From: Eledone cirrhosa
Taxonomy: Eukaryota
DNA: 64,000 nt
NCBI GenBank assembly: GCA_964016885.1
Contig: OZ024763.1
Location: 7,316,001 to 7,380,000, forward strand
Reading direction: 5' to 3'
The translations under genes and the position numbers were made by a program. The notes below the pieces were generated by a model that ran no database searches, was not told the DNA's origin, and was given only the letters and a program-made list of their open reading frames with translations. Below, one piece after another: positions 1 through 64,000 of the stretch (within the stretch, counting starts at the first letter, position 1; each line of letters begins with the position of its first letter).

Positions 1-256
1 CACTCTCGCCATGTTTGTCCCCCACACACACACTTTCGCCATGTTTGTCCCCCCCACCACACTCTCGCCATGTTTGCACCCCACCACACTCTCGCCATGT
101 TTACCCCCACCCCCCACCGCTCTCTTCATGTTAGCCATATTACCTCCACATTGTTGATGTTAACCCTATATTCTCTAAATTAACCCCCACACAAAAAATT
201 ACCCCCCTACTCACACACACACCGTTCATATAACAAATATTGTTTTAATTTTGTAG

Positions 257-440
257 TGACCCAGTCCCGTCCTGGCAACCTTACAGAAGAAGGGGACGTC
301 ATTGTTCTGGCTGACCACACCAATACCCACCCATTTGCCCTCTGTCAACATAAACGTAAATATTATCTGAGATTGGTCTGGCTGTCTACCATCTCCAGTT
401 TAAACTGACCGGAGATGGTAAACAACACTGTATATCTATG
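257..440 (+). pseudogene. Exon A of an unidentified spliced gene fragment (1-bp frameshift)
   Basis: Acceptor ttttgtag and donor ATG|gtaagt. Reads VTQSRPGNLTEEGDVIVLADHTNTHPFALCQHKRK, then after a 1-bp shift ILSEIGLAVYHLQFKLTGDGKQHCISM, ending in phase 0. Confidence 0.55.
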
Positions 441-502
441 GTAAGTATTGTTGGTTTATATTAAGGCTGTGTATATGTGTTTGTGTGTGTGTTTGTGTGT
501 AT

Positions 503-729
503 TTAACACTTTAGCATTCACATTACTCTATATCTACTATCGTATTTTTACAGTGAAGACTTGATCTCCCATAATTATTCACATCGAATCTGAGATTTTG
601 ATGATGATATTATTTACTTTGAAAACAATATCTTAACATCAGTATGTGTGGCTAGTTACGGTCGGTTTGAACAGAAAGAGGTGAGAGAATTTTGGCCAGA
701 TATGGCCGGTTTAAATGTTAAAGGGTTAA
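503..729. mobile_element. Non-autonomous piggyBac-like MITE (also 35694-35920)
   Basis: TTAA at both ends, with terminal inverted repeats c(a)ctttagcatt / aatgttaaaggg. Confidence 0.65.
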
Positions 730-1061
730 ACATGCGTATGTGTTCTCTCCCGGTCTCTGTCTCTCTCTCTGAAGAGATGGGCTCCACCAGGTTTATAAAT
801 GCCCAAGGCACACTCTACATCTCTATGGCGCCCCGACTCCTCCAAGAGTTGGGGTACACACACACATACACATGTGCAAGTAGAAGGGAGAGAGAACGTG
901 AGATGGGAGACACACATACATGTATGTGTCTCTCCCATCTCAGGTTCTCTCTCTCTTCTACTTACACACACGCACACACACACACACACAATCTACATTC
1001 TCCCTCCCTTCCTTCCCTCAGCCACAATAACCTTCCACCACCACAAAAATTCAGCCACAAA

Positions 1062-1144
1062 TACAGGGTGACCCCCCAAAATCCATACACATATTTATTA
1101 GAATATTGTTGAAGCGTGTATACATTTTTTGGGGACACCCTGTA
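1062..1144. mobile_element. Tc1/mariner-type mini-MITE (also 36278-36360)
   Basis: TA-CAGGGTGacccccc-aaaat..atacac ... gtgtat..atttt-ttggggaCACCCTG-TA, i.e. ~27-bp TIRs with a TA target duplication. Confidence 0.75.
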
Positions 1145-1218
1145 TATGATACATAAACTAAATAAATAAAACTAATAAATTAACCTTCTGACCCCTGGTG
1201 GTATTTCTTTCTTAGTAG

Positions 1219-1361
1219 GAGGAAACAACTGGTCACTACCAAATAGAAATTTATGTGCCAGAGGGAAGGAGTGATGCTATTGATCAAACACAAGCCAGGA
1301 GTATCATCTGCCCCTCTCCTGTACTGAAGGAGTCTACCAGTGTTGATGGTTATACCAACAG
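1219..1361 (+). pseudogene. Exon B of the same gene fragment
   Basis: Acceptor tttctttcttagtag and donor AG|gtttgt. 47 open codons (EETTGHYQIEIYVPEGRSDAIDQTQARSIICPSPVLKESTSVDGYTN), phase 0 in and phase 2 out, compatible with exon A. Confidence 0.6.
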
Positions 1362-1421
1362 GTTTGTTATATCTATATAATCTATACATATTAGTATATT
1401 GGTCAAGTCGTATATTTGATT

Positions 1422-1470
<49 letters not shown>

Positions 1471-1484
1471 ATATATCTTTTCAT

Positions 1485-1940
1485 ACGTCTGAGTTTTCCT
1501 GCTTGCAAGGGTGGGACGGGTCCTATTCAGCACAACGTGTCTCCATCGTTACTGTCCTTCGTCGTCATCTGTGAGTTTCAGCGATCTGAGGTCAGCTCTC
1601 ACCACTCCTGCCCATGATTTTCGTGGTCTTCCTCTACTGCATCTTCCTTCTACTGGGATTTCTTGGCACTTCTTTACCCAGCGGTCATCCTCCATGCGCA
1701 TCACATGTCCATACCATCGCAGTCTTCCCTCCGGCACACGACAATTTATCCCTCTTATACCCAGTTTCTTTTTCAACTCGTCTATACTTGGTCGTTCACA
1801 CACATTGACATTGCACATCCAACGGAGCATGCTTGATTCATTTCTCTCCAGCCGTCTCATATCCTCCGCAGTTACTGCCCATCTCACACAGGCATCATAT
1901 AACTGGATTTTCGTTCGTAGGGAGAAACCCTTTGTCAACA
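1485..1940 (-). mobile_element. RTE-clade LINE 3' fragment (C-terminus of the RT ORF)
   Basis: ORF 1549-1938 contains MLRWMC..., RLRWYGHVMRMEDDRWVKK and GRCSRGRPRKSW, the typical RTE C-terminal motifs. Confidence 0.9.
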
Positions 1941-1945
1941 GAATG

Positions 1946-2057
1946 ATATAGAAATGACTTCTACAGGACTAGAACTTTCATTTCAAGGAAATCGGGGCTT
2001 TCCTAATGATTTCCTTCGAATGAAATATTCCTAGTCCTGTAGAAGCTATTTCTATAT
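1946..2057. mobile_element. Penelope-like inverted terminal remnant with a degenerate hammerhead core (also ~37154-37265)
   Basis: Hairpin atatagaaat-g-acttctacaggactag...ctagtcctgtagaag-c-tatttctatat. The plus strand has CTAATGA...GAAAT (mutated CTGATGA...GAAAC). Homologous to 26628-26722. Confidence 0.55.
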
Positions 2058-2150
2058 TATATTTTGTATATACTCTACTAATGTATTGAGTACTTTACCT
2101 ACTGTGGTTTCCCCCTCGATTGAACCCGAGACTCTCTCACACACACACAC

Positions 2151-2186
<36 letters not shown>

Positions 2187-2189
2187 CAC

Positions 2190-2355
2190 AATTTAATGTC
2201 CAGTTTTCTACGCTTGCATGGGTTAGACGAGTTGTCCTATTGTGGGCAATGCCAGGTCAGGTGACCATGTTTTGCTCATACAGAACTGATCTTGGCTTCG
2301 CTTTAACAGCTGGAAGCCTTTCCAAACGCTAACCACATTTACAGTGAGTACTGTT
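2190..2355 (-). mobile_element. Degenerate RTE-related 3' UTR or SINE fragment
   Basis: tttaatgtccagttttctacgcttgcatgggttagacg resembles the RTE end at ~1485-1520, and cagctggaagcctttccaaacgctaaccac resembles a common RTE-associated motif. Confidence 0.45.
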
Positions 2356-2694
2356 TATTTTGTATGTCGTGACCCCTACACCTTGGTCAAAATCAGTGAC
2401 TCCTACACCTTGGTCGGAGCAGTGATCTCTAGTTTTCTTTCAAACTATATTTTTTTATTTAAATTTAATTAAAAGAAATTTTATTAGATTTAGTTTCGGA
2501 TAATTCTGTTTACATAAATAGCAAATCTTTTGATAATTTATGTAAAGTAAATATTGTATATACTTGTATATATGTCGATAAATGTGACAAAATATTGATG
2601 GTAAAATAGGGGGGAGGACTTGTCTTCGAGGTCAATATTTTGATTTCACCAACTTAAAAATTATATGTAAATGAGGTGCTATAATATTTTCTCT

Positions 2695-3977
2695 TTGGAG
2701 ATGAATGTTGCACCAGTTTCACTTTGGAGGTGAATATTACACCAGTTTCACTTTGGAATATTACACCAGTTTCACTTTGTAGGTGAATATTGCACCAGTT
2801 TCACTTTGGTGGTGGATATATTACACCAGTTTCACTTTGGAATATTACACCAGTTTACACTTTGGAGGTGAATATTACACCAGTTTCACTTTGGAATATT
2901 ACACCAGTTTCACTTTGGAATATTACACCAGTTTCATTTTGGAATATTACACCAGTTTCACTTTGGAATATTGCACCAGTTTCACTTTGGAGGTGGATAT
3001 TACACCAGTTTCACTTTGCAGGTGAATATATTACACCAGTTTCACTTTGGTGGTGGATATATTACACCAGTTTCACTTTGGAGGTGAATATTTCACAAGT
3101 TTCACTTTGGAATATTACATCAGTTTCACTTTGGAATATTACACCAGTTTACACTTTGGAGGTGAATATTACACCAGTTTACACTTTGGAGGTGAATATT
3201 ACACCAGTTTCACTTTGGAATATTACACCAGTTTCACTTTAGAATATTACGCCAGTTTCACTTTAGAATATTACACCAGTTTCACTTTGGATATATTACA
3301 CCAGTTTCACTTTGGATATATTACACCAGTTTCACTTTGGATATATTACACCAGTTTCACTTTGGATATATTACACCAGTTTCACTTTGGATGTGGATAT
3401 ATTACACCAGTTTCACTTTGCAGGTGAATATATTATACCAGTTTCACTTTGGATGTGGATATATTACACCAGTTTCACTTTGCAGGTGGATATATTACAT
3501 CAGTTTCACTTTGCAGGTGGATATATTACATCAGTTTACACTTTGGAGGTGAATATTACACCATTTTCACTTTGGAATATTACACCAGTTTACACGTTGG
3601 AGGTGAATATTACACCATTTTACACTTTGGAGGTGAATATTACACCAGTTTCACTTTAGAATATTACACCAGTTTCACTTTAGAATATTACACCAGTTTC
3701 ACTTTAGAATATTACACCAGTTTCACTTTGCAGGTGAATATGTTACACCAGTTTCACTTTGGTGGTGGATATATTACACCAGTTTCACTTTGGAGGTGAA
3801 TATTTCACCAGTTTCACTTTGGAATATTACACCAGTTTACACTTTGGAGGTGAATATATTACACCAGTTTCACTTTGGATGTGGATATATTACACCAGTT
3901 TCACTTTGCAGGTGAATATATTACACCAGTTTCACTTTGGTGGTGGATATATTACACCAGTTTCAATTTGGAGGTGA
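2695..3977. repeat. Minisatellite with core ATATTACACCAGTTTCACTTTG and 24-31-bp units
   Basis: Several dozen tandem units joined by short linkers (GA, GAT, GAGGTGA, CAGGTGAAT, GTGGTGGAT). Confidence 0.95.
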
Positions 3978-4571
3978 AATTTATATTTGCTATTATATTT
4001 GATGATTTTAATGAATATGACCTTGAAATCAATCAGAAAATGGTAACTCATTACATAAAGAAGTGAAATAAAAACTATACTCTAAATGACACTTAAAACA
4101 TTTTAAATATCAAAATATTAAAACTTCATAAATATATTCTCCACTCATGAGAATTTCAAAACTGTCGTCTGTTGATTAGCCACCATGGCTTATAAATGGG
4201 GTTTGGATTCTGTCCTATTTCTCAATTATAAGCCGATCCCTTTTTTATTTGACTATATATAGTAATTAGGGCAAGTTAATTTAGGGTCTTTTAAAGATTG
4301 TGTGACTCCTTTTTACTCCAGTCCACTCATTAACACAGCACATTAAACACTCACACATACACACAATTACACCACACCCTCGTTACACACCACATACTCC
4401 ACACATGTACTCACACACCATGTGCACACACCACGCCATACACATCACTCACCACACATTATGTTCAACACATTATACTCTACACACTACACAACGCACA
4501 TTACCTTCTACACACCACACCACACACATCACCTTCTACATACCACACCACACATATCACCACACTACACC

Positions 4572-4722
4572 GTCGGACGCTATGCTTTGACGCATAGAAT
4601 TACGCCCCTTTCCATTCTGAGTTCAAATCCGGCCGAGGTTAACTGTCTTTCATCATTACGGGGTCGATAAAATAAATTACCAGTGGGTAATTGCTGGACT
4701 TGTGCCAAAAGTAGAAACAATT
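4572..4722 (+). mobile_element. tRNA-derived SINE, 5'-truncated (also 39851-40002)
   Basis: B box gagttcaaatcc, central gccgaggttaactg...tttcatc...ggggtcgataaaataa..taccag, and tail cttgtgccaaaagtagaaacaat. Confidence 0.85.
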
Positions 4723-4860
4723 ATATTAGTTTCTGTATATTTTCTATCTTGTGTAGTTATCATGTCGAGTCATTCCTATAATTGTAAAATCTAAAAGTAC
4801 TGTCAAACTTTATTTGACATCACAAAAAAGTAAGTCTTACATGTTTTCCTATTTCTCAGC

Positions 4861-5529
4861 TCTCTCCATCCCTCTCTCTCTACATCCATCCCTACCCCCT
4901 CTCTCTCCATCCATCCCTACCCCCTCTCTCTCCATCCATCCCTCTCTCTACATACATCCCTCTCCCTCTCTCTCCATCCATCCCTCTCTCTCTCCATCCA
5001 TCCCTCTCTCTCTACATACATCCCTCTCCCTCTCTCTCCAACCCTCTCTCTCTACATACATCCCTCTCCCTCTCTCTCCATCCCTCTCTTTCTACATACA
5101 TCCCTCTCACTCTCTCTCCATCCCTCTCCCTCTCTCTCCCTCCATTCCTCTCTCTCTCTCTCCATCCATCCCTCTCTCTCTCTCTCTCTCTCCTTCCATC
5201 CCTCTCTCTATCCATCCCTCTCTCTCCTTCCATGCCTCTCACTCTCTCTATATATCTCTCTCCATCCATCTCTCTCTCCATCCATCCCCCTCTCTCTCCA
5301 TCTATCCCTCCCTCTCTCCATCCCTCTCTCTCTCCATACATCCCTCCCTCTCTCTCCATCCCTCTCTCTCTCCATCCATCCCTCTCCCTCCATCCCTCTC
5401 CCTCTCTCTCCATCCCTCTCCCTCTCTCTCCATCCCTCTCTCTCTCTCTCTCCATCCACCCCCTCTCTCTATCCATCCATCCCTACTCCCTCTCTCCATC
5501 CACCCCTCTCTCTCTCCTTCCATCCGTTT

Positions 5530-5560
<31 letters not shown>

Positions 5561-8518
5561 ATCCATCCCTCTCTCTATCCATGCCTCTCTCCTTCCATGC
5601 CTCTCACTCTCCATCCATCTCTCTCTCCATCCATCCCCCTCTCCATCCATCCCCCTCTCCATCCATCCCCCTCTTTCTCTCCATGTATCCCTCTCTCTCC
5701 ATCCCTCTCTCTACATACATCCCTCTCCCTCTCTCTCCATCCATCCCTCTCTCTCTCTCCTTCCATCCCTTCCCCCCTCTCTCTTCCTCTCTCTCTTCCT
5801 CTCCTTCCATCCCTCTCTCTACATCCATCCCTCTCTCTATATATATCTCTCTCTCCATCCATCCCCCTCTCTCTCTCTCCATCCCCCTCTCTCTCCTTCC
5901 ATGCCTCTCACTCTCTATATATCTCTCTCCATATATCTCTCTCCATCCATCCCTCTCTCTCTCTCCTTCCATTCCTCTCTCTATCCATCCATCCCTACTC
6001 CCTCTCTCTCTATACATCCCTCTCTCTCCATCCATCCCTCTCCCTCTCTCTCTCACTCTCTCCTTCCATTCCTCTCTGTATCCATCCATCCATCCCCCTC
6101 CCCCCCTCTCTCTCTCTCTCTCTCCTTCCATCCCTCTCCCTCTCTATACATCTCTCTCTCTACATCCATCCCTCTCCCTCTCTACATCCATCCCTCTCTC
6201 TCCTTCCATGCCTCTCACTCTCTATATATATCTCTCCATCCCTACTCCCTCTCTCTCCATCCCCCTCTCTCTCTCCTTCCATTCCTCTCCTTCCATCTCT
6301 CTCTCTCTCTCCATCCATCCCTCTCCCGCTCTCCATCCTACTCCCTCTCTCTCTCTCCATCCTACTCCCTTTCTCTCTCTCCATCCATCCCCCTCTCTCT
6401 CTCTCCATCCTACTCCCTCTCTATCCATCCATCCCTCTCTCTCTCTCCTTCCATCCGTTTCCCCCCCTCTCTCTCTCTCTCCCTCTCTCTATCCATCCCT
6501 CTCTCCTTCCATGCCTCACACTCTCTCTATATATCTCTCTCCATCCATCACCCTCTCTCTCCATCCCCCTCTCTCTCCTTCCATCCATCTCTCTCTCCTT
6601 CCATCTCCCTCTCTCTCTCCATCCATCACCCTTTCTCTCTCTCTCTCCATCCATCACCCTCTCTCTCCATCCATCCCCCTCTCTCTCTCCATCCTACTCC
6701 CTCTCCTTCCATCCGTTTCCCCCTCTCTCTCTCTGTCTCTCTCTCTACATCCATCCCTCTCTCTCCTTCCATCCCTCTCTCCATCTCTCTCTCTCCATCC
6801 TTCTCTCTCCATCCATCCCTCTCCCTCTCTCCATCTCCCTCTCTATCCATCTCTCTCTCTCTCTACATCCATCCCTCTCTATCCATCCCTCTCTCTCCTT
6901 CCATGCCTCTCACTCTCTATATATATCTCTCTCTATCCATCTCTCTCTCCATCCATCCCCCTCTCTCTCTCTCCTTCCATTCCCCTCTCTCCATTCCTCT
7001 CTCTCTCTTCCTCTCCTTCCATGCCTCTCTCTCCATCCATCCATCTCCCTCTCTCCTTCCATTCCTCTCCTTCCATCCCTCTCTCTCTCTCTACATCCAT
7101 CCCTCTCTACATCCATCCCTCTCTCTCCTTCCATGCCTCTCTCTCTCTCTCCATCCATCCCTCTCTCTCTCCTTCCATCCCTCTCCTTCCATCCCTCTAC
7201 ATCCATCCCTCTCTCTCTCTCTACATCCATCCCTCTCTACATCCATCCCTCTCTCTCCTTCCATGCCTCTCTCTCTCTCCATCCATCCCTCTCTCTCTCC
7301 TTCCATCCCTTTCCCCCCTCTCTCTTCCTCTCTTCCTCTCCATCCAACCCTCTCTCTTCCTCTCCTTCCATGCCTCTCTCTCCTTCCATCCCTCTCTCTC
7401 CATCCATCCCCCTCTCTCCATCCATCCCCCTCTCCATCCATCCATCCCTCTCTCTCTCTCTCTCCTTCCATCCCTCTCTCTCTCCTTCCATCCCTCTCTC
7501 TCTCCTTCCATCCCTCTCTCTCTCCTTCCATCCCTCTCCCTCTCCTTCCATCCCTCTCCCTCTCTCTCCATCCCTCTCCCTCTCTCTCCATCCCTCTCCC
7601 TCTCTCTCCATCCCTCTCCCTCTCTCCTTCCATGCCTCACACTCTCTCTATATATCTCTCTCCATCCATCCCTCTCTCCCTCTCCATCCCCCCCTCTCTC
7701 TCTCCATCCCCCCCTCTCTCTCTCCATCCCCCCTCTCTCTCTCCATCCCCCTCTCTCTCTCCATCCACCCCTCTCTCCTTCCATCCGTTTCCCCCCTCTC
7801 TCTCTCTCTCTTCCGCTCCATCCATCCCTCTCTCCTTCCATCTCTCTCTCTCTCCTTCCATCCCTCTCTATACATCTCTCTCTCTCCATCCTACTCCCTC
7901 TCTCTATCCATCCATCCCTACTCCCTCTCTCTATCCATCCACCCCTCTCTCTCTCCATCCCCCTCTCTCTCTCCATCCTACTCCCTCTCTCTCTCTCTTC
8001 CTCTTTCCTTCCATCCCTCTCTCTCTCTTCCCCTCTCTCTCTCCATCCATCCCTCTCCTTCCATGCCTCTCTCTCTCTAGATCCCTCTCTTTCTCTCTCT
8101 CCATCCCCCTCTCTCTCTCCTTCCATCTCTCTCTCTCTCTCCATCCATCACCCCCTCTCTCTCTCTCCTACTCCCTCTCTCTATCCATCCATCCTACTCC
8201 CTCTCTCTATCCATCCATCCCTACTCCCTCTCTCCATCCACCCCTCTCTCTCTCTCTCTCCTTCCATCACCCTCTCTCTCTCCTTCCATCCCTCTCTCTC
8301 TCCTTCCATCCCTCTCCCTCTCTCTCTCTCTCGCCATCCATCCCTCTCTCTATCCATCCCTCTCTCTCTCTCTACTTCCATGCCCCTCTCTCTATCCATC
8401 CATCCCTACTCCCTCTCTCTCCATCCATCCCTCTCTCTCTCTCCTTCCATCCCTTTCCCCCTCTCTCTTTCATCCCTCTCTCTCTCTCCTTCCATCCCTC
8501 TCTCTCTCTCCTTCCATG

Positions 8519-8572
<54 letters not shown>

Positions 8573-9046
8573 CATCCCTCTCTCTCTCCCTCTATCTCCA
8601 TCCCTCTCCCTCTCTCTCTCCTTCCATTCCTCTCTCTATCCATCCATCCCCCTCCCCCCCTCATCCCTCTCCCTCTCTCCTTCCATGCCTCTCTCTCCTT
8701 CCTCTCTCCATCCATCCCCCCCTCTCTCCATCCATCCCCCTCTCTCTCTCCATCCCCCCTCTCTCCATCCATCCCCCTCTCTCTCTCTCCATCCATCCCT
8801 ACTCCCTCTCTCTCCATCCATTCCTCTCTCTATCCATCCATCCCTACCCTCTCTCTCTCTCTCTCTCCATCCATCCCTCTCACTCTCTATATATCTCTCT
8901 CCATCCATCCCTCTCTCTCTCTTCCTCTCCATCCATCCATCCATCCCTCTCTCTCTCTCTTCGTCTCCATCCATCCCTCTCTCCTTCCATCCCTCTCTCT
9001 CTCCATCCATCCCTCTCTCTCTCCATCCATCCCCCCCTCCTCTCCT
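4861..9046. repeat. ~4.2-kb compound (CT)n/(CCAT)n pyrimidine-rich satellite
   Basis: Almost G-free plus strand built from ctct, ccat, tccttccat and cctactcc modules. Confidence 0.97.
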
Positions 9047-9133
9047 CGCCGTCATATATATATACTTTTTTCCTATTACCTACTCTACTAGTATTGAGTA
9101 CTCTGCTGCGTTCTGTTCCATATGGTTCCTTCG

Positions 9134-9196
<63 letters not shown>

Positions 9197-9784
9197 GAGA
9201 GAGAAATGTATGTGTGCTCTGTTACGTGGTCAACTAACTGGCTGGTGCTCAGCTAAGTAAGAAGCTAAAACTGGCAGAACTTGCGGTCGAATCGCCACCT
9301 AGTGTCAGACGTTGTAGTAACATTACATTCCCCTTTCCACTTCTATATCTTCGGTGAGGGAGGGGGGGGGGGAGTAATTGTGTCATAGAAAAATCACCCT
9401 CCCCTTCCCCGTTGTATTTCTATAGAGAGAGAGAGAGAGAGAAGTGGTTGAGGTTACAGAAATATTACCTTCCCCTCTCCACTTACTTTGGTAAGTCCAA
9501 GAGAACCACTGTTGCTATAGAAACATTACCACGTGCCACCAGAGACCAGTTTCTGGCGGTTTCCTTCTCTCAACTGTCACCTCTTAGAGACTTTCATATT
9601 TGCCAGTATATATAATATATTCTATATAATATACATACCATATATTACAATATAATAGAATATTTACTGTTTATTATACAATATATATAATGTATATTGT
9701 GTATATAATATTTATTATAATATACAATATATATTTAAATAATATTTATAATATATATTATATTATATTATAAATATGTTTCAG

Positions 9785-9857
9785 GCAGGACCTGCTGGAA
9801 GGCAAGTTAGACGAGTTACCACCACGTGACCCTGCTTGGAATATGTTGGCAAACTAG
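9785..9857 (+). pseudogene. Candidate exon C (terminal or prematurely stopped)
   Basis: Acceptor tgtttcag|G completes the AGG codon from exon B. Reads RQDLLEGKLDELPPRDPAWNMLAN*. Confidence 0.45.
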
Positions 9858-9949
9858 AAGAAAATATATATAGGATATATTCTAGGGACAAGACAGGCAG
9901 ACAGGCACACCGTACAAGACTGCACAACCTACTACACTACACCACGGCC

Positions 9950-9954
9950 CTGCC

Positions 9955-9990
<36 letters not shown>

Positions 9991-10355
9991 TCCTCTCTCT
10001 CTATCCATTTCTCTCTCTCTCCATCCATCTCCCTTGTTTCTCTTCTCTCTCTCATCTCTCTTGTTTCTCTCTTCTCTCTCTCATCTCGTTTCTCTAATCT
10101 CTCGTTTCTCTCCCTTCTCTCTCTCCTTTCTCTGTCTCTCCTCTCTATTGTTTCTCTAGTCTCTCCCTCCTCTCTCTCTTCCCTCCTCCCCTCACTCCTT
10201 TCTCCCTCCCCTCACTCCTTTCTCCCTCCTCTCTCCCTCCCTCTCTCACTTTGTTTTTCTCCTCTCTCTCTTCCTTCTCTCATCTCTCTCTCTCCCCTCT
10301 CCCCCATCTCTGTCTCATTTCTCTCATTTCTCCTCACTCTCTCGTGTTTCTCTCA
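9950..10355. repeat. CT-rich low-complexity tract (longer at 46515-47025)
   Basis: (CT)n with tcatct and ttgttt modules. Confidence 0.9.
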
Positions 10356-11613
10356 GAAGAATATGTAAGAATTGGAAGATGGCTAACCATGATGAAGCAA
10401 AACAGCGAGACGGATAATGGAAATAATAAAACGTTCTTTTTCTTAACTAAATGCTGAAAAATCTAAGACAGGATAAAAATATAAAGACTATTTAAATATT
10501 AGTACACTATTCCATATAAATGTCAAGACTTGAAAATATCAACATTAGTTCACCATACCAAGGATAAACACTTTGATTAATCTCCTCCAAAGTTGTAATT
10601 CTAACGAGTGACATGATAGTACAATGGTCATCTCTTCTTATATTTCTATGTATAACATAACAATGCTCCTTACATTTATCCCAGGTATATGGAGGGATAT
10701 TCCGATGTCTATTGTTTGTAAAATAATGCAATAAGGAAACGCCATCATCCAGTAAACTTTAGTAATACTCCAATAACGTCTCAGCCGCAATTTACGGTAG
10801 AAAATAGTAAGAAAAATAAAAGTCACACTCAGCAGTTCATGCAGTGAAAACAAACAATAACAATATTATTACTAAATAATTATAATTTCTTACATTCAAT
10901 AATTCTTTTTCTTAAACACGTAATTTATTTCAAATTTGTCGTATAATATATATACTGTTTGTGTGTCTTTGTTTGTCAAGTGATTGACGGAGAAGCCGAT
11001 CGATTAAATTGAACCTATAAAAATGACTGGTACTCTATTTTTCTGCTATAAAATTGTAAATTAATATCCACCGAGAACACAAAGGTGGTGTAATATCATT
11101 TAAAAATTAGAAATTGAGTTATAAATATGTGTGTTCAGGGTTGTTGGTATTAAGTAACATAAAATGTCGTTAGGAGTTCAATATTTAGCTGGGGATATAG
11201 AATTTCTTTAAATTATTTCTTGTACCAGTAGCGAACTGGGATCGAAACCATTATGTTATTCGGACGAAAGAAATATACAAGCTTAGCTCAATCTAGTTGG
11301 AGTTACGGGACATTACTGCAAAGCACATCACTGTAGGTTCCAATCTTACATTGATAAAAGTGACGTTTAGCAATTTATTTGTAAGTCGCACACAGGATTT
11401 AGGTATGGCAGATTTGAAATTAGTGAACATTATTGCAGACGAAGTCATTGTAGGTTCAAATCAACACTAGGGCGTTAAGAAATAAAATGAATATTTACTT
11501 CATGAAAGACAAAGTCGACCCTTTCTAATAACAGCAACACTAAGAAAGGCATGAACGCCACAGTAAGTACGGTACTCAATATATATCAGAGTATAAATAT
11601 TTCATATAGAAAT

Positions 11614-11709
11614 GTCTTCTACGGGACTAGAACTGTTTCATTCGGAAAAAAATCATCAGGAAAGCCCTTGATTTCTTTCGAATGAAACCGTTCTAGTCCT
11701 GCAGAAGCC
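11614..11709 (-). mobile_element. Penelope-like inverted end with a hammerhead-like motif (also ~48305-48400)
   Basis: Minus strand gggctttc-CTGATGA-...-GAAACAG-ttctagtc-ccGTA-gaagac, with one stem III mismatch. Paralog of 26628. Confidence 0.5.
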
Positions 11710-12483
11710 ACACACACATATGTATGTATATAAATATGTGTGTGTGTTCATAAGGTCCCCCCCCCCCATCTTTGTATATTTATATGTGGATGTCTATTTC
11801 CACATGGCACATCTGGTCCTCGATGTTGTCACCGCCTGCTTTACGTAGCATCTTAACTATCTAATATTTATTCAGAGAGGTTCTCCCTTCATATCACATA
11901 TTCCTTTCTGACTCCTTGAAAACTTGTCTTGTATCATCGAGTAAAAGAGATCTAAAGAATCTGTCTGATGTTGCTATATATGTATGTAGCGACCTATAAC
12001 TTGTGAGGGAGTTCTAGAGGCCCCACATTGACATTCAGGGTGTCTAGGGTACTTTGTAAAAGTTGACAGATCCCATCTCCACCCCCAGATCTCTTACAAA
12101 GAGTGAGAGAAAGGAATTGAGAAAAAGATATAGAAGAATCGACCCTGGTACTTGTTTCTAACTACCTCGAATGGTACAATAGCGAAACCTAAACTTTGAT
12201 GTACCTATATAAGTCATACCTGTTCTATATGTGATGTACGTACATATATGTATGTAAGTGTACCTGGCGTTGCAAGTTCGGTTTTCGTAAGTGTCTCTGA
12301 GAATTTTTACATGAGCAAACATGTGTCCTGATGATTAGTCAATCGTTATTATGATGGTATATGGTATGTGCTTTTAATATATATGTATGTATATTTACAT
12401 AGAAGTGAGTAAATATGGGTATATATAAATGAAAATGGTCTTTCTAATTGCTAATACTATCTATCGGTCGAAACTCCAGGTAG

Positions 12484-12531
<48 letters not shown>

Positions 12532-14148
12532 TCCTTGGTACAGTCAGGTAAATTTAAAAAAAGGAAAAGAATGACTTCATTTGTAGTTCTAAATCAAATT
12601 GTTTAGAACTACAAGTCAAGTCATTCTTTTCCTTTTTTCAAATATATATATAATGGGAAGAGGTGAGTATTATAACTTTTATAAGAAATAAAAATCTAAA
12701 GACGAGTGATATAATTGTTAATACAGTATTCCAGAAGTAAAATATAGATCTAAAGACGAAAGAAAATTTCATCAACGAAATCGTAATGTACACCAACGAA
12801 AATATAAGTCTACAGAATAGATTAGTAAAATAAAGTTTGAGCAACTAAATGAGAGGTCACTTAACTTTACATATTTATATCGTGAAAAATGTTGATCTTC
12901 AGATATTAAATTATGGATGTGATTGTTTGTCTTTCTTTAAACACAGTCTTCTTTTTAAAATTAATTTTAGATTATTCGTACCTCATCTCTGGTCTCTTTT
13001 GATGGAGTCTACCTGTCCTGTTTATTGGTTTTATTTTAAAAGTAATCCATTGGAACATCAGATATTAAATGAAATGTTACGTAAAAGACACACCATATGT
13101 TTATTCCAGGTATTTAGAGAGATGTCCACTGACAACAAAATAATACAATAAGGAAATGCCATCATCCAGTAAAACTTTGTAATAATCCAGTCTCGTCACA
13201 CTCACCGTTTACAGTAAACAATGGTAAGAACAAACAAAAACAAAAACAAGAGAACTATTCAGCAGTTAATGAAGTGAATACATAAAATAAATTCCTGAAT
13301 AAAATAAATATGACATTATTGCAGACGAAGTTGTTGTAGGTTCAAATCAAGCCTAGAGCAATGAGAAATAGTCTAGATTTACTTTACCTCACACATATTT
13401 CACGGTCATATGTCTATATATATATATATATATATATATAGACATATACATACATATATATATATATATATACATAGATATATATACATATGTAGACATA
13501 TATACATAGATATATATACATATATATGTCGACATATATACACAGATATATATACATATATATGTAGACATATATACATACATACATAAATATATACATA
13601 TATATATATACATATTCTTTCCTGAGACATTCTAACCACATGTCCATAGTATCAGAGCTGTGATCTCTCAGTTGGGAGAAGTAGCAGCTCTACCTGGAGT
13701 GACTCTCTCATCTCTGAGCTTCACACTTTATCAAGTAACATTACTCCAAAGACCCTTTCGAGGAACCCCATTTTGGCTGCTTGTATTCGCTTTTAACTCT
13801 ACTAACTCAGTACTAAGTCAGTACTAAGTTTAGTTAAATCTACTAAATACCATAGTGCAGCACTGAAGCTCTAAAGTGCCATACTGTGGCACCCTAGTTC
13901 GGGAGTTCAATAGTGTGTTACTCTTGTTCCCTATTGCCCTATACACATACATGTATATATATATATATACACACATATATATAAACACATACATATATAT
14001 ATAAACATACATGCTTACGTATATATATATATATATTACGTGTTGAAAATTCTATCAGTTGATAAAACAACAATATGGCATTGAAATATATATTCAACCT
14101 CAAAATTGATTTATTTTCTATTGCAGACTTCCAATGTTATGTTTAGAA

Positions 14149-14214
14149 TTGTTCCTGACGATGTCTTTCTAAAGATGTGTAACATGTAATAGCAATGAAA
14201 CAAGTGTTGATCAA
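14149..14214 (+). ncRNA. Type I hammerhead-like motif (Penelope-type 3' end; also ~50993-51058)
   Basis: ttgttc-CTGACGA-...-GAAAC-aagt-GTT-gatcaa followed by aataaa. Stem I pairs 5 of 6. Confidence 0.4.
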
Positions 14215-14287
14215 ATAAATAATTTATAAACTGTTGAACTTGGTGACTTATTTCTTTGTTTTATATATATATATATAGAGAGAGATA

Positions 14288-14321
<34 letters not shown>

Positions 14322-14450
14322 CGGAATTATTGAATGTTCGAATCTTGCCTATATTGATGAGAAGCTAAGAGAAAACCGAACATCTGCAACAATATTGGTT
14401 CCATATTGAAAGTAGGTTGATATATATTCATTTTCAGTGAGGTTTTACAT

Positions 14451-14522
14451 CCGTTTTGGTGACCCAGTGGTATGTATTAGAGGTGAATGCTTTCCTGGTC
14501 GTGAGTTCGATCTGAATCAGGA
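14451..14522 (+). ncRNA. Double-hairpin tRNA-like element, degenerate
   Basis: Upstream aaagtaggttgatatatatt, A-box-like tgacccagtgg, B box gagttcgatc, tcctggt/atcagga stem. Confidence 0.45.
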
Positions 14523-14589
14523 TATAATCTCACTAAATCTTACATTTTTTCTCTTATAAAATGGAAAAGTAAGACCCCCTTAATGTATG

Positions 14590-14654
14590 TCTTCATTGAA
14601 AACCAAACCAGGTCCTCCACCGTCTCTAATAACCCCCACTAGGCCACCGTAACA
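14590..14654 (-). ncRNA. Double-hairpin tRNA-like element, degenerate, convergent partner
   Basis: Minus strand ggtggcctagtgg...agagacggtggaggacctggt, with the upstream TATA and conserved block on the minus strand. Confidence 0.45.
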
Positions 14655-14782
14655 ATAACAGATACAGAACTAATTGAAATTTAATATATATGAAACTACT
14701 TTCTATTAGCAAGCTAAATAGATGTGGTTACATTCATGCTGGTTCCGTCTTATTAACACTACATAGGACGGTGTCTTGGCAG

Positions 14783-14972
14783 AGGCGGTGTATTAGCAGA
14801 ATCGGTAGAGGTTCAAACGCTATGCTTCCCAGCATAGAGTTACGGCCCTTGCCATTCTGAGTTCAAATCCCGCCGAGGTTAACTTTGCCTTTCATCTTTA
14901 CAGGGTCGATAAAATAAAGTACCAGTAATACACTGGGATAATTGCTGGCCTTGTGCCAAAATTAGAAACAAT
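14783..14972 (+). mobile_element. Near full-length tRNA-derived SINE (also ~51640-51829)
   Basis: A box tagcagaatcggtag, B box gagttcaaatccc, central ctttgcctttcatc...gggtcgataaaataaagtaccag resembling the conserved Meta-type SINE core, and tail agaaacaat. Confidence 0.9.
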
Positions 14973-15894
14973 ATAACATATAAATATTTATTTATATATA
15001 TATGTGTGTGTGTTTTATTTGAACGTACAACTTCGCTATATAAATCTGTTTTTATTTGTTAATAATTACATAAATGTAACTCTACAAACCCTGCTAAGGA
15101 TTGAAACCCTGACTACACATTTACAGCAACAACATAATAATTTCTGGTTTAAAATAACCTTGTGTAATTCTTGGTAGAGATTGAACCTCGTCACTTTATC
15201 TCACTGTTTAGTCTTTCCAATTAACACCCTATATAAAGGCAGTTTGTTCTGACTTCACAGCTGATGTTCACAGTTGTCGAATAATTACCACCACTCATGC
15301 TAAACACACTGCCAGTTAGATCTGTGCAGCGATGAGGGAAGGTCGTGTTACTTCTACCGCTAATGAACAACATACATATGTTATCCATTAGAGAACAATA
15401 CACAAGAGAAAGAATTAAATTGAGAATGTCAATCTATGGAGACATCTTACAATATTTTTTGGGATGTAAGACCCCCTTAGTTTTAAGAACAAATGTACTG
15501 AAACACGAAATAAGAAATTAATTGAAATGGAACACACATAGATTTCAAGACATGTTTATTTTCAAGACAAAATGATTGGGGGAAGTGTAAATATGCAGCT
15601 ATCCTTGTTCATGGAGTGTGTGTATATATATGTATATATATATATGTTTATTATATTCGTACCTTTAAGGAAAGGGAAGACGGTTTTTTATTTTTTTATT
15701 TTTTTGTTTTTTTTTTGTTTTTTCGGGTAGAAAAGTACCCCTTATTCCCCACCCCACAAAAAAATATATTTCGAATATGTATATTTTAATTGAAAGGTGG
15801 CTAACCATGTTAAAGGCAAAAAGTAGCAAGTGAGACGATAGGAATAATAATTTACCTAGCTAAATGCAAACAAATTTTAAATTATCGATGAATG

Positions 15895-16260
15895 ATATGA
15901 GCGACACCACGTAGAGTATTCCGTAGGGACATGGACGCACGACAAAAAATAAAACAAAAGAATTAAGAAATCTGTCTTGAGAATAAAGATGTAAAAACTT
16001 AGAAATTACAACTTGGGAGGAGATAAAACAAAGGGGAGACATGATAGAAATATTTAAGATGATGGAAGGACTTGACATTACGGAAGAAAATGTAAATCTA
16101 AGAAGAGGATACCATTATACTGTTTATAAGATACAATGCTCTAAAGACATCAGAAAATATATATTTCTCAAAGAGATATTAGTGAATGGAATAGTTTAAA
16201 TGATGGAGTAGACGACACAACAGTAAATGATGATAAAAATATATGACAGATGAAGAACGA
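15895..16260 (+). mobile_element. Degenerate CR1/L2-clade LINE 3' fragment (paralogs ~19640-20050, 23930-24350, 30760-31140, 52735-53130, 56495-56900, 59915-60320)
   Basis: Translates to RGDMIEIFKMMEG and EWNSL, matching the CR1-type RT tail (TTLEERRLRGDMIEVFKI...WNSL). Confidence 0.8.
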
Positions 16261-18186
16261 ATGAATAGATTAAATAATATTTGTGATGCTGAGTAAAAGT
16301 GAGCAGAAAGCATTGTAGTGAATTTGATCATGCTATGGCAATAAGAAAAGAACTCAGTAAATCTCGCAACGCTTCAAAATATATCAACTAACTTAGAATG
16401 GTATCAATTGGCTTGGACATAACTACAGTTTAGTCGTCACTCCATGAATTTGTTCACGGTGAATATATTTTACATGAAAATATACAGAGATCCGTCTTCC
16501 ATGATGTAGATTACGATAATGTCGGTGAAACTCATTAATTTACTTCAAATACTTTCATTATTGTATGTAGTTAAGTTCGTTAAAGATTTCGTGTACTAAA
16601 AACTTACGTACTGTGTTTGTAGTCGGCTAAATATAAACTTGAAAATTCGTTAATTATGCCTGTCTTCGAATCTCATGTTGATAAAGTATAATATCAATCA
16701 GAATAATGTCATAGATTTTCTACATAATCGGAATGTCATTTCTAAAACTACGAATTACTTGAAAAATTACAAAACACAACACAAAAACAATGTTTACCTT
16801 CGAAAGTATATGTCTATAAAATATGTATTATTAGAAGTAAGTTTTAAGAAAACGAGTCAGATGTGAGAGGAGGGGCATTAAACTATATTTATGTCGTGAA
16901 AAATGTCTAACTTCAGACATTAAATTGCGGCTGAGATTCTTTCTGCTATCGAGTGTTCCTTTGAACGTCAATTTTTAAATATTTGTCTCTCTTTAAAGAT
17001 GGATTATCTTTTGAAAAACTAATGTTAGATTATTCGTGGTTGGTCTGTGTGGTTTGTTTTAAAATAGAATCTGTCTCATAGACAGGTCAAATTTGATCAA
17101 GTCGAACATGTCTGTAAAACGAAATATTGCGTAAAAGACACACCTTATGTTTATCTCGGGTATTGCGGTAGATATCCTGATGTCTCCAGTTTGTAAAGTA
17201 ATCCACAAAGCAAAAGACAACATCCAGTTAACCTTGGTAATCCAGTTTCGCCGTAGCCGCCATTTGCAATAGAATATAAGCAGAAACAAAAACAAAAGGC
17301 CACACTGGACAGTTAATGTATTGAAAATCACAATAAAAATAAAACTACTGAATAAAAATGTCTTACTGTCATTATTTATTTTTTTTCATTTATTTATTGC
17401 TAACACATACTTTAACTAATATATATATATATATATATACACACATAGATAAACTCTCTTTGTTTGTAACTGAGGCAGAAGTCAGAATTTTACGGTGAGA
17501 ATTCGATCGATTAAATTGATCCCACTATGTGACTGGTACTATATTTTATCTCTCCAAAAATAAAAATGTTAAATTAATCAGGGCCAGATTTTCACCGAGA
17601 TGAGAACACAAAAAGGTGAAGTAATATCAATTAAAAATTTATGTGTTATTATTTTATCATTTAGTTACAAAGTCGTGTGAGACTTGGTAGTTAAGTATTT
17701 AATGTAGTTTGTGGTGCTGTCAGGAGTTCAATATTTAGCTGCGGATATAGAATTTCTTTTATTTTTAAGAAACGAAAAACATACATATCGCTATTTAGTT
17801 GAAATTGTATAAAATTACTGCAAAACATATCATTGTAGGTTCAGATCTTACACTGCTACATATATTATCTATATAGAAATCGGGTTTAACAATTTACGGG
17901 CGTATTGTACGAGGTGGGAATATTTCACACACACACAAACCAGGTATGATAGATTTAAAGTTAGTAAATATTATTGTAGACGGGGACATTGTAGGTTCAA
18001 ATCAACCGTAGAGCGATAAGAAACAAAGTGAAGATTTAATTTATCAAAGACCCAGGAGGATGAAAGACAGAGTCGACCATTTTAGTATTTATAACATTGA
18101 GTAAGGCATGAACGCCACCACATCAATTTTGCTTGAAAATAGTAAAGTAGGTTTATAAATATTAATTTTCAATCACTTTTTGTAGC

Positions 18187-18258
18187 AAGTTTCGGTGGCC
18201 TTGTGGAAGGTATGGGAGACGGTGAAGATCCTGGTGTCGGGTTCAATCTTGGCCAGGA
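18187..18258 (+). ncRNA. Double-hairpin tRNA-like Pol III element
   Basis: TTTATAAATA at ~18152, A box tggccttgtgg, B box ggttcaatc, stems gtttc/gagac and tcctggt/gccagga, T7 at ~18289. Confidence 0.65.
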
Positions 18259-18332
18259 CTAGAGGGGTCTTAGTGAAAAAATTAAAAGTTTTTTTATTTT
18301 ATCTCTAGTAAAATGAAAAGCGTTAGTGTAGT

Positions 18333-18404
18333 TCCTGGTCGAGATTGAACCCTAGACCAGGATCTTCACCGTCTCTATCACATACCATTAGCCCACAGAG
18401 ACTG
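18333..18404 (-). ncRNA. Double-hairpin tRNA-like Pol III element, convergent partner
   Basis: Stems gtctct/agagac and a perfect tcctggtc/gaccagga, TATA on the minus strand at ~18429-18438, T4 downstream. Confidence 0.65.
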
Positions 18405-18864
18405 CCACAAAAGTACTATGAACATTTATATTTATAAAGCAACTTTTCTATATCCAATCAAACTTGATGTGGTGGCCTTCATGTCTTTTTCTATGTTATT
18501 CGCACTACCAACGACCGACCTTGTATTTTATTCCTCTGGAGCTTTCAGAAACCCACCTTGTATTTCCAAGCATAATAGATGTTGGGGCATTCATGCCTTT
18601 CTCAGCATTATCAATACTTCAAAAGGATCGACATGGGATTTTTATTCTTCTGGCAATTTCAGAAAATATATCTTCACTTACTTTCTCTAAGGTTCATTTC
18701 ATCTTCCAACTCGATAATCTGCAGTGGCCTTCTTCAACTGTCATACCTCACTATTAAATTTATTGATGTCCTTCGTTAAAAATAACCTACTGTAATTCTT
18801 GATAGAGATTCAACCCTATCACTTTATCTCACTATTTATTCAGGGACCAAGATCGGAGAATGTT

Positions 18865-18925
18865 GATAAGGGCAGAAGATTGTATCCTTATTTGGTCCGA
18901 CTTTCCAGTTAACCCGGTATAAAAA
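18865..18925 (+). promoter_or_regulatory. GATA + CArG box + TATA promoter-like module (paralogs 22322-22383, 30023-30081, ~55719-55779, ~59145-59205, ~62585-62645; TATA only at 15230 and ~52085)
   Basis: GATAAG at 18865, a perfect CC(A/T)6GG (CCTTATTTGG) at 18886-18895 and TATAAAAA at 18918. Spacing is conserved between diverged subunits. Confidence 0.5.
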
Positions 18926-21634
18926 TGGCACTATGTTGGGACTTAACGCTAAACACGTGATGTTCACCGTTGTCAGCTAAACACACTGCCAGTTTGCTAT
19001 CTGCAGCGGTGAAAGAAGGTCGTGTTATTTCTACCTCTCACATACCACATACATTCTTTTATCGGTTAGATAACCATATAGAAGAGATAGAATGAATATG
19101 AGAATGTCAGTCTTTTAAAAGTATAGTTTATTATATTAGAGCAAAATCTTGAATTAACGATAGTTTGTGACACTAAACGTAAAATGGACGAAGCAACAAT
19201 ACGAACATTGTAAAACAAATTAATTATTATAAGAAGGAGAAATGATTGCATCTTCAAGGGCCACACAATCTATTGAAAATCGAAATGAGATATTGATTGA
19301 AATGGAACACTCACGGAGACATCATACGGCATTTTTCGGAATATATTGTTTCGAGGAAGAGTTATAAATAGGGATATACTTATACATGGCTAGTACGAAC
19401 ATATATAATTATCATATTCGTATCTTGGATATATAAGACGCCAGCAGGTTTTAACATCGAATTTTTATGTAAAAATGTGTCTCTTGTTTCACCCACCCCA
19501 ACAAAATCGGAATATGTAACAATTTGAATTTAAGGTTAACTAACCATCTCACATAAAAAAACCCACAACACCAAGTCGGATTATAGGAATGATAAAATAT
19601 TACTATACCTACCAACATACAGAAATATTGAAACTCTAGATAAATGATATGTGTGATACTACTTAGAATATTATTTGCAGGTATGGTCACCCGACTTCCG
19701 AAAGGAGAGAGAAGCTATTGAAGGAATCCAGAGAAGAAAGAAGCATGAAATACCAGAATTATTAACAAATCTGTCTTGACAAGAAAGGTGTAAAAATCTA
19801 GGAATTACAACTTTGGAGGAGATAAAACTAAGGGGAGACACGACAGAAATATGTATGATAATGAAAGGACTTGAAAATCAGAAGAAAATGTAAGAAGAGG
19901 ACACCATTATACTGTTTATAAGATACAATGCTCTAAAGACATCAGAAAATATATATTTCTCAAAGAGATATTAGTGAATTGAATAGTTTAAATGATGGAG
20001 TAGACGACACAACAGTAAATGATTATAAAAAGATATGACAGATGAAGAACGAATGAATAGATTGAAATATTTGTGATGCTGAGTAAAAGTGAGCGGAAAG
20101 CATTGTCGTGAATTTGAACTTGCTATGCCTTCCAATCTCATATTGAAAACGTATAATATTAATCAGGATAATGTCATAGATTTTCTACATGATCGGAATG
20201 ACAATTCTAAAACTACGAATTACTAGAAAAGGTGAAAATATAAACAAAACACAACATTATATCTCTATAAAATATGTATTATTGGAGGATTTGAGGAAAG
20301 GAATCGGATATGAGAGGAGGGGCATTAAACTATATTTATGTCGTGAAAAATGTCTAACTTCAGACATTAAATTGTGGCTGAGATTCTTTCTGCCATCGAG
20401 TGTTCCTTTGAACGTCAGTTTTTAAATATTTGTCTCTTTAAAGATGGATTATCTTTTGTAAAACTAATTTTAGATTATTCATGGTTGGTCTGTGTGGTTT
20501 GTTTTGAAATAGCATCTCTGTCTCGTCGACAGGTCAAATTTGATCAAGTCGAACACAAGTCTTTAAAGCGAAATATTGCGTAAAAGACAGACCTTATGTT
20601 TATCTCGGGTATTGCGGTAAATATCCTGATGTCTCAAGTTTGTAAAGTAATCCAAGAAGCAAAAGACAACATCCAGTAAACCTTGGTAATAATCCAGTTT
20701 CTCCGTAGCCGCCATTTGCAATAGAAAATAAGAAGAAACAAAAACAAAAGGCACACTGGGCAGTTAATGTATTGAAAATCATAATAAAAATAAAACTACT
20801 GAATAAAAATGTCTTACTTTTATTATTTAATTTGTTTCATTTAATTATTGCTAACACATACTTTAATATATATGTATATATTTACACATACAGATACACT
20901 CTCTTTGTTTGTAACTGAGGCAAAAGGCAGAAATTTACGGGGAGAATTCGATCATTTAAATTGGTCCCACTATGTGACTCGTACTATATTTTATCTATCC
21001 AAAAATAAAAATGTTAAATTAATCAGGGCCAGATTTTCACCGAGATGAGAACACAAAAAGGTGAAGTAATATCAATTAAAAATTTATGTGTTATTATTTT
21101 ATCATTTAGTTACAAAGTCGTGTGAGACTTGGTAGTTAAGTATTTAATGTAGTTTGTGGTGCTGTCAGGAGTTCAATATTTAGCTGCGGATATAGAATTT
21201 CTTTTATTTTTAAGAAACGAAAAACATATACATATCGCTATTTAGTTGAAATTGTGTAAAATTACTGCAAAACATATCATTGTAGGTTCAGATCTTAAAC
21301 TGCTACATATATTATCTATATAGAAATCGTGTTTAACAATTTACGGGCGTATTGTACGAGGTGGCTATATTTCACACACACACAAACCAGGTATGATAGA
21401 TTTAAAGTTAGTAAATATTATTGTAGACGAGGACATTGTAGGTTCAAATCAACCGTAGAGCGATAAGAAACAAAGTGAAGATTTAATTTATCAAAGACCC
21501 AGGAGGATGAAAGACAAAGTCGACCCTTTTTAGTATTTATAACATTGAGTAAGGCATGAACGCCACCACATCAATTTTGCTTGAAAATAGTAAAGTAGAT
21601 TTATAAATATTAATTTTCCATAACTTTTTGTAGC

Positions 21635-21706
21635 AAGTTTCGGTGGCCTGGTGGAAGGTATGAGAGACGGTGAAGATACTGGTCTCGGGTTCAATCTTGG
21701 CCAAGA
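21635..21706 (+). ncRNA. Double-hairpin tRNA-like Pol III element
   Basis: TATA at ~21600, A box tggcctggtgg, B box ggttcaatc. Confidence 0.65.
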
Positions 21707-21780
21707 CTAGAGGTGTCTTAATGAAAAAATTCAAAAATTTTTCATTTTATCTCTAGTAAAATGAAAAACGTTAGTGTAGT

Positions 21781-21852
21781 TCCTGGCCGAGATTGAACCA
21801 GAGACTAGGATCTTCACCGTCTCTATCACATACCATTAGCCCACAGAGACTG
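21781..21852 (-). ncRNA. Double-hairpin tRNA-like Pol III element, convergent partner
   Basis: Homologous to 18333-18404. Confidence 0.65.
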
Positions 21853-23059
21853 CCACAAAAGTACTATGAAAATTTATATTTATAAAGCTACTTTTCTATA
21901 TCCAAGCAAACTTGATGTGGTGGCCTTCATGTCTTTCTCCATGTTATTCGCACTACCAACGACCGACCTTGTATTTTATTAATCTGGAGCTTTCAGAAAC
22001 CTACCTTGTATTTCCAAGCATAATAGATGTTGTGGCATTCATGCCCTTCTCAGCATTATCAATACTTCGAAAGGGTCGACATTGGATTTTTATTCTTCTG
22101 GCAATTTGAGAAAATATATCTTCACTTACTTTCTCTAAGGTTCATTTCATCCTACAACCCGATAATCTGCAGTGGCCTTCTTCAACTGTCATACCTCACT
22201 ATTAAATTTATTGATGTCCTTCGTTAAAAATAACCTACTGTAATTCTTGATAGAGATTCAACCCTATCACTTTATCTCACTGCTTATTCAGGGACCAAGG
22301 TCCTCAATCTCAGAGAATATTGATAAGGAGAGCAGATTGTATCCTTATTTGGTCCGTCTTTCCAGTTAACACGGTATATAAATGGTACTTTGTTGGGATT
22401 TAACACTAAACACGTGACGTTCACCGTTGTCAGCTAAACACACTGCCAGTTTGCTATCTGCAGCGGTGAAAGAAGGTCGTGTTATTTCTACATCTCACAT
22501 ACATTGTTTTATTCATTAGATAACAATATAGAAGATAAAGAATGAATGTGAGAATGTCAGTCTTTTAAAAGTACAATTTATGATATTAAAGCAAAATCTT
22601 GAATTAACGATAGTTTGTGAAACTAAAGTTAAAATGGACGAAGCAACAATTGTATGACAAATTGTTTATTGATAAGAAGGAGAAATGATTGCATCTTCAA
22701 CGGCAATACAATCTATTGAAAATCGAACACTTACAGAGACCTCATACAGGATTTTTCGGAATACATTTTGAAGAAGAGTTAAAAATAGGGAGATACATAT
22801 ACATGGCTAGTATATACTTTAATTATCATATTTGTATCTTGAACGTATAAGACGCCAGCAAGTTTTAACATCGAATACTGATGTAAAATTGTGTTTTTTT
22901 GTTTCACCCACCCCCAACAAATGTGGAATATGTATCAATTTGAATTTAAAGGTAGCTAACCATCTCACAGGAAAAGACCACAACACCAAGTCGGATTATA
23001 GGAATGATGAAATATTACTTTACCTACCTAAATACAGAAATATTAAAACTCTAGATAAA

Positions 23060-23450
23060 TGATATGTGTGATACTACTTAGAATATTATTTGCAGGTCTG
23101 GTCACCCGACTTCCGAAAGGAGAGAGAAGCTATTGAAGGAATCCAGAGAAGAAAAAAGCATGAAATACCAGAATTCTTGAGAAGAAAGCTGTAAAAAGCC
23201 AGGAATTACGACTTTGGAGGAGATAAAGCTAAGGGGAGACATGATAGAAATATTTAAGATAATGAAAGGATTTGAAATTACAGAAGAAAATGTAAGAAGA
23301 GGACACCATTATACTGTTTATAAGATACAATGTTCTAAAGACATCAGAAAATATATATTTCTCAAAGAGATATTAGTGAATGGAATAGTTTAAATGATGG
23401 AGTAGACGACACAACAGTAAATGATTATAAAAAGATATGACAGATGAAGA
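23060..23450 (+). mobile_element. CR1/L2-clade LINE 3' fragment (also ~63320-63712)
   Basis: Reads GITTLEEIKLRGDMIEIFKIMKGFE, followed by ISEWNSL. Confidence 0.85.
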
Positions 23451-24430
23451 ACGAAATATTTGTGATGCTGAGTAAAAGTGAGCAGAAAGCATTGTAGTGA
23501 ATTTGATCATGCTATGGCAATAAGAAAAGAACTCAGTAAATCTCGCAATACTTCAAAATATATCAACTAACTTAGAATTGTATCAACTGGCTTGGACATA
23601 ACTACAGTTTAGTCGTCAATCCATGTTAACGGTGAATCTAATTTCATGAAAATATACAGAGATCTGTCTTCCATCCTTGGTGTGTATATAAATGTATGGA
23701 AATAGGAAAATCTGCTTCGTAGAATCAAGACGTATCTGAGGACCTTACGATTTTCAGTCAGGTTCGATCATCAAACGAGCTTCTTATACCCCTCACAGAA
23801 GAATTGTGAATATGTATGAATATGAATTGAAAGATGACTAACCATGTTGAAGCAAAACAGGGAGACGGATAATAGAAATAATAAAACATTCTTTTTCCTA
23901 GTTAAATGCTGAAATATCTAAAACTCTAGATGAATATGTGTGATACCACTGAGAATATTGTTTTGGGCCATGGTCAACTGACCTCCGAAGAAACGGTGAG
24001 GCTCTTGAAGCAACCCAGAGAGGAGAAAACAGAAGACACTAGAATTATTTAGGGATCTGTCTTGTGAAGGAAGATGAGAAACTTTTGTAAATTTAGAGGA
24101 GATAAATCTTAGGGGAGACAAGACAAAAATATAAAGACTATTTAAATATTAGTACACTATTCCATATAAATACCAAGACTTGAAACTATCAACATTAGTT
24201 CACTATACCAAGGACAAACACATAGAATTACAACTTTGGAGGAGATTAATCAAACGAGTGACGTGATAGAAATATTTAAAATAATGAAAGTACTTCAAAA
24301 TACAGAATTGGGGAAGAAAATGTAAATATAAGAAGAGATGACCATTGTACTATGTATAACATAACAATGCTCCTTACATTTATCCCAGGTATATAGAGGG
24401 ATATTCCGATGTCCACTGTTTGTAAAATAA

Positions 24431-24484
24431 TTGTTTCTACTTTAGGCACAAGGCCAGCAATTACCCAGTGCATTACTGGTACTT
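24431..24484 (-). mobile_element. 5'-truncated SINE tail with target-site duplication
   Basis: Flanked by tttgtaaaataa direct repeats. The paralog at ~10714 lacks the insert. Confidence 0.8.
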
Positions 24485-25482
24485 TTTGTAAAATAAAGCA
24501 ATAAGGAAACAACATCATCCAGTAAACCTTAGTAATACTCCAATAACGTCTCGGCCGCCATTTACAGTAGAAAATAGTAAGAAAATTAAGTCACACTCAG
24601 CAGTTAATGCAGTGAAAACAAACAATAAAAATATTATTACTAAATAATTATAATTTCTTACTTTCAATAATTTTTTTCTTTATTAAACACGTAATTTATT
24701 TTAAATTTGTCGTATTATATATATATACTGTTTGTGTGTTTTTGTTTGGCAAATGTCAAGTGATTGACGGGGTGAAGCCGATCGATTAAATTGAACCCAT
24801 AAAATGACTGGTACTCTATTTTTCTTCTCTAAAGTTATAAAATTGTAAATTAATATCGACAGGATTTTCACCTAGAACACAAAGGTGGTGTAATATCATT
24901 TAAAAAATTGGAAATTGAGTTATAAATATAAATGTGTGTTCAGGGCTTAGATGTTCAGTGTGTAACAGGGTTATTGGTATTAAGTAACATAAAATGTCGT
25001 TAGGAGTTCAATATTTAGCTGGGGATATAGAATTTCTTTAAATTATTTCTTGTACCAGTAGCGAACTGGGATCGAAAGCATTATGTTGTTCGGACGAAAG
25101 AAATATATAAGCTTAGCGCAATCTAGTTTGAGTTACGGGACATTACTGCAAAGCACATAACTGTAGGTTCCAATCTCACATTGGTAAATATATAAAAGTG
25201 ACATTTAACAATTTATTTGTAAGTCGCAACAGGATTTAGGTATGGCAGATTTGAAATTAGTGAACATTATTGCAGACGAAGTAATTGTAGGTTCAAATCA
25301 ATACTAGGGCGTTAAGAAATAAAATGAATATTTACTTCATGAAAGAGCCTGAATTATGAAAGACAAAGTCGACCCTTTCTAATCACAGCAACACTAAGAA
25401 AGGCATGAACGCCACCACTTCAATTAATCTTCCAAAATCAAAAGTATGTTTATAAATATTAATTTTTAATATTATTTTGAAG

Positions 25483-25554
25483 CTGTCTTTGTAGCCTAGT
25501 GGGAGGTATGAGAGACGGTGGAGATCCTGGTCTGGGTTTCGATCTTGGCCACGA
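25483..25554 (+). ncRNA. Double-hairpin tRNA-like Pol III element
   Basis: TATA at ~25449, A box tagcctagtgg, stem ctgtctt/gagacgg, B-box-like gtttcgatc. Confidence 0.65.
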
Positions 25555-25709
25555 TCTATATAAAATAAGGGGGTTTTACTAATTTTTTTCAGCTTTTTTC
25601 AATGCAAACGTAAAAAAATCTATGGTAAAATGAAAAAAAATTTTTATCTACTTTTTTACATTTTTAAAAAGCTGAAAAAAATTAGTAAAACCCCCTTATT
25701 TTATATAGA

Positions 25710-25781
25710 TCCTGGCTAAGGTTGAACCCCAAACCTCGATCTTCACCGTCTCTAACACCTACCAATAGGCCAACGAGACGG
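25710..25781 (-). ncRNA. Double-hairpin tRNA-like Pol III element, convergent partner
   Basis: Perfect ccgtctc/gagacgg stem enclosing gccta-ttgg-taggt, B box ggttcaacc. Confidence 0.65.
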
Positions 25782-26627
25782 ATATAAAAATATACTGAAA
25801 ATTAATATATATAAACCTACTTTCTATTTTCGAAGCTTAATTGACGTGGTGGTGTTCATGGCTTTCTCAGTCTTTTTAATACCACAAACAAGTCGCCATG
25901 GTTTTTACTTTTCTCGAGTTTTCAGAAAATATATCATGACTTTTATTCTTATCACTAGGTTTATTTCATCCAACGACCAGCTGATATCCAGTGATGTCCT
26001 TCAGCTGTCATACCTTAGTGAGTAGATGGTGGCCTGGAAATATTGTTTCTAAACAGGCAGCTCTTTAAACTTGTGTTGTGTGTGCAATAATGGTATCAGC
26101 AACCGATAATGGGATCAGATTCAAGAACTCAACGTCAAGTGTATCGTTCCAAACGCGATACGGTAATATATGTTCTTTTTATCAGCTTCGTCTTTTATTT
26201 ATAAACGTTTATGTAGGTACGTGTGGAGATACGTGTACGAATGTGTACCTGTGTAAGCTTGTGTGTACATAACTATTTATAATAATGTTGTCCCCCCTCA
26301 CTTTATTATTACAACTACTACTATTAATAATTGTAACACTATTATTATTATTTTCACACGTCTCTTATCCTCAACACTTGCTATAGTTTTCCTCTTACAT
26401 GTGAGATACACGATTTATTTACTAATCAACATTTACTCGAAGATGTAGTGATGTGTGACGGGACATCGAGCGTAATCCTTAGTGTTAACTTGAGGACACC
26501 GTACACCTGTGCACCCGTATATATATATATGTTTATCCCGGGTTCAATCGGCGGTAACCACAGTAAGTAAGGTACTCATTACATAGCAGATTATAAATAC
26601 TTAATAAATAATATTTAATATAGAAAT

Positions 26628-26680
26628 GGCTTCTACAGGACTAGAACTGTTTCATTCGGAAAAAATCATCAGGAAAGCCC
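26628..26680 (-). ncRNA. Type I hammerhead ribozyme-like motif in a Penelope-like inverted end (hairpin extends to 26722)
   Basis: Minus strand GGCTTTC-CTGATGA-ttttttccgaat-GAA-ACAG-ttctagtc-CTGT-A-GAAGCC has an intact core, a 4-bp stem III, a GUA cleavage triplet and a bulged stem I. Stem II is weak. Confidence 0.55.
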
Positions 26681-26747
26681 TTGATTTCTTCCGAATGAAA
26701 CCGTTCTAGTCCTGCAGGAGCCACCCCCCCCCCCACACACACACATG

Positions 26748-26779
<32 letters not shown>

Positions 26780-26865
26780 TGTATATAAATATATATTTGT
26801 GTATTCATAAGCCCAAGTGTCTATGATGATAAGGTCCCCCTATCTTTGTATATTTATATGTGGGT

Positions 26866-27030
26866 GTCTATTTCCACATGGCATCTCTGGTCCTCGATGT
26901 TGTCACCGCCTGCTTTACGTAGCATCTTAACTATCTAATATTTATTCAGAGAGGTTCCCCCTTCATATCGCAAATATTCCTTTCTGACTCACTGAAAACT
27001 TGTCTTCCATCATCGAGTAAAAGTGATCTA
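26866..27030 (-). pseudogene. Degenerate coding-like block, possibly ankyrin-repeat derived (paralogs ~11793-11950, 32244-32405, 48518-48680)
   Basis: Acceptor-like tttatgtag. Frames give LDDGRQVFSESERNICDMKGEPL and IVKMLRKAGGDNIEDQ, several differences between paralogs are synonymous, and stops/frameshifts are present. Confidence 0.3.
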
Positions 27031-27660
27031 CATAAAGGATCTGTCTGATGTTGCTATGTATGTAGGGATGTATAGCTTGCGAGGGAGTCTTGGTGATCCC
27101 ACGTTGATATTCGGGTGTCTTGGGTATTCTTTAAAAGCTGACTGATCCCATCTCTACCCTAGATCTGATCACAGGAGATATTTACCAGAGAAGGAGAGAA
27201 AGTTGGAGAAAGGAAGTAAGAAAGAGATATAGAAGAAGAATCGACTCCAGTACTACACTGGTACTTCGTTTTATCTACCTCGAATGGTGCTATAGTGGAA
27301 CATTAACTTTGATGTACCTATATAAGTCATACCTTTTCTATACGTCTGTGTATGTACAGGTGTGTGTATGTAAGTGTACGTGGCGTTGCAAGTTCGGTTT
27401 TCATAAGTATCTCTGTGAAATTTTAACAAGAGCAAGCATGTGTCCCGATGGTTAGTCAGTCGTTTTTAAGCTGGTATATGGTATGTGTTTTTAATATGTA
27501 TATAGAAGTGAGTAAATATTAATGTATGTGTATGTATATACATATATAGACAGTCGATCGACCTTCGTCAGATCGGACCGACGAAACAATGTTTCCACTG
27601 GTCTTTCCAATTGCTAATACTATCTATCGGTCGAAACTCCAGGTGGAAATAAATAAATTA

Positions 27661-27712
<52 letters not shown>

Positions 27713-29083
27713 TAAGATATATATATATATATTAAAATATATATATAATAAAATAAGGACGAATGGGTACACATTCATTACGTTTATTGATTCGTGGCGC
27801 GCGTTTCGCTATTCATCAACTTAAGGTTCGTTCTGTATCGATCTAGCCCGACCCTGTAATCAATAACTTGTATATATATGTTTGTATGTATATATGAAAT
27901 CGCCCATGGGACACCCTGGTGTAATCTAAATACACAGAGTGTGCGGTTAGCTGTTTTTAAATGATTACCCCTCCTCATATTCCCTTGTTTATATACTGTA
28001 TTGTAATACATGGCAACCTTAATACTTAATAATATCGAGATGAAAATATAAATGTTAATACAGTATTCCAGAAGTAAAATAGAGATCTAATGAGAGGAGG
28101 TGAGTATTATAACTTTTATAAGAAATAAAGATCTAAAGACGAGTGAAAACTTTCATCAACGAAATCGTAATGTACACCAAGGAAAATATATGTCTACAGA
28201 ATACAGATTAGTAAAATAAAGTTAGAGCAAATAAATGAGAGGTCACTTAACTTTACATATTTAGTTTTATTTATATCGTGAAAAATGTTGATCTTCAGAT
28301 ATTAAATTGTGGATGTGATTGTCTTTGTCTTTACGTGTTTGTTGGAAATATTTTTTTAATGTTTGTCTTTCTTTAAACACAGTCTTTTTTTTAAAATTAA
28401 TTTTAGATTATTCGTACCTCATCTCTGTGGTCTCTTTTGATGGAGTCTACCTGTGCTGTTTATTGGTTTTATTTTAAAAGTAATCCATTGGAACATCAGA
28501 TATTAAATGAAATGTTACGTAAAAGACACACCATATGTTTATTCCAGGTATTTAGAGAGATGTCCACTGACAACAAAATAAGGAAATGCCATCATCCAGT
28601 AAAACTTGGTAATAATCCAGTCTCGTCACACTCACCGTTTACAGTAAACAATGGTAAGAACAAACAAAAACAAGAGAACTATTCAGCAGTTAATGAAGTG
28701 AATACATAAAATAAAAAAAAAACATTCCTGAATAAAATAAATTCTTTACTTTCATTAAATTGTTTCTTTACTTTCTTTTATAAAACACACTTATTAATAT
28801 AAATTAAGCACAGCATTGTAGGTTCAAATCTTACTTGCATGTATATATAGGAACGACGTTTAACAATTTACGGGTACGACGAACTAAGCTGGAATGATGT
28901 ATGACATTATTGCAGACGGAGTTGTTGTAGGTTCAAATCAAGCCTAGAGCAATGAGAAATAAAGTCTAGATTTACTTTATGAATTCAAGGACGTCCCGAA
29001 AAAGCCATGAATGCCACTACATCGAGTTTTCAACCGAACAAAATGTAGTTTTATAAATATTAATTTTCACTATGATTTCATAA

Positions 29084-29155
29084 CCGTCTCAGTGGTCTAG
29101 TGGTAGACATTAGAGACAGTGGTGATATTGATTAGGGGTTCGATCTCTGTCAGGT
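29084..29155 (+). ncRNA. Double-hairpin tRNA-like Pol III element
   Basis: TATA at 29051, gtctc/gagac stem, D-arm gtcta-gtgg-tagac, B box ggttcgatc. Confidence 0.7.
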
Positions 29156-29244
29156 GTACATGAAAACCTTGTACAGAAATTCTGTTTTTATAAAAAATTG
29201 AAAAAGTAGGTTTATAAATATTAATTTTCAGTAAGTTTTTATAA

Positions 29245-29316
29245 CCACCTCCGTAGACTAGTGGTAAGTATTAGAGGTGATGGAGGTGCTGGTCTGGGGT
29301 TCGATCTCAGTCAGAT
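29245..29316 (+). ncRNA. Double-hairpin tRNA-like Pol III element (tandem second copy with its own TATA)
   Basis: TATA at ~29211, stem cacctc/gaggtg (compensatory relative to cgtctc/gagacg), B box ggttcgatc, T5 at ~29330. Confidence 0.7.
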
Positions 29317-29381
29317 TCCTGCAACCTCTATTTTTCGTTCATTTTATGAAAAATTTAAAAAATTTAAATTTCTCGAGAGAT

Positions 29382-29452
29382 TCCTGACTGAGATTGAACC
29401 CCAGACCAGCATCACCACTGTCCCAACACCTACCACTAGGCTACCGAGACAA
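29382..29452 (-). ncRNA. Double-hairpin tRNA-like Pol III element, convergent partner
   Basis: Stem tgtctc/gggaca, D-arm gccta-gtgg-taggt, B box ggttcaatc, TATA on the minus strand at ~29477-29486. Confidence 0.7.
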
Positions 29453-31613
29453 CTACAAAATTACTATCAAAATTAAAATTTATAAACCTACTTTCTATTT
29501 AAAAGAAAAATTGATGTAGTGGCCTTCATGGCTTTCCCAATGATATTAATTCAAAATGGTTCACTTTCCTTTTTATTCTTCGCGCGCTTCCGTAAAATAT
29601 ACCTTATCATTTCTCTAGGGTTGATTTCATCCTACAACCTGATGATCTGCAGGGACATTCATCAATGGTCATACCTGATTATATATATATATGTGTGTGT
29701 GTGTGTGTTATATGTGATCCTGCTATGTTGTGCTCAGCAATAATGGTTTTCAATTCCGTCTTCCCTCCATCCTTGGTGTGTATATAAATCTATATATGTG
29801 ATTTCAACGTACAACGACAATATATACATCATTTTTGTTTGATAAAACTAATTCTACAACCCCTGATAAACATTGAAACCACGACTATAAAATATAACAA
29901 CAACCACGACATAACAGCTTTGGTTAAATATAATTTAATTAAATTATTGCTAGAGATTGATCCCTAATATTTCTTCTCACTCCTTAACCAGAGAGAAAAT
30001 GTCCTCGGACTCGGACAATATTGATAAGGAGAGAGTGTATCCATACTTGGCAAATCTTTCCAGTTCACATGGTATATAAAAGGCAGTAAGAAGTGACTTG
30101 TTACTCCTACGAACGACATTGTCAGTTAGCCTTCTATAGCGAGGGAAGAAGGCTGTGTGTTTTTTCTCCTATCACATAACATACATTTGTCATTCATTAG
30201 ATATCAATATACAAGAGAAAGAAAAAATTGAGAGCTTCACTCTTTTAAAAGTAACATTTATTACATTAGAATTAACGATAGTTTGTGACACTAAACATGG
30301 AAACACTGCGAACAATTTTGAGACAAGCTAATTACTATGAGAAGGACAAATCTTCAACGCCTAGATATTTCTAAAGAAAACTGAAATGAGAAATTGATTG
30401 AAATGGAATAATTATTGAGACACCTTACAATATTTTTCGGGATATGTCTTACCTTATTTTGAAGAAATAAATGTTTCGGGAAAGAGTTAATAAGAAGCTA
30501 TATATATATACATTGCTTATATATATATATATACTTTAATTATTATATTTGTACAACGAAGTTATAAAAAGGAAGTATGATTTGGTATCGAATGTGGAGC
30601 AAAAAACGAGCTTCTTGTACCCCTCACAGAAGAATTGTGAATATGTATGAATATGAATTGAAAGATGGCTAACCATGTTGAAGCAAAAGAGGGAGACGGA
30701 TAATAGAAATAATAAAACATTCTGTTCCCTAGCTAAATGCTGAAAAATCTAAAACTCTAGATGAATATGTATGATACCACTGAGAAAATTGTCAACCGAC
30801 ATCCGAAAAAACGGTGAGGCTCTTGAAGCAACCAAGAGAAGAAGAAAACAGAAAACACTATAATTATTTAAGGATCTATCTTGTGAAAGAAATGTGAACT
30901 TTTGTAAATTTAGAGGAGATAAATCTTAGGGGAGCAGGATAAAAATATAAAGACTATTTAAATATTAGTACACTATTCCATATAAATGTCAACACTTGAA
31001 AATATCAACATTAGTTCACTATACCAAGGACAAACACTTAGAATTACAACTTTGGAGGAGATTAATCAAACGAGTGACATGATAGAAATATTTAAAATAA
31101 TGAAAGCACTTCAAAATACAGAATTGGGGAAGAAAATGAAAATTGATATATAAACCTACTTTCTATTTTTGAAGCTTAATTGACGTGGTGGCGTTCATAC
31201 CTTTCTCAGTCTTATTAATACCGCAAAGATGTCGACATGTCTTTTACTATTCTGTAGTTTTCAGAAAATATATCATGATTTTATTTTTATCTCTTTAGGT
31301 TTGATTTGATGCTATAACCACCTGATGTCCTTCAAATGTCATACCTCAGTGTCTAGATGGTGGCCTGGCTTGATGGTTTCTAAACAGATAGCCCTTTAAA
31401 CTTGTGTTGCGTATGCAATAATCGTATCAGCAAATGATGATGGGACCATGTTGAAGCAACGTTATGTGCATCCTTCCAAATTCGATATGGTAAGCTATGT
31501 TCTTTTTATCAGCTTCGGCTTTTATTTATAAACGTTTATGTACGCACGAGTCTAGATAAGCGTACGTATGTATACCTGTTTAAGCTTGTGTGTATATAAG
31601 TATTTATAATAAT

Positions 31614-31896
31614 TGTTTCTACGTTTGGCACAAGGCCAGCAATTACCCAGTGCATTACTGGTACTTTATTTTATCGAGCCTGTAAGGATGAAAGGCAAAG
31701 TTAACCTCGGCGGGATTTGAACTCAGAATGGCAAGGGCTGTAACTCTATACGTCAAAGCATGACGTCCGACCCTCTACTGATACTGCCAATCCACCGCCC
31801 TCTAAACAACGCCTTTCATCCTTACGGAGTCGATAAAATAAAGTACCAGTAATGTACTAAGTAATTTGCTGGCCTTGTGCCTAAAGTAGAAACAAT
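31614..31896. mobile_element. Inverted SINE pair (near full-length minus copy 31614-31800 plus truncated plus copy 31811-31896) inside one TSD
   Basis: 19-bp direct repeat tataagtatttataataat at 31595-31613 and 31897-31915. The empty site is visible in the paralog at ~26270. Confidence 0.8.
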
Positions 31897-32159
31897 TATA
31901 AGTATTTATAATAATGTTGTCCTCCCCACTTTATTGTGACAACTACTACTATTAATAATTTTAACAATATTTTTATTATTAATTCCACACGTCTCTTATC
32001 CTCAACACTTGCTATGGCTTTCCCTCTTACATGTGATATATACTTACTATATATTTACTAATCAACATTTAATGGAAGGTGTAGAGATGTGTGACGGGAC
32101 ATCTGGCGGAATCCTTAGTGGCGACATGAGAACTCCGTACACCTGTGCACCCGTATATA

Positions 32160-32190
<31 letters not shown>

Positions 32191-32874
32191 TCATAAGCCC
32201 AAATGTCTATGATTATAAGGTAACCCTATGTGTGTTATGTCGATGTCCATTTCCACATGGCATCTCTGGTCTTCGATGTTGTCGCCGCCTGCTTTACGTA
32301 GCATCTGAACTATCTAATATTTATTCAGAGAGGTTCTCCCGTCAAATCGCAAATATTCCTTTCTGACTCACGGAATACTTGTCTAGCATTATCGAGTGAA
32401 AGATATAAAAGATATCTCTGATGTTTCTATGTATGTATGTAGGGACTTATAACTTGTGAGGGAGTTGTAGAGGTCCCACATTGACATTCGGGGTGTTCGG
32501 GGCATTTTGTATAAGGTGACAGATCCGATCTCTACCCCAGATAGGTTATGTTTTCCTGAGACGGATATAGAGTGAGAGAAAGGAATTAAGAAAGAGATAT
32601 AGAAGAATTGACCCCAGTACTACACTGCTACTTCGTTCTAACTACCTCGAATGGTTCAATATTGGAACAAAATCTTTGATGTACCTATATAAGTCATACC
32701 AGTTGTATTTGTGTGTTTATGTACACATCTGTTTCCGTCAGTGTACGTAGAGTAGCAAGTTCGGTTTTCACACGAGCAAGCATGTGTCCTGATGGTTTGT
32801 CAATTGTTATTATGCTGGTATATATGTGTTTTTAATATATATGTATGAGTATTTGCATAGAAGTGTTTATGCAT

Positions 32875-32936
<62 letters not shown>

Positions 32937-33406
32937 GAGAAGATATGTATCATAAGAAAAGAGGAGACAAAAAAGTGTGGTACAGTATACTAGACGCCAA
33001 TAGCCGAAGCGAGGTGTGCTCAATGCTTAAGGTGCAGAGTTAAATATTAAAGAAGGGTTATTATTTAATGAATATATATGTGTACGTATATATGAAATCG
33101 CCCAGGTTGGGAAACCCAAGCTAAATAAAGATGGAGTTGAGAGATCAGTGTTTAAATAATTATCCCTTCCCTACTTCCCCTTGTCTGTAGACTGTACTCT
33201 AAATATTATATAACAACCTAAATACTTAATAATATAGACATGAAAATATAAATGTTAATACAGTATTCCAGAAGAAAAATATAGATCTAATGGGAAGAGG
33301 TGAGATTAAAGGTAAATGACACCTCTCATTTGCAATATTTTTATTGTATTGTTGTATCTAAGTATTATAGATGATTTAAATTTTATTTTGTATAAAAAGA
33401 AATATC

Positions 33407-33596
33407 ATTGTTTCTACTTTTGGCACAAGGCCAACAATTATCCCAGTGCATGACTGGTACTTTATTTTATCGACCCCGTAAGGATAAAAGGTAAAGTTAA
33501 CCTCAGCGGGATTTGAACTCAGAGCGTAAAGGGTCGTGACTCTTTGCTGCAAAGCATGGTGTCCGACTCTCTACTGATACTGCCAATCTACTGCCC
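33407..33596 (-). mobile_element. tRNA-derived SINE
   Basis: Reverse complement of the 14783 family (gggatttgaactcag, ttatcgacccc, ggcacaaggcc). Confidence 0.85.
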
Positions 33597-33849
33597 TTAA
33601 AATTGTATTATATTTCTTATAAAAAGAAATATAATACAATATTTACAGAACGAAAGCACAAACAAATATATAATATATAATATAATATAATATAAAGGAA
33701 AGGGAAAGGAAAAACAAAAGAAAAAAACACACAGAAGCTAGATGTTTCGACAGCTAGATCCGAACTAATTTGTTTGCAACGTTTTTTTATATGAAATCGC
33801 ATGTCGAAACAAATTATATTTGGGGAGGGTCATATTGTTATAGGATTGC

Positions 33850-34424
33850 TAGAAATATATAATAAAACAGTTTGGGTTGGGTTGGTTTTGGCTTCCGTAT
33901 ATTCTACATCCCTATAGTTAATTTAGCTGGCAATCAATGTTTATCATTGATTGACCAACTGTTTATATATATATATATTTATTTATAGTCTGAGTTCTTT
34001 CATCACACACTTGTGACATCATCAGTGATATTATTGTTTCTTCCCGTTGTATTGTAATGTTTACTTATTCAATTGTTTATTCATTTGTCTCGATTTCCGA
34101 ATGTGTTTCTATGCGCGTTTTCTGTTTGGTTTGTGTTCGTGTTTGTATTCTATCTTTGGTCACTAGTGTGTATTTATATGGTTGTTGTTGTTCCATTCAA
34201 GTTTTCTGTTCTACTTCGGTTTTCTTGGTTCTATTTCAGTTGCTTCCCTAATTTGGGTTTTCTTAAAGGGTTAAGGTTTACTGATCAGGGATTTTATAGT
34301 AGATCCTGGCTTTTCTGCCACTTTAATCTTTCTTATGGCCTTTGATTGGTTGTTGTACATTAAAATACAACAGGAAGAAACAATAGGATCACTGATGTTA
34401 CAGGTGTGTGACGAAAGAACTCTG

Positions 34425-34476
<52 letters not shown>

Positions 34477-34595
34477 TGTTGGTCAATCAATAAAACATGG
34501 ATTGCTAGTTAAATTAACTATAGGGATAGATATAAAATATATGGAAGTGAAATCCAACCCAAACCAAAAAGTGAGTTTTATTATTTCTGGAAATA
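33850..34595 (-). mobile_element. Penelope-like element remnant with inverted terminal repeats
   Basis: ~200-bp imperfect inverted arms (~33855-34060 and ~34356-34590), each with a minimal hammerhead-like motif. The internal minus frame reads RKIKVAEKPGSTIKSLISKP*PFKK, like the PLE RT-endonuclease linker. Confidence 0.6.
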
Positions 34596-34670
34596 TAATA
34601 ATATCCCCCACCCCTATATATAGGGGTGGGGGATATTATTATATTTCCAGAAATAATAAAACTCACTTTT
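34567..34670. repeat. Perfect 104-bp palindrome
   Basis: aaaagtgagttttattatttctggaaatataataatatcccccacccctata followed by its exact reverse complement with no spacer. Confidence 0.95.
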
Positions 34671-34679
34671 ATTTATTTA

Positions 34680-34726
<47 letters not shown>

Positions 34727-34844
34727 ATATGTATTCCCCATTTCTCTTTTTCTATTTATCATCTATTTATTTTTGAAATAACTTTTTATAGTAATGGGCT
34801 AGAATGGTTTGACGTTGTACCTCTGTAGTTAGACGACTTAGATT

Positions 34845-35078
34845 TTCCATGCATTATGGCATGAAGCGACTGAGAGTACAAGACTCCACCCTGGACAGGG
34901 CGCCAGTCCATCGCAGGGTTAAACCCCCATCTATTGTTGGTACTCATTTTCAGCTGAGTCTACTGGAGCAACATGAAATGAAGTGTTTTGCTCAAGAACA
35001 CAACACAGAACCCAGGAATCGAACCCACGATGTTATGATTGTAAGTCCAAGACCCTTACCACTAGGCCACGTGCCTCT
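34845..35078 (-). mobile_element. tRNA-derived SINE with a V-domain-like segment
   Basis: Minus strand gtggcctagtggtaag (A box), gggttcgattcc (B box), cttgagcaaaacactt...ctcagctgaaaatgagtacc, and cctgcgatggactggcgccctgtccaggg. Confidence 0.85.
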
Positions 35079-35447
35079 CTCTCTCTCTCTCTACACACAC
35101 ACACGTTACCCTTCTACAACTCCACGCATACTGATATCCCCTCCTGTTCAAAAGCCCCCACACTATCTCCATGTTAGCCCCCCACACATACACTCTCGCC
35201 ATGTTTGTCCCCCACACACACACTTTCGCCATGTTTGTCCCCCCCCACCACACTCTCGCCATGTTTGCACCCCACCACACTCTCGCCATGTTTACCCCCA
35301 CCCCCCACCGCTCTCTTCATGTTAGCCATATTACCTCCACATTGTTGATGTTAACCCTATATTCTCTAAATTAACCCCCACACAAAAAATTACCCCCCTA
35401 CTCACACACACACCGTTCATATAACAAATATTGTTTTAATTTTGTAG

Positions 35448-35631
35448 TGACCCAGTCCCGTCCTGCCAACCTTACAGAAGAAGGGGACGTCATTGTTCTG
35501 GCTGACCACACCAATACCCACCCATTTGCCCTCTGTCAACATAAACGTAAATATTATCTGAGATTGGTCTGGCTGTCTACCATCTCCAGTTTAAACTGAC
35601 CGGAGATGGTAAACAACACTGTATATCTATG
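35448..35631 (+). pseudogene. Exon A, duplicate copy
   Basis: Same splice sites and same frameshift as 257-440, with one G>C change (GGC>GCC). Confidence 0.55.
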
Positions 35632-36434
35632 GTAAGTATTGTTGGTTTATATTAAGGCTGTGTATATGTGTTTGTGTGTGTGTTTGTGTGTATTTAACAC
35701 TTTAGCATTCACATTACTCTATATCTACTATCGTATTTTTACAGTAAAGACTTGATCTCCCATAATTATTCACATCGAATCTGAGATTTTGATGATGATA
35801 TTATTTACTTTGAAAACAATATCTTAACATCAGTATGTGTGGCTAGTTACGGTCGGTTTGAACAGAAAGAGGTGAGAGAATTTTGGCCAGATATGGCCGG
35901 TTTAAATGTTAAAGGGTTAAACATGCGTATGTGTTCTCTCTCTCTCCCGGTCTCTGTCTCTCTCTCTGAAGAGATGGGCTCCACCAGGTTTATAAATGCC
36001 CAAGGCACACTCTACATCTCTATGGCGCCCCGACTCCTCCAAGAGTTGGGGTACACACACACATACACATGTGCAAGTAGAAGGGAGAGAGAACGTGAGA
36101 TGGGAGACACACATACATGTATGTGTCTCTCCCATCTCAGGTTCTCTCTCTCTTCTACTTACACACACGCACACACACACACAGTCTAGTCAACACACAC
36201 ACAATCTACATTCTCCCTCCCTTCCTTCCCTCAGCCACAATAACCTTCCACCACCACCACAAAAATTCAGCCACAAATACAGGGTGACCCCCCAAAATCC
36301 ATACACATATTTATTAGAATATTGTTGAAGCGTGTATACATTTTTGGGGGACACCCTGTATATGATACATAAACTAAATAAATAAAACTAATAAATTAAC
36401 CTTCTGACCCCTGGTGGTATTTCTTTCTTAGTAG

Positions 36435-36577
36435 GAGGAAACAACTGGTCACTACCAAATAGAAATTTATGTGCCAGAGGGAAGGAGTGATGCTATTGAT
36501 CAAACACAAGCCAGGAGTATCATCTGCCCCTCTCCTGTACTGAAGGAGTCTACCAGTGTTGATGGTTATACCAACAG
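36435..36577 (+). pseudogene. Exon B, duplicate copy
   Basis: Same as 1219-1361. Confidence 0.6.
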
Positions 36578-36637
36578 GTTTGTTATATCTATATAATCTA
36601 TACATATTAGTATATTGGTCAAGTCGTATATTTGATT

Positions 36638-36686
<49 letters not shown>

Positions 36687-36692
36687 TTTCAT

Positions 36693-37148
36693 ACGTCTGA
36701 GTTTTCCTGCTTGCAAGGGTGGGACGGGTCCTATTCAGCACAACGTGTCTCCATCGTTACTGTCCTTCGTCGTCATCTGTGAGTTTCAGCGATCTGAGGT
36801 CAGCTCTCACCACTCCTGCCCATGATTTTCGTGGTCTTCCTCTACTACATCTTCCTTCTACTGGGATTTCTTGGCACTTCTTTACCCAGCGGTCATCCTC
36901 CATGCGCATCACATGTCCATACCATCGCAGTCTTCCCTCCTGCACACCACAACTTATCCCTCTTATACCCAGTTTCTTTTTCAACTCGTCTATACTTGGT
37001 CGTTCACACACATTGACATTGCACATCCAACGGAGCATGCTTGATTCATTTCTCTCCAGCCGTCGCATATCCTCCGCAGTTACTGCCCATCTCACACAGG
37101 CATCATATAACTGGATTTTCGTTCGTAGGGAGAAACCCTTTGTCAACA
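36693..37148 (-). mobile_element. RTE-clade LINE 3' fragment, duplicate copy
   Basis: ORF 36757-37146 has the same motifs. Confidence 0.9.
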
Positions 37149-37345
37149 GAATGATATAGAAATGACTTCTACAGGACTAGAACTTTCATTTCAAGGAAAT
37201 CGGGGCTTTCCTAATGATTTCCTTCGAATGAAATATTCCTAGTCCTGTAGAAGCTATTTCTATATTATATTTTGTATATACTCTACTAATGTATTGAGTA
37301 CTTTACCTACTGTGGTTTCCCCCTCGATTGAACCCGAGACTCTCT

Positions 37346-37403
<58 letters not shown>

Positions 37404-37929
37404 ATTATATATATATATAATCACAATTTAATGTCCATTTTTCTACGCTTGCATGGGTTAGACGAGTTGTCCTATTGTGGGCAATGCCAGGTCAGGTGAC
37501 CATGTTTTGCTCATACAGAACTGATCTTGGCTTCGCTTTAACAGCTGGAAGCCTTTCCAAACGCTAACCACATTTACAGTGAGTACTGTTTATTTTGTAT
37601 GTCGTGACCCCTACACCTTGGTCAAAATCAGTGACTCCTACACCTTGGTCGGAGCAGTGATCTCTAGTTTTCTTTCAAACTATATTTTTTTATTTAAATT
37701 TAATTAAAAGAAATTTTATTAGATTTAGTTTCGGATAATTCTGTTTACATAAATAGCAAATCTTTTGATAATTTATGTAAAGTAAATATTGTATATACTT
37801 GTATATATGTCGATAAATGTGACAAAATATTGATGGTAAAATAGGGAGGAGGACTTGTCTTCGAGGTCAATATTTTGATTTCACCAACTTAAAAATTATA
37901 TGTAAATGAGGTGCTATAATATTTTCTCT

Positions 37930-39250
37930 TTGGAGATGAATGTTGCACCAGTTTCACTTTGGAGGTGAATATTACACCAGTTTCACTTTGGAATATTACA
38001 CCAGTTTCACTTTGTAGGTGAATATTGCACCAGTTTCACTTTGGTGGTGGATATATTACACCAGTTTCACTTTGGAATATTACACCAGTTTACACTTTGG
38101 AGGTGAATATTACACCAGTTTCACTTTAGAATATTACACCAGTTTCACTTTGGAATATTACACCAGTTTCACTTTGGAATATTACACCAGTTTCATTTTG
38201 GAATATTACACCAGTTTCACTTTGGAATATTACACCAGTTTCACTTTGCAGGTGAATATATTACACCAGTTTCACTTTGGTGGTGGATATATTACACCAG
38301 TTTCACTTTGGAGGTGAATATTTCACAAGTTTCACTTTGGAATATTACACCAGTTTACACTTTGGAGGTGAATATTACACCAGTTTCACTTTGGAATATT
38401 ACACCAGTTTCACTTTGGAATATTACACCAGTTTCACTTTGGAATATTACACCAGTTTCACTTTGGAATATTACACCAGTTTCACTTTAGAATATTACGC
38501 CAGTTTCACTTTAGAATATTACACCAGTTTCACTTTGGATATATTACACCAGTTTCACTTTGGATATATTACACCAGTTTCACTTTGGATATATTACACC
38601 AGTTTCACTTTGGATATATTACACCAGTTTCACTTTGGATATATTACACCAGTTTCACTTTGCAGGTGAATATATTATACCAGTTTCACTTTGCAGGTGA
38701 ATATATTACACCAGTTTCAGTTTGGATGTGGATATATTACACCAGTTTCACTTTGCAGGTGGATATATTACACCATTTTCACTTTGGAATATTACACCAG
38801 TTTACACTTTGGAGGTGAATATTACACCAGTTTCACTTTGGAATATTACACCAGTTTACACGTTGGAGGTGAATATTACACCATTTTACACTTTGGAGGT
38901 GAATATTACACCAGTTTCACTTTAGAATATTACACCAGTTTCACTTTAGAATATTACACCAGTTTCACTTTGCAGGTGAATATATTACACCAGTTTCACT
39001 TTGGTGGTGGATATATTACACCAGTTTCACTTTGGAGGTGAATATTTCACCAGTTTCACTTTGGAATATTACACCAGTTTACACTTTGTAGGTGAATATA
39101 TTACACCAGTTTCACTTTGGAGGTGAATATATTACACCAGTTTCACTTTGGATGTGGATATATTACACCAGTTTCACTTTGCAGGTGAATATATTACACC
39201 AGTTTCACTTTGGTGGTGGATATATTACACCAGTTTCAATTTGGAGGTGA
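37930..39250. repeat. Same minisatellite, duplicate copy with a different unit order
   Basis: Same core and linker set. Confidence 0.95.
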
Positions 39251-40140
39251 AATTTATATTTGCTATTATATTTGATGATTTTAATGAATATGACCTTGAA
39301 ATCAATCAGAAAATGGTAACTCATTACATAAAGAAGTGAAATAAAAACTATACTCTAAATGACACTTAAAACATTTTAAATATCAAAATATTAAAACTTC
39401 ATAAATATATTCTCCACTCATGAGAATTTCAAAACTGTCGTCTGTTGATTAGCCACCATGGCTTATAAATGGGGTTTGGATTCTGTCCTATTTCTCAATT
39501 ATAAGCCGATCCCTTTTTTATTTGACTATATATAGTAATTAGGGCAAGTTAATTTAGGGTCTTTTAAAGATTGTGTGACTCCTTTTTACTCCAGTCCACT
39601 CATTAACACAGCACATTAAACACTCACACATACACACAATTACACCACACCCTCGTTACACACCACATACTCCACACATGTACTCACACACCATGTGCAC
39701 ACACCACGCCATACACATCACTCACCACACATTATGTTCTACACACAACACATTATACTCTACACACCACACTCTACACACTACACAACGCACATTACCT
39801 TCTACACACCTCACCACACACATCACCCCACACATATCACCACACTACACCGTCGGACGCCATGCTTTGACGCATAGAATTACGCCCCTTTCCATTCTGA
39901 GTTCAAATCCGGCCGAGGTTAACTGTCTTTCATCATTACGGGGTCGATAAAATAAATTACCAGTGGGTAATTGCTGGACTTGTGCCAAAAGTAGAAACAA
40001 TTATATTAGTTTCTGTATATTTTCTATCTTGTGTAGTTATCATGTCGAGTCATTCCTATAATTGTAAAATCTAAAAGTACTGTCAAACTTTATTTGACAT
40101 CACAAAAAAGTAAGTCTTACATGTTTTCCTATTTCTCAGC

Positions 40141-43100
40141 TCTCTCCATCCCTCTCTCTCTACATCCATCCCTACCCCCTCTCTCTCCATCCATCCCTCT
40201 CTCTACATACATCCCTCTCCCTCTCTCTCCATCCATCCCTCTCTCTCTCTACATACATCCCTCTCCCTCTCTCTCCATCCCTCTCTCTCTACATACATCC
40301 CTCTCCCTCTCTCTCCATCCCTCTCTCTCCTTCCATGCCTCTCACTCTCTCCCTCTCTCTATCCATCCCTCTCTCTCCTTCCATGCCTCTCACTCTCTAT
40401 ATATATCTCTCTCCATCCATCTCTCTCTCCATCCATCCCCCTCTCTCTCCTACCCCCTCTCTCTCCTACCCCCTCTCTCTCCATCTATCCCCCCTCTCTC
40501 CATCCCTCTCCCCATCCCTCTCTCTCTCTCCATCCATCCCTCTTTCTCCATCCATCCCTCTTTCTCCATACATCCCTCTCCCTCTCTCTCCATCCCTCTT
40601 TCTCCATTCATCCCTCTCCCTCTCTCTCCATCCCTCTCTCTCCATACATCCCTCTCCCTCTCTCTCCATCTCTCTCTCTCTCCATCTCTCTCTCTCTCCA
40701 TCCATCTCTCTCTCCATCCATCCCTCTCTCCATCCATCCCTCTCTCTCCATCCCTCTCTCTCTCTCTCTCTCCATCCATCCCCCTCTCTCTCTCCATCCA
40801 TCCCCCTCTCTCCTTCCATTCCTCTCTCTATCCATCCATTCCTCTCTCTATCCATCCACCCCCCTCCCCCCCTCTCTCTCTCTCCTTCCATCCCCCTCCC
40901 CCTCTCTCTCTCTCTCCTTCCATCCCTCTCTCTATACATCTCTCTCTCTCTCTCTCTACATCCATCCCTCTCTACATCCATCCCTCTCTCTCCTTCCATG
41001 CCTCTCACTCTCTAAATATATCTCTCCATCCCTACTCCCTCTCTCTCCATCCATCTCTCTCTCTCTCCATCCCCCTCTCTCTCTCCATCCATCCCCCTCT
41101 CTCTCTCTCTCCATCATACTCCTCTCTCTCTCCATCCATCCCCCTCTCTCTCTCTCCATCATACTCCCTCTCTCTCTCCTTCCATTCCTCTCTCTATCCA
41201 TCCATCCCTACTCCCTCTCTCTCTATCCATCCATCCCTACTCCCTCTCTCTCTATACATCCCTCTCTCTCCATCCATCCCTCTCCCTCTCTCTCTCTCAC
41301 TCTCTCCTTCCATTCCTCTCTGTATCCATCCATCCCCCTCCCCCCTCTCTCTCTCCTTCCATCCCTCTCCCTCTCTCCTTCCATCCCTCTCCCTCTCTAT
41401 ACATCTCTCTCTCTCCATTCATCCCTCTCCCTCTCTCTATCCATCCCTCTCCCTCTCTCTATCCATCCCTCTCTCTCTCTCTACATCCATCCCTCTCTCC
41501 ATCCCTCTCTCTCTACATCAATCCCTCTCTCTCTCTCTCTCTCTCTACATCCATCCCTCTCTCTCCTTCCATGCCTCTCACTCTCTATATATCTCTCTCC
41601 ATCCACCCCTCTCTCTCCATCCATCCCCCTCTCTCTCTCCATCCCTACTCCCTCTCTCTCTATCCATCCCTCTCTCTCTATCCATCCCTCTCTCTCTCCT
41701 TCCATCCCTTTCCCCCCTCTCTCTCTTCCTCTCCTTCCATGCCTCTCTCTCCTTCCATCCCTCTCTCTATATATATCTCTCTCCTTCCATCCCTCTCTCT
41801 CTCCATCCATCCCTCTCCCGCTCTCCATCCTACTCCCTCTCTCTCTCTCTCCATCCTACTCCCTCTCTCTATCCATCCATCCCTACTCCCTCTCTCCATC
41901 CACCCCTCTCTCTCTCTCCTTCCATCCGTTTCCCCCCCCCTCTCTCTCTCTCTCTCTCTCCATCCATCACCCTCTCTCTCCATCCTACTCTCTCTCTATC
42001 CATCCATCCCTACTCCCTCTCCTTCCATCCGTTTCCCCCCTCCCTCTCTCTCTCTCTCTCTACATCCATCCCTCTCTCTCTCCTTCCATCCCTCTCTCTC
42101 TATATATATCTCTCTCCATCCATCCCTCTCTCCATCTCTCTCTCTCCATCCTTCTCTCTCCATCCTTCTCTCTCCATCCATCCCTCTCTCCATCTCTCTC
42201 TCCATCCTTCTCTCTCCATCCATCCTCTCTCTCTCTCCATCCATCCCTCTCCCTCTCTCCATCTCCCTCTCTATCCATCCCTCTCTATCCATCCCTCTCT
42301 CTCCTTCCATGCCTCTCACTCTCTATATATATCTCTCTCCATCCCCCTCTCTCTCTCTCCTTCCATTCCCCTGTCTCCATCCATCCCTCTCTCTCCTTCC
42401 ATCCCTTTCCCCCCTCTCTCTCTTCCCCCCTCTCTCTCTTCCTCTCCTTCCATGCCTCTCTCTCCATCCATCCCCCTCTCTCTCTCCTTCCATTCCTCCC
42501 CTTCCATCCCTCTCTCTCTACATCCATCCCTCTCTCTCCTTCCATGCCTCTCTCTCCATCCATCCCTCTCTCCTTCCATCCCTTTCCCCCCTCTCTCTCT
42601 TCCTCTCCCTCTCCATCCAACCCTCTCTCTTCCTCTCCTTCCATGCCTCTCTCTCCTTCCATCCCTCTCTCTCTATATATATCTCTCTCTCCATCCATCC
42701 CCCTCTCCATCCATCCATCTCTCTCTCTCTCCTTCCATCCCTCTCCTTCCATCCCTCTCTCTCTCTCTCCATCCCTCTCTCTCTCTCCTTCCATCCCTCT
42801 CCTTCCATCCCTCTCTCTCTCTCTCCATCCCTCTCTCTCCATCCATCCCTCTCCCTCTCTATACATCCCTCTCCCTCTCTATACATCCCTCTCTCTCCAT
42901 CCATCCCTCTCCCTCTCTCCCCTTCCATCCCTCTCTCCCCTTCCATCCCTCTCTCTCTATATATATATCCCTCTCTCCATCCATCCCTCTCTCTCTCTCT
43001 CTCCATCCTACTCCCTCTATCTCTCTCTCCATCCACCCCTCTCTCTCCTTCCATCCGTATCCCCCCTCTCTCTCTCTCTCTTCCGCTCCATCCATCTCTC

Positions 43101-44534
43101 TCTCCTTCCATCTCTCTCTCTCTCTCTCTCTCCCCTTCCATCCCTCTCTATACATCTCTCTCTCCATCCTACTCCCTCTCTCTATCCATCCATCCCTACT
43201 CCCTCTCTCTATCCATCCATCCCTACTCCCTCTCTCCATCCACCCCTCTCTCTCTCTCCTTCCATCACCCTCTCTCTCCATCCCCCTCTCTCTCTCCTTC
43301 CATCCCTCTCTCTCTCTTCCTCTCTCCTTCCATCCCTCTCTCTATACATCCCTCTCTCTCCATCCATCCCTCTCCCCCCTTCCATCCCTCTCCTTCCATG
43401 CCTCTCTCTCTCTATATCCCTCTCTCTTTCTCTCTCTCCATCCATCCCTCTCTCTCCTTCCATGCCTCACACTCTCTCTATATATCTCTCTCCATCCATC
43501 CCTCTCTCTCTCTCCATCCCCCTCTCTCTCTCCTTCCATCTCTCTCTCTCTCTCCATCCATCACCCTCTCTCTCTCCTACTCCCTCTCTCTATCCATCCA
43601 TCCTACTCCCTCTCTCTATCCATCCATCCTACTCCCTCTCTCTATCCATCCATCCCTACTCCCTCTCTCCATCCACCCCTCTCTCTCTCTCCTTCCATCA
43701 CCCTCTCTCTCTCTCCTTCCATCACCCTCTCTCTCTCTCCTTCCATCACCCTCTCTCTCTCTCCTTCCATCCCTCTCCCTCTCTCCTTCCATCTCTCTCT
43801 CTATATATATATCCCTCTCTCTCTCCATCCCTCTCCCTCTCTCTCTCTCTCTCCTTCCATTCCTCTCTCCATCCATCCCTCTCTCTATCCATCCCTCTCT
43901 CTCCCTCTACTTCCATGCCTCTCACTCTCTATATATATCTCTCTCCATCCATGCCCCTCTCTCTCCTTCCATTCCTCTCTCTATCCATCCATCCCTACTC
44001 CCTCTCTCTCCTTCCATCCCTTTCCCCCCTCTCTCTCTTTCATCCCTCTCTCTCTCTCCTTCCATCCCTCTCTCCCTCTCTCCATCCATCCCTCTCTCTC
44101 CTTCCATGCCTCTCCTTCCATGCCTCTCTCTCTATATATATATCCCTCTCTCTCTCTCCATCCATCCCTCTCTCTCTCCCTCTCTCTCCATCCATCCCTC
44201 TCTCTCTCCCTCTCTCTCCATCCCTCTCCCTCTCTCTCTCTCTCTCCATCCCCCTCCCTCTCCATCCATCCCTCTCCCTCTCTCCTTCCTCTCTCTCTCC
44301 ATCCCCCTCTCTCCATCCATCCCCCTCTCTCTCTCCATCCCCCCTCTCTACATCCATCCCCCTCTCTCTCTCTCCATCCATCCCCCTCTCTCTATCCATC
44401 CATCCCTACCCTCTCTCTCTCCATCCATCCCTACCCTCTCTCTCTCCATCCATCTCTCTCTCTCTCTCTCTCTCTCTCCATCCATCCATCCATCCATCCC
44501 TCTCTCTCTCCATCCATTCCTACCCTCTCTCTCT

Positions 44535-44567
<33 letters not shown>

Positions 44568-45586
44568 CATCCATCTCTCTCTCTCTCTCTCTCTCCATCC
44601 ATCCCTCTCTCTCCATCCATCCCTCTCTCTCTCCATCCATCCCTACCCTCTCTCTCTCTCTCTCTCTCTCCATCCATGCCCCTCTCTCTCCTTCCATTCC
44701 TCTCTCTATCCATCCATCCCTACTCCCTCTCTCTCCTTCCATCCCTTTCCCCCCTCTCTCTCTTTCATCCCTCTCTCTCTCTCCTTCCATCCCTCTCTCT
44801 CTCTCTCCTTCCATCCCTCTCTCCATCCATCCCTCTCTCTCCTTCCATCCCTCTCTCTCCTTCCATCCCTCTCTCTCTCCTTCCATCCCTCTCTCCATCC
44901 ATCCCTCTCTCTCCTTCCATGCCTCTCCTTCCATGCCTCTCTCTCTATATATATATCCCTCTCTCTCTCTCCATCCATCCCTCTCTCTCTCCCTCTCTCT
45001 CCATCCATCCCTCTCTCTCTCCCTCTCTCTCCATCCCTCTCCCTCTCTCTCTCTCTCTCCATCCATCCCCCTCCCCCTCTCTCTCCATCCATCCCTCTCC
45101 CTCTCTCCTTCCTCTCTCTCTCCATCCCCCTCTCTCCATCCATCCCCCTCTCTCTCTCTCTCCATCCCCCCTCTCTCCATCCATCCCCCTCTCTCTCTCT
45201 CCATCCATCCCCCTCTCTCTCGCCATCCATCCCCCTCTCTCTATCCATCCATCCCTACCCTCTCTCTCTCCATCCATCTCTCTCTCTCTCTCTCCATCCA
45301 TCCCTCTCCCTCTCCATCCATTCCTACCCTCTCTCTCTCTCTCTCTCTCCATCCATCTCTCTCTCTCTCTCTCCATCCATCCCTCTCTCTCTCTCTCTCC
45401 ATCTCTCTCCCTCTCTCTCTCCATCCATCCATCCCTCTCTCTCTCCATCCATCCCTCTCTCTCTCCATCCATCCCTCTCTCTCTCCATCCATCCCTCTCT
45501 CTCTCCATCCATCCCTCTCTCTCTCTCTTCGTCTCCTTCCATCCCTCTCTCCTTCCATCCCTCTCTCTCTCTCTCCATCCTCCCCT
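40141..45586. repeat. ~5.4-kb compound (CT)n/(CCAT)n satellite, duplicate copy, expanded
   Basis: Same modules and flanks as 4861-9046. Confidence 0.97.
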
Positions 45587-45673
45587 CGCCGTCATATATA
45601 TATACTTTTTTCCTATTACCTACTCTACTAGTATTGAGTACTCTGGTGCGTTCTGTTCCATATGGTTCCTTCG

Positions 45674-45754
<81 letters not shown>

Positions 45755-46351
45755 GAGAGAGAAATGTATGTGTGCTCTGTTACGTGGTCAACTAACTGGC
45801 TGGTGCTCAGCTAAGTAAGAAGCTAAAACTGGCAGAACTTGCGGTCGAATCGCCACCTAGTGTCACAGACGTTGTAGTAACATTACATTCCCCTTTCCAC
45901 TTCTATATCTTCGGTGAGGCAGGGGGGAGAGAGTAATTGTGTCATAGAAAAATCACCCTCCCCTTCCCCGTTGTATTTCTATAGAGAGAGAGAGAGAGAG
46001 AGAGAAGTGGTTGAGGTTACAGAAATATTACCTTCCCCTCTCCACTTACTTTGGTAAGTCCAAGAGAACCACTGTTGCTATAGAAACATTACCACGTGCC
46101 ACCAGAGACCAGTTTCTGGCGGTTTCCTTCTCTCAACTGTCACCTCTTAGAGACTTTCATATTTGCCAGTATATATAATATATTCTATATAATATACATA
46201 CCATATATTACAATATAATAGAATATTTACTGTTTATTATACAATATATATAATGTATATTGTGTATATAATATTTATTATAATATACAATATATATTTA
46301 AATAATATTTATAATATATATAATATATATTATATTATAAATATGTTTCAG

Positions 46352-46424
46352 GCAGGACCTGCTGGAAGGCAAGTTAGACGAGTTACCACCACGTGACCCT
46401 GCTTGGAATATGTTGGCAAACTAG
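46352..46424 (+). pseudogene. Candidate exon C, duplicate copy
   Basis: Same as 9785-9857. Confidence 0.45.
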
Positions 46425-49400
46425 AAGAAAATATATAGGATATATTTTAGGGACAAGACAGGCAGACAGGCACACCGTACAAGACTGCACAACCTACTAC
46501 ACTACACCACGGCCCTGCCCCCTCTCTCTCTCTCTCCCTTCCTCTCTCTCTATCCATTTCTCTCTCTCTCCATCCATCTCCCTTGTTTCTCTTCTCTCTC
46601 TCATCTCTCTTGTTTCTCTCTCATCTCTCTTGTTTCTCTCTCATCTCTCTTGTTTCTCTCTCTCATCTCTCATCTCTCTCTCATCTCTCATCTCTCTCGT
46701 TTCTCTCCCTTCTCTCTCTCCTTTCTCTCTGCTTCCTCTGTCTCTCCTCTCTATTGTTTCTCTAGTCTCTCCCTCCTCTCTCTCGTCTCTCTCTCCTCTC
46801 TCTCGTCTTTCTCTTCCCTCCTCCCCTCACTCCCTCCTCTCTCCCTCCCCTCTCTCCCTCCTCACTTTGTTTTTCTCCTCTCTCTCTTTCTTGTTTCTCT
46901 CTCCTCTCCCTCCTCTCTTTCTTGTTTCTCTCTCCTCTCCCTCCTCTCTTCCTTCTCTCTCTCTCTTCTCCCCCATCTCTGTCTCATTTCTCTCATTTCT
47001 CCTCACTCTCTCGTGTTTCTCTCAGAAGAATATGTAAGAATTGGAAGATGGCTAACCATGATGAAGCAAAACAGCGAGACGGATAATGGAAATAATAAAA
47101 CGTTCTTTTTCTTAACTAAATGCTGAAAAATCTAAAATCTAAGACAGGATAAAAATATAAAGACTATTTAAATATTAGTACACTATTCCATATAAATGTC
47201 AAGACTTGAAAATATTAACATTAGTTCACTATACCAAGGATAAACACTTTGATTAATCTCCTCAAGTTGTAATTCTAACGAGTGACATGATAGTACAATG
47301 GTCATCTCTTCTTATATTTCTATGTATAACATAACAATGCTCCTTACATTTATCCCAGGTATATGGAGGGATATTCCGATGTCTATTGTTTGTAAAATAA
47401 TGCAATAAGGAAACGCCATCATCCAGTAAACTTTAGTAATACTCCAATAACGTCTCAACCGCAATTTACGGTAGAAAATAGTAAGAAAAATAAAAGTCAC
47501 ACTCAGCAGTTAATGCAGTGAAAACAAACAATAACAATATTATTACTAAATAATTATAATTTCTTACATTCAATAATTCTTTTTCTTAAACACGTAATTT
47601 ATTTCAAATTTGTCGTATCATATATATACTGTTTGTGTGTCTTTGTTTGTCAAGTGATTGACGGGGAGAAGCCGATCGATTAAATTGAACCTATAAAAAT
47701 GACTGGTACTCTATTTTTCTGCTATAAAATTGTAAATTAATATCCATCGAGAACACAAAGGTGGTGTAATATCATTTAAAAATTAGAAATTGAGTTATAA
47801 ATATGTGTGTTCAGGGTTGTTGGTATTAAGTAACATAAAATGTCGTTAGGAGTTCAATATTTAGCTGGGGATATAGAATTTCTTTAAATTATTTCTTGTA
47901 CCAGTAGCGAACTGGGATCGAAACCATTGTTATTCGGACGAAAGAAATATACAAGCTTAGCTCAATCTAGTTGGAGTTACGGGACATTACTGCAAAGCAC
48001 ATCACTGTAGGTTCCAATCTTACATTGATAAAAGTGACGTTTAGCAATTTATTTGTAAGTCGCACACAGGATTTAGGTATGGCAGATTTGAAATTAGTGA
48101 ACATTATTGCAGACGAAGTCATTGTAGGTTCAAGTCAACACTAGGGCGTTAAGAAATAAAATGAATATTTACTTCATGAAAGAGCCTGAATTATGAAAGA
48201 CAAAGTCGACCTTTTCTAATAACAGCAACACTAAGAAAGGCATGAACGCCACAGTAAGTAAGGTACTCAATATATATCAGAGTATAAATATTTCATATAG
48301 AAATGTCTTCTACGGGACTAGAACTGTTTCATTCGGAAAAAAATCATCAGGAAAGCCCTTGATTTCTTTCGAATGAAACCGTTCTAGTCCTGCAGACGCC
48401 ACACACACATATGTATGTATATAAATATGTGTGTGTGTGTGTGTGTTCATAAGCCCAATTGTCTATGATAATAAGGTCCCCCCCCCCCCCCCCATCTTTG
48501 TATATTTATATGTCGATGTCTATTTCCACATGGCACATCTGGTCCTCGATGTTGTCACCGCCTGCTTTACGTAGCATCTTAACTATCTAATATTTATTCA
48601 GAGAGGTTCTCCCTTCATATCACAAATATTCCTTTCTGACTCACTGAAAACTTGTCTTGTATCATCGAGTAAAAGAGATCTAAAGAATCTGTCTGATGTT
48701 GCTATATATGTATGTAGCGACCTATAACTTGTGAGGGAGTTCTAGAGGCCCCACATTGACATTCAGGGTGTCTAGGGTACTTTGTAAAAGTTGACAGATC
48801 CCATCTCCACCCCCAGATCTCTTACAGAGAGTGAGAGAAAGGAATTGAGAAAAAGATATAGAAGAATCGACCCCAGTACTGCACTGGTACTTGTTTCTAA
48901 CTACCTCGAATGGTACAATAGCGAAACCTAAACTTTGATGTACCTATACAAGTCATACCTGTTCTATATGTGATGTACGTACATATATGTATGTAAGTGT
49001 ACCTGGCGTTGCAAGTTCGGTTTGCGTAAGTGTCTCTGAGAATTTTTACATGAGCAAACATGTGTCCTGATGATTAGTCAATCGTTATTATGATGGTATA
49101 TGGTATGTGCTTTTAATATATATGTATATTTACATAGAAGTGAGTAAATATGAATGTATGGGTATATATAAATGAAAATGGTCTTTCTAATTGCTAAAAC
49201 TATCTATCGGTCGAAACTCCAGGTAGAAGTATATGTGTGTGTGTGTGTGTGAAATCCTTGGTACAGTCAGGTAAATTTAAAAAAAGGAAAAGAATGACTT
49301 CATTTGTAGTTCTAAATCAAATTGTTTAGAACTACAAGTCAGGTCATTCTTTTCCTTTTTTCAAATATATATATATATATAATGGGAAGAGGTGAGTATT

Positions 49401-50810
49401 ATAACTTTTATAAGAAATAAAAATCTAAAGACGAGTGATATAATTGTTAATACAGTATTCCAGAAGTAAAATATAGATCTAAAGACGAAAGAAAATTTCA
49501 TCAACGAAATCGTAATGTACACCAACGAAAATATAAGTCTACAGAATAGATTAGTAAAATAAAGTTGGAGCAACTAAATGAGGTCACTTAACTTTACATA
49601 TTTATATCGTGAAAAATGTTGATCTTCAGATATTAAATTATGGATGTGATTGTTTGTCTTTCTTTAAACACAGTCTTCTTTTTAAAATTAATTTTAGATT
49701 ATTCGTACCTCATCTCTGGTCTCTTTTGATGGAGTCTACCTGTCCTGTTTATTGGTTTTATTTTAAAAGTAATCCATTGGAACATCAGATATTAAATGAA
49801 ATGTTACGTAAAAGACACACCATATGTTTATTCCAGGTATTTAGAGAGATGTCCACTGACAACAAAATAATACAATAAGGAAATGCCATCATCCAGTAAA
49901 ACTTGGTAATAATCCAGTCTCGTCACACTCACCGTTTACAGTAAACAATGGTAAGAACAAACAAAAACTATTCAGCAGTTAATGAAGTGAATACATAAAA
50001 TTTAAAAAATAAATTCCTGAATAAAATAAATATTTTACTTTCATTAAATTGTTTCTTTACTTTCTTTTATAAAACACATTTATTAATAGGAATTAAGCAC
50101 AGCAATGTAGGTTCAAATCTTACTTGCATGTATATATAGGAACGACGTTTAATAATTTACGGGTCCGACGAACTAAGCTGGAATGAGGTATGACATTATT
50201 GCAGACGAAGTTGTTGTAGGTTCAAATCAAGCCTAGAGCAATGAGAAATAGTCTAGATTTACTTTACCTCACACATATTTCACGGTCATATGTCTATATA
50301 TATATATATATATAGACATATACATACATATATATATATACATATGTCGACATATATACACAGATATATATACATATATATGTAGACATATATACATACA
50401 TACATAAATATATACATATATATATATACATATATATACATATTCTTTCCTGAGACATTCTAACCACATGTCCATAGTATCAGAGCTGTGATCTCTCAGT
50501 TGGGAGAAGTAGCAGCTCTACCTGGAGTGACTCTCTCATCTCTGAGCTACACACTTTATCAAGTAACATTACTCCAAAGACCCTTTCGAGGAACCCCATT
50601 TTGGCTGCTTGTATTCGCTTTTAACTCTACTAACTCAGTACTAAGTCAGTACTAAGTTTAGTTAAATCTACTAAATACCATAGTGCAGCACTGAAGCTCT
50701 AAAGTGCCATACTGTGGCACCCTAGTTCGGGAGTTCAATAGTGTGTTACTCTTGCTCCCTATTGCCCTATACACATACATGTATATATATATATACACAC
50801 ATATATATAA

Positions 50811-50841
<31 letters not shown>

Positions 50842-51128
50842 AACATACATCCTTACGTATATATATATATATATATATATTACGTGTTGAAAATTCTATC
50901 AGTTGATAAAACAACAATATGGCATTGAAATATATATTCAACCTCAAAATTGATTTATTTTCTATTGCAGACTTCCAATGTTATGTTTAGAATTGTTCCT
51001 GACGATGTCTTTCTAAAGATGTGTAACATGTAATAGCAATGAAACAAGTGTTGATCAAATAAATAATTTATAAACTGTTGAACTTGGTGACTTATTTCTT
51101 TGTTTTATATATATATATAGAGAGAGAG

Positions 51129-51177
<49 letters not shown>

Positions 51178-51306
51178 CGGAATTATTGAATGTTCCAATC
51201 TTGCCTATATTGATGAGAAGCTAAGAGAAAACCGAACATCTGCAACAATATTGGTTCCATATTGAAAGTAGGTTGATATATATTCATTTTCAGTGAGGTT
51301 TTACAT

Positions 51307-51378
51307 CCGTTTTGGTGACCCAGTGGTATGTATTAGAGGTGAATGCTTTCCTGGTCGTGAGTTCGATCTGAATCAGGA
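51307..51378 (+). ncRNA. Double-hairpin tRNA-like element, degenerate (duplicate of 14451)
   Basis: Same sequence as copy 1. Confidence 0.45.
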
Positions 51379-51446
51379 TATAATCTCACTAAATCTTACA
51401 TTTTTTTCTCTTATAAAATGGAAAAGTAAGACCCCCTTAATGTATG

Positions 51447-51511
51447 TCTTCATTGAAAACCAAACCAGGTCCTCCACCGTCTCTAATAACCCCCACTAGG
51501 CCACCGTAACA
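51447..51511 (-). ncRNA. Double-hairpin tRNA-like element, degenerate (duplicate of 14590)
   Basis: Same sequence as copy 1. Confidence 0.45.
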
Positions 51512-54291
51512 ATAACAGCTACAGAACTAATTGAAATTTAATATATATGAAACTACTTTCTATTAGCAAGCTAAATAGATGTGGTTACATTCATGCTGGT
51601 TCCGTCTTATTAACACTACATAGGACGGTGTCTTGGCAGAGGCGGTGTATTAGCAGAATCGGTAGAGGTTCAAACGCTATGCTTCCCAGCATAGAGTTAC
51701 GGCCCTTGCCATTCTGAGTTCAAATCCCGCCGAGGTTAACTTTGCCTTTCATCTTTACAGGGTCGATAAAATAAAGTACCAGTAATACACTGGGATAATT
51801 GCTGGCCTTGTGCCAAAATTAGAAACAATATAACATATAAATATTTATTTATATATATATGTGTGTGTTTTATTTGAACGTACAACTTCGCTATATAAAT
51901 CTGTTTTTATTTGTTAATAATTACATAAATGTAACTCTACAAACCCTGCTAAGGATTGAAACCCTGACTACACATTTACAGCAACAACATAATAATTTCT
52001 GGTTTAAAATAACCTTGTGTAATTCTTGGTAGAGATTGAACCTCGTCACTTTATCTCACTGTTTAGTCTTTCCAATTAACACCCTATATAAAGGCAGTTT
52101 GTTCTGACTTCACAGCTGATGTTCACAGTTGTCGAATAATTACCACCACTCATGCTAAACACACTGCCAGTTAGATCTGTGCAGCGACGAGGGAAGGTCG
52201 TGTTACTTCTACCTCTAATGAACAACATACATATGTTATCCATTAGAGAACAATACACAAGAGAAAGAATTAAATTGAGAATGTCAATCTATGGAGACAT
52301 CTTACAATATTTTTTGGGATGTAAGACCCCCTTAGTTTTAAGAACAAATGTACTGAAACACGAAATAAGAAATTAATTGAAATGGAACACACATAGATTT
52401 TAAGACATGTTTATTTTCAAGACAAAATGATTGGGGGAAGTGTAAATATGCAGCTATCCTTGTTCATGGAGTGTGTGTATATATATGTATATATATATAT
52501 GTTTATTATATTCGTACCTTTAAGGAAAGGGAAGACGGTTTTTTATTTTTTTATTTTTTTTGTTTTTTCGGGTAGAAAAGTACCCCTTATTCCCCACCCC
52601 ACAAAAAAATATATTTCGAATATGTATATTTTAATTGAAAGGTGGCTAACCATGTTAAAGGCCAAAAGTAGCAAGTGAGACGATAGGAATAATAATTTAC
52701 CTAGCTAAATGCAAAAAAATTTTAAATTATCGATGAATGATATGAGCGACACCACGTAGAGTATTCCGTAGGGACATGGACGCACGACAGAAAATATTGA
52801 AAGAATCCAGAGAAGAACAAAAAATAAAACAAAAGAATTAAGAAATCTGTCTTGAGAATAAAGATGTAAAAACTTAGAAATTACAACTTGGGAGGAGATA
52901 AAACAAAGGGGAGACATGATAGAAATATTTAAGATGATGGAAGGACTTGACATTACGGAAGAAAATGTAAATCTAAGAAGAGGATACCATTATACTGTTT
53001 ATAAGATACAATGCTCTAAAGACATCAGAAAATATATATTTCTCAAAGAGATATTAGTGAATGGAATAGTTTAAATGATGGAGTAGACGACACAACAGTA
53101 AATGATGATAAAAATATATGACAGATGAAGAACGAATGAATACATTAAAATATTTGTGATGCTGAGTAAAAGTGAGCAGAAAGCATTGTAGTGAATTTGA
53201 TCATGCTATGGCAATAAGAAAAGAACTCAGTAAATCTCGCAACGCTTCAAAATATATCAACTAACTTAGAATGGTATCAATTGGCTTGGACATAACTACA
53301 GTTTAGTCGTCACTCCATGAATTTGTTCACGGTGAATATATTTTACATGAAAATATACAGAGATCCGTCTTCCATGATGTAGATTACGATAATGTCGGTG
53401 AAACTCATTAATTTACTTCAAATACTTTCATTATTGTATGTAGTTAAGTTCGTTAAAGATTTCGTGTACTAAAAACTTACGTACTGTGTTTGTAGTCGGC
53501 TAAATATAAACTTGAAAATTCGTTAATTATGCCTGTCTTCCAATCTCATGTTGATAAAGTATAATATCAATCAGAATAATGTCATAGATTTTCTACATAA
53601 TCGGAATGTCATTTCTAAAACTACGAATTACTTGAAAAATTACAAAACACAACACAAAAACAATGTTTACCTTCGAAAGTATATGTCTATAAAATATGTA
53701 TTATTAGAAGTAAGTTTTAAGAAAACGAGTCAGATGTGAGAGGAGGGGCATTAAACTGTATTTATGTCGTGAAAAATGTCTAACTTCAGACATTAAATTG
53801 CGGCTAAGATTCTTTCTGCTATCGAGTGTTCCTTTGAACGTCAATTTTTAAATATTTGTCTCTCTTTAAAGATGGATTATCTTTTGAAAAACTAATGTTA
53901 GATTATTCGTGGTTGGTCTGTGTGGTTTGTTTTAAAATAGAATCTGTCTCATAGACAGGTCAAATTTGATCAAGTCGAACATGTCTGTAAAACGAAATAT
54001 TGCGTAAAAGACACACCTTATGTTTATCTCGGGTATTGCGGTAGATATCCTGATGTCTCCAGTTTGTAAAGTAATCCACAAAGCAAAAGACAACATCCAG
54101 TTAACCTTGGTAATCCAGTTTCGCCGTAGCCGCCATTTGCAATAGAATATAAGCAGAAACAAAAACAAAAGGCCACACTGGACAGTTAATGTATTGAAAA
54201 TCACAATAAAAATAAAACTACTGAATAAAAATGTCTTACTGTCATTATTTAATTTTTTTCATTTATTTATTGCTAACACATACTTTAACTA

Positions 54292-54322
<31 letters not shown>

Positions 54323-55062
54323 GATAAACTCTCTTTGTTTGTAACTGAGGCAGAAGTCAGAAATTTACGGTGAGAATTCGATCGATTAAATTGATCCCAC
54401 TATGTGACTGGTACTATATTTTATCTCTCCAAAAATAAAAATGTTAAATTAATCAGGGCCAGATTTTCACCGAGATGAGAACACAAAAAGGTGAAGTAAT
54501 ATCAATTAAAAATTTATGTGTTATTATTTTATCATTTAGTTACAAAGTCGTGTGAGACTTGGTAGTTAAGTATTTAATGTAGTTTGTGGTGCTGTCAGGA
54601 GTTCAATATTTAGCTGCGGATATAGAATTTCTTTTATTTTTAAGAAACGAAAAACATACATATCGCTATTTAGTTGAAATTGTATAAAATTACTGCAAAA
54701 CATATCATTGTAGGTTCAGATCTTACACTGCTACATATATTATCTATATAGAAATCGTGTTTAACAATTTACGGGCGTATTGTACGAGGTGGGAATATTT
54801 CACACACACACAAACCAGGTATGATAGATTTAAAGTTAGTAAATATTATTGTAGACGGGGACATTGTAGGTTCAAATCAACCGTAGAGCGATAAGAAACA
54901 AAGTGAAGATTTAATTTATCAAAGACCCAGGAGGATGAAAGACAGAGTCGACCCCTTTTAGTATTTATAACATTGAGTAAGGCATGAACGCCACCACATC
55001 AATTTTGCTTGAAAATAGTAAAGTAGGTTTATAAATATTAATTTTCAATCACTTTTTGTAGC

Positions 55063-55134
55063 AAGTTTCGGTGGCCTTGTGGAAGGTATGGGAGACGGTG
55101 AAGATCCTGGTGTCGGGTTCAATCTTGGCCAGGA
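55063..55134 (+). ncRNA. Double-hairpin tRNA-like Pol III element (duplicate of 18187)
   Basis: Same motifs. Confidence 0.65.
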
Positions 55135-55208
55135 CTAGAGGGGTCTTAGTGAAAAAATTAAAAGTTTTTTTATTTTATCTCTAGTAAAATGAAAAGCGTT
55201 AGTGTAGT

Positions 55209-55280
55209 TCCTGGTCGAGATTGAACCGTAGACCAGGATCTTCACCGTCTCTATCACATACCATTAGCCCACAGAGACTG
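55209..55280 (-). ncRNA. Double-hairpin tRNA-like Pol III element (duplicate of 18333)
   Basis: Same motifs. Confidence 0.65.
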
Positions 55281-58200
55281 CCACAAAAGTACTATGAACA
55301 TTTATATTTATAAAGCAACTTTTCTATATCCAAGCAAACTTGATGTGGTGGCCTTCATGTCTTTTTCTATGTTATTCGCACTACCAACGATGGAGCTTTC
55401 AGAAACCCACCTTGTATTTCCAAGCATAATAGATGTTGTGGCATTCATGCCTTTCTCAGCATTATCAATACTTCAAAAGGATCGACATGGGATTTTTATT
55501 CTTCTGGCAATTTCAGAAAATATATCTTCACTTACTTTCTCTAAGGTTCATTTCATCCTCCAACTCGATAATCTGCAGTGGCCTTCTTCAACTGTCATAC
55601 CTCACTATTAAATTTATTGATGTCCTTCGTTAAAAATAACCTACTGTAATTCTTGATAGAGATTCAACCCTATCACTTTATCTCACTATTTATTCAGGGA
55701 CCAAGATCGGAGAATATTGATAAGGGCAGAAGATTGTATCCTTATTTGGTCCGACTTTCCAGTTAACCCGGTATAAAAATGGCACTATGTTGGGACTTAA
55801 CGCTAAACACGTGATGTTCACCGTTGTCAGCTAAACACACTGCCAGTTTGCTATCTGCAGCGGTGAAAGAAGGTCGTGTTATTTCTACCTCTCACATACC
55901 ACATACATTCTTTTATCGGTTAGATAACCATATAGAAGAGATAGAATGAATATGAGAATGTCAGTCTTTTAAAAGTATAGTTTATTATATTAGAGCAAAA
56001 TCTTGAATTAACGATAGTTTGTGACACTAAACGTAAAATGGACGAAGCAACAATACGAACATTGTAAAACAAATTAATTATTATAAGAAGGAGAAATGAT
56101 TGCATCTTCAAGGGCCACACAATCTATTGAAAATCGAAATGAGATATTGATTGAAATGGAACACTCACGGAGACATCATACGGCATTTTTCGGAATATAT
56201 TGTTTCGAGGAAGAGTTATAAATAGGGATATACTTATACATGGCTAGTACGAACATATATAATTATCATATTCGTATCTTGGATGTATAAGACGCCAGCA
56301 GGTTTTAACATCGAATTTTTATGTAAAAATGTGTCTCTTGTTTCACCCACTCCAACAAAATCGGAATATGTAACAATTTGAATTTAAGGTTAACTAACCA
56401 TCTCACATAAAAAAACCCACAACACCAAGTCGGATTATAGGAATGATAAAATATTACTATACCTACCAACATACAGAAATATTGAAACTCTAGATAAATG
56501 ATATGTGTGATACTACTTAGAATATTATTTGCAGGTATGGTCACCCGACTTCCGAAAGGAGAGAGAAGCTATTGAAGGAATCCAGAGAAGAAAGAAGCAT
56601 GAAATACCAGAATTATTAACAAATCTGTCTTGACAAGAAAGGTGTAAAAATCTAGGAATTACAACTTTGGAGGAGATAAAACTAAGGGGAGACACGACAG
56701 AAATATGTATGATAATGAAAGGACTTGAAAATCAGAAGGAAATGTAAGAAGAGGACACCATTATACTGTTTATAAGATACAATGCTCTAAAGACATCAGA
56801 AAATATATATTTCTCAAAGAGATATTAGTGAATTGAATAGTTTAAATGATGGAGTAGACGACACAACAGTAAATGATTATAAAAAGATATGACAGATGAA
56901 GAACGAATGAATAGATTGAAATATTTGTGATGCTGAGTAAAAGTGAGCGGAAAGCATTGTCGTGAATTTGAACTTGCTATGCCTTCCAATCTCATATTGA
57001 AAACGTATAATATTAATCAGGATAATGTCATAGATTTTCTACATGATCGGAATGACAATTCTAAAACTACGAATTACTAGAAAAGGTGAAAATATAAACA
57101 AAACACAACATTATATCTCTATAAAATATGTATTATTGGAGGATTTGAGGAAAGGAATCGGATATGAGAGGAGGGGCATTAAACTATATTTATGTCGTGA
57201 AAAATGTCTAACTTCAGACATTAAATTGTGGCTGAGATTCTTTCTGCCATCGAGTGTTCCTTTGAACGTCAGTTTTTAAATATTTGTCTCTTTAAAGATG
57301 GATTATCTTTTGTAAAACTAATTTTAGATTATTCATGGTTGGTCTGTGTGGTTTGTTTTGAAATAGCATCTCTGTCTCGTCGACAGGTCAAATTTGATCA
57401 AGTCGAACACAAGTCTTTAAAGCGAAATATTGCGTAAAAGACAGACCTTATGTTTATCTCGGGTATTGCGGTAAATATCCTGATGTCTCAAGTTTGTAAA
57501 GTAATCCAAGAAGCAAAAGACAACATCCAGTAAACCTTGGTAATAATCCAGTTTCTCCGTAGCCGCCATTTGCAATAGAAAATAAGAAGAAACAAAAACA
57601 AAAGGCACACTGGGCAGTTAATGTATTGAAAATCATAATAAAAATAAAACTACTGAATAAAAATGTCTTACTTTTATTATTTAATTTGTTTCATTTAATT
57701 ATTGCTAACACATACTTTAATATATATGTATATATTTACACATACAGATACACCCTCTTTGTTTGTAACTGAGGCAAAAGGCAGAAATTTACGGGGAGAA
57801 TTCGATCATTTAAATTGGTCCCAGTATGTGACTCGTACTATATTTTATCTATCCAAAAATAAAAATGTTAAATTAATCAGGGCCAGATTTTCACCGAGAT
57901 GAGAACACAAAAAGGTGAAGTAATATCAATTAAAAATTGAGGTGTTATTATTTTATCATTTAGTTACAAAGTCGTGTGAGACTTGGTAGTTAAGTATTTA
58001 ATGTAGTTTGTGGTGCTGTCAGGAGTTCAATATTTAGCTGCGGATATAGAATTTCTTTTATTTTTAAGAAACGAAAAACATATACATATCGCTATTTAGT
58101 TGAAATTGTATAAAATTACTGCAAAACATATCATTGTAGGTTCAGATCTTACACTGCTACATATATTATCTATATAGAAATCGGGTTTAACAATTTACGG

Positions 58201-58488
58201 GCGTATTGTACGAGGTGGGAATATTTCACACACACACAAACCAGGTATGATAGATTTCAAGTTAGTAAATATTATTGTAGACGGGGACATTGTAGGTTCA
58301 AATCAACCGTAGAGCGATAAGAAACAAAGTGAAGATTTAATTTATCAAAGACCCAGGAGGATGAAAGACAGAGTCGACCCCTTTTAGTATTTATAACATT
58401 GAGTAAGGCATGAACGCCACCACATCAATTTTGCTTGAAAATAGTAAAGTAGGTTTATAAATATTAATTTTCAATCACTTTTTGTAGC

Positions 58489-58560
58489 AAGTTTCGGTGG
58501 CCTTGTGGAAGGTATGGGAGACGGTGAAGATCCTGGTGTCGGGTTCAATCTTGGCCAGGA
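58489..58560 (+). ncRNA. Double-hairpin tRNA-like Pol III element in the extra subunit
   Basis: Same sequence as 55063-55134. Confidence 0.65.
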
Positions 58561-58634
58561 CTAGAGGGGTCTTAGTGAAAAAATTAAAAGTTTTTTTATT
58601 TTATCTCTAGTAAAATGAAAAGCGTTAGTGTAGT

Positions 58635-58706
58635 TCCTGGTCGAGATTGAACCGTAGACCAGGATCTTCACCGTCTCTATCACATACCATTAGCCCACAG
58701 AGACTG
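58635..58706 (-). ncRNA. Double-hairpin tRNA-like Pol III element in the extra subunit
   Basis: Same sequence as 55209-55280. Confidence 0.65.
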
Positions 58707-61700
58707 CCACAAAAGTACTATGAACATTTATATTTATAAAGCAACTTTTCTATATCCAAGCAAACTTGATGTGGTGGCCTTCATGTCTTTTTCTATGTTA
58801 TTCGCACTACCAACGATGGAGCTTTCAGAAACCCACCTTGTATTTCCAAGCATAATAGATGTTGTGGCATTCATGCCTTTCTCAGCATTATCAATACTTC
58901 AAAAGGGTCGACATGGGATTTTTATTCTTCTGGCAATTTCAGAAAATATATCTTCACTTACTTTCTCTAAGGTTCATTTCATCCTCCAACTCGATAATCT
59001 GCAGTGGCCTTCTTCAACTGTCATACCTCACTATTAAATTTATTGATGTCCTTCGTTAAAAATAACCTACTGTAATTCTTGATAGAGATTCAACCCTATC
59101 ACTTTATCTCACTATTTATTCAGGGACCAAGATCGGAGAATGTTGATAAGGGCAGAAGATTGTATCCTTATTTGGTCCGACTTTCCAGTTAACCCGGTAT
59201 AAAAATGGCACTATGTTGGGACTTAACGCTAAACACGTGATGTTCACCGTTGTCAGCTAAACACACTGCCAGTTTGCTATCTGCAGCGGTGAAAGAAGGT
59301 CGTGTTATTTCTACCTCTCACATACATTCTTTTATCGGTTAGATAACCATATAGAAGAGATAGAATGAATATGAGAATGTCAGTCTTTTAAAAGTATAGT
59401 TTATTATATTAGAGCAAAATCTTGAATTAACGATAGTTTGTGACACTAAACGTAAAATGGACGAAGCAACAATACGAACATTGTAAAACAAATTAATTAT
59501 TATAAGAAGGAGAAATGATTGCATCTTCAAGGGCCACACAATCTATTGAAAATCGAAATGAGATATTGATTGAAATGGAACACTCACGGAGACATAATAC
59601 GGCATTTTTCGGAATATATTGTTTTGAGGAAGAGTTATAAATAGGGATATACTTATACATGGCTAGTACAAACATATATAATTATCATATTCGTATCTTG
59701 GATATATAAGACGCCAGCAGGTTTTAACATCGAATTTTTATGTAAAAATGTGTCTCTTGTTTCACCCACCCCAACAAAATCGGAATATGTAACAATTTGA
59801 ATTTAAGGTTAACTAACCATCTCACATAAAAAAACCCACAACACCAAGTCGGATTATAGGAATGATAAAATATTACTATACCTACCAACATACAGAAATA
59901 TTGAAACTCTAGATAAATGATATGTGTGATACTACTTAGAATATTATTTGCAGGTATGGTCACCCGACTTCCGAAAGGAGAGAGAAGCTATTGAAGGAAT
60001 CCAGAGAAGAAAGAAGCATGAAATACCAGAATTATTAACAAATCTGTCTTGACAAGAAAGGTGTAAAAATCTAGGAATTACAACTTTGGAGGAGATAAAA
60101 CTAAGGGGAGACACGACAGAAATATTTATGATAATGAAAGGACTTGAAAATCAGAAGAAAATGTAAGAAGAGGACACCATTATACTGTTTATAAGATACA
60201 ATGCTCTAAAGACATCAGAAAATATATATTTCTCAAAGAGATATTAGTGAATTGAATAGTTTAAATGATGGAGTAGACGACACAACAGTAAATGATTATA
60301 AAAAGATATGACAGATGAAGAACGAATGAATAGATTGAAATATTTGTGATGCTGAGTAAAAGTGAGCGGAAAGCATTGTCGTGAATTTGAACTTGCTATG
60401 CCTTCCAATCTCATATTGAAAACGTATAATATTAATCAGGATAATGTCATAGATTTTCTACATGATCGGAATGACAATTCTAAAACTACGAATTACTAGA
60501 AAAGGTGAAAATATAAACAAAACACAACATTATATCTCTATAAAATATGTATTATTGGAGAATTTGAGGAAAGGAATCGGATATGAGAGGAGGGGCATTA
60601 AACTATATTTATGTCGTGAAAAATGTCTAACTTCAGACATTAAATTGTGGCTGAGATTCTTTCTGCCATCGAGTGTTCCTTTGAACGTCAGTTTTTAAAT
60701 ATTTGTCTCTTTAAAGATGGATTATCTTTTGTAAAACTAATTTTAGATTATTCATGGTTGGTCTGTGTGGTTTGTTTTGAAATAGCATCTCTGTCTCGTC
60801 GACAGGTCAAATTTGATCAAGTCGAACACAAGTCTTTAAAACGAAATATTGCGTAAAAGACACACCTTATGTTTATCTCGGGTATTGCGGTAAATATCCT
60901 GATGTCTCAAGTTTGTAAAGTAATCCAAGAAGCAAAAGACAACATCCAGTAAACCTTGGTAATAATCCAGTTTCTCCGTAGCCGCCATTTGCAATAGAAA
61001 ATAAGAAGAAACAAAAAGAAAAGGCACACTGGACAGTTAATGTATTGAAAATCATAATAAAAATAAAACTACTGAATAAAAATGTCTTACTTTTATTATT
61101 TAATTTGTTTCATTTATTTATTGCTAACACATACTTTAATATATATGTATATATTTACACATACAGATACACCCTCTTTGTTTGTAACCGAGGCAAAAGG
61201 CAGAAATTTACGGGGAGAATTCGATCATTTAAATTGGTCCCAGTATGTGACTCGTACTATATTTTATCTATCCAAAAATAAAAATGTTAAATTAATCAGG
61301 GCCAGATTTTCACCGAGATGAGAACACAAAAAGGTGAAGTAATATCAATTAAAAATTGAGGTGTTATTATTTTATCATTTAGTTACAAAGTCGTGTGAGA
61401 CTTGGTAGTTAAGTATTTAATGTAGTTTGTGGTGCTGTCAGGAGTTCAATATTTAGCTGCGGATATAGAATTTCTTTTATTTTTAAGAAACGAAAAACAT
61501 ATACATATCGCTATTTAGTTGAAATTGTGTAAAATTACTGCAAAACATATCATTGTAGGTTCAGATCTTAAACTGCTACATATATTATCTATATAGAAAT
61601 CGTGTTTAACAATTTACGGGCGTATTGTACGAGGTGGGAATATTTCACACACACACAGACACACACACAAACCAGGTATGATAGATTTAAAGTTAGTAAA

Positions 61701-61919
61701 TATTATTGTAGACGGGGACATTGTAGGTTCAAATCAACCGTAGAGCGATAAGAAACAAAGTGAAGATTTAATTTATCAAAGACCCAGGAGGATGAAAGAC
61801 AAAGTCGACCCTTTTTAGTATTTATAACATTGAGTAAGGCATGAACGCCACCACATCAATTTTGCTTGAAAATAGTAAAGTAGATTTATAAATATTAATT
61901 TTCCATAACTTTTTGTAGC

Positions 61920-61991
61920 AAGTTTCGGTGGCCTGGTGGAAGGTATGAGAGACGGTGAAGATACTGGTCTCGGGTTCAATCTTGGCCAAGA
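61920..61991 (+). ncRNA. Double-hairpin tRNA-like Pol III element (duplicate of 21635)
   Basis: Same motifs. Confidence 0.65.
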
Positions 61992-62065
61992 CTAGAGGTG
62001 TCTTAATGAAAAAATTCAAAAATTTTTCATTTTATCTCTAGTAAAATGAAAAACGTTAGTGTAGT

Positions 62066-62137
62066 TCCTGGCCGAGATTGAACCAGAGACTAGGATCTTC
62101 ACCTTCTCTAACACATACCATTAGCCCACAGAGACTG
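62066..62137 (-). ncRNA. Double-hairpin tRNA-like Pol III element (duplicate of 21781)
   Basis: Same motifs, with a substitution in the first stem. Confidence 0.6.
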
Positions 62138-64000
62138 CCACAAAAGTACTATGAAAATTTATATTTATAAAGCTACTTTTCTATATCCAAGCAAACTTGA
62201 TGTGGTGGCCTTCATGTCTTTTTCTATGTTATTCGCACTACCAACGATGGAGCTTTCAGAAACCCACCTTGTATTTCCAAGCATAATAGATGTTGTGGCA
62301 TTCATGCCCTTCTCAGCATTATCAATACTTCGAAAGGGTCGACATTGGATTTTTATTCTTCTGGCAATTTGAGAAAATATATCTTCACTTACTTTCTCTA
62401 AGGTTCATTTCATCCTACAACCCGATAATCTGCAGTGGCCTTCTTCAACTGTCATACCTCACTATTAAATTTATTGATGTCCTTCGTTAAAAATAACCTA
62501 CTGTAATTCTTGCTAGAGATTCAACCCTATCACTTTATCTCACTGCTTATTCAGGGACCAAGGTCCTCAATCTCAGAGAATATTGATAAGGAGAGCAGAT
62601 TGTATCCTTATTTGGTCCGTCTTTCCAGTTAACACGGTATATAAATGGTACTTTGTTGGGATTTAATACTAAACACGTGACGTTCACCGTTGTCAGCTAA
62701 ACACACTGCCAGTTTGCTATCTGCAGCGGTGAAAGAAGGTCGTGTTATTTCTACATCTCACATACATTGTTTTATTCATTAGATAACAATATAGAAGATA
62801 AAGAATGAATGTGAGAATGTCAGTCTTTTAAAAGTACAATTTATGATATTAAAGCAAAATCTTGAATTAACGATAGTTTGTGAAACTAAAGTTAAAATGG
62901 ACGAAGCAACAATTGTATGACAAATTGTTTATTGATAAGAAGGAGAAATGATTGCATCTTCAACGGCAATACAATCTATTGAAAATCGAACACTTACAGA
63001 GACCTCATACAGGATTTTTCGGAATACATTTTGAAGAAGAGTTAAAAATAGGGAGATACATATACATGGCTAGTATATACTTTAATTATCATATTTGTAT
63101 CTTGAACGTATAAGACGCCAGCAAGTTTTAACATCGAATACTGATGTAAAATTGTGTTTTTTTGTTTCACCCACCCCCAACAAATGTGGAATATGTATCA
63201 ATTTGAATTTAAAGGTAGCTAACCATCTCACAGGAAAAGACCACAACACCAAGTCGGATTATAGGAATGATGAAATATTACTTTACCTACCTAAATACAG
63301 AAATATTAAAACTCTAGATAAATGATCTGTGTGATACTACTTAGAATATTATTTGCAGGTCTGGTCACCCGACTTCCGAAAGGAGAGAGAAGCTATTGAA
63401 GGAATCCAGAGAAGAAAAAAGCATGAAATACCAGAATTCTTGAGAAGAAAGATGTAAAAAGCCAGGAATTACGACTTTGGAGGAGATAAAGCTAAGGGGA
63501 GACACGACAGAAATATTTAAGATAATGAAAGGATTTGAAATTACAGAAGAAAATGTAAGAAGAGGACACCATTATACTGTTTATAAGATACAATGTTCTA
63601 AAGACATCAGAAAATATATATTTCTCAAAGAGATATTAGTGAATGGAATAGTTTAAATGATGGAGTAGACGACACAACAGTAAATGATTATAAAAAGATA
63701 TGACAGATGAAGAACGAAATATTTGTGATGCTGAGTAAAAGTGAGCAGAAAGCATTGTAGTGAATTTGATCATGCTATGGCAATAAGAAAAGAACTCAGT
63801 AAATCTCGCAATACTTCAAAATATATCAACTAACTTAGAATTGTATCAACTGGCTTGGACATAACTACAGTTTAGTCGTCACTCCATGTTAACGGTGAAT
63901 CTAATTTCATGAAAATATACAGAGATCTGTCTTCCATCCTTGGTGTGTATATAAATGTATGGAAATAGGAAAATCTGCTTCGTAGAATCAAGACGTATCT

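What the first reader, a model, noticed from the sequence alone, without database searches (positions are those of the whole stretch)
14451..62137. Multi-copy family of ~72-nt double-hairpin tRNA-like genes (candidate new Pol III ncRNA class)
Seen: 19 copies (11 in copy 1, 8 in copy 2) of an element with approximate consensus ccgtctc-gG-TRGCCTAGTGGTAGGT-rtt-aGAGACGG-tgaaga-TCCTGGTC-tgggGTTCRATCtc-GRCCAGGA. Each is tRNA-length, with a D-loop/A box and T-loop/B box, an upstream TATA about 30-35 nt away and a T4-T7 run about 15-35 nt downstream. The 5' and 3' ends do not pair as an acceptor stem and there is no anticodon arm. Instead the 5' 7 nt pair with the middle (closing the D arm), and a second stem closes the T arm. 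There is no SINE body, tail or TSD, and the 5' flank (up to ~300 bp) is co-duplicated, so these spread as DNA-level gene duplicates and not by retroposition. Established: TATA, A/B boxes and oligo-T are Pol III signals. Inference: a tRNA-derived structured RNA that keeps the D-loop/T-loop elbow but cannot decode or be aminoacylated.
Basis: partly seen in the sequence, partly recalled or inferred. Interest (0 to 1): 0.85.

Follow-up and report, generated by a model that had tools for sequence, protein, structure and literature searches.

The report
Transcribed tRNA-Asn-derived double-hairpin gene family
Thousands of small genes, likely descended from an asparagine tRNA, keep polymerase III start and stop signals and left stray copies that begin exactly at the predicted start, so they were likely expressed as a ~100-nt RNA predicted to fold into two hairpins rather than a working tRNA; some copies ride inside a DNA transposon.

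Summary
All 19 copies are real; 18 form nine tail-to-tail pairs. They belong to a genome-wide family (3,474 matches to the 27-bp TATA zone, control 0) with no ARAGORN or Rfam hit. Both ends match this genome's tRNA-Asn(GTT) acceptor strands; the old anticodon arm now pairs with those strands, giving two predicted hairpins. Best new evidence: 7 of 90 and 10 of 43 dispersed copies lack the promoter and begin at the purine 30 nt after TATA; several end at the oligo-T and are fused to SINE fragments, one inside a 17-bp duplication. These look like retrocopies of a Pol III transcript of about 93-114 nt with its leader uncut. The TATA zone and box A/B core evolve 2-5 times slower than spacers. The fold shows no covariation in 88 divergent copies, and all 19 window copies lack box-B C61. 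Spread is by tandem and segmental duplication and by capture in a hAT-type MITE (14-bp TIR, 8-bp TSD). No RNA data were available. Verdict: a new, likely expressed, BC1/snaR-like tRNA-derived family; selection on the fold and a function are unproven.

The parts
14408..14550 (+). gene unit, TATA zone to T-run (tRNA position 1 at 14453); degenerate
14565..14703 (-). gene unit (position 1 at 14653); degenerate, partner of 14453+
18143..18295 (+). gene unit (predicted start 18182, position 1 at 18189)
18316..18447 (-). gene unit (predicted start 18408, position 1 at 18402); vestigial acceptor stem 6 of 7
21591..21742 (+). gene unit (position 1 at 21637)
21764..21895 (-). gene unit (position 1 at 21850)
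25440..25577 (+). gene unit (position 1 at 25485)
25687..25824 (-). gene unit (position 1 at 25779); an identical body at L236 aligns end to end with tRNA-Asn
29041..29189 (+). gene unit (position 1 at 29086); head-to-tail with 29247+
29202..29335 (+). gene unit (position 1 at 29247); its subfamily has a promoter-less copy at L365
29357..29495 (-). gene unit (position 1 at 29450)
51264..51407 (+). duplicate of 14453+
51422..51560 (-). duplicate of 14653-
55019..55171 (+). duplicate of 18189+
55192..55323 (-). duplicate of 18402-
58445..58597 (+). duplicate of 18189+
58618..58749 (-). duplicate of 18402-
61876..62027 (+). duplicate of 21637+
62049..62180 (-). duplicate of 21850-
18106..18127 (+). 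upstream motif about 60-80 nt before the start (example); shared by most window-type copies, unlike the motif before U6 genes
17991..18003 (+). upstream box-B-like motif (example), repeated 100-350 nt upstream of plus-strand genes
31130..31212 (-). orphan promoter: upstream motif and TATA zone without the RNA body
16661..20127 (.). ~3.45-kb tandem unit holding one inverted gene pair (example)

Best explanation
This is a multi-thousand-copy gene family, likely derived from a tRNA-Asn(GTT) gene and likely transcribed by RNA polymerase III into a 93-114-nt RNA that is predicted to fold into two hairpins and would not work as a tRNA. Steps: (1) shown in sequence: a conserved 29-bp TATA zone, box A, a box B core and an oligo-T flank a body colinear with tRNA-Asn. 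(2) Inferred from retrocopies: transcription starts at the purine 30 nt after TATA and ends at the first T4-T7 run. (3) Predicted: the rewritten anticodon arm pairs with the leader and 5' acceptor strand (P1, closing the D arm) and with the 3' acceptor strand (P3, closing the T arm). This would remove the substrate for RNase P, tRNase Z, CCA addition and aminoacylation, which fits retrocopies that keep the leader. (4) Shown: the genes multiply as DNA, by inverted and tandem duplication, segmental duplication and capture of one tail-to-tail pair in a hAT-type MITE whose copies then decay. (5) Inferred: selection keeps the loci transcribed rather than keeping an exact fold. The most likely role is an abundant, unprocessed, non-decoding tRNA decoy of the BC1/snaR kind that binds La or tRNA-loop-binding proteins; this step is untested and I put it at about 0.3 on its own.
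For: Acceptor strands match tRNA-Asn at 6 of 7 and 5 of 7 (17.1 bits, against -1.6 or less for the other isotypes scored); the 10-nt leader matches one Asn gene at 9 of 10. U6 genes of this genome have TATA at -30, which set the predicted start before any retrocopy was seen. Of 90 dispersed copies, 68 keep the TATA zone, 7 begin exactly at the predicted start, 1 at tRNA position 1, and none in columns 10-35. L295 and L297 end at the T5 run and L276 at T4; L297 is fused to a truncated repeat and the whole is flanked by a 17-bp duplication with 1 mismatch. Of 43 window-type hits, 10 begin at the start without a TATA zone, one of them 66 of 70 identical to the 29247+ subfamily. In 88 cluster copies, A/T promoter columns carry 3.9 substitutions against 9.9 elsewhere (p 3e-5) and G/C columns 7.6 against 10.7 (p 0.03). 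TATA-zone identity is 88%, spacer 50%, body 67%, flanks 43-59%. Private changes in MITE arm A are even across these regions (0.86, 0.80, 0.85 per site), so the zone is not simply hard to mutate. A body-only HMM found TATA upstream in 98 of 109 hits.
Against: No RNA evidence of present-day expression; retrocopies show past germline transcription only. Box B lacks C61 in 19 of 19 window copies and in 83 of 88 cluster copies. MITE arm B also shows fewer private changes in the TATA zone (0.52 against 0.82-1.12 per site), and both MITE arms show slower A/T promoter columns, so part of the rate difference may be ascertainment or sequence context. Only a few isotypes were compared, and the whole-length profile put Asn first by a thin margin (11.8 against 10.1, with an offset error in that script). 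A clear TSD was seen for only 1 of the 7 start-exact copies in the first set. 23 of 88 cluster copies carry internal gaps. Nothing here tests the decoy role.
Confidence: 0.55

Rival explanations
1. Transcribed but functionless for the host. Promoter-competent units are kept because active Pol III units duplicate more readily (for example through fork stalling and recombination), and the family is otherwise a satellite and MITE passenger.
For: MITE-borne copies decay evenly. Many deleted copies, orphan promoters and body-only satellites exist. No covariation. Observed pairing equals what independent columns give: 0.837 against 0.833 for P1 and 0.738 against 0.735 for P3.
Against: TATA zone, box A and box B core stay conserved across subfamilies whose flanks are near alignment noise. 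Promoter-less copies come from several subfamilies.
Confidence: 0.18
2. One reading: a structured RNA whose double-hairpin fold is itself selected. It would act as a D-loop/T-loop elbow mimic, or be cut by RNase P at the base of the T hairpin into a ~45-nt and a ~35-nt RNA, as in double-hairpin hyperprocessing of tRNA.
For: P1 and P3 have pairing probability above 0.5 in 59% and 57% of 88 copies, the acceptor stem in 1%. In P1, pair-keeping transitions outnumber pair-breaking ones 30 to 14 (p 0.02). T-loop and D-loop nucleotides are slow. A double-helix fold of tRNA cut by RNase P in vitro is described in PMC4033280 (passages).
Against: 0 of 21 pairs covary (best p 0.02, E 0.44); paired columns 9.5 against unpaired 9.9 substitutions, p 0.31. 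P3 runs 10 keep to 16 break, and the decaying MITE arm B shows the same P1 bias, 10 to 3. The slow loop nucleotides are also the box A/B promoter bases. 6 of 11 window copies fold no better than shuffles at z -2.
Confidence: 0.15
3. The selected function is at the DNA level: TBP/TFIIIC-bound arrays act as chromatin boundaries or nuclear anchors, and the RNA is a by-product.
For: The most conserved part is the untranscribed TATA zone. Extra box-B-type 9-mers lie upstream of 6 of 6 plus-strand genes in copy 1; 11 occur in 10.4-35 kb against a shuffled mean of 4.9, maximum 10. TFIIIC architectural roles appear in the search listing.
Against: The extra motif is absent upstream of 5 of 5 minus-strand genes. 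Terminators are kept and transcripts appear to have been retroposed repeatedly.
Confidence: 0.09
4. A retroelement proper: a bodiless SINE, or the tRNA-like part of a TRIMp3/Helenus LTR.
For: Promoter-less dispersed copies exist. One head-to-tail array on C4 has a purine tract before TG and a CA end.
Against: 68 of 90 dispersed copies keep the untranscribed TATA zone; 21 of 30 carry the inverted partner. The promoter-less copies share no body or tail. The TG start and purine tract are missing in window-type units, no TGG primer site follows the CA, and short motifs of this family were not found in the Helenus supplement.
Confidence: 0.03

Closest known systems
snaR RNAs of great apes (PMC3045588; abstract start and passages read)
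   Same: Pol III RNA of about 117 nt with internal A/B boxes, remodelled by short internal duplications between the boxes, spread by segmental duplication into tandem clusters.
   Different: snaR comes from Alu/7SL and has about 30 genes with shown expression and an NF90 partner. This family likely comes from tRNA-Asn, has thousands of copies, a TATA zone, inverted pairs and a DNA-transposon carrier; expression is only inferred.
BC1 RNA and 4.5SH RNA of rodents (recalled; the two look-ups returned nothing)
   Same: As recalled: BC1 is a tRNA-Ala-derived Pol III RNA refolded away from the cloverleaf, with upstream promoter elements and retrocopies; 4.5SH genes sit in multi-kilobase tandem units.
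   Different: BC1 is a single gene with an A-rich domain; 4.5SH is B1-derived. No sequence relation was tested.
Small-RNA/LINE chimeras and tailless retropseudogenes (bioRxiv 10.1101/2025.02.02.635956, passages; PMC5322556, abstract)
   Same: A full-length small RNA lies 5' of a truncated retroelement, in sense, flanked by a TSD, as seen at L297.
   Different: Described for mammalian LINE-1; here the partners are other SINE- or LINE-like repeats, not identified by family.
Non-autonomous hAT elements (MITEs) with captured cargo
   Same: 14-bp TIRs starting CAGTG, 8-bp TSDs, internal deletions, 1,555 right ends in the genome.
   Different: The cargo is a tail-to-tail pair of Pol III gene units. 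The window copies are not in the MITE and are only 60-68% identical to its core. No autonomous partner was found.
TRIMp3 / Helenus (PMC10886601; passages, sections 9 and 15 and the one supplement searched)
   Same: Mobile element with a non-functional tRNA-like sequence in which boxes A and B are the conserved part; found in bivalves.
   Different: No direct LTR pair, primer site or 4-bp TSD here.
Double-hairpin model of tRNA and RNase P hyperprocessing (PMC4033280, passages)
   Same: The predicted fold is the alternative pairing of acceptor strands with anticodon-arm strands.
   Different: There it is a minor conformer of real tRNAs; here it is written into the sequence and the cloverleaf is lost.

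Membership tests
tRNA gene (cloverleaf) | Detected by ARAGORN or Rfam RF00005 | tested here: not met
   0 genes; no Rfam match at gathering score
tRNA gene (cloverleaf) | 7-bp acceptor stem forms | tested here: not met
   59% of cells paired, no better than slid controls; probability above 0.5 in 1% of 88 copies; vestige 6 of 7 in 5 of 19 window copies
tRNA gene (cloverleaf) | 5-bp anticodon stem with 7-nt loop | tested here: not met
   39% of cells paired
tRNA-Asn(GTT) descent | Acceptor strands in register match Asn better than other isotypes | tested here: met
   11 of 14, 17.1 bits against -1.6 or less; only Thr, Ile, Leu, Lys and one mobile tRNA-like family were scored
Type 2 Pol III promoter | Box A core | tested here: met
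   T8, G10, G18, G19 carry 0-7 substitutions against about 10 elsewhere
Type 2 Pol III promoter | Canonical box B GTTCRANNC (consensus recalled) | tested here: inconclusive
   0 of 19 window copies and 5 of 88 cluster copies; 27 of 37 and 17 of 32 MITE arms
Type 3 (U6-like) promoter | TATA at -30 | tested here: met
   same spacing as U6 loci L013 and L014
Type 3 (U6-like) promoter | Proximal element shared with U6 genes | tested here: not met
   the motif shared by U6 loci L012-L014 differs from the family's upstream motif, by eye
snaR/BC1/4.5SH-type Pol III ncRNA | Transcribed from a defined start to an oligo-T | tested here: inconclusive
   indirect only: promoter-less copies begin at the predicted start and several end at the T-run
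snaR/BC1/4.5SH-type Pol III ncRNA | Amplified as DNA with flanks | tested here: met
snaR/BC1/4.5SH-type Pol III ncRNA | Present-day tissue expression and protein partner | not testable with these tools
   needs small-RNA sequencing and pull-down
Conserved structured RNA class | Covariation beyond phylogeny | tested here: not met
   0 of 21 pairs in 88 paralogues, tree-shuffled null with 25 replicates; one genome only
SINE | Head plus shared body and tail, flanks unrelated, TSDs | tested here: not met
   68 of 90 dispersed copies keep the upstream zone; promoter-less copies have differing 3' partners
hAT-type MITE (carrier of dispersed pairs) | Short TIRs enclosing the cargo | tested here: met
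   13 complete elements among 25 left ends followed; 8 of 13 hold the genes
hAT-type MITE (carrier of dispersed pairs) | 8-bp TSD | tested here: met
   at least 7 of 8 bases in 11 of 13; most lie in (TA)n, non-trivial cases L120, L109, L130, L131
hAT-type MITE (carrier of dispersed pairs) | Autonomous partner with the same TIR | tested here: inconclusive
   none in 20 of 150 PF05699 loci
hAT-type MITE (window copies) | TIRs around the window pairs | tested here: not met
   no TIR and no MITE end sequence in the window
TRIMp3 / Helenus | Direct LTRs with TG...CA ends, primer site, purine tract, 4-bp TSD | tested here: not met
Hammerhead ribozyme | CUGANGA and GAAA core around stems (recalled) | tested here: not met
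   the linker resembles UGANGA in some copies, but C3 and GAAA are absent (alignment); no Rfam match
Vault RNA | 5' and 3' ends pair as a terminal stem (recalled) | tested here: not met
   ends are not predicted to pair; no Rfam match

The most novel reading that the evidence does not exclude
A lineage-specific RNA class in which a tRNA-Asn gene was hard-wired into the double-hairpin conformer, escaped tRNA processing, became an abundant functional RNA encoded by thousands of convergent gene pairs, and was then broadcast through the genome by a hAT transposon that seeded Pol III promoters chromosome-wide; read-through of the pairs could also feed double-stranded RNA pathways.
Probability: 0.2. 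Interest if true: 0.85.

Novelty: new variant of a known kind. Interest (0 to 1): 0.65.

Why it matters
tRNA-derived Pol III RNAs that leave translation (BC1, snaR, 4.5SH) are known mainly from mammals and in modest gene numbers. A family of thousands of genes in another large animal genome, with a defined start, stop and ancestor, can be tested directly by northern blot, small-RNA sequencing and Pol III ChIP. It also offers a natural case of a tRNA fixed in the double-hairpin fold, and a case of a cut-and-paste transposon carrying Pol III gene units. At ~100 nt with a leader and no poly-A it would be missed by mRNA and miRNA libraries.

Tried and rejected
Expression: no RNA holder listed, which is no evidence either way. 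Four runs of unknown or DNA kind were laid on window 17900-18800; two runs under other organism labels hold near-identical pieces (416 bp with 6 differences, 151 bp with 3), too little to call a species range. The exact 27-mer found nothing in metagenome contigs. The covariance model could not be run on the whole genome, so copy counts rest on patterns and are lower bounds. My first structure string was mis-registered and redone. An RNAalifold consensus gave P1 but a different 3' fold. Upstream flanks of 21 tRNA-Asn genes showed no homology beyond the leader, apart from microsatellite-rich cases. TRIM, hammerhead, vault and SINE-head readings were rejected (see Membership tests). Apparent circular permutation at L170 and L171 turned out to be a unit between two ends of a second hAT-like element. 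No autonomous hAT with the carrier's TIR in 20 loci. Earlier scan findings: nothing returned. Ten literature searches found no description of this family. Subscription papers such as Ohshima and Okada 1994 on octopus tRNA-derived retroposons (seen only as a reference), Repbase and Dfam could not be checked, and bioRxiv supplements were closed.

Full report
Numbering: columns refer to the 124-column alignment. Columns 1-29 are the TATA zone, column 40 is the predicted start, column 46 is tRNA position 1 and column 117 is position 72.

OBSERVATION. An HMM from 10 window copies finds 19 copies at E <= 4e-15 and nothing else below E 0.13: 11 in the first and 8 in the second copy of a ~37-kb duplication. 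They are 13 distinct sequences; the 11 of copy 1 are 53-95% identical, median 66%. Eighteen form nine tail-to-tail pairs, mostly one pair per 3.4-3.8-kb unit; 29086+ is an extra head-to-tail copy. TATA begins 36-37 nt before position 1 in 17 of 19 and 41 nt before in 2; a T4-T7 run follows in all 19. ARAGORN finds no gene. Rfam gives 61 matches at E <= 1, none at gathering score, and none in five other loci. Box B lacks C61 in 19 of 19, and an acceptor-stem vestige remains, 6 of 7 pairs in 5 of 19.

EXTENT. The window is G000:C24:7316001-7380000 of a 3.0-Gb assembly; 68 scored BLAST matches to one subtype were all on C24. The 27-bp TATA zone matches 3,474 places at up to 2 mismatches, control 0. 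In the 30 loci returned, nearly every match is followed by the same body. A 22-mer of the body matches 1,263 places. I saw four settings: window-type clusters of kilobase units on C15, C18, C19, C24, C26 and C160; head-to-tail arrays on C4 and C3; a subfamily often near contig ends with extra 18-19-nt T-loop repeats; and dispersed pairs. In a tree of 43 representatives the MITE A arm groups with the C4 array at 94/89, just below the tool's support mark.

ANCESTOR. In tRNA register the body is colinear with this genome's tRNA-Asn(GTT). The acceptor strands match at 6 of 7 and 5 of 7 (17.1 bits, against -1.6 or less for Thr, Ile, Leu, Lys and one mobile tRNA-like family), the old anticodon loop at 4 of 7, and the 10-nt leader matches 1 of 21 Asn gene flanks at 9 of 10. 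One copy aligns end to end with Asn, beating 300 of 300 shuffles; for other copies a SINE head scored as well or better through box A. The isotype set was incomplete, and a whole-length profile favoured Asn only narrowly. The anticodon stem is gone (39% paired). Its 5' strand is now complementary to the leader and 5' acceptor strand (P1), and its 3' strand plus variable loop to the 3' acceptor strand (P3). This is the double-helix alternative fold discussed for tRNA in PMC4033280 (passages). How the middle was rewritten, perhaps by local inverted copying, is inference.

TRANSCRIPTION. U6 genes here have TATA at -30. The same spacing puts the start at column 40, a purine after a T-run, which I used before looking for retrocopies. 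I then examined 90 of the 100 places listed. Sixty-eight keep the TATA zone, 2 start in columns 6-7, none in columns 10-35, 11 in columns 36-50 and 9 later. Seven start exactly at column 40 with unrelated flanks and one at position 1; a crude uniform model gives P about 4e-10. L295 and L297 end at the T5 run and L276 at T4. L297 is fused to a 5'-truncated repeat and the whole is flanked by a 17-bp duplication with one mismatch; TSD candidates for the others were weak or absent. This matches the full-length small-RNA/retroelement chimeras described in bioRxiv 10.1101/2025.02.02.635956 (passages). For the window's T61 lineage I took 43 of the 100 places listed: 8 of the 30 returned loci, dropping most tandem repeats on C18, and 35 dispersed hits picked by hand. 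Nine are gene-like, 11 start at column 40 without a TATA zone (10 after removing the tandem copy L333; L370 is borderline) and 23 are other or 5'-truncated. L365 is 66 of 70 identical to the subfamily of window 29247+, ends at the T-run and is fused to a SINE-like head. I infer past germline transcription of a 93-114-nt RNA whose leader was usually not removed. No RNA run was available.

SELECTION. In 88 distinct cluster copies, substitutions per column are 2.3 at TATA, 6.2 over box A, 7.1 over box B, 14.1 in the spacer and 21.9 in the tail. By base class, promoter columns are slower: A/T 3.9 against 9.9 (p 3e-5), G/C 7.6 against 10.7 (p 0.03). Over 120 pairs of 25 representatives, identity is 88% in the TATA zone, 50% in the spacer, 67% in the body and 43-59% in flanks, with shuffles near 41%. 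A body-only HMM finds TATA upstream in 98 of 109 hits. Private changes in MITE arm A are even across regions, but arm B is lower in the TATA zone, so some bias remains possible. The fold is not shown to be selected: 0 of 21 pairs covary against a tree-shuffled null, paired columns are no slower than unpaired (9.5 against 9.9), and pairing equals the independent-column expectation. P1 shows a 30:14 excess of pair-keeping transitions (p 0.02), but P3 shows 10:16 and decaying MITE arm B shows 10:3 in P1. The conserved loop bases are also the promoter bases, so RNA and DNA constraint cannot be separated there.

SPREAD. Among the first 30 dispersed loci, 22 keep the upstream TATA and 21 carry the inverted partner. 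The pair sits in a ~720-bp block between (TA)n tracts, often inside a non-autonomous element with 14-bp TIRs. Of 25 left ends followed (30 returned, 350 exact in the genome), 13 are complete, 8 of these hold the genes, and 11 of 13 have 8-bp flanks alike at 7 or 8 positions, four of them outside pure (TA)n. The right end matches 1,555 places. The same internal deletion junction recurs at 8 of 56 sites, so the composite moved as a unit; arm-less parents and stand-alone blocks also occur. This fits a hAT-type MITE that captured a gene pair. The window pairs are 60-68% identical to that core and have no TIR. No autonomous partner was seen in 20 of 150 hAT loci.

MECHANISM. Most likely (0.55): TFIIIB on the TATA zone and TFIIIC on boxes A and B drive a leader-bearing RNA. 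Its acceptor strands are predicted to be tied up by the rewritten anticodon arm, so it would escape RNase P, CCA addition and charging. Selection keeps loci active rather than the exact fold, and a BC1/snaR-like decoy role is the best guess (untested). Rivals: transcribed but selfish or neutral (0.18); a selected double-hairpin RNA (0.15); a DNA-level chromatin element (0.09); SINE or TRIM (0.03).

COMPARISON AND NOVELTY. It works like snaR in being a remodelled Pol III RNA spread by segmental duplication (PMC3045588, passages), and like BC1 and 4.5SH (recalled). It is not a tRNA, SINE, TRIMp3 (PMC10886601), vault RNA or hammerhead. PMC10701932 (passages) treats capture of a non-coding RNA gene by a Helitron as without reported precedent; whether that holds for hAT elements I could not establish. 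PMC4758252 (passages) gave no tRNA-Asn-headed mollusc SINE under the term searched. I rate it a new variant of a known kind, interest 0.65.

Noticed in passing
L135, L137-L145 (e.g. G000:C4:143426266-143429338): A second dispersed element of about 1.7 kb between (TA)n tracts, with a palindromic 5' end, carries a complete cloverleaf tRNA whose anticodon varies (GGC in 6, AGC, GAC, GGT, GTC); 10 of 16 RF00005 hits.
   Followed up: partly
L327, L328, L362, L373, L385, L053, L296, L330, L359, L371: A second group of promoter-less copies begins at columns 49-55, just after the P1 5' strand and near tRNA position 9; could be reverse-transcriptase stops or an RNA cut.
   Followed up: no
window 17835, 17991, 25163, 25287, 28818, 28927 (+): A repeated upstream motif holding a canonical box-B 9-mer, 100-350 nt before plus-strand genes and more conserved than its neighbours; some copies have a GCA-centred 7-mer 15 nt before it, as in a decayed tRNA 3' half.
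   Followed up: partly
window 1-31000 against 35191-64000: A ~37-kb tandem duplication at 88-97% identity; related copies lie at more than ten other places on C24.
   Followed up: partly
L170, L171: One permuted gene block lies between the ends of a second hAT-like element, with an 8-bp duplication at a TCTAGA site.
   Followed up: yes
L187 (C13:34.45 Mb); C18:40.73 Mb; C14:3.50 Mb: Satellites made from the family: a ~94-bp body-only repeat without TATA, a 282-bp array and a 57-bp array.
   Followed up: no
L023-L052: A subfamily, often near contig ends, with two or three tandem 18-19-nt T-loop modules and a further hairpin before the terminator.
   Followed up: partly
L363: A promoter-less copy preceded by what looks like the 3' part of another tRNA and followed by a SINE-like head: a possible three-part chimera.
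   Followed up: no
L237 (C4:22.91 Mb): Head-to-tail ~700-1000-bp units share both ends with the MITE-borne block and hold a second, shorter tRNA-like module.
   Followed up: partly
G000:C1:243.645-243.685 Mb: A tRNA-Thr-type array with dozens of variant copies, including AGT, TGT, ACT and AAT anticodons.
   Followed up: no
G000:C19:31.78-31.84 Mb: An array of about 30 U6 genes with a 1.8-kb period.
   Followed up: no
window 35068 (-) and 36757-37176 (-): A SINE-like head with canonical boxes A and B, and a 139-aa open frame resembling a LINE reverse-transcriptase C-terminal part (resemblance recalled, not searched).
   Followed up: no
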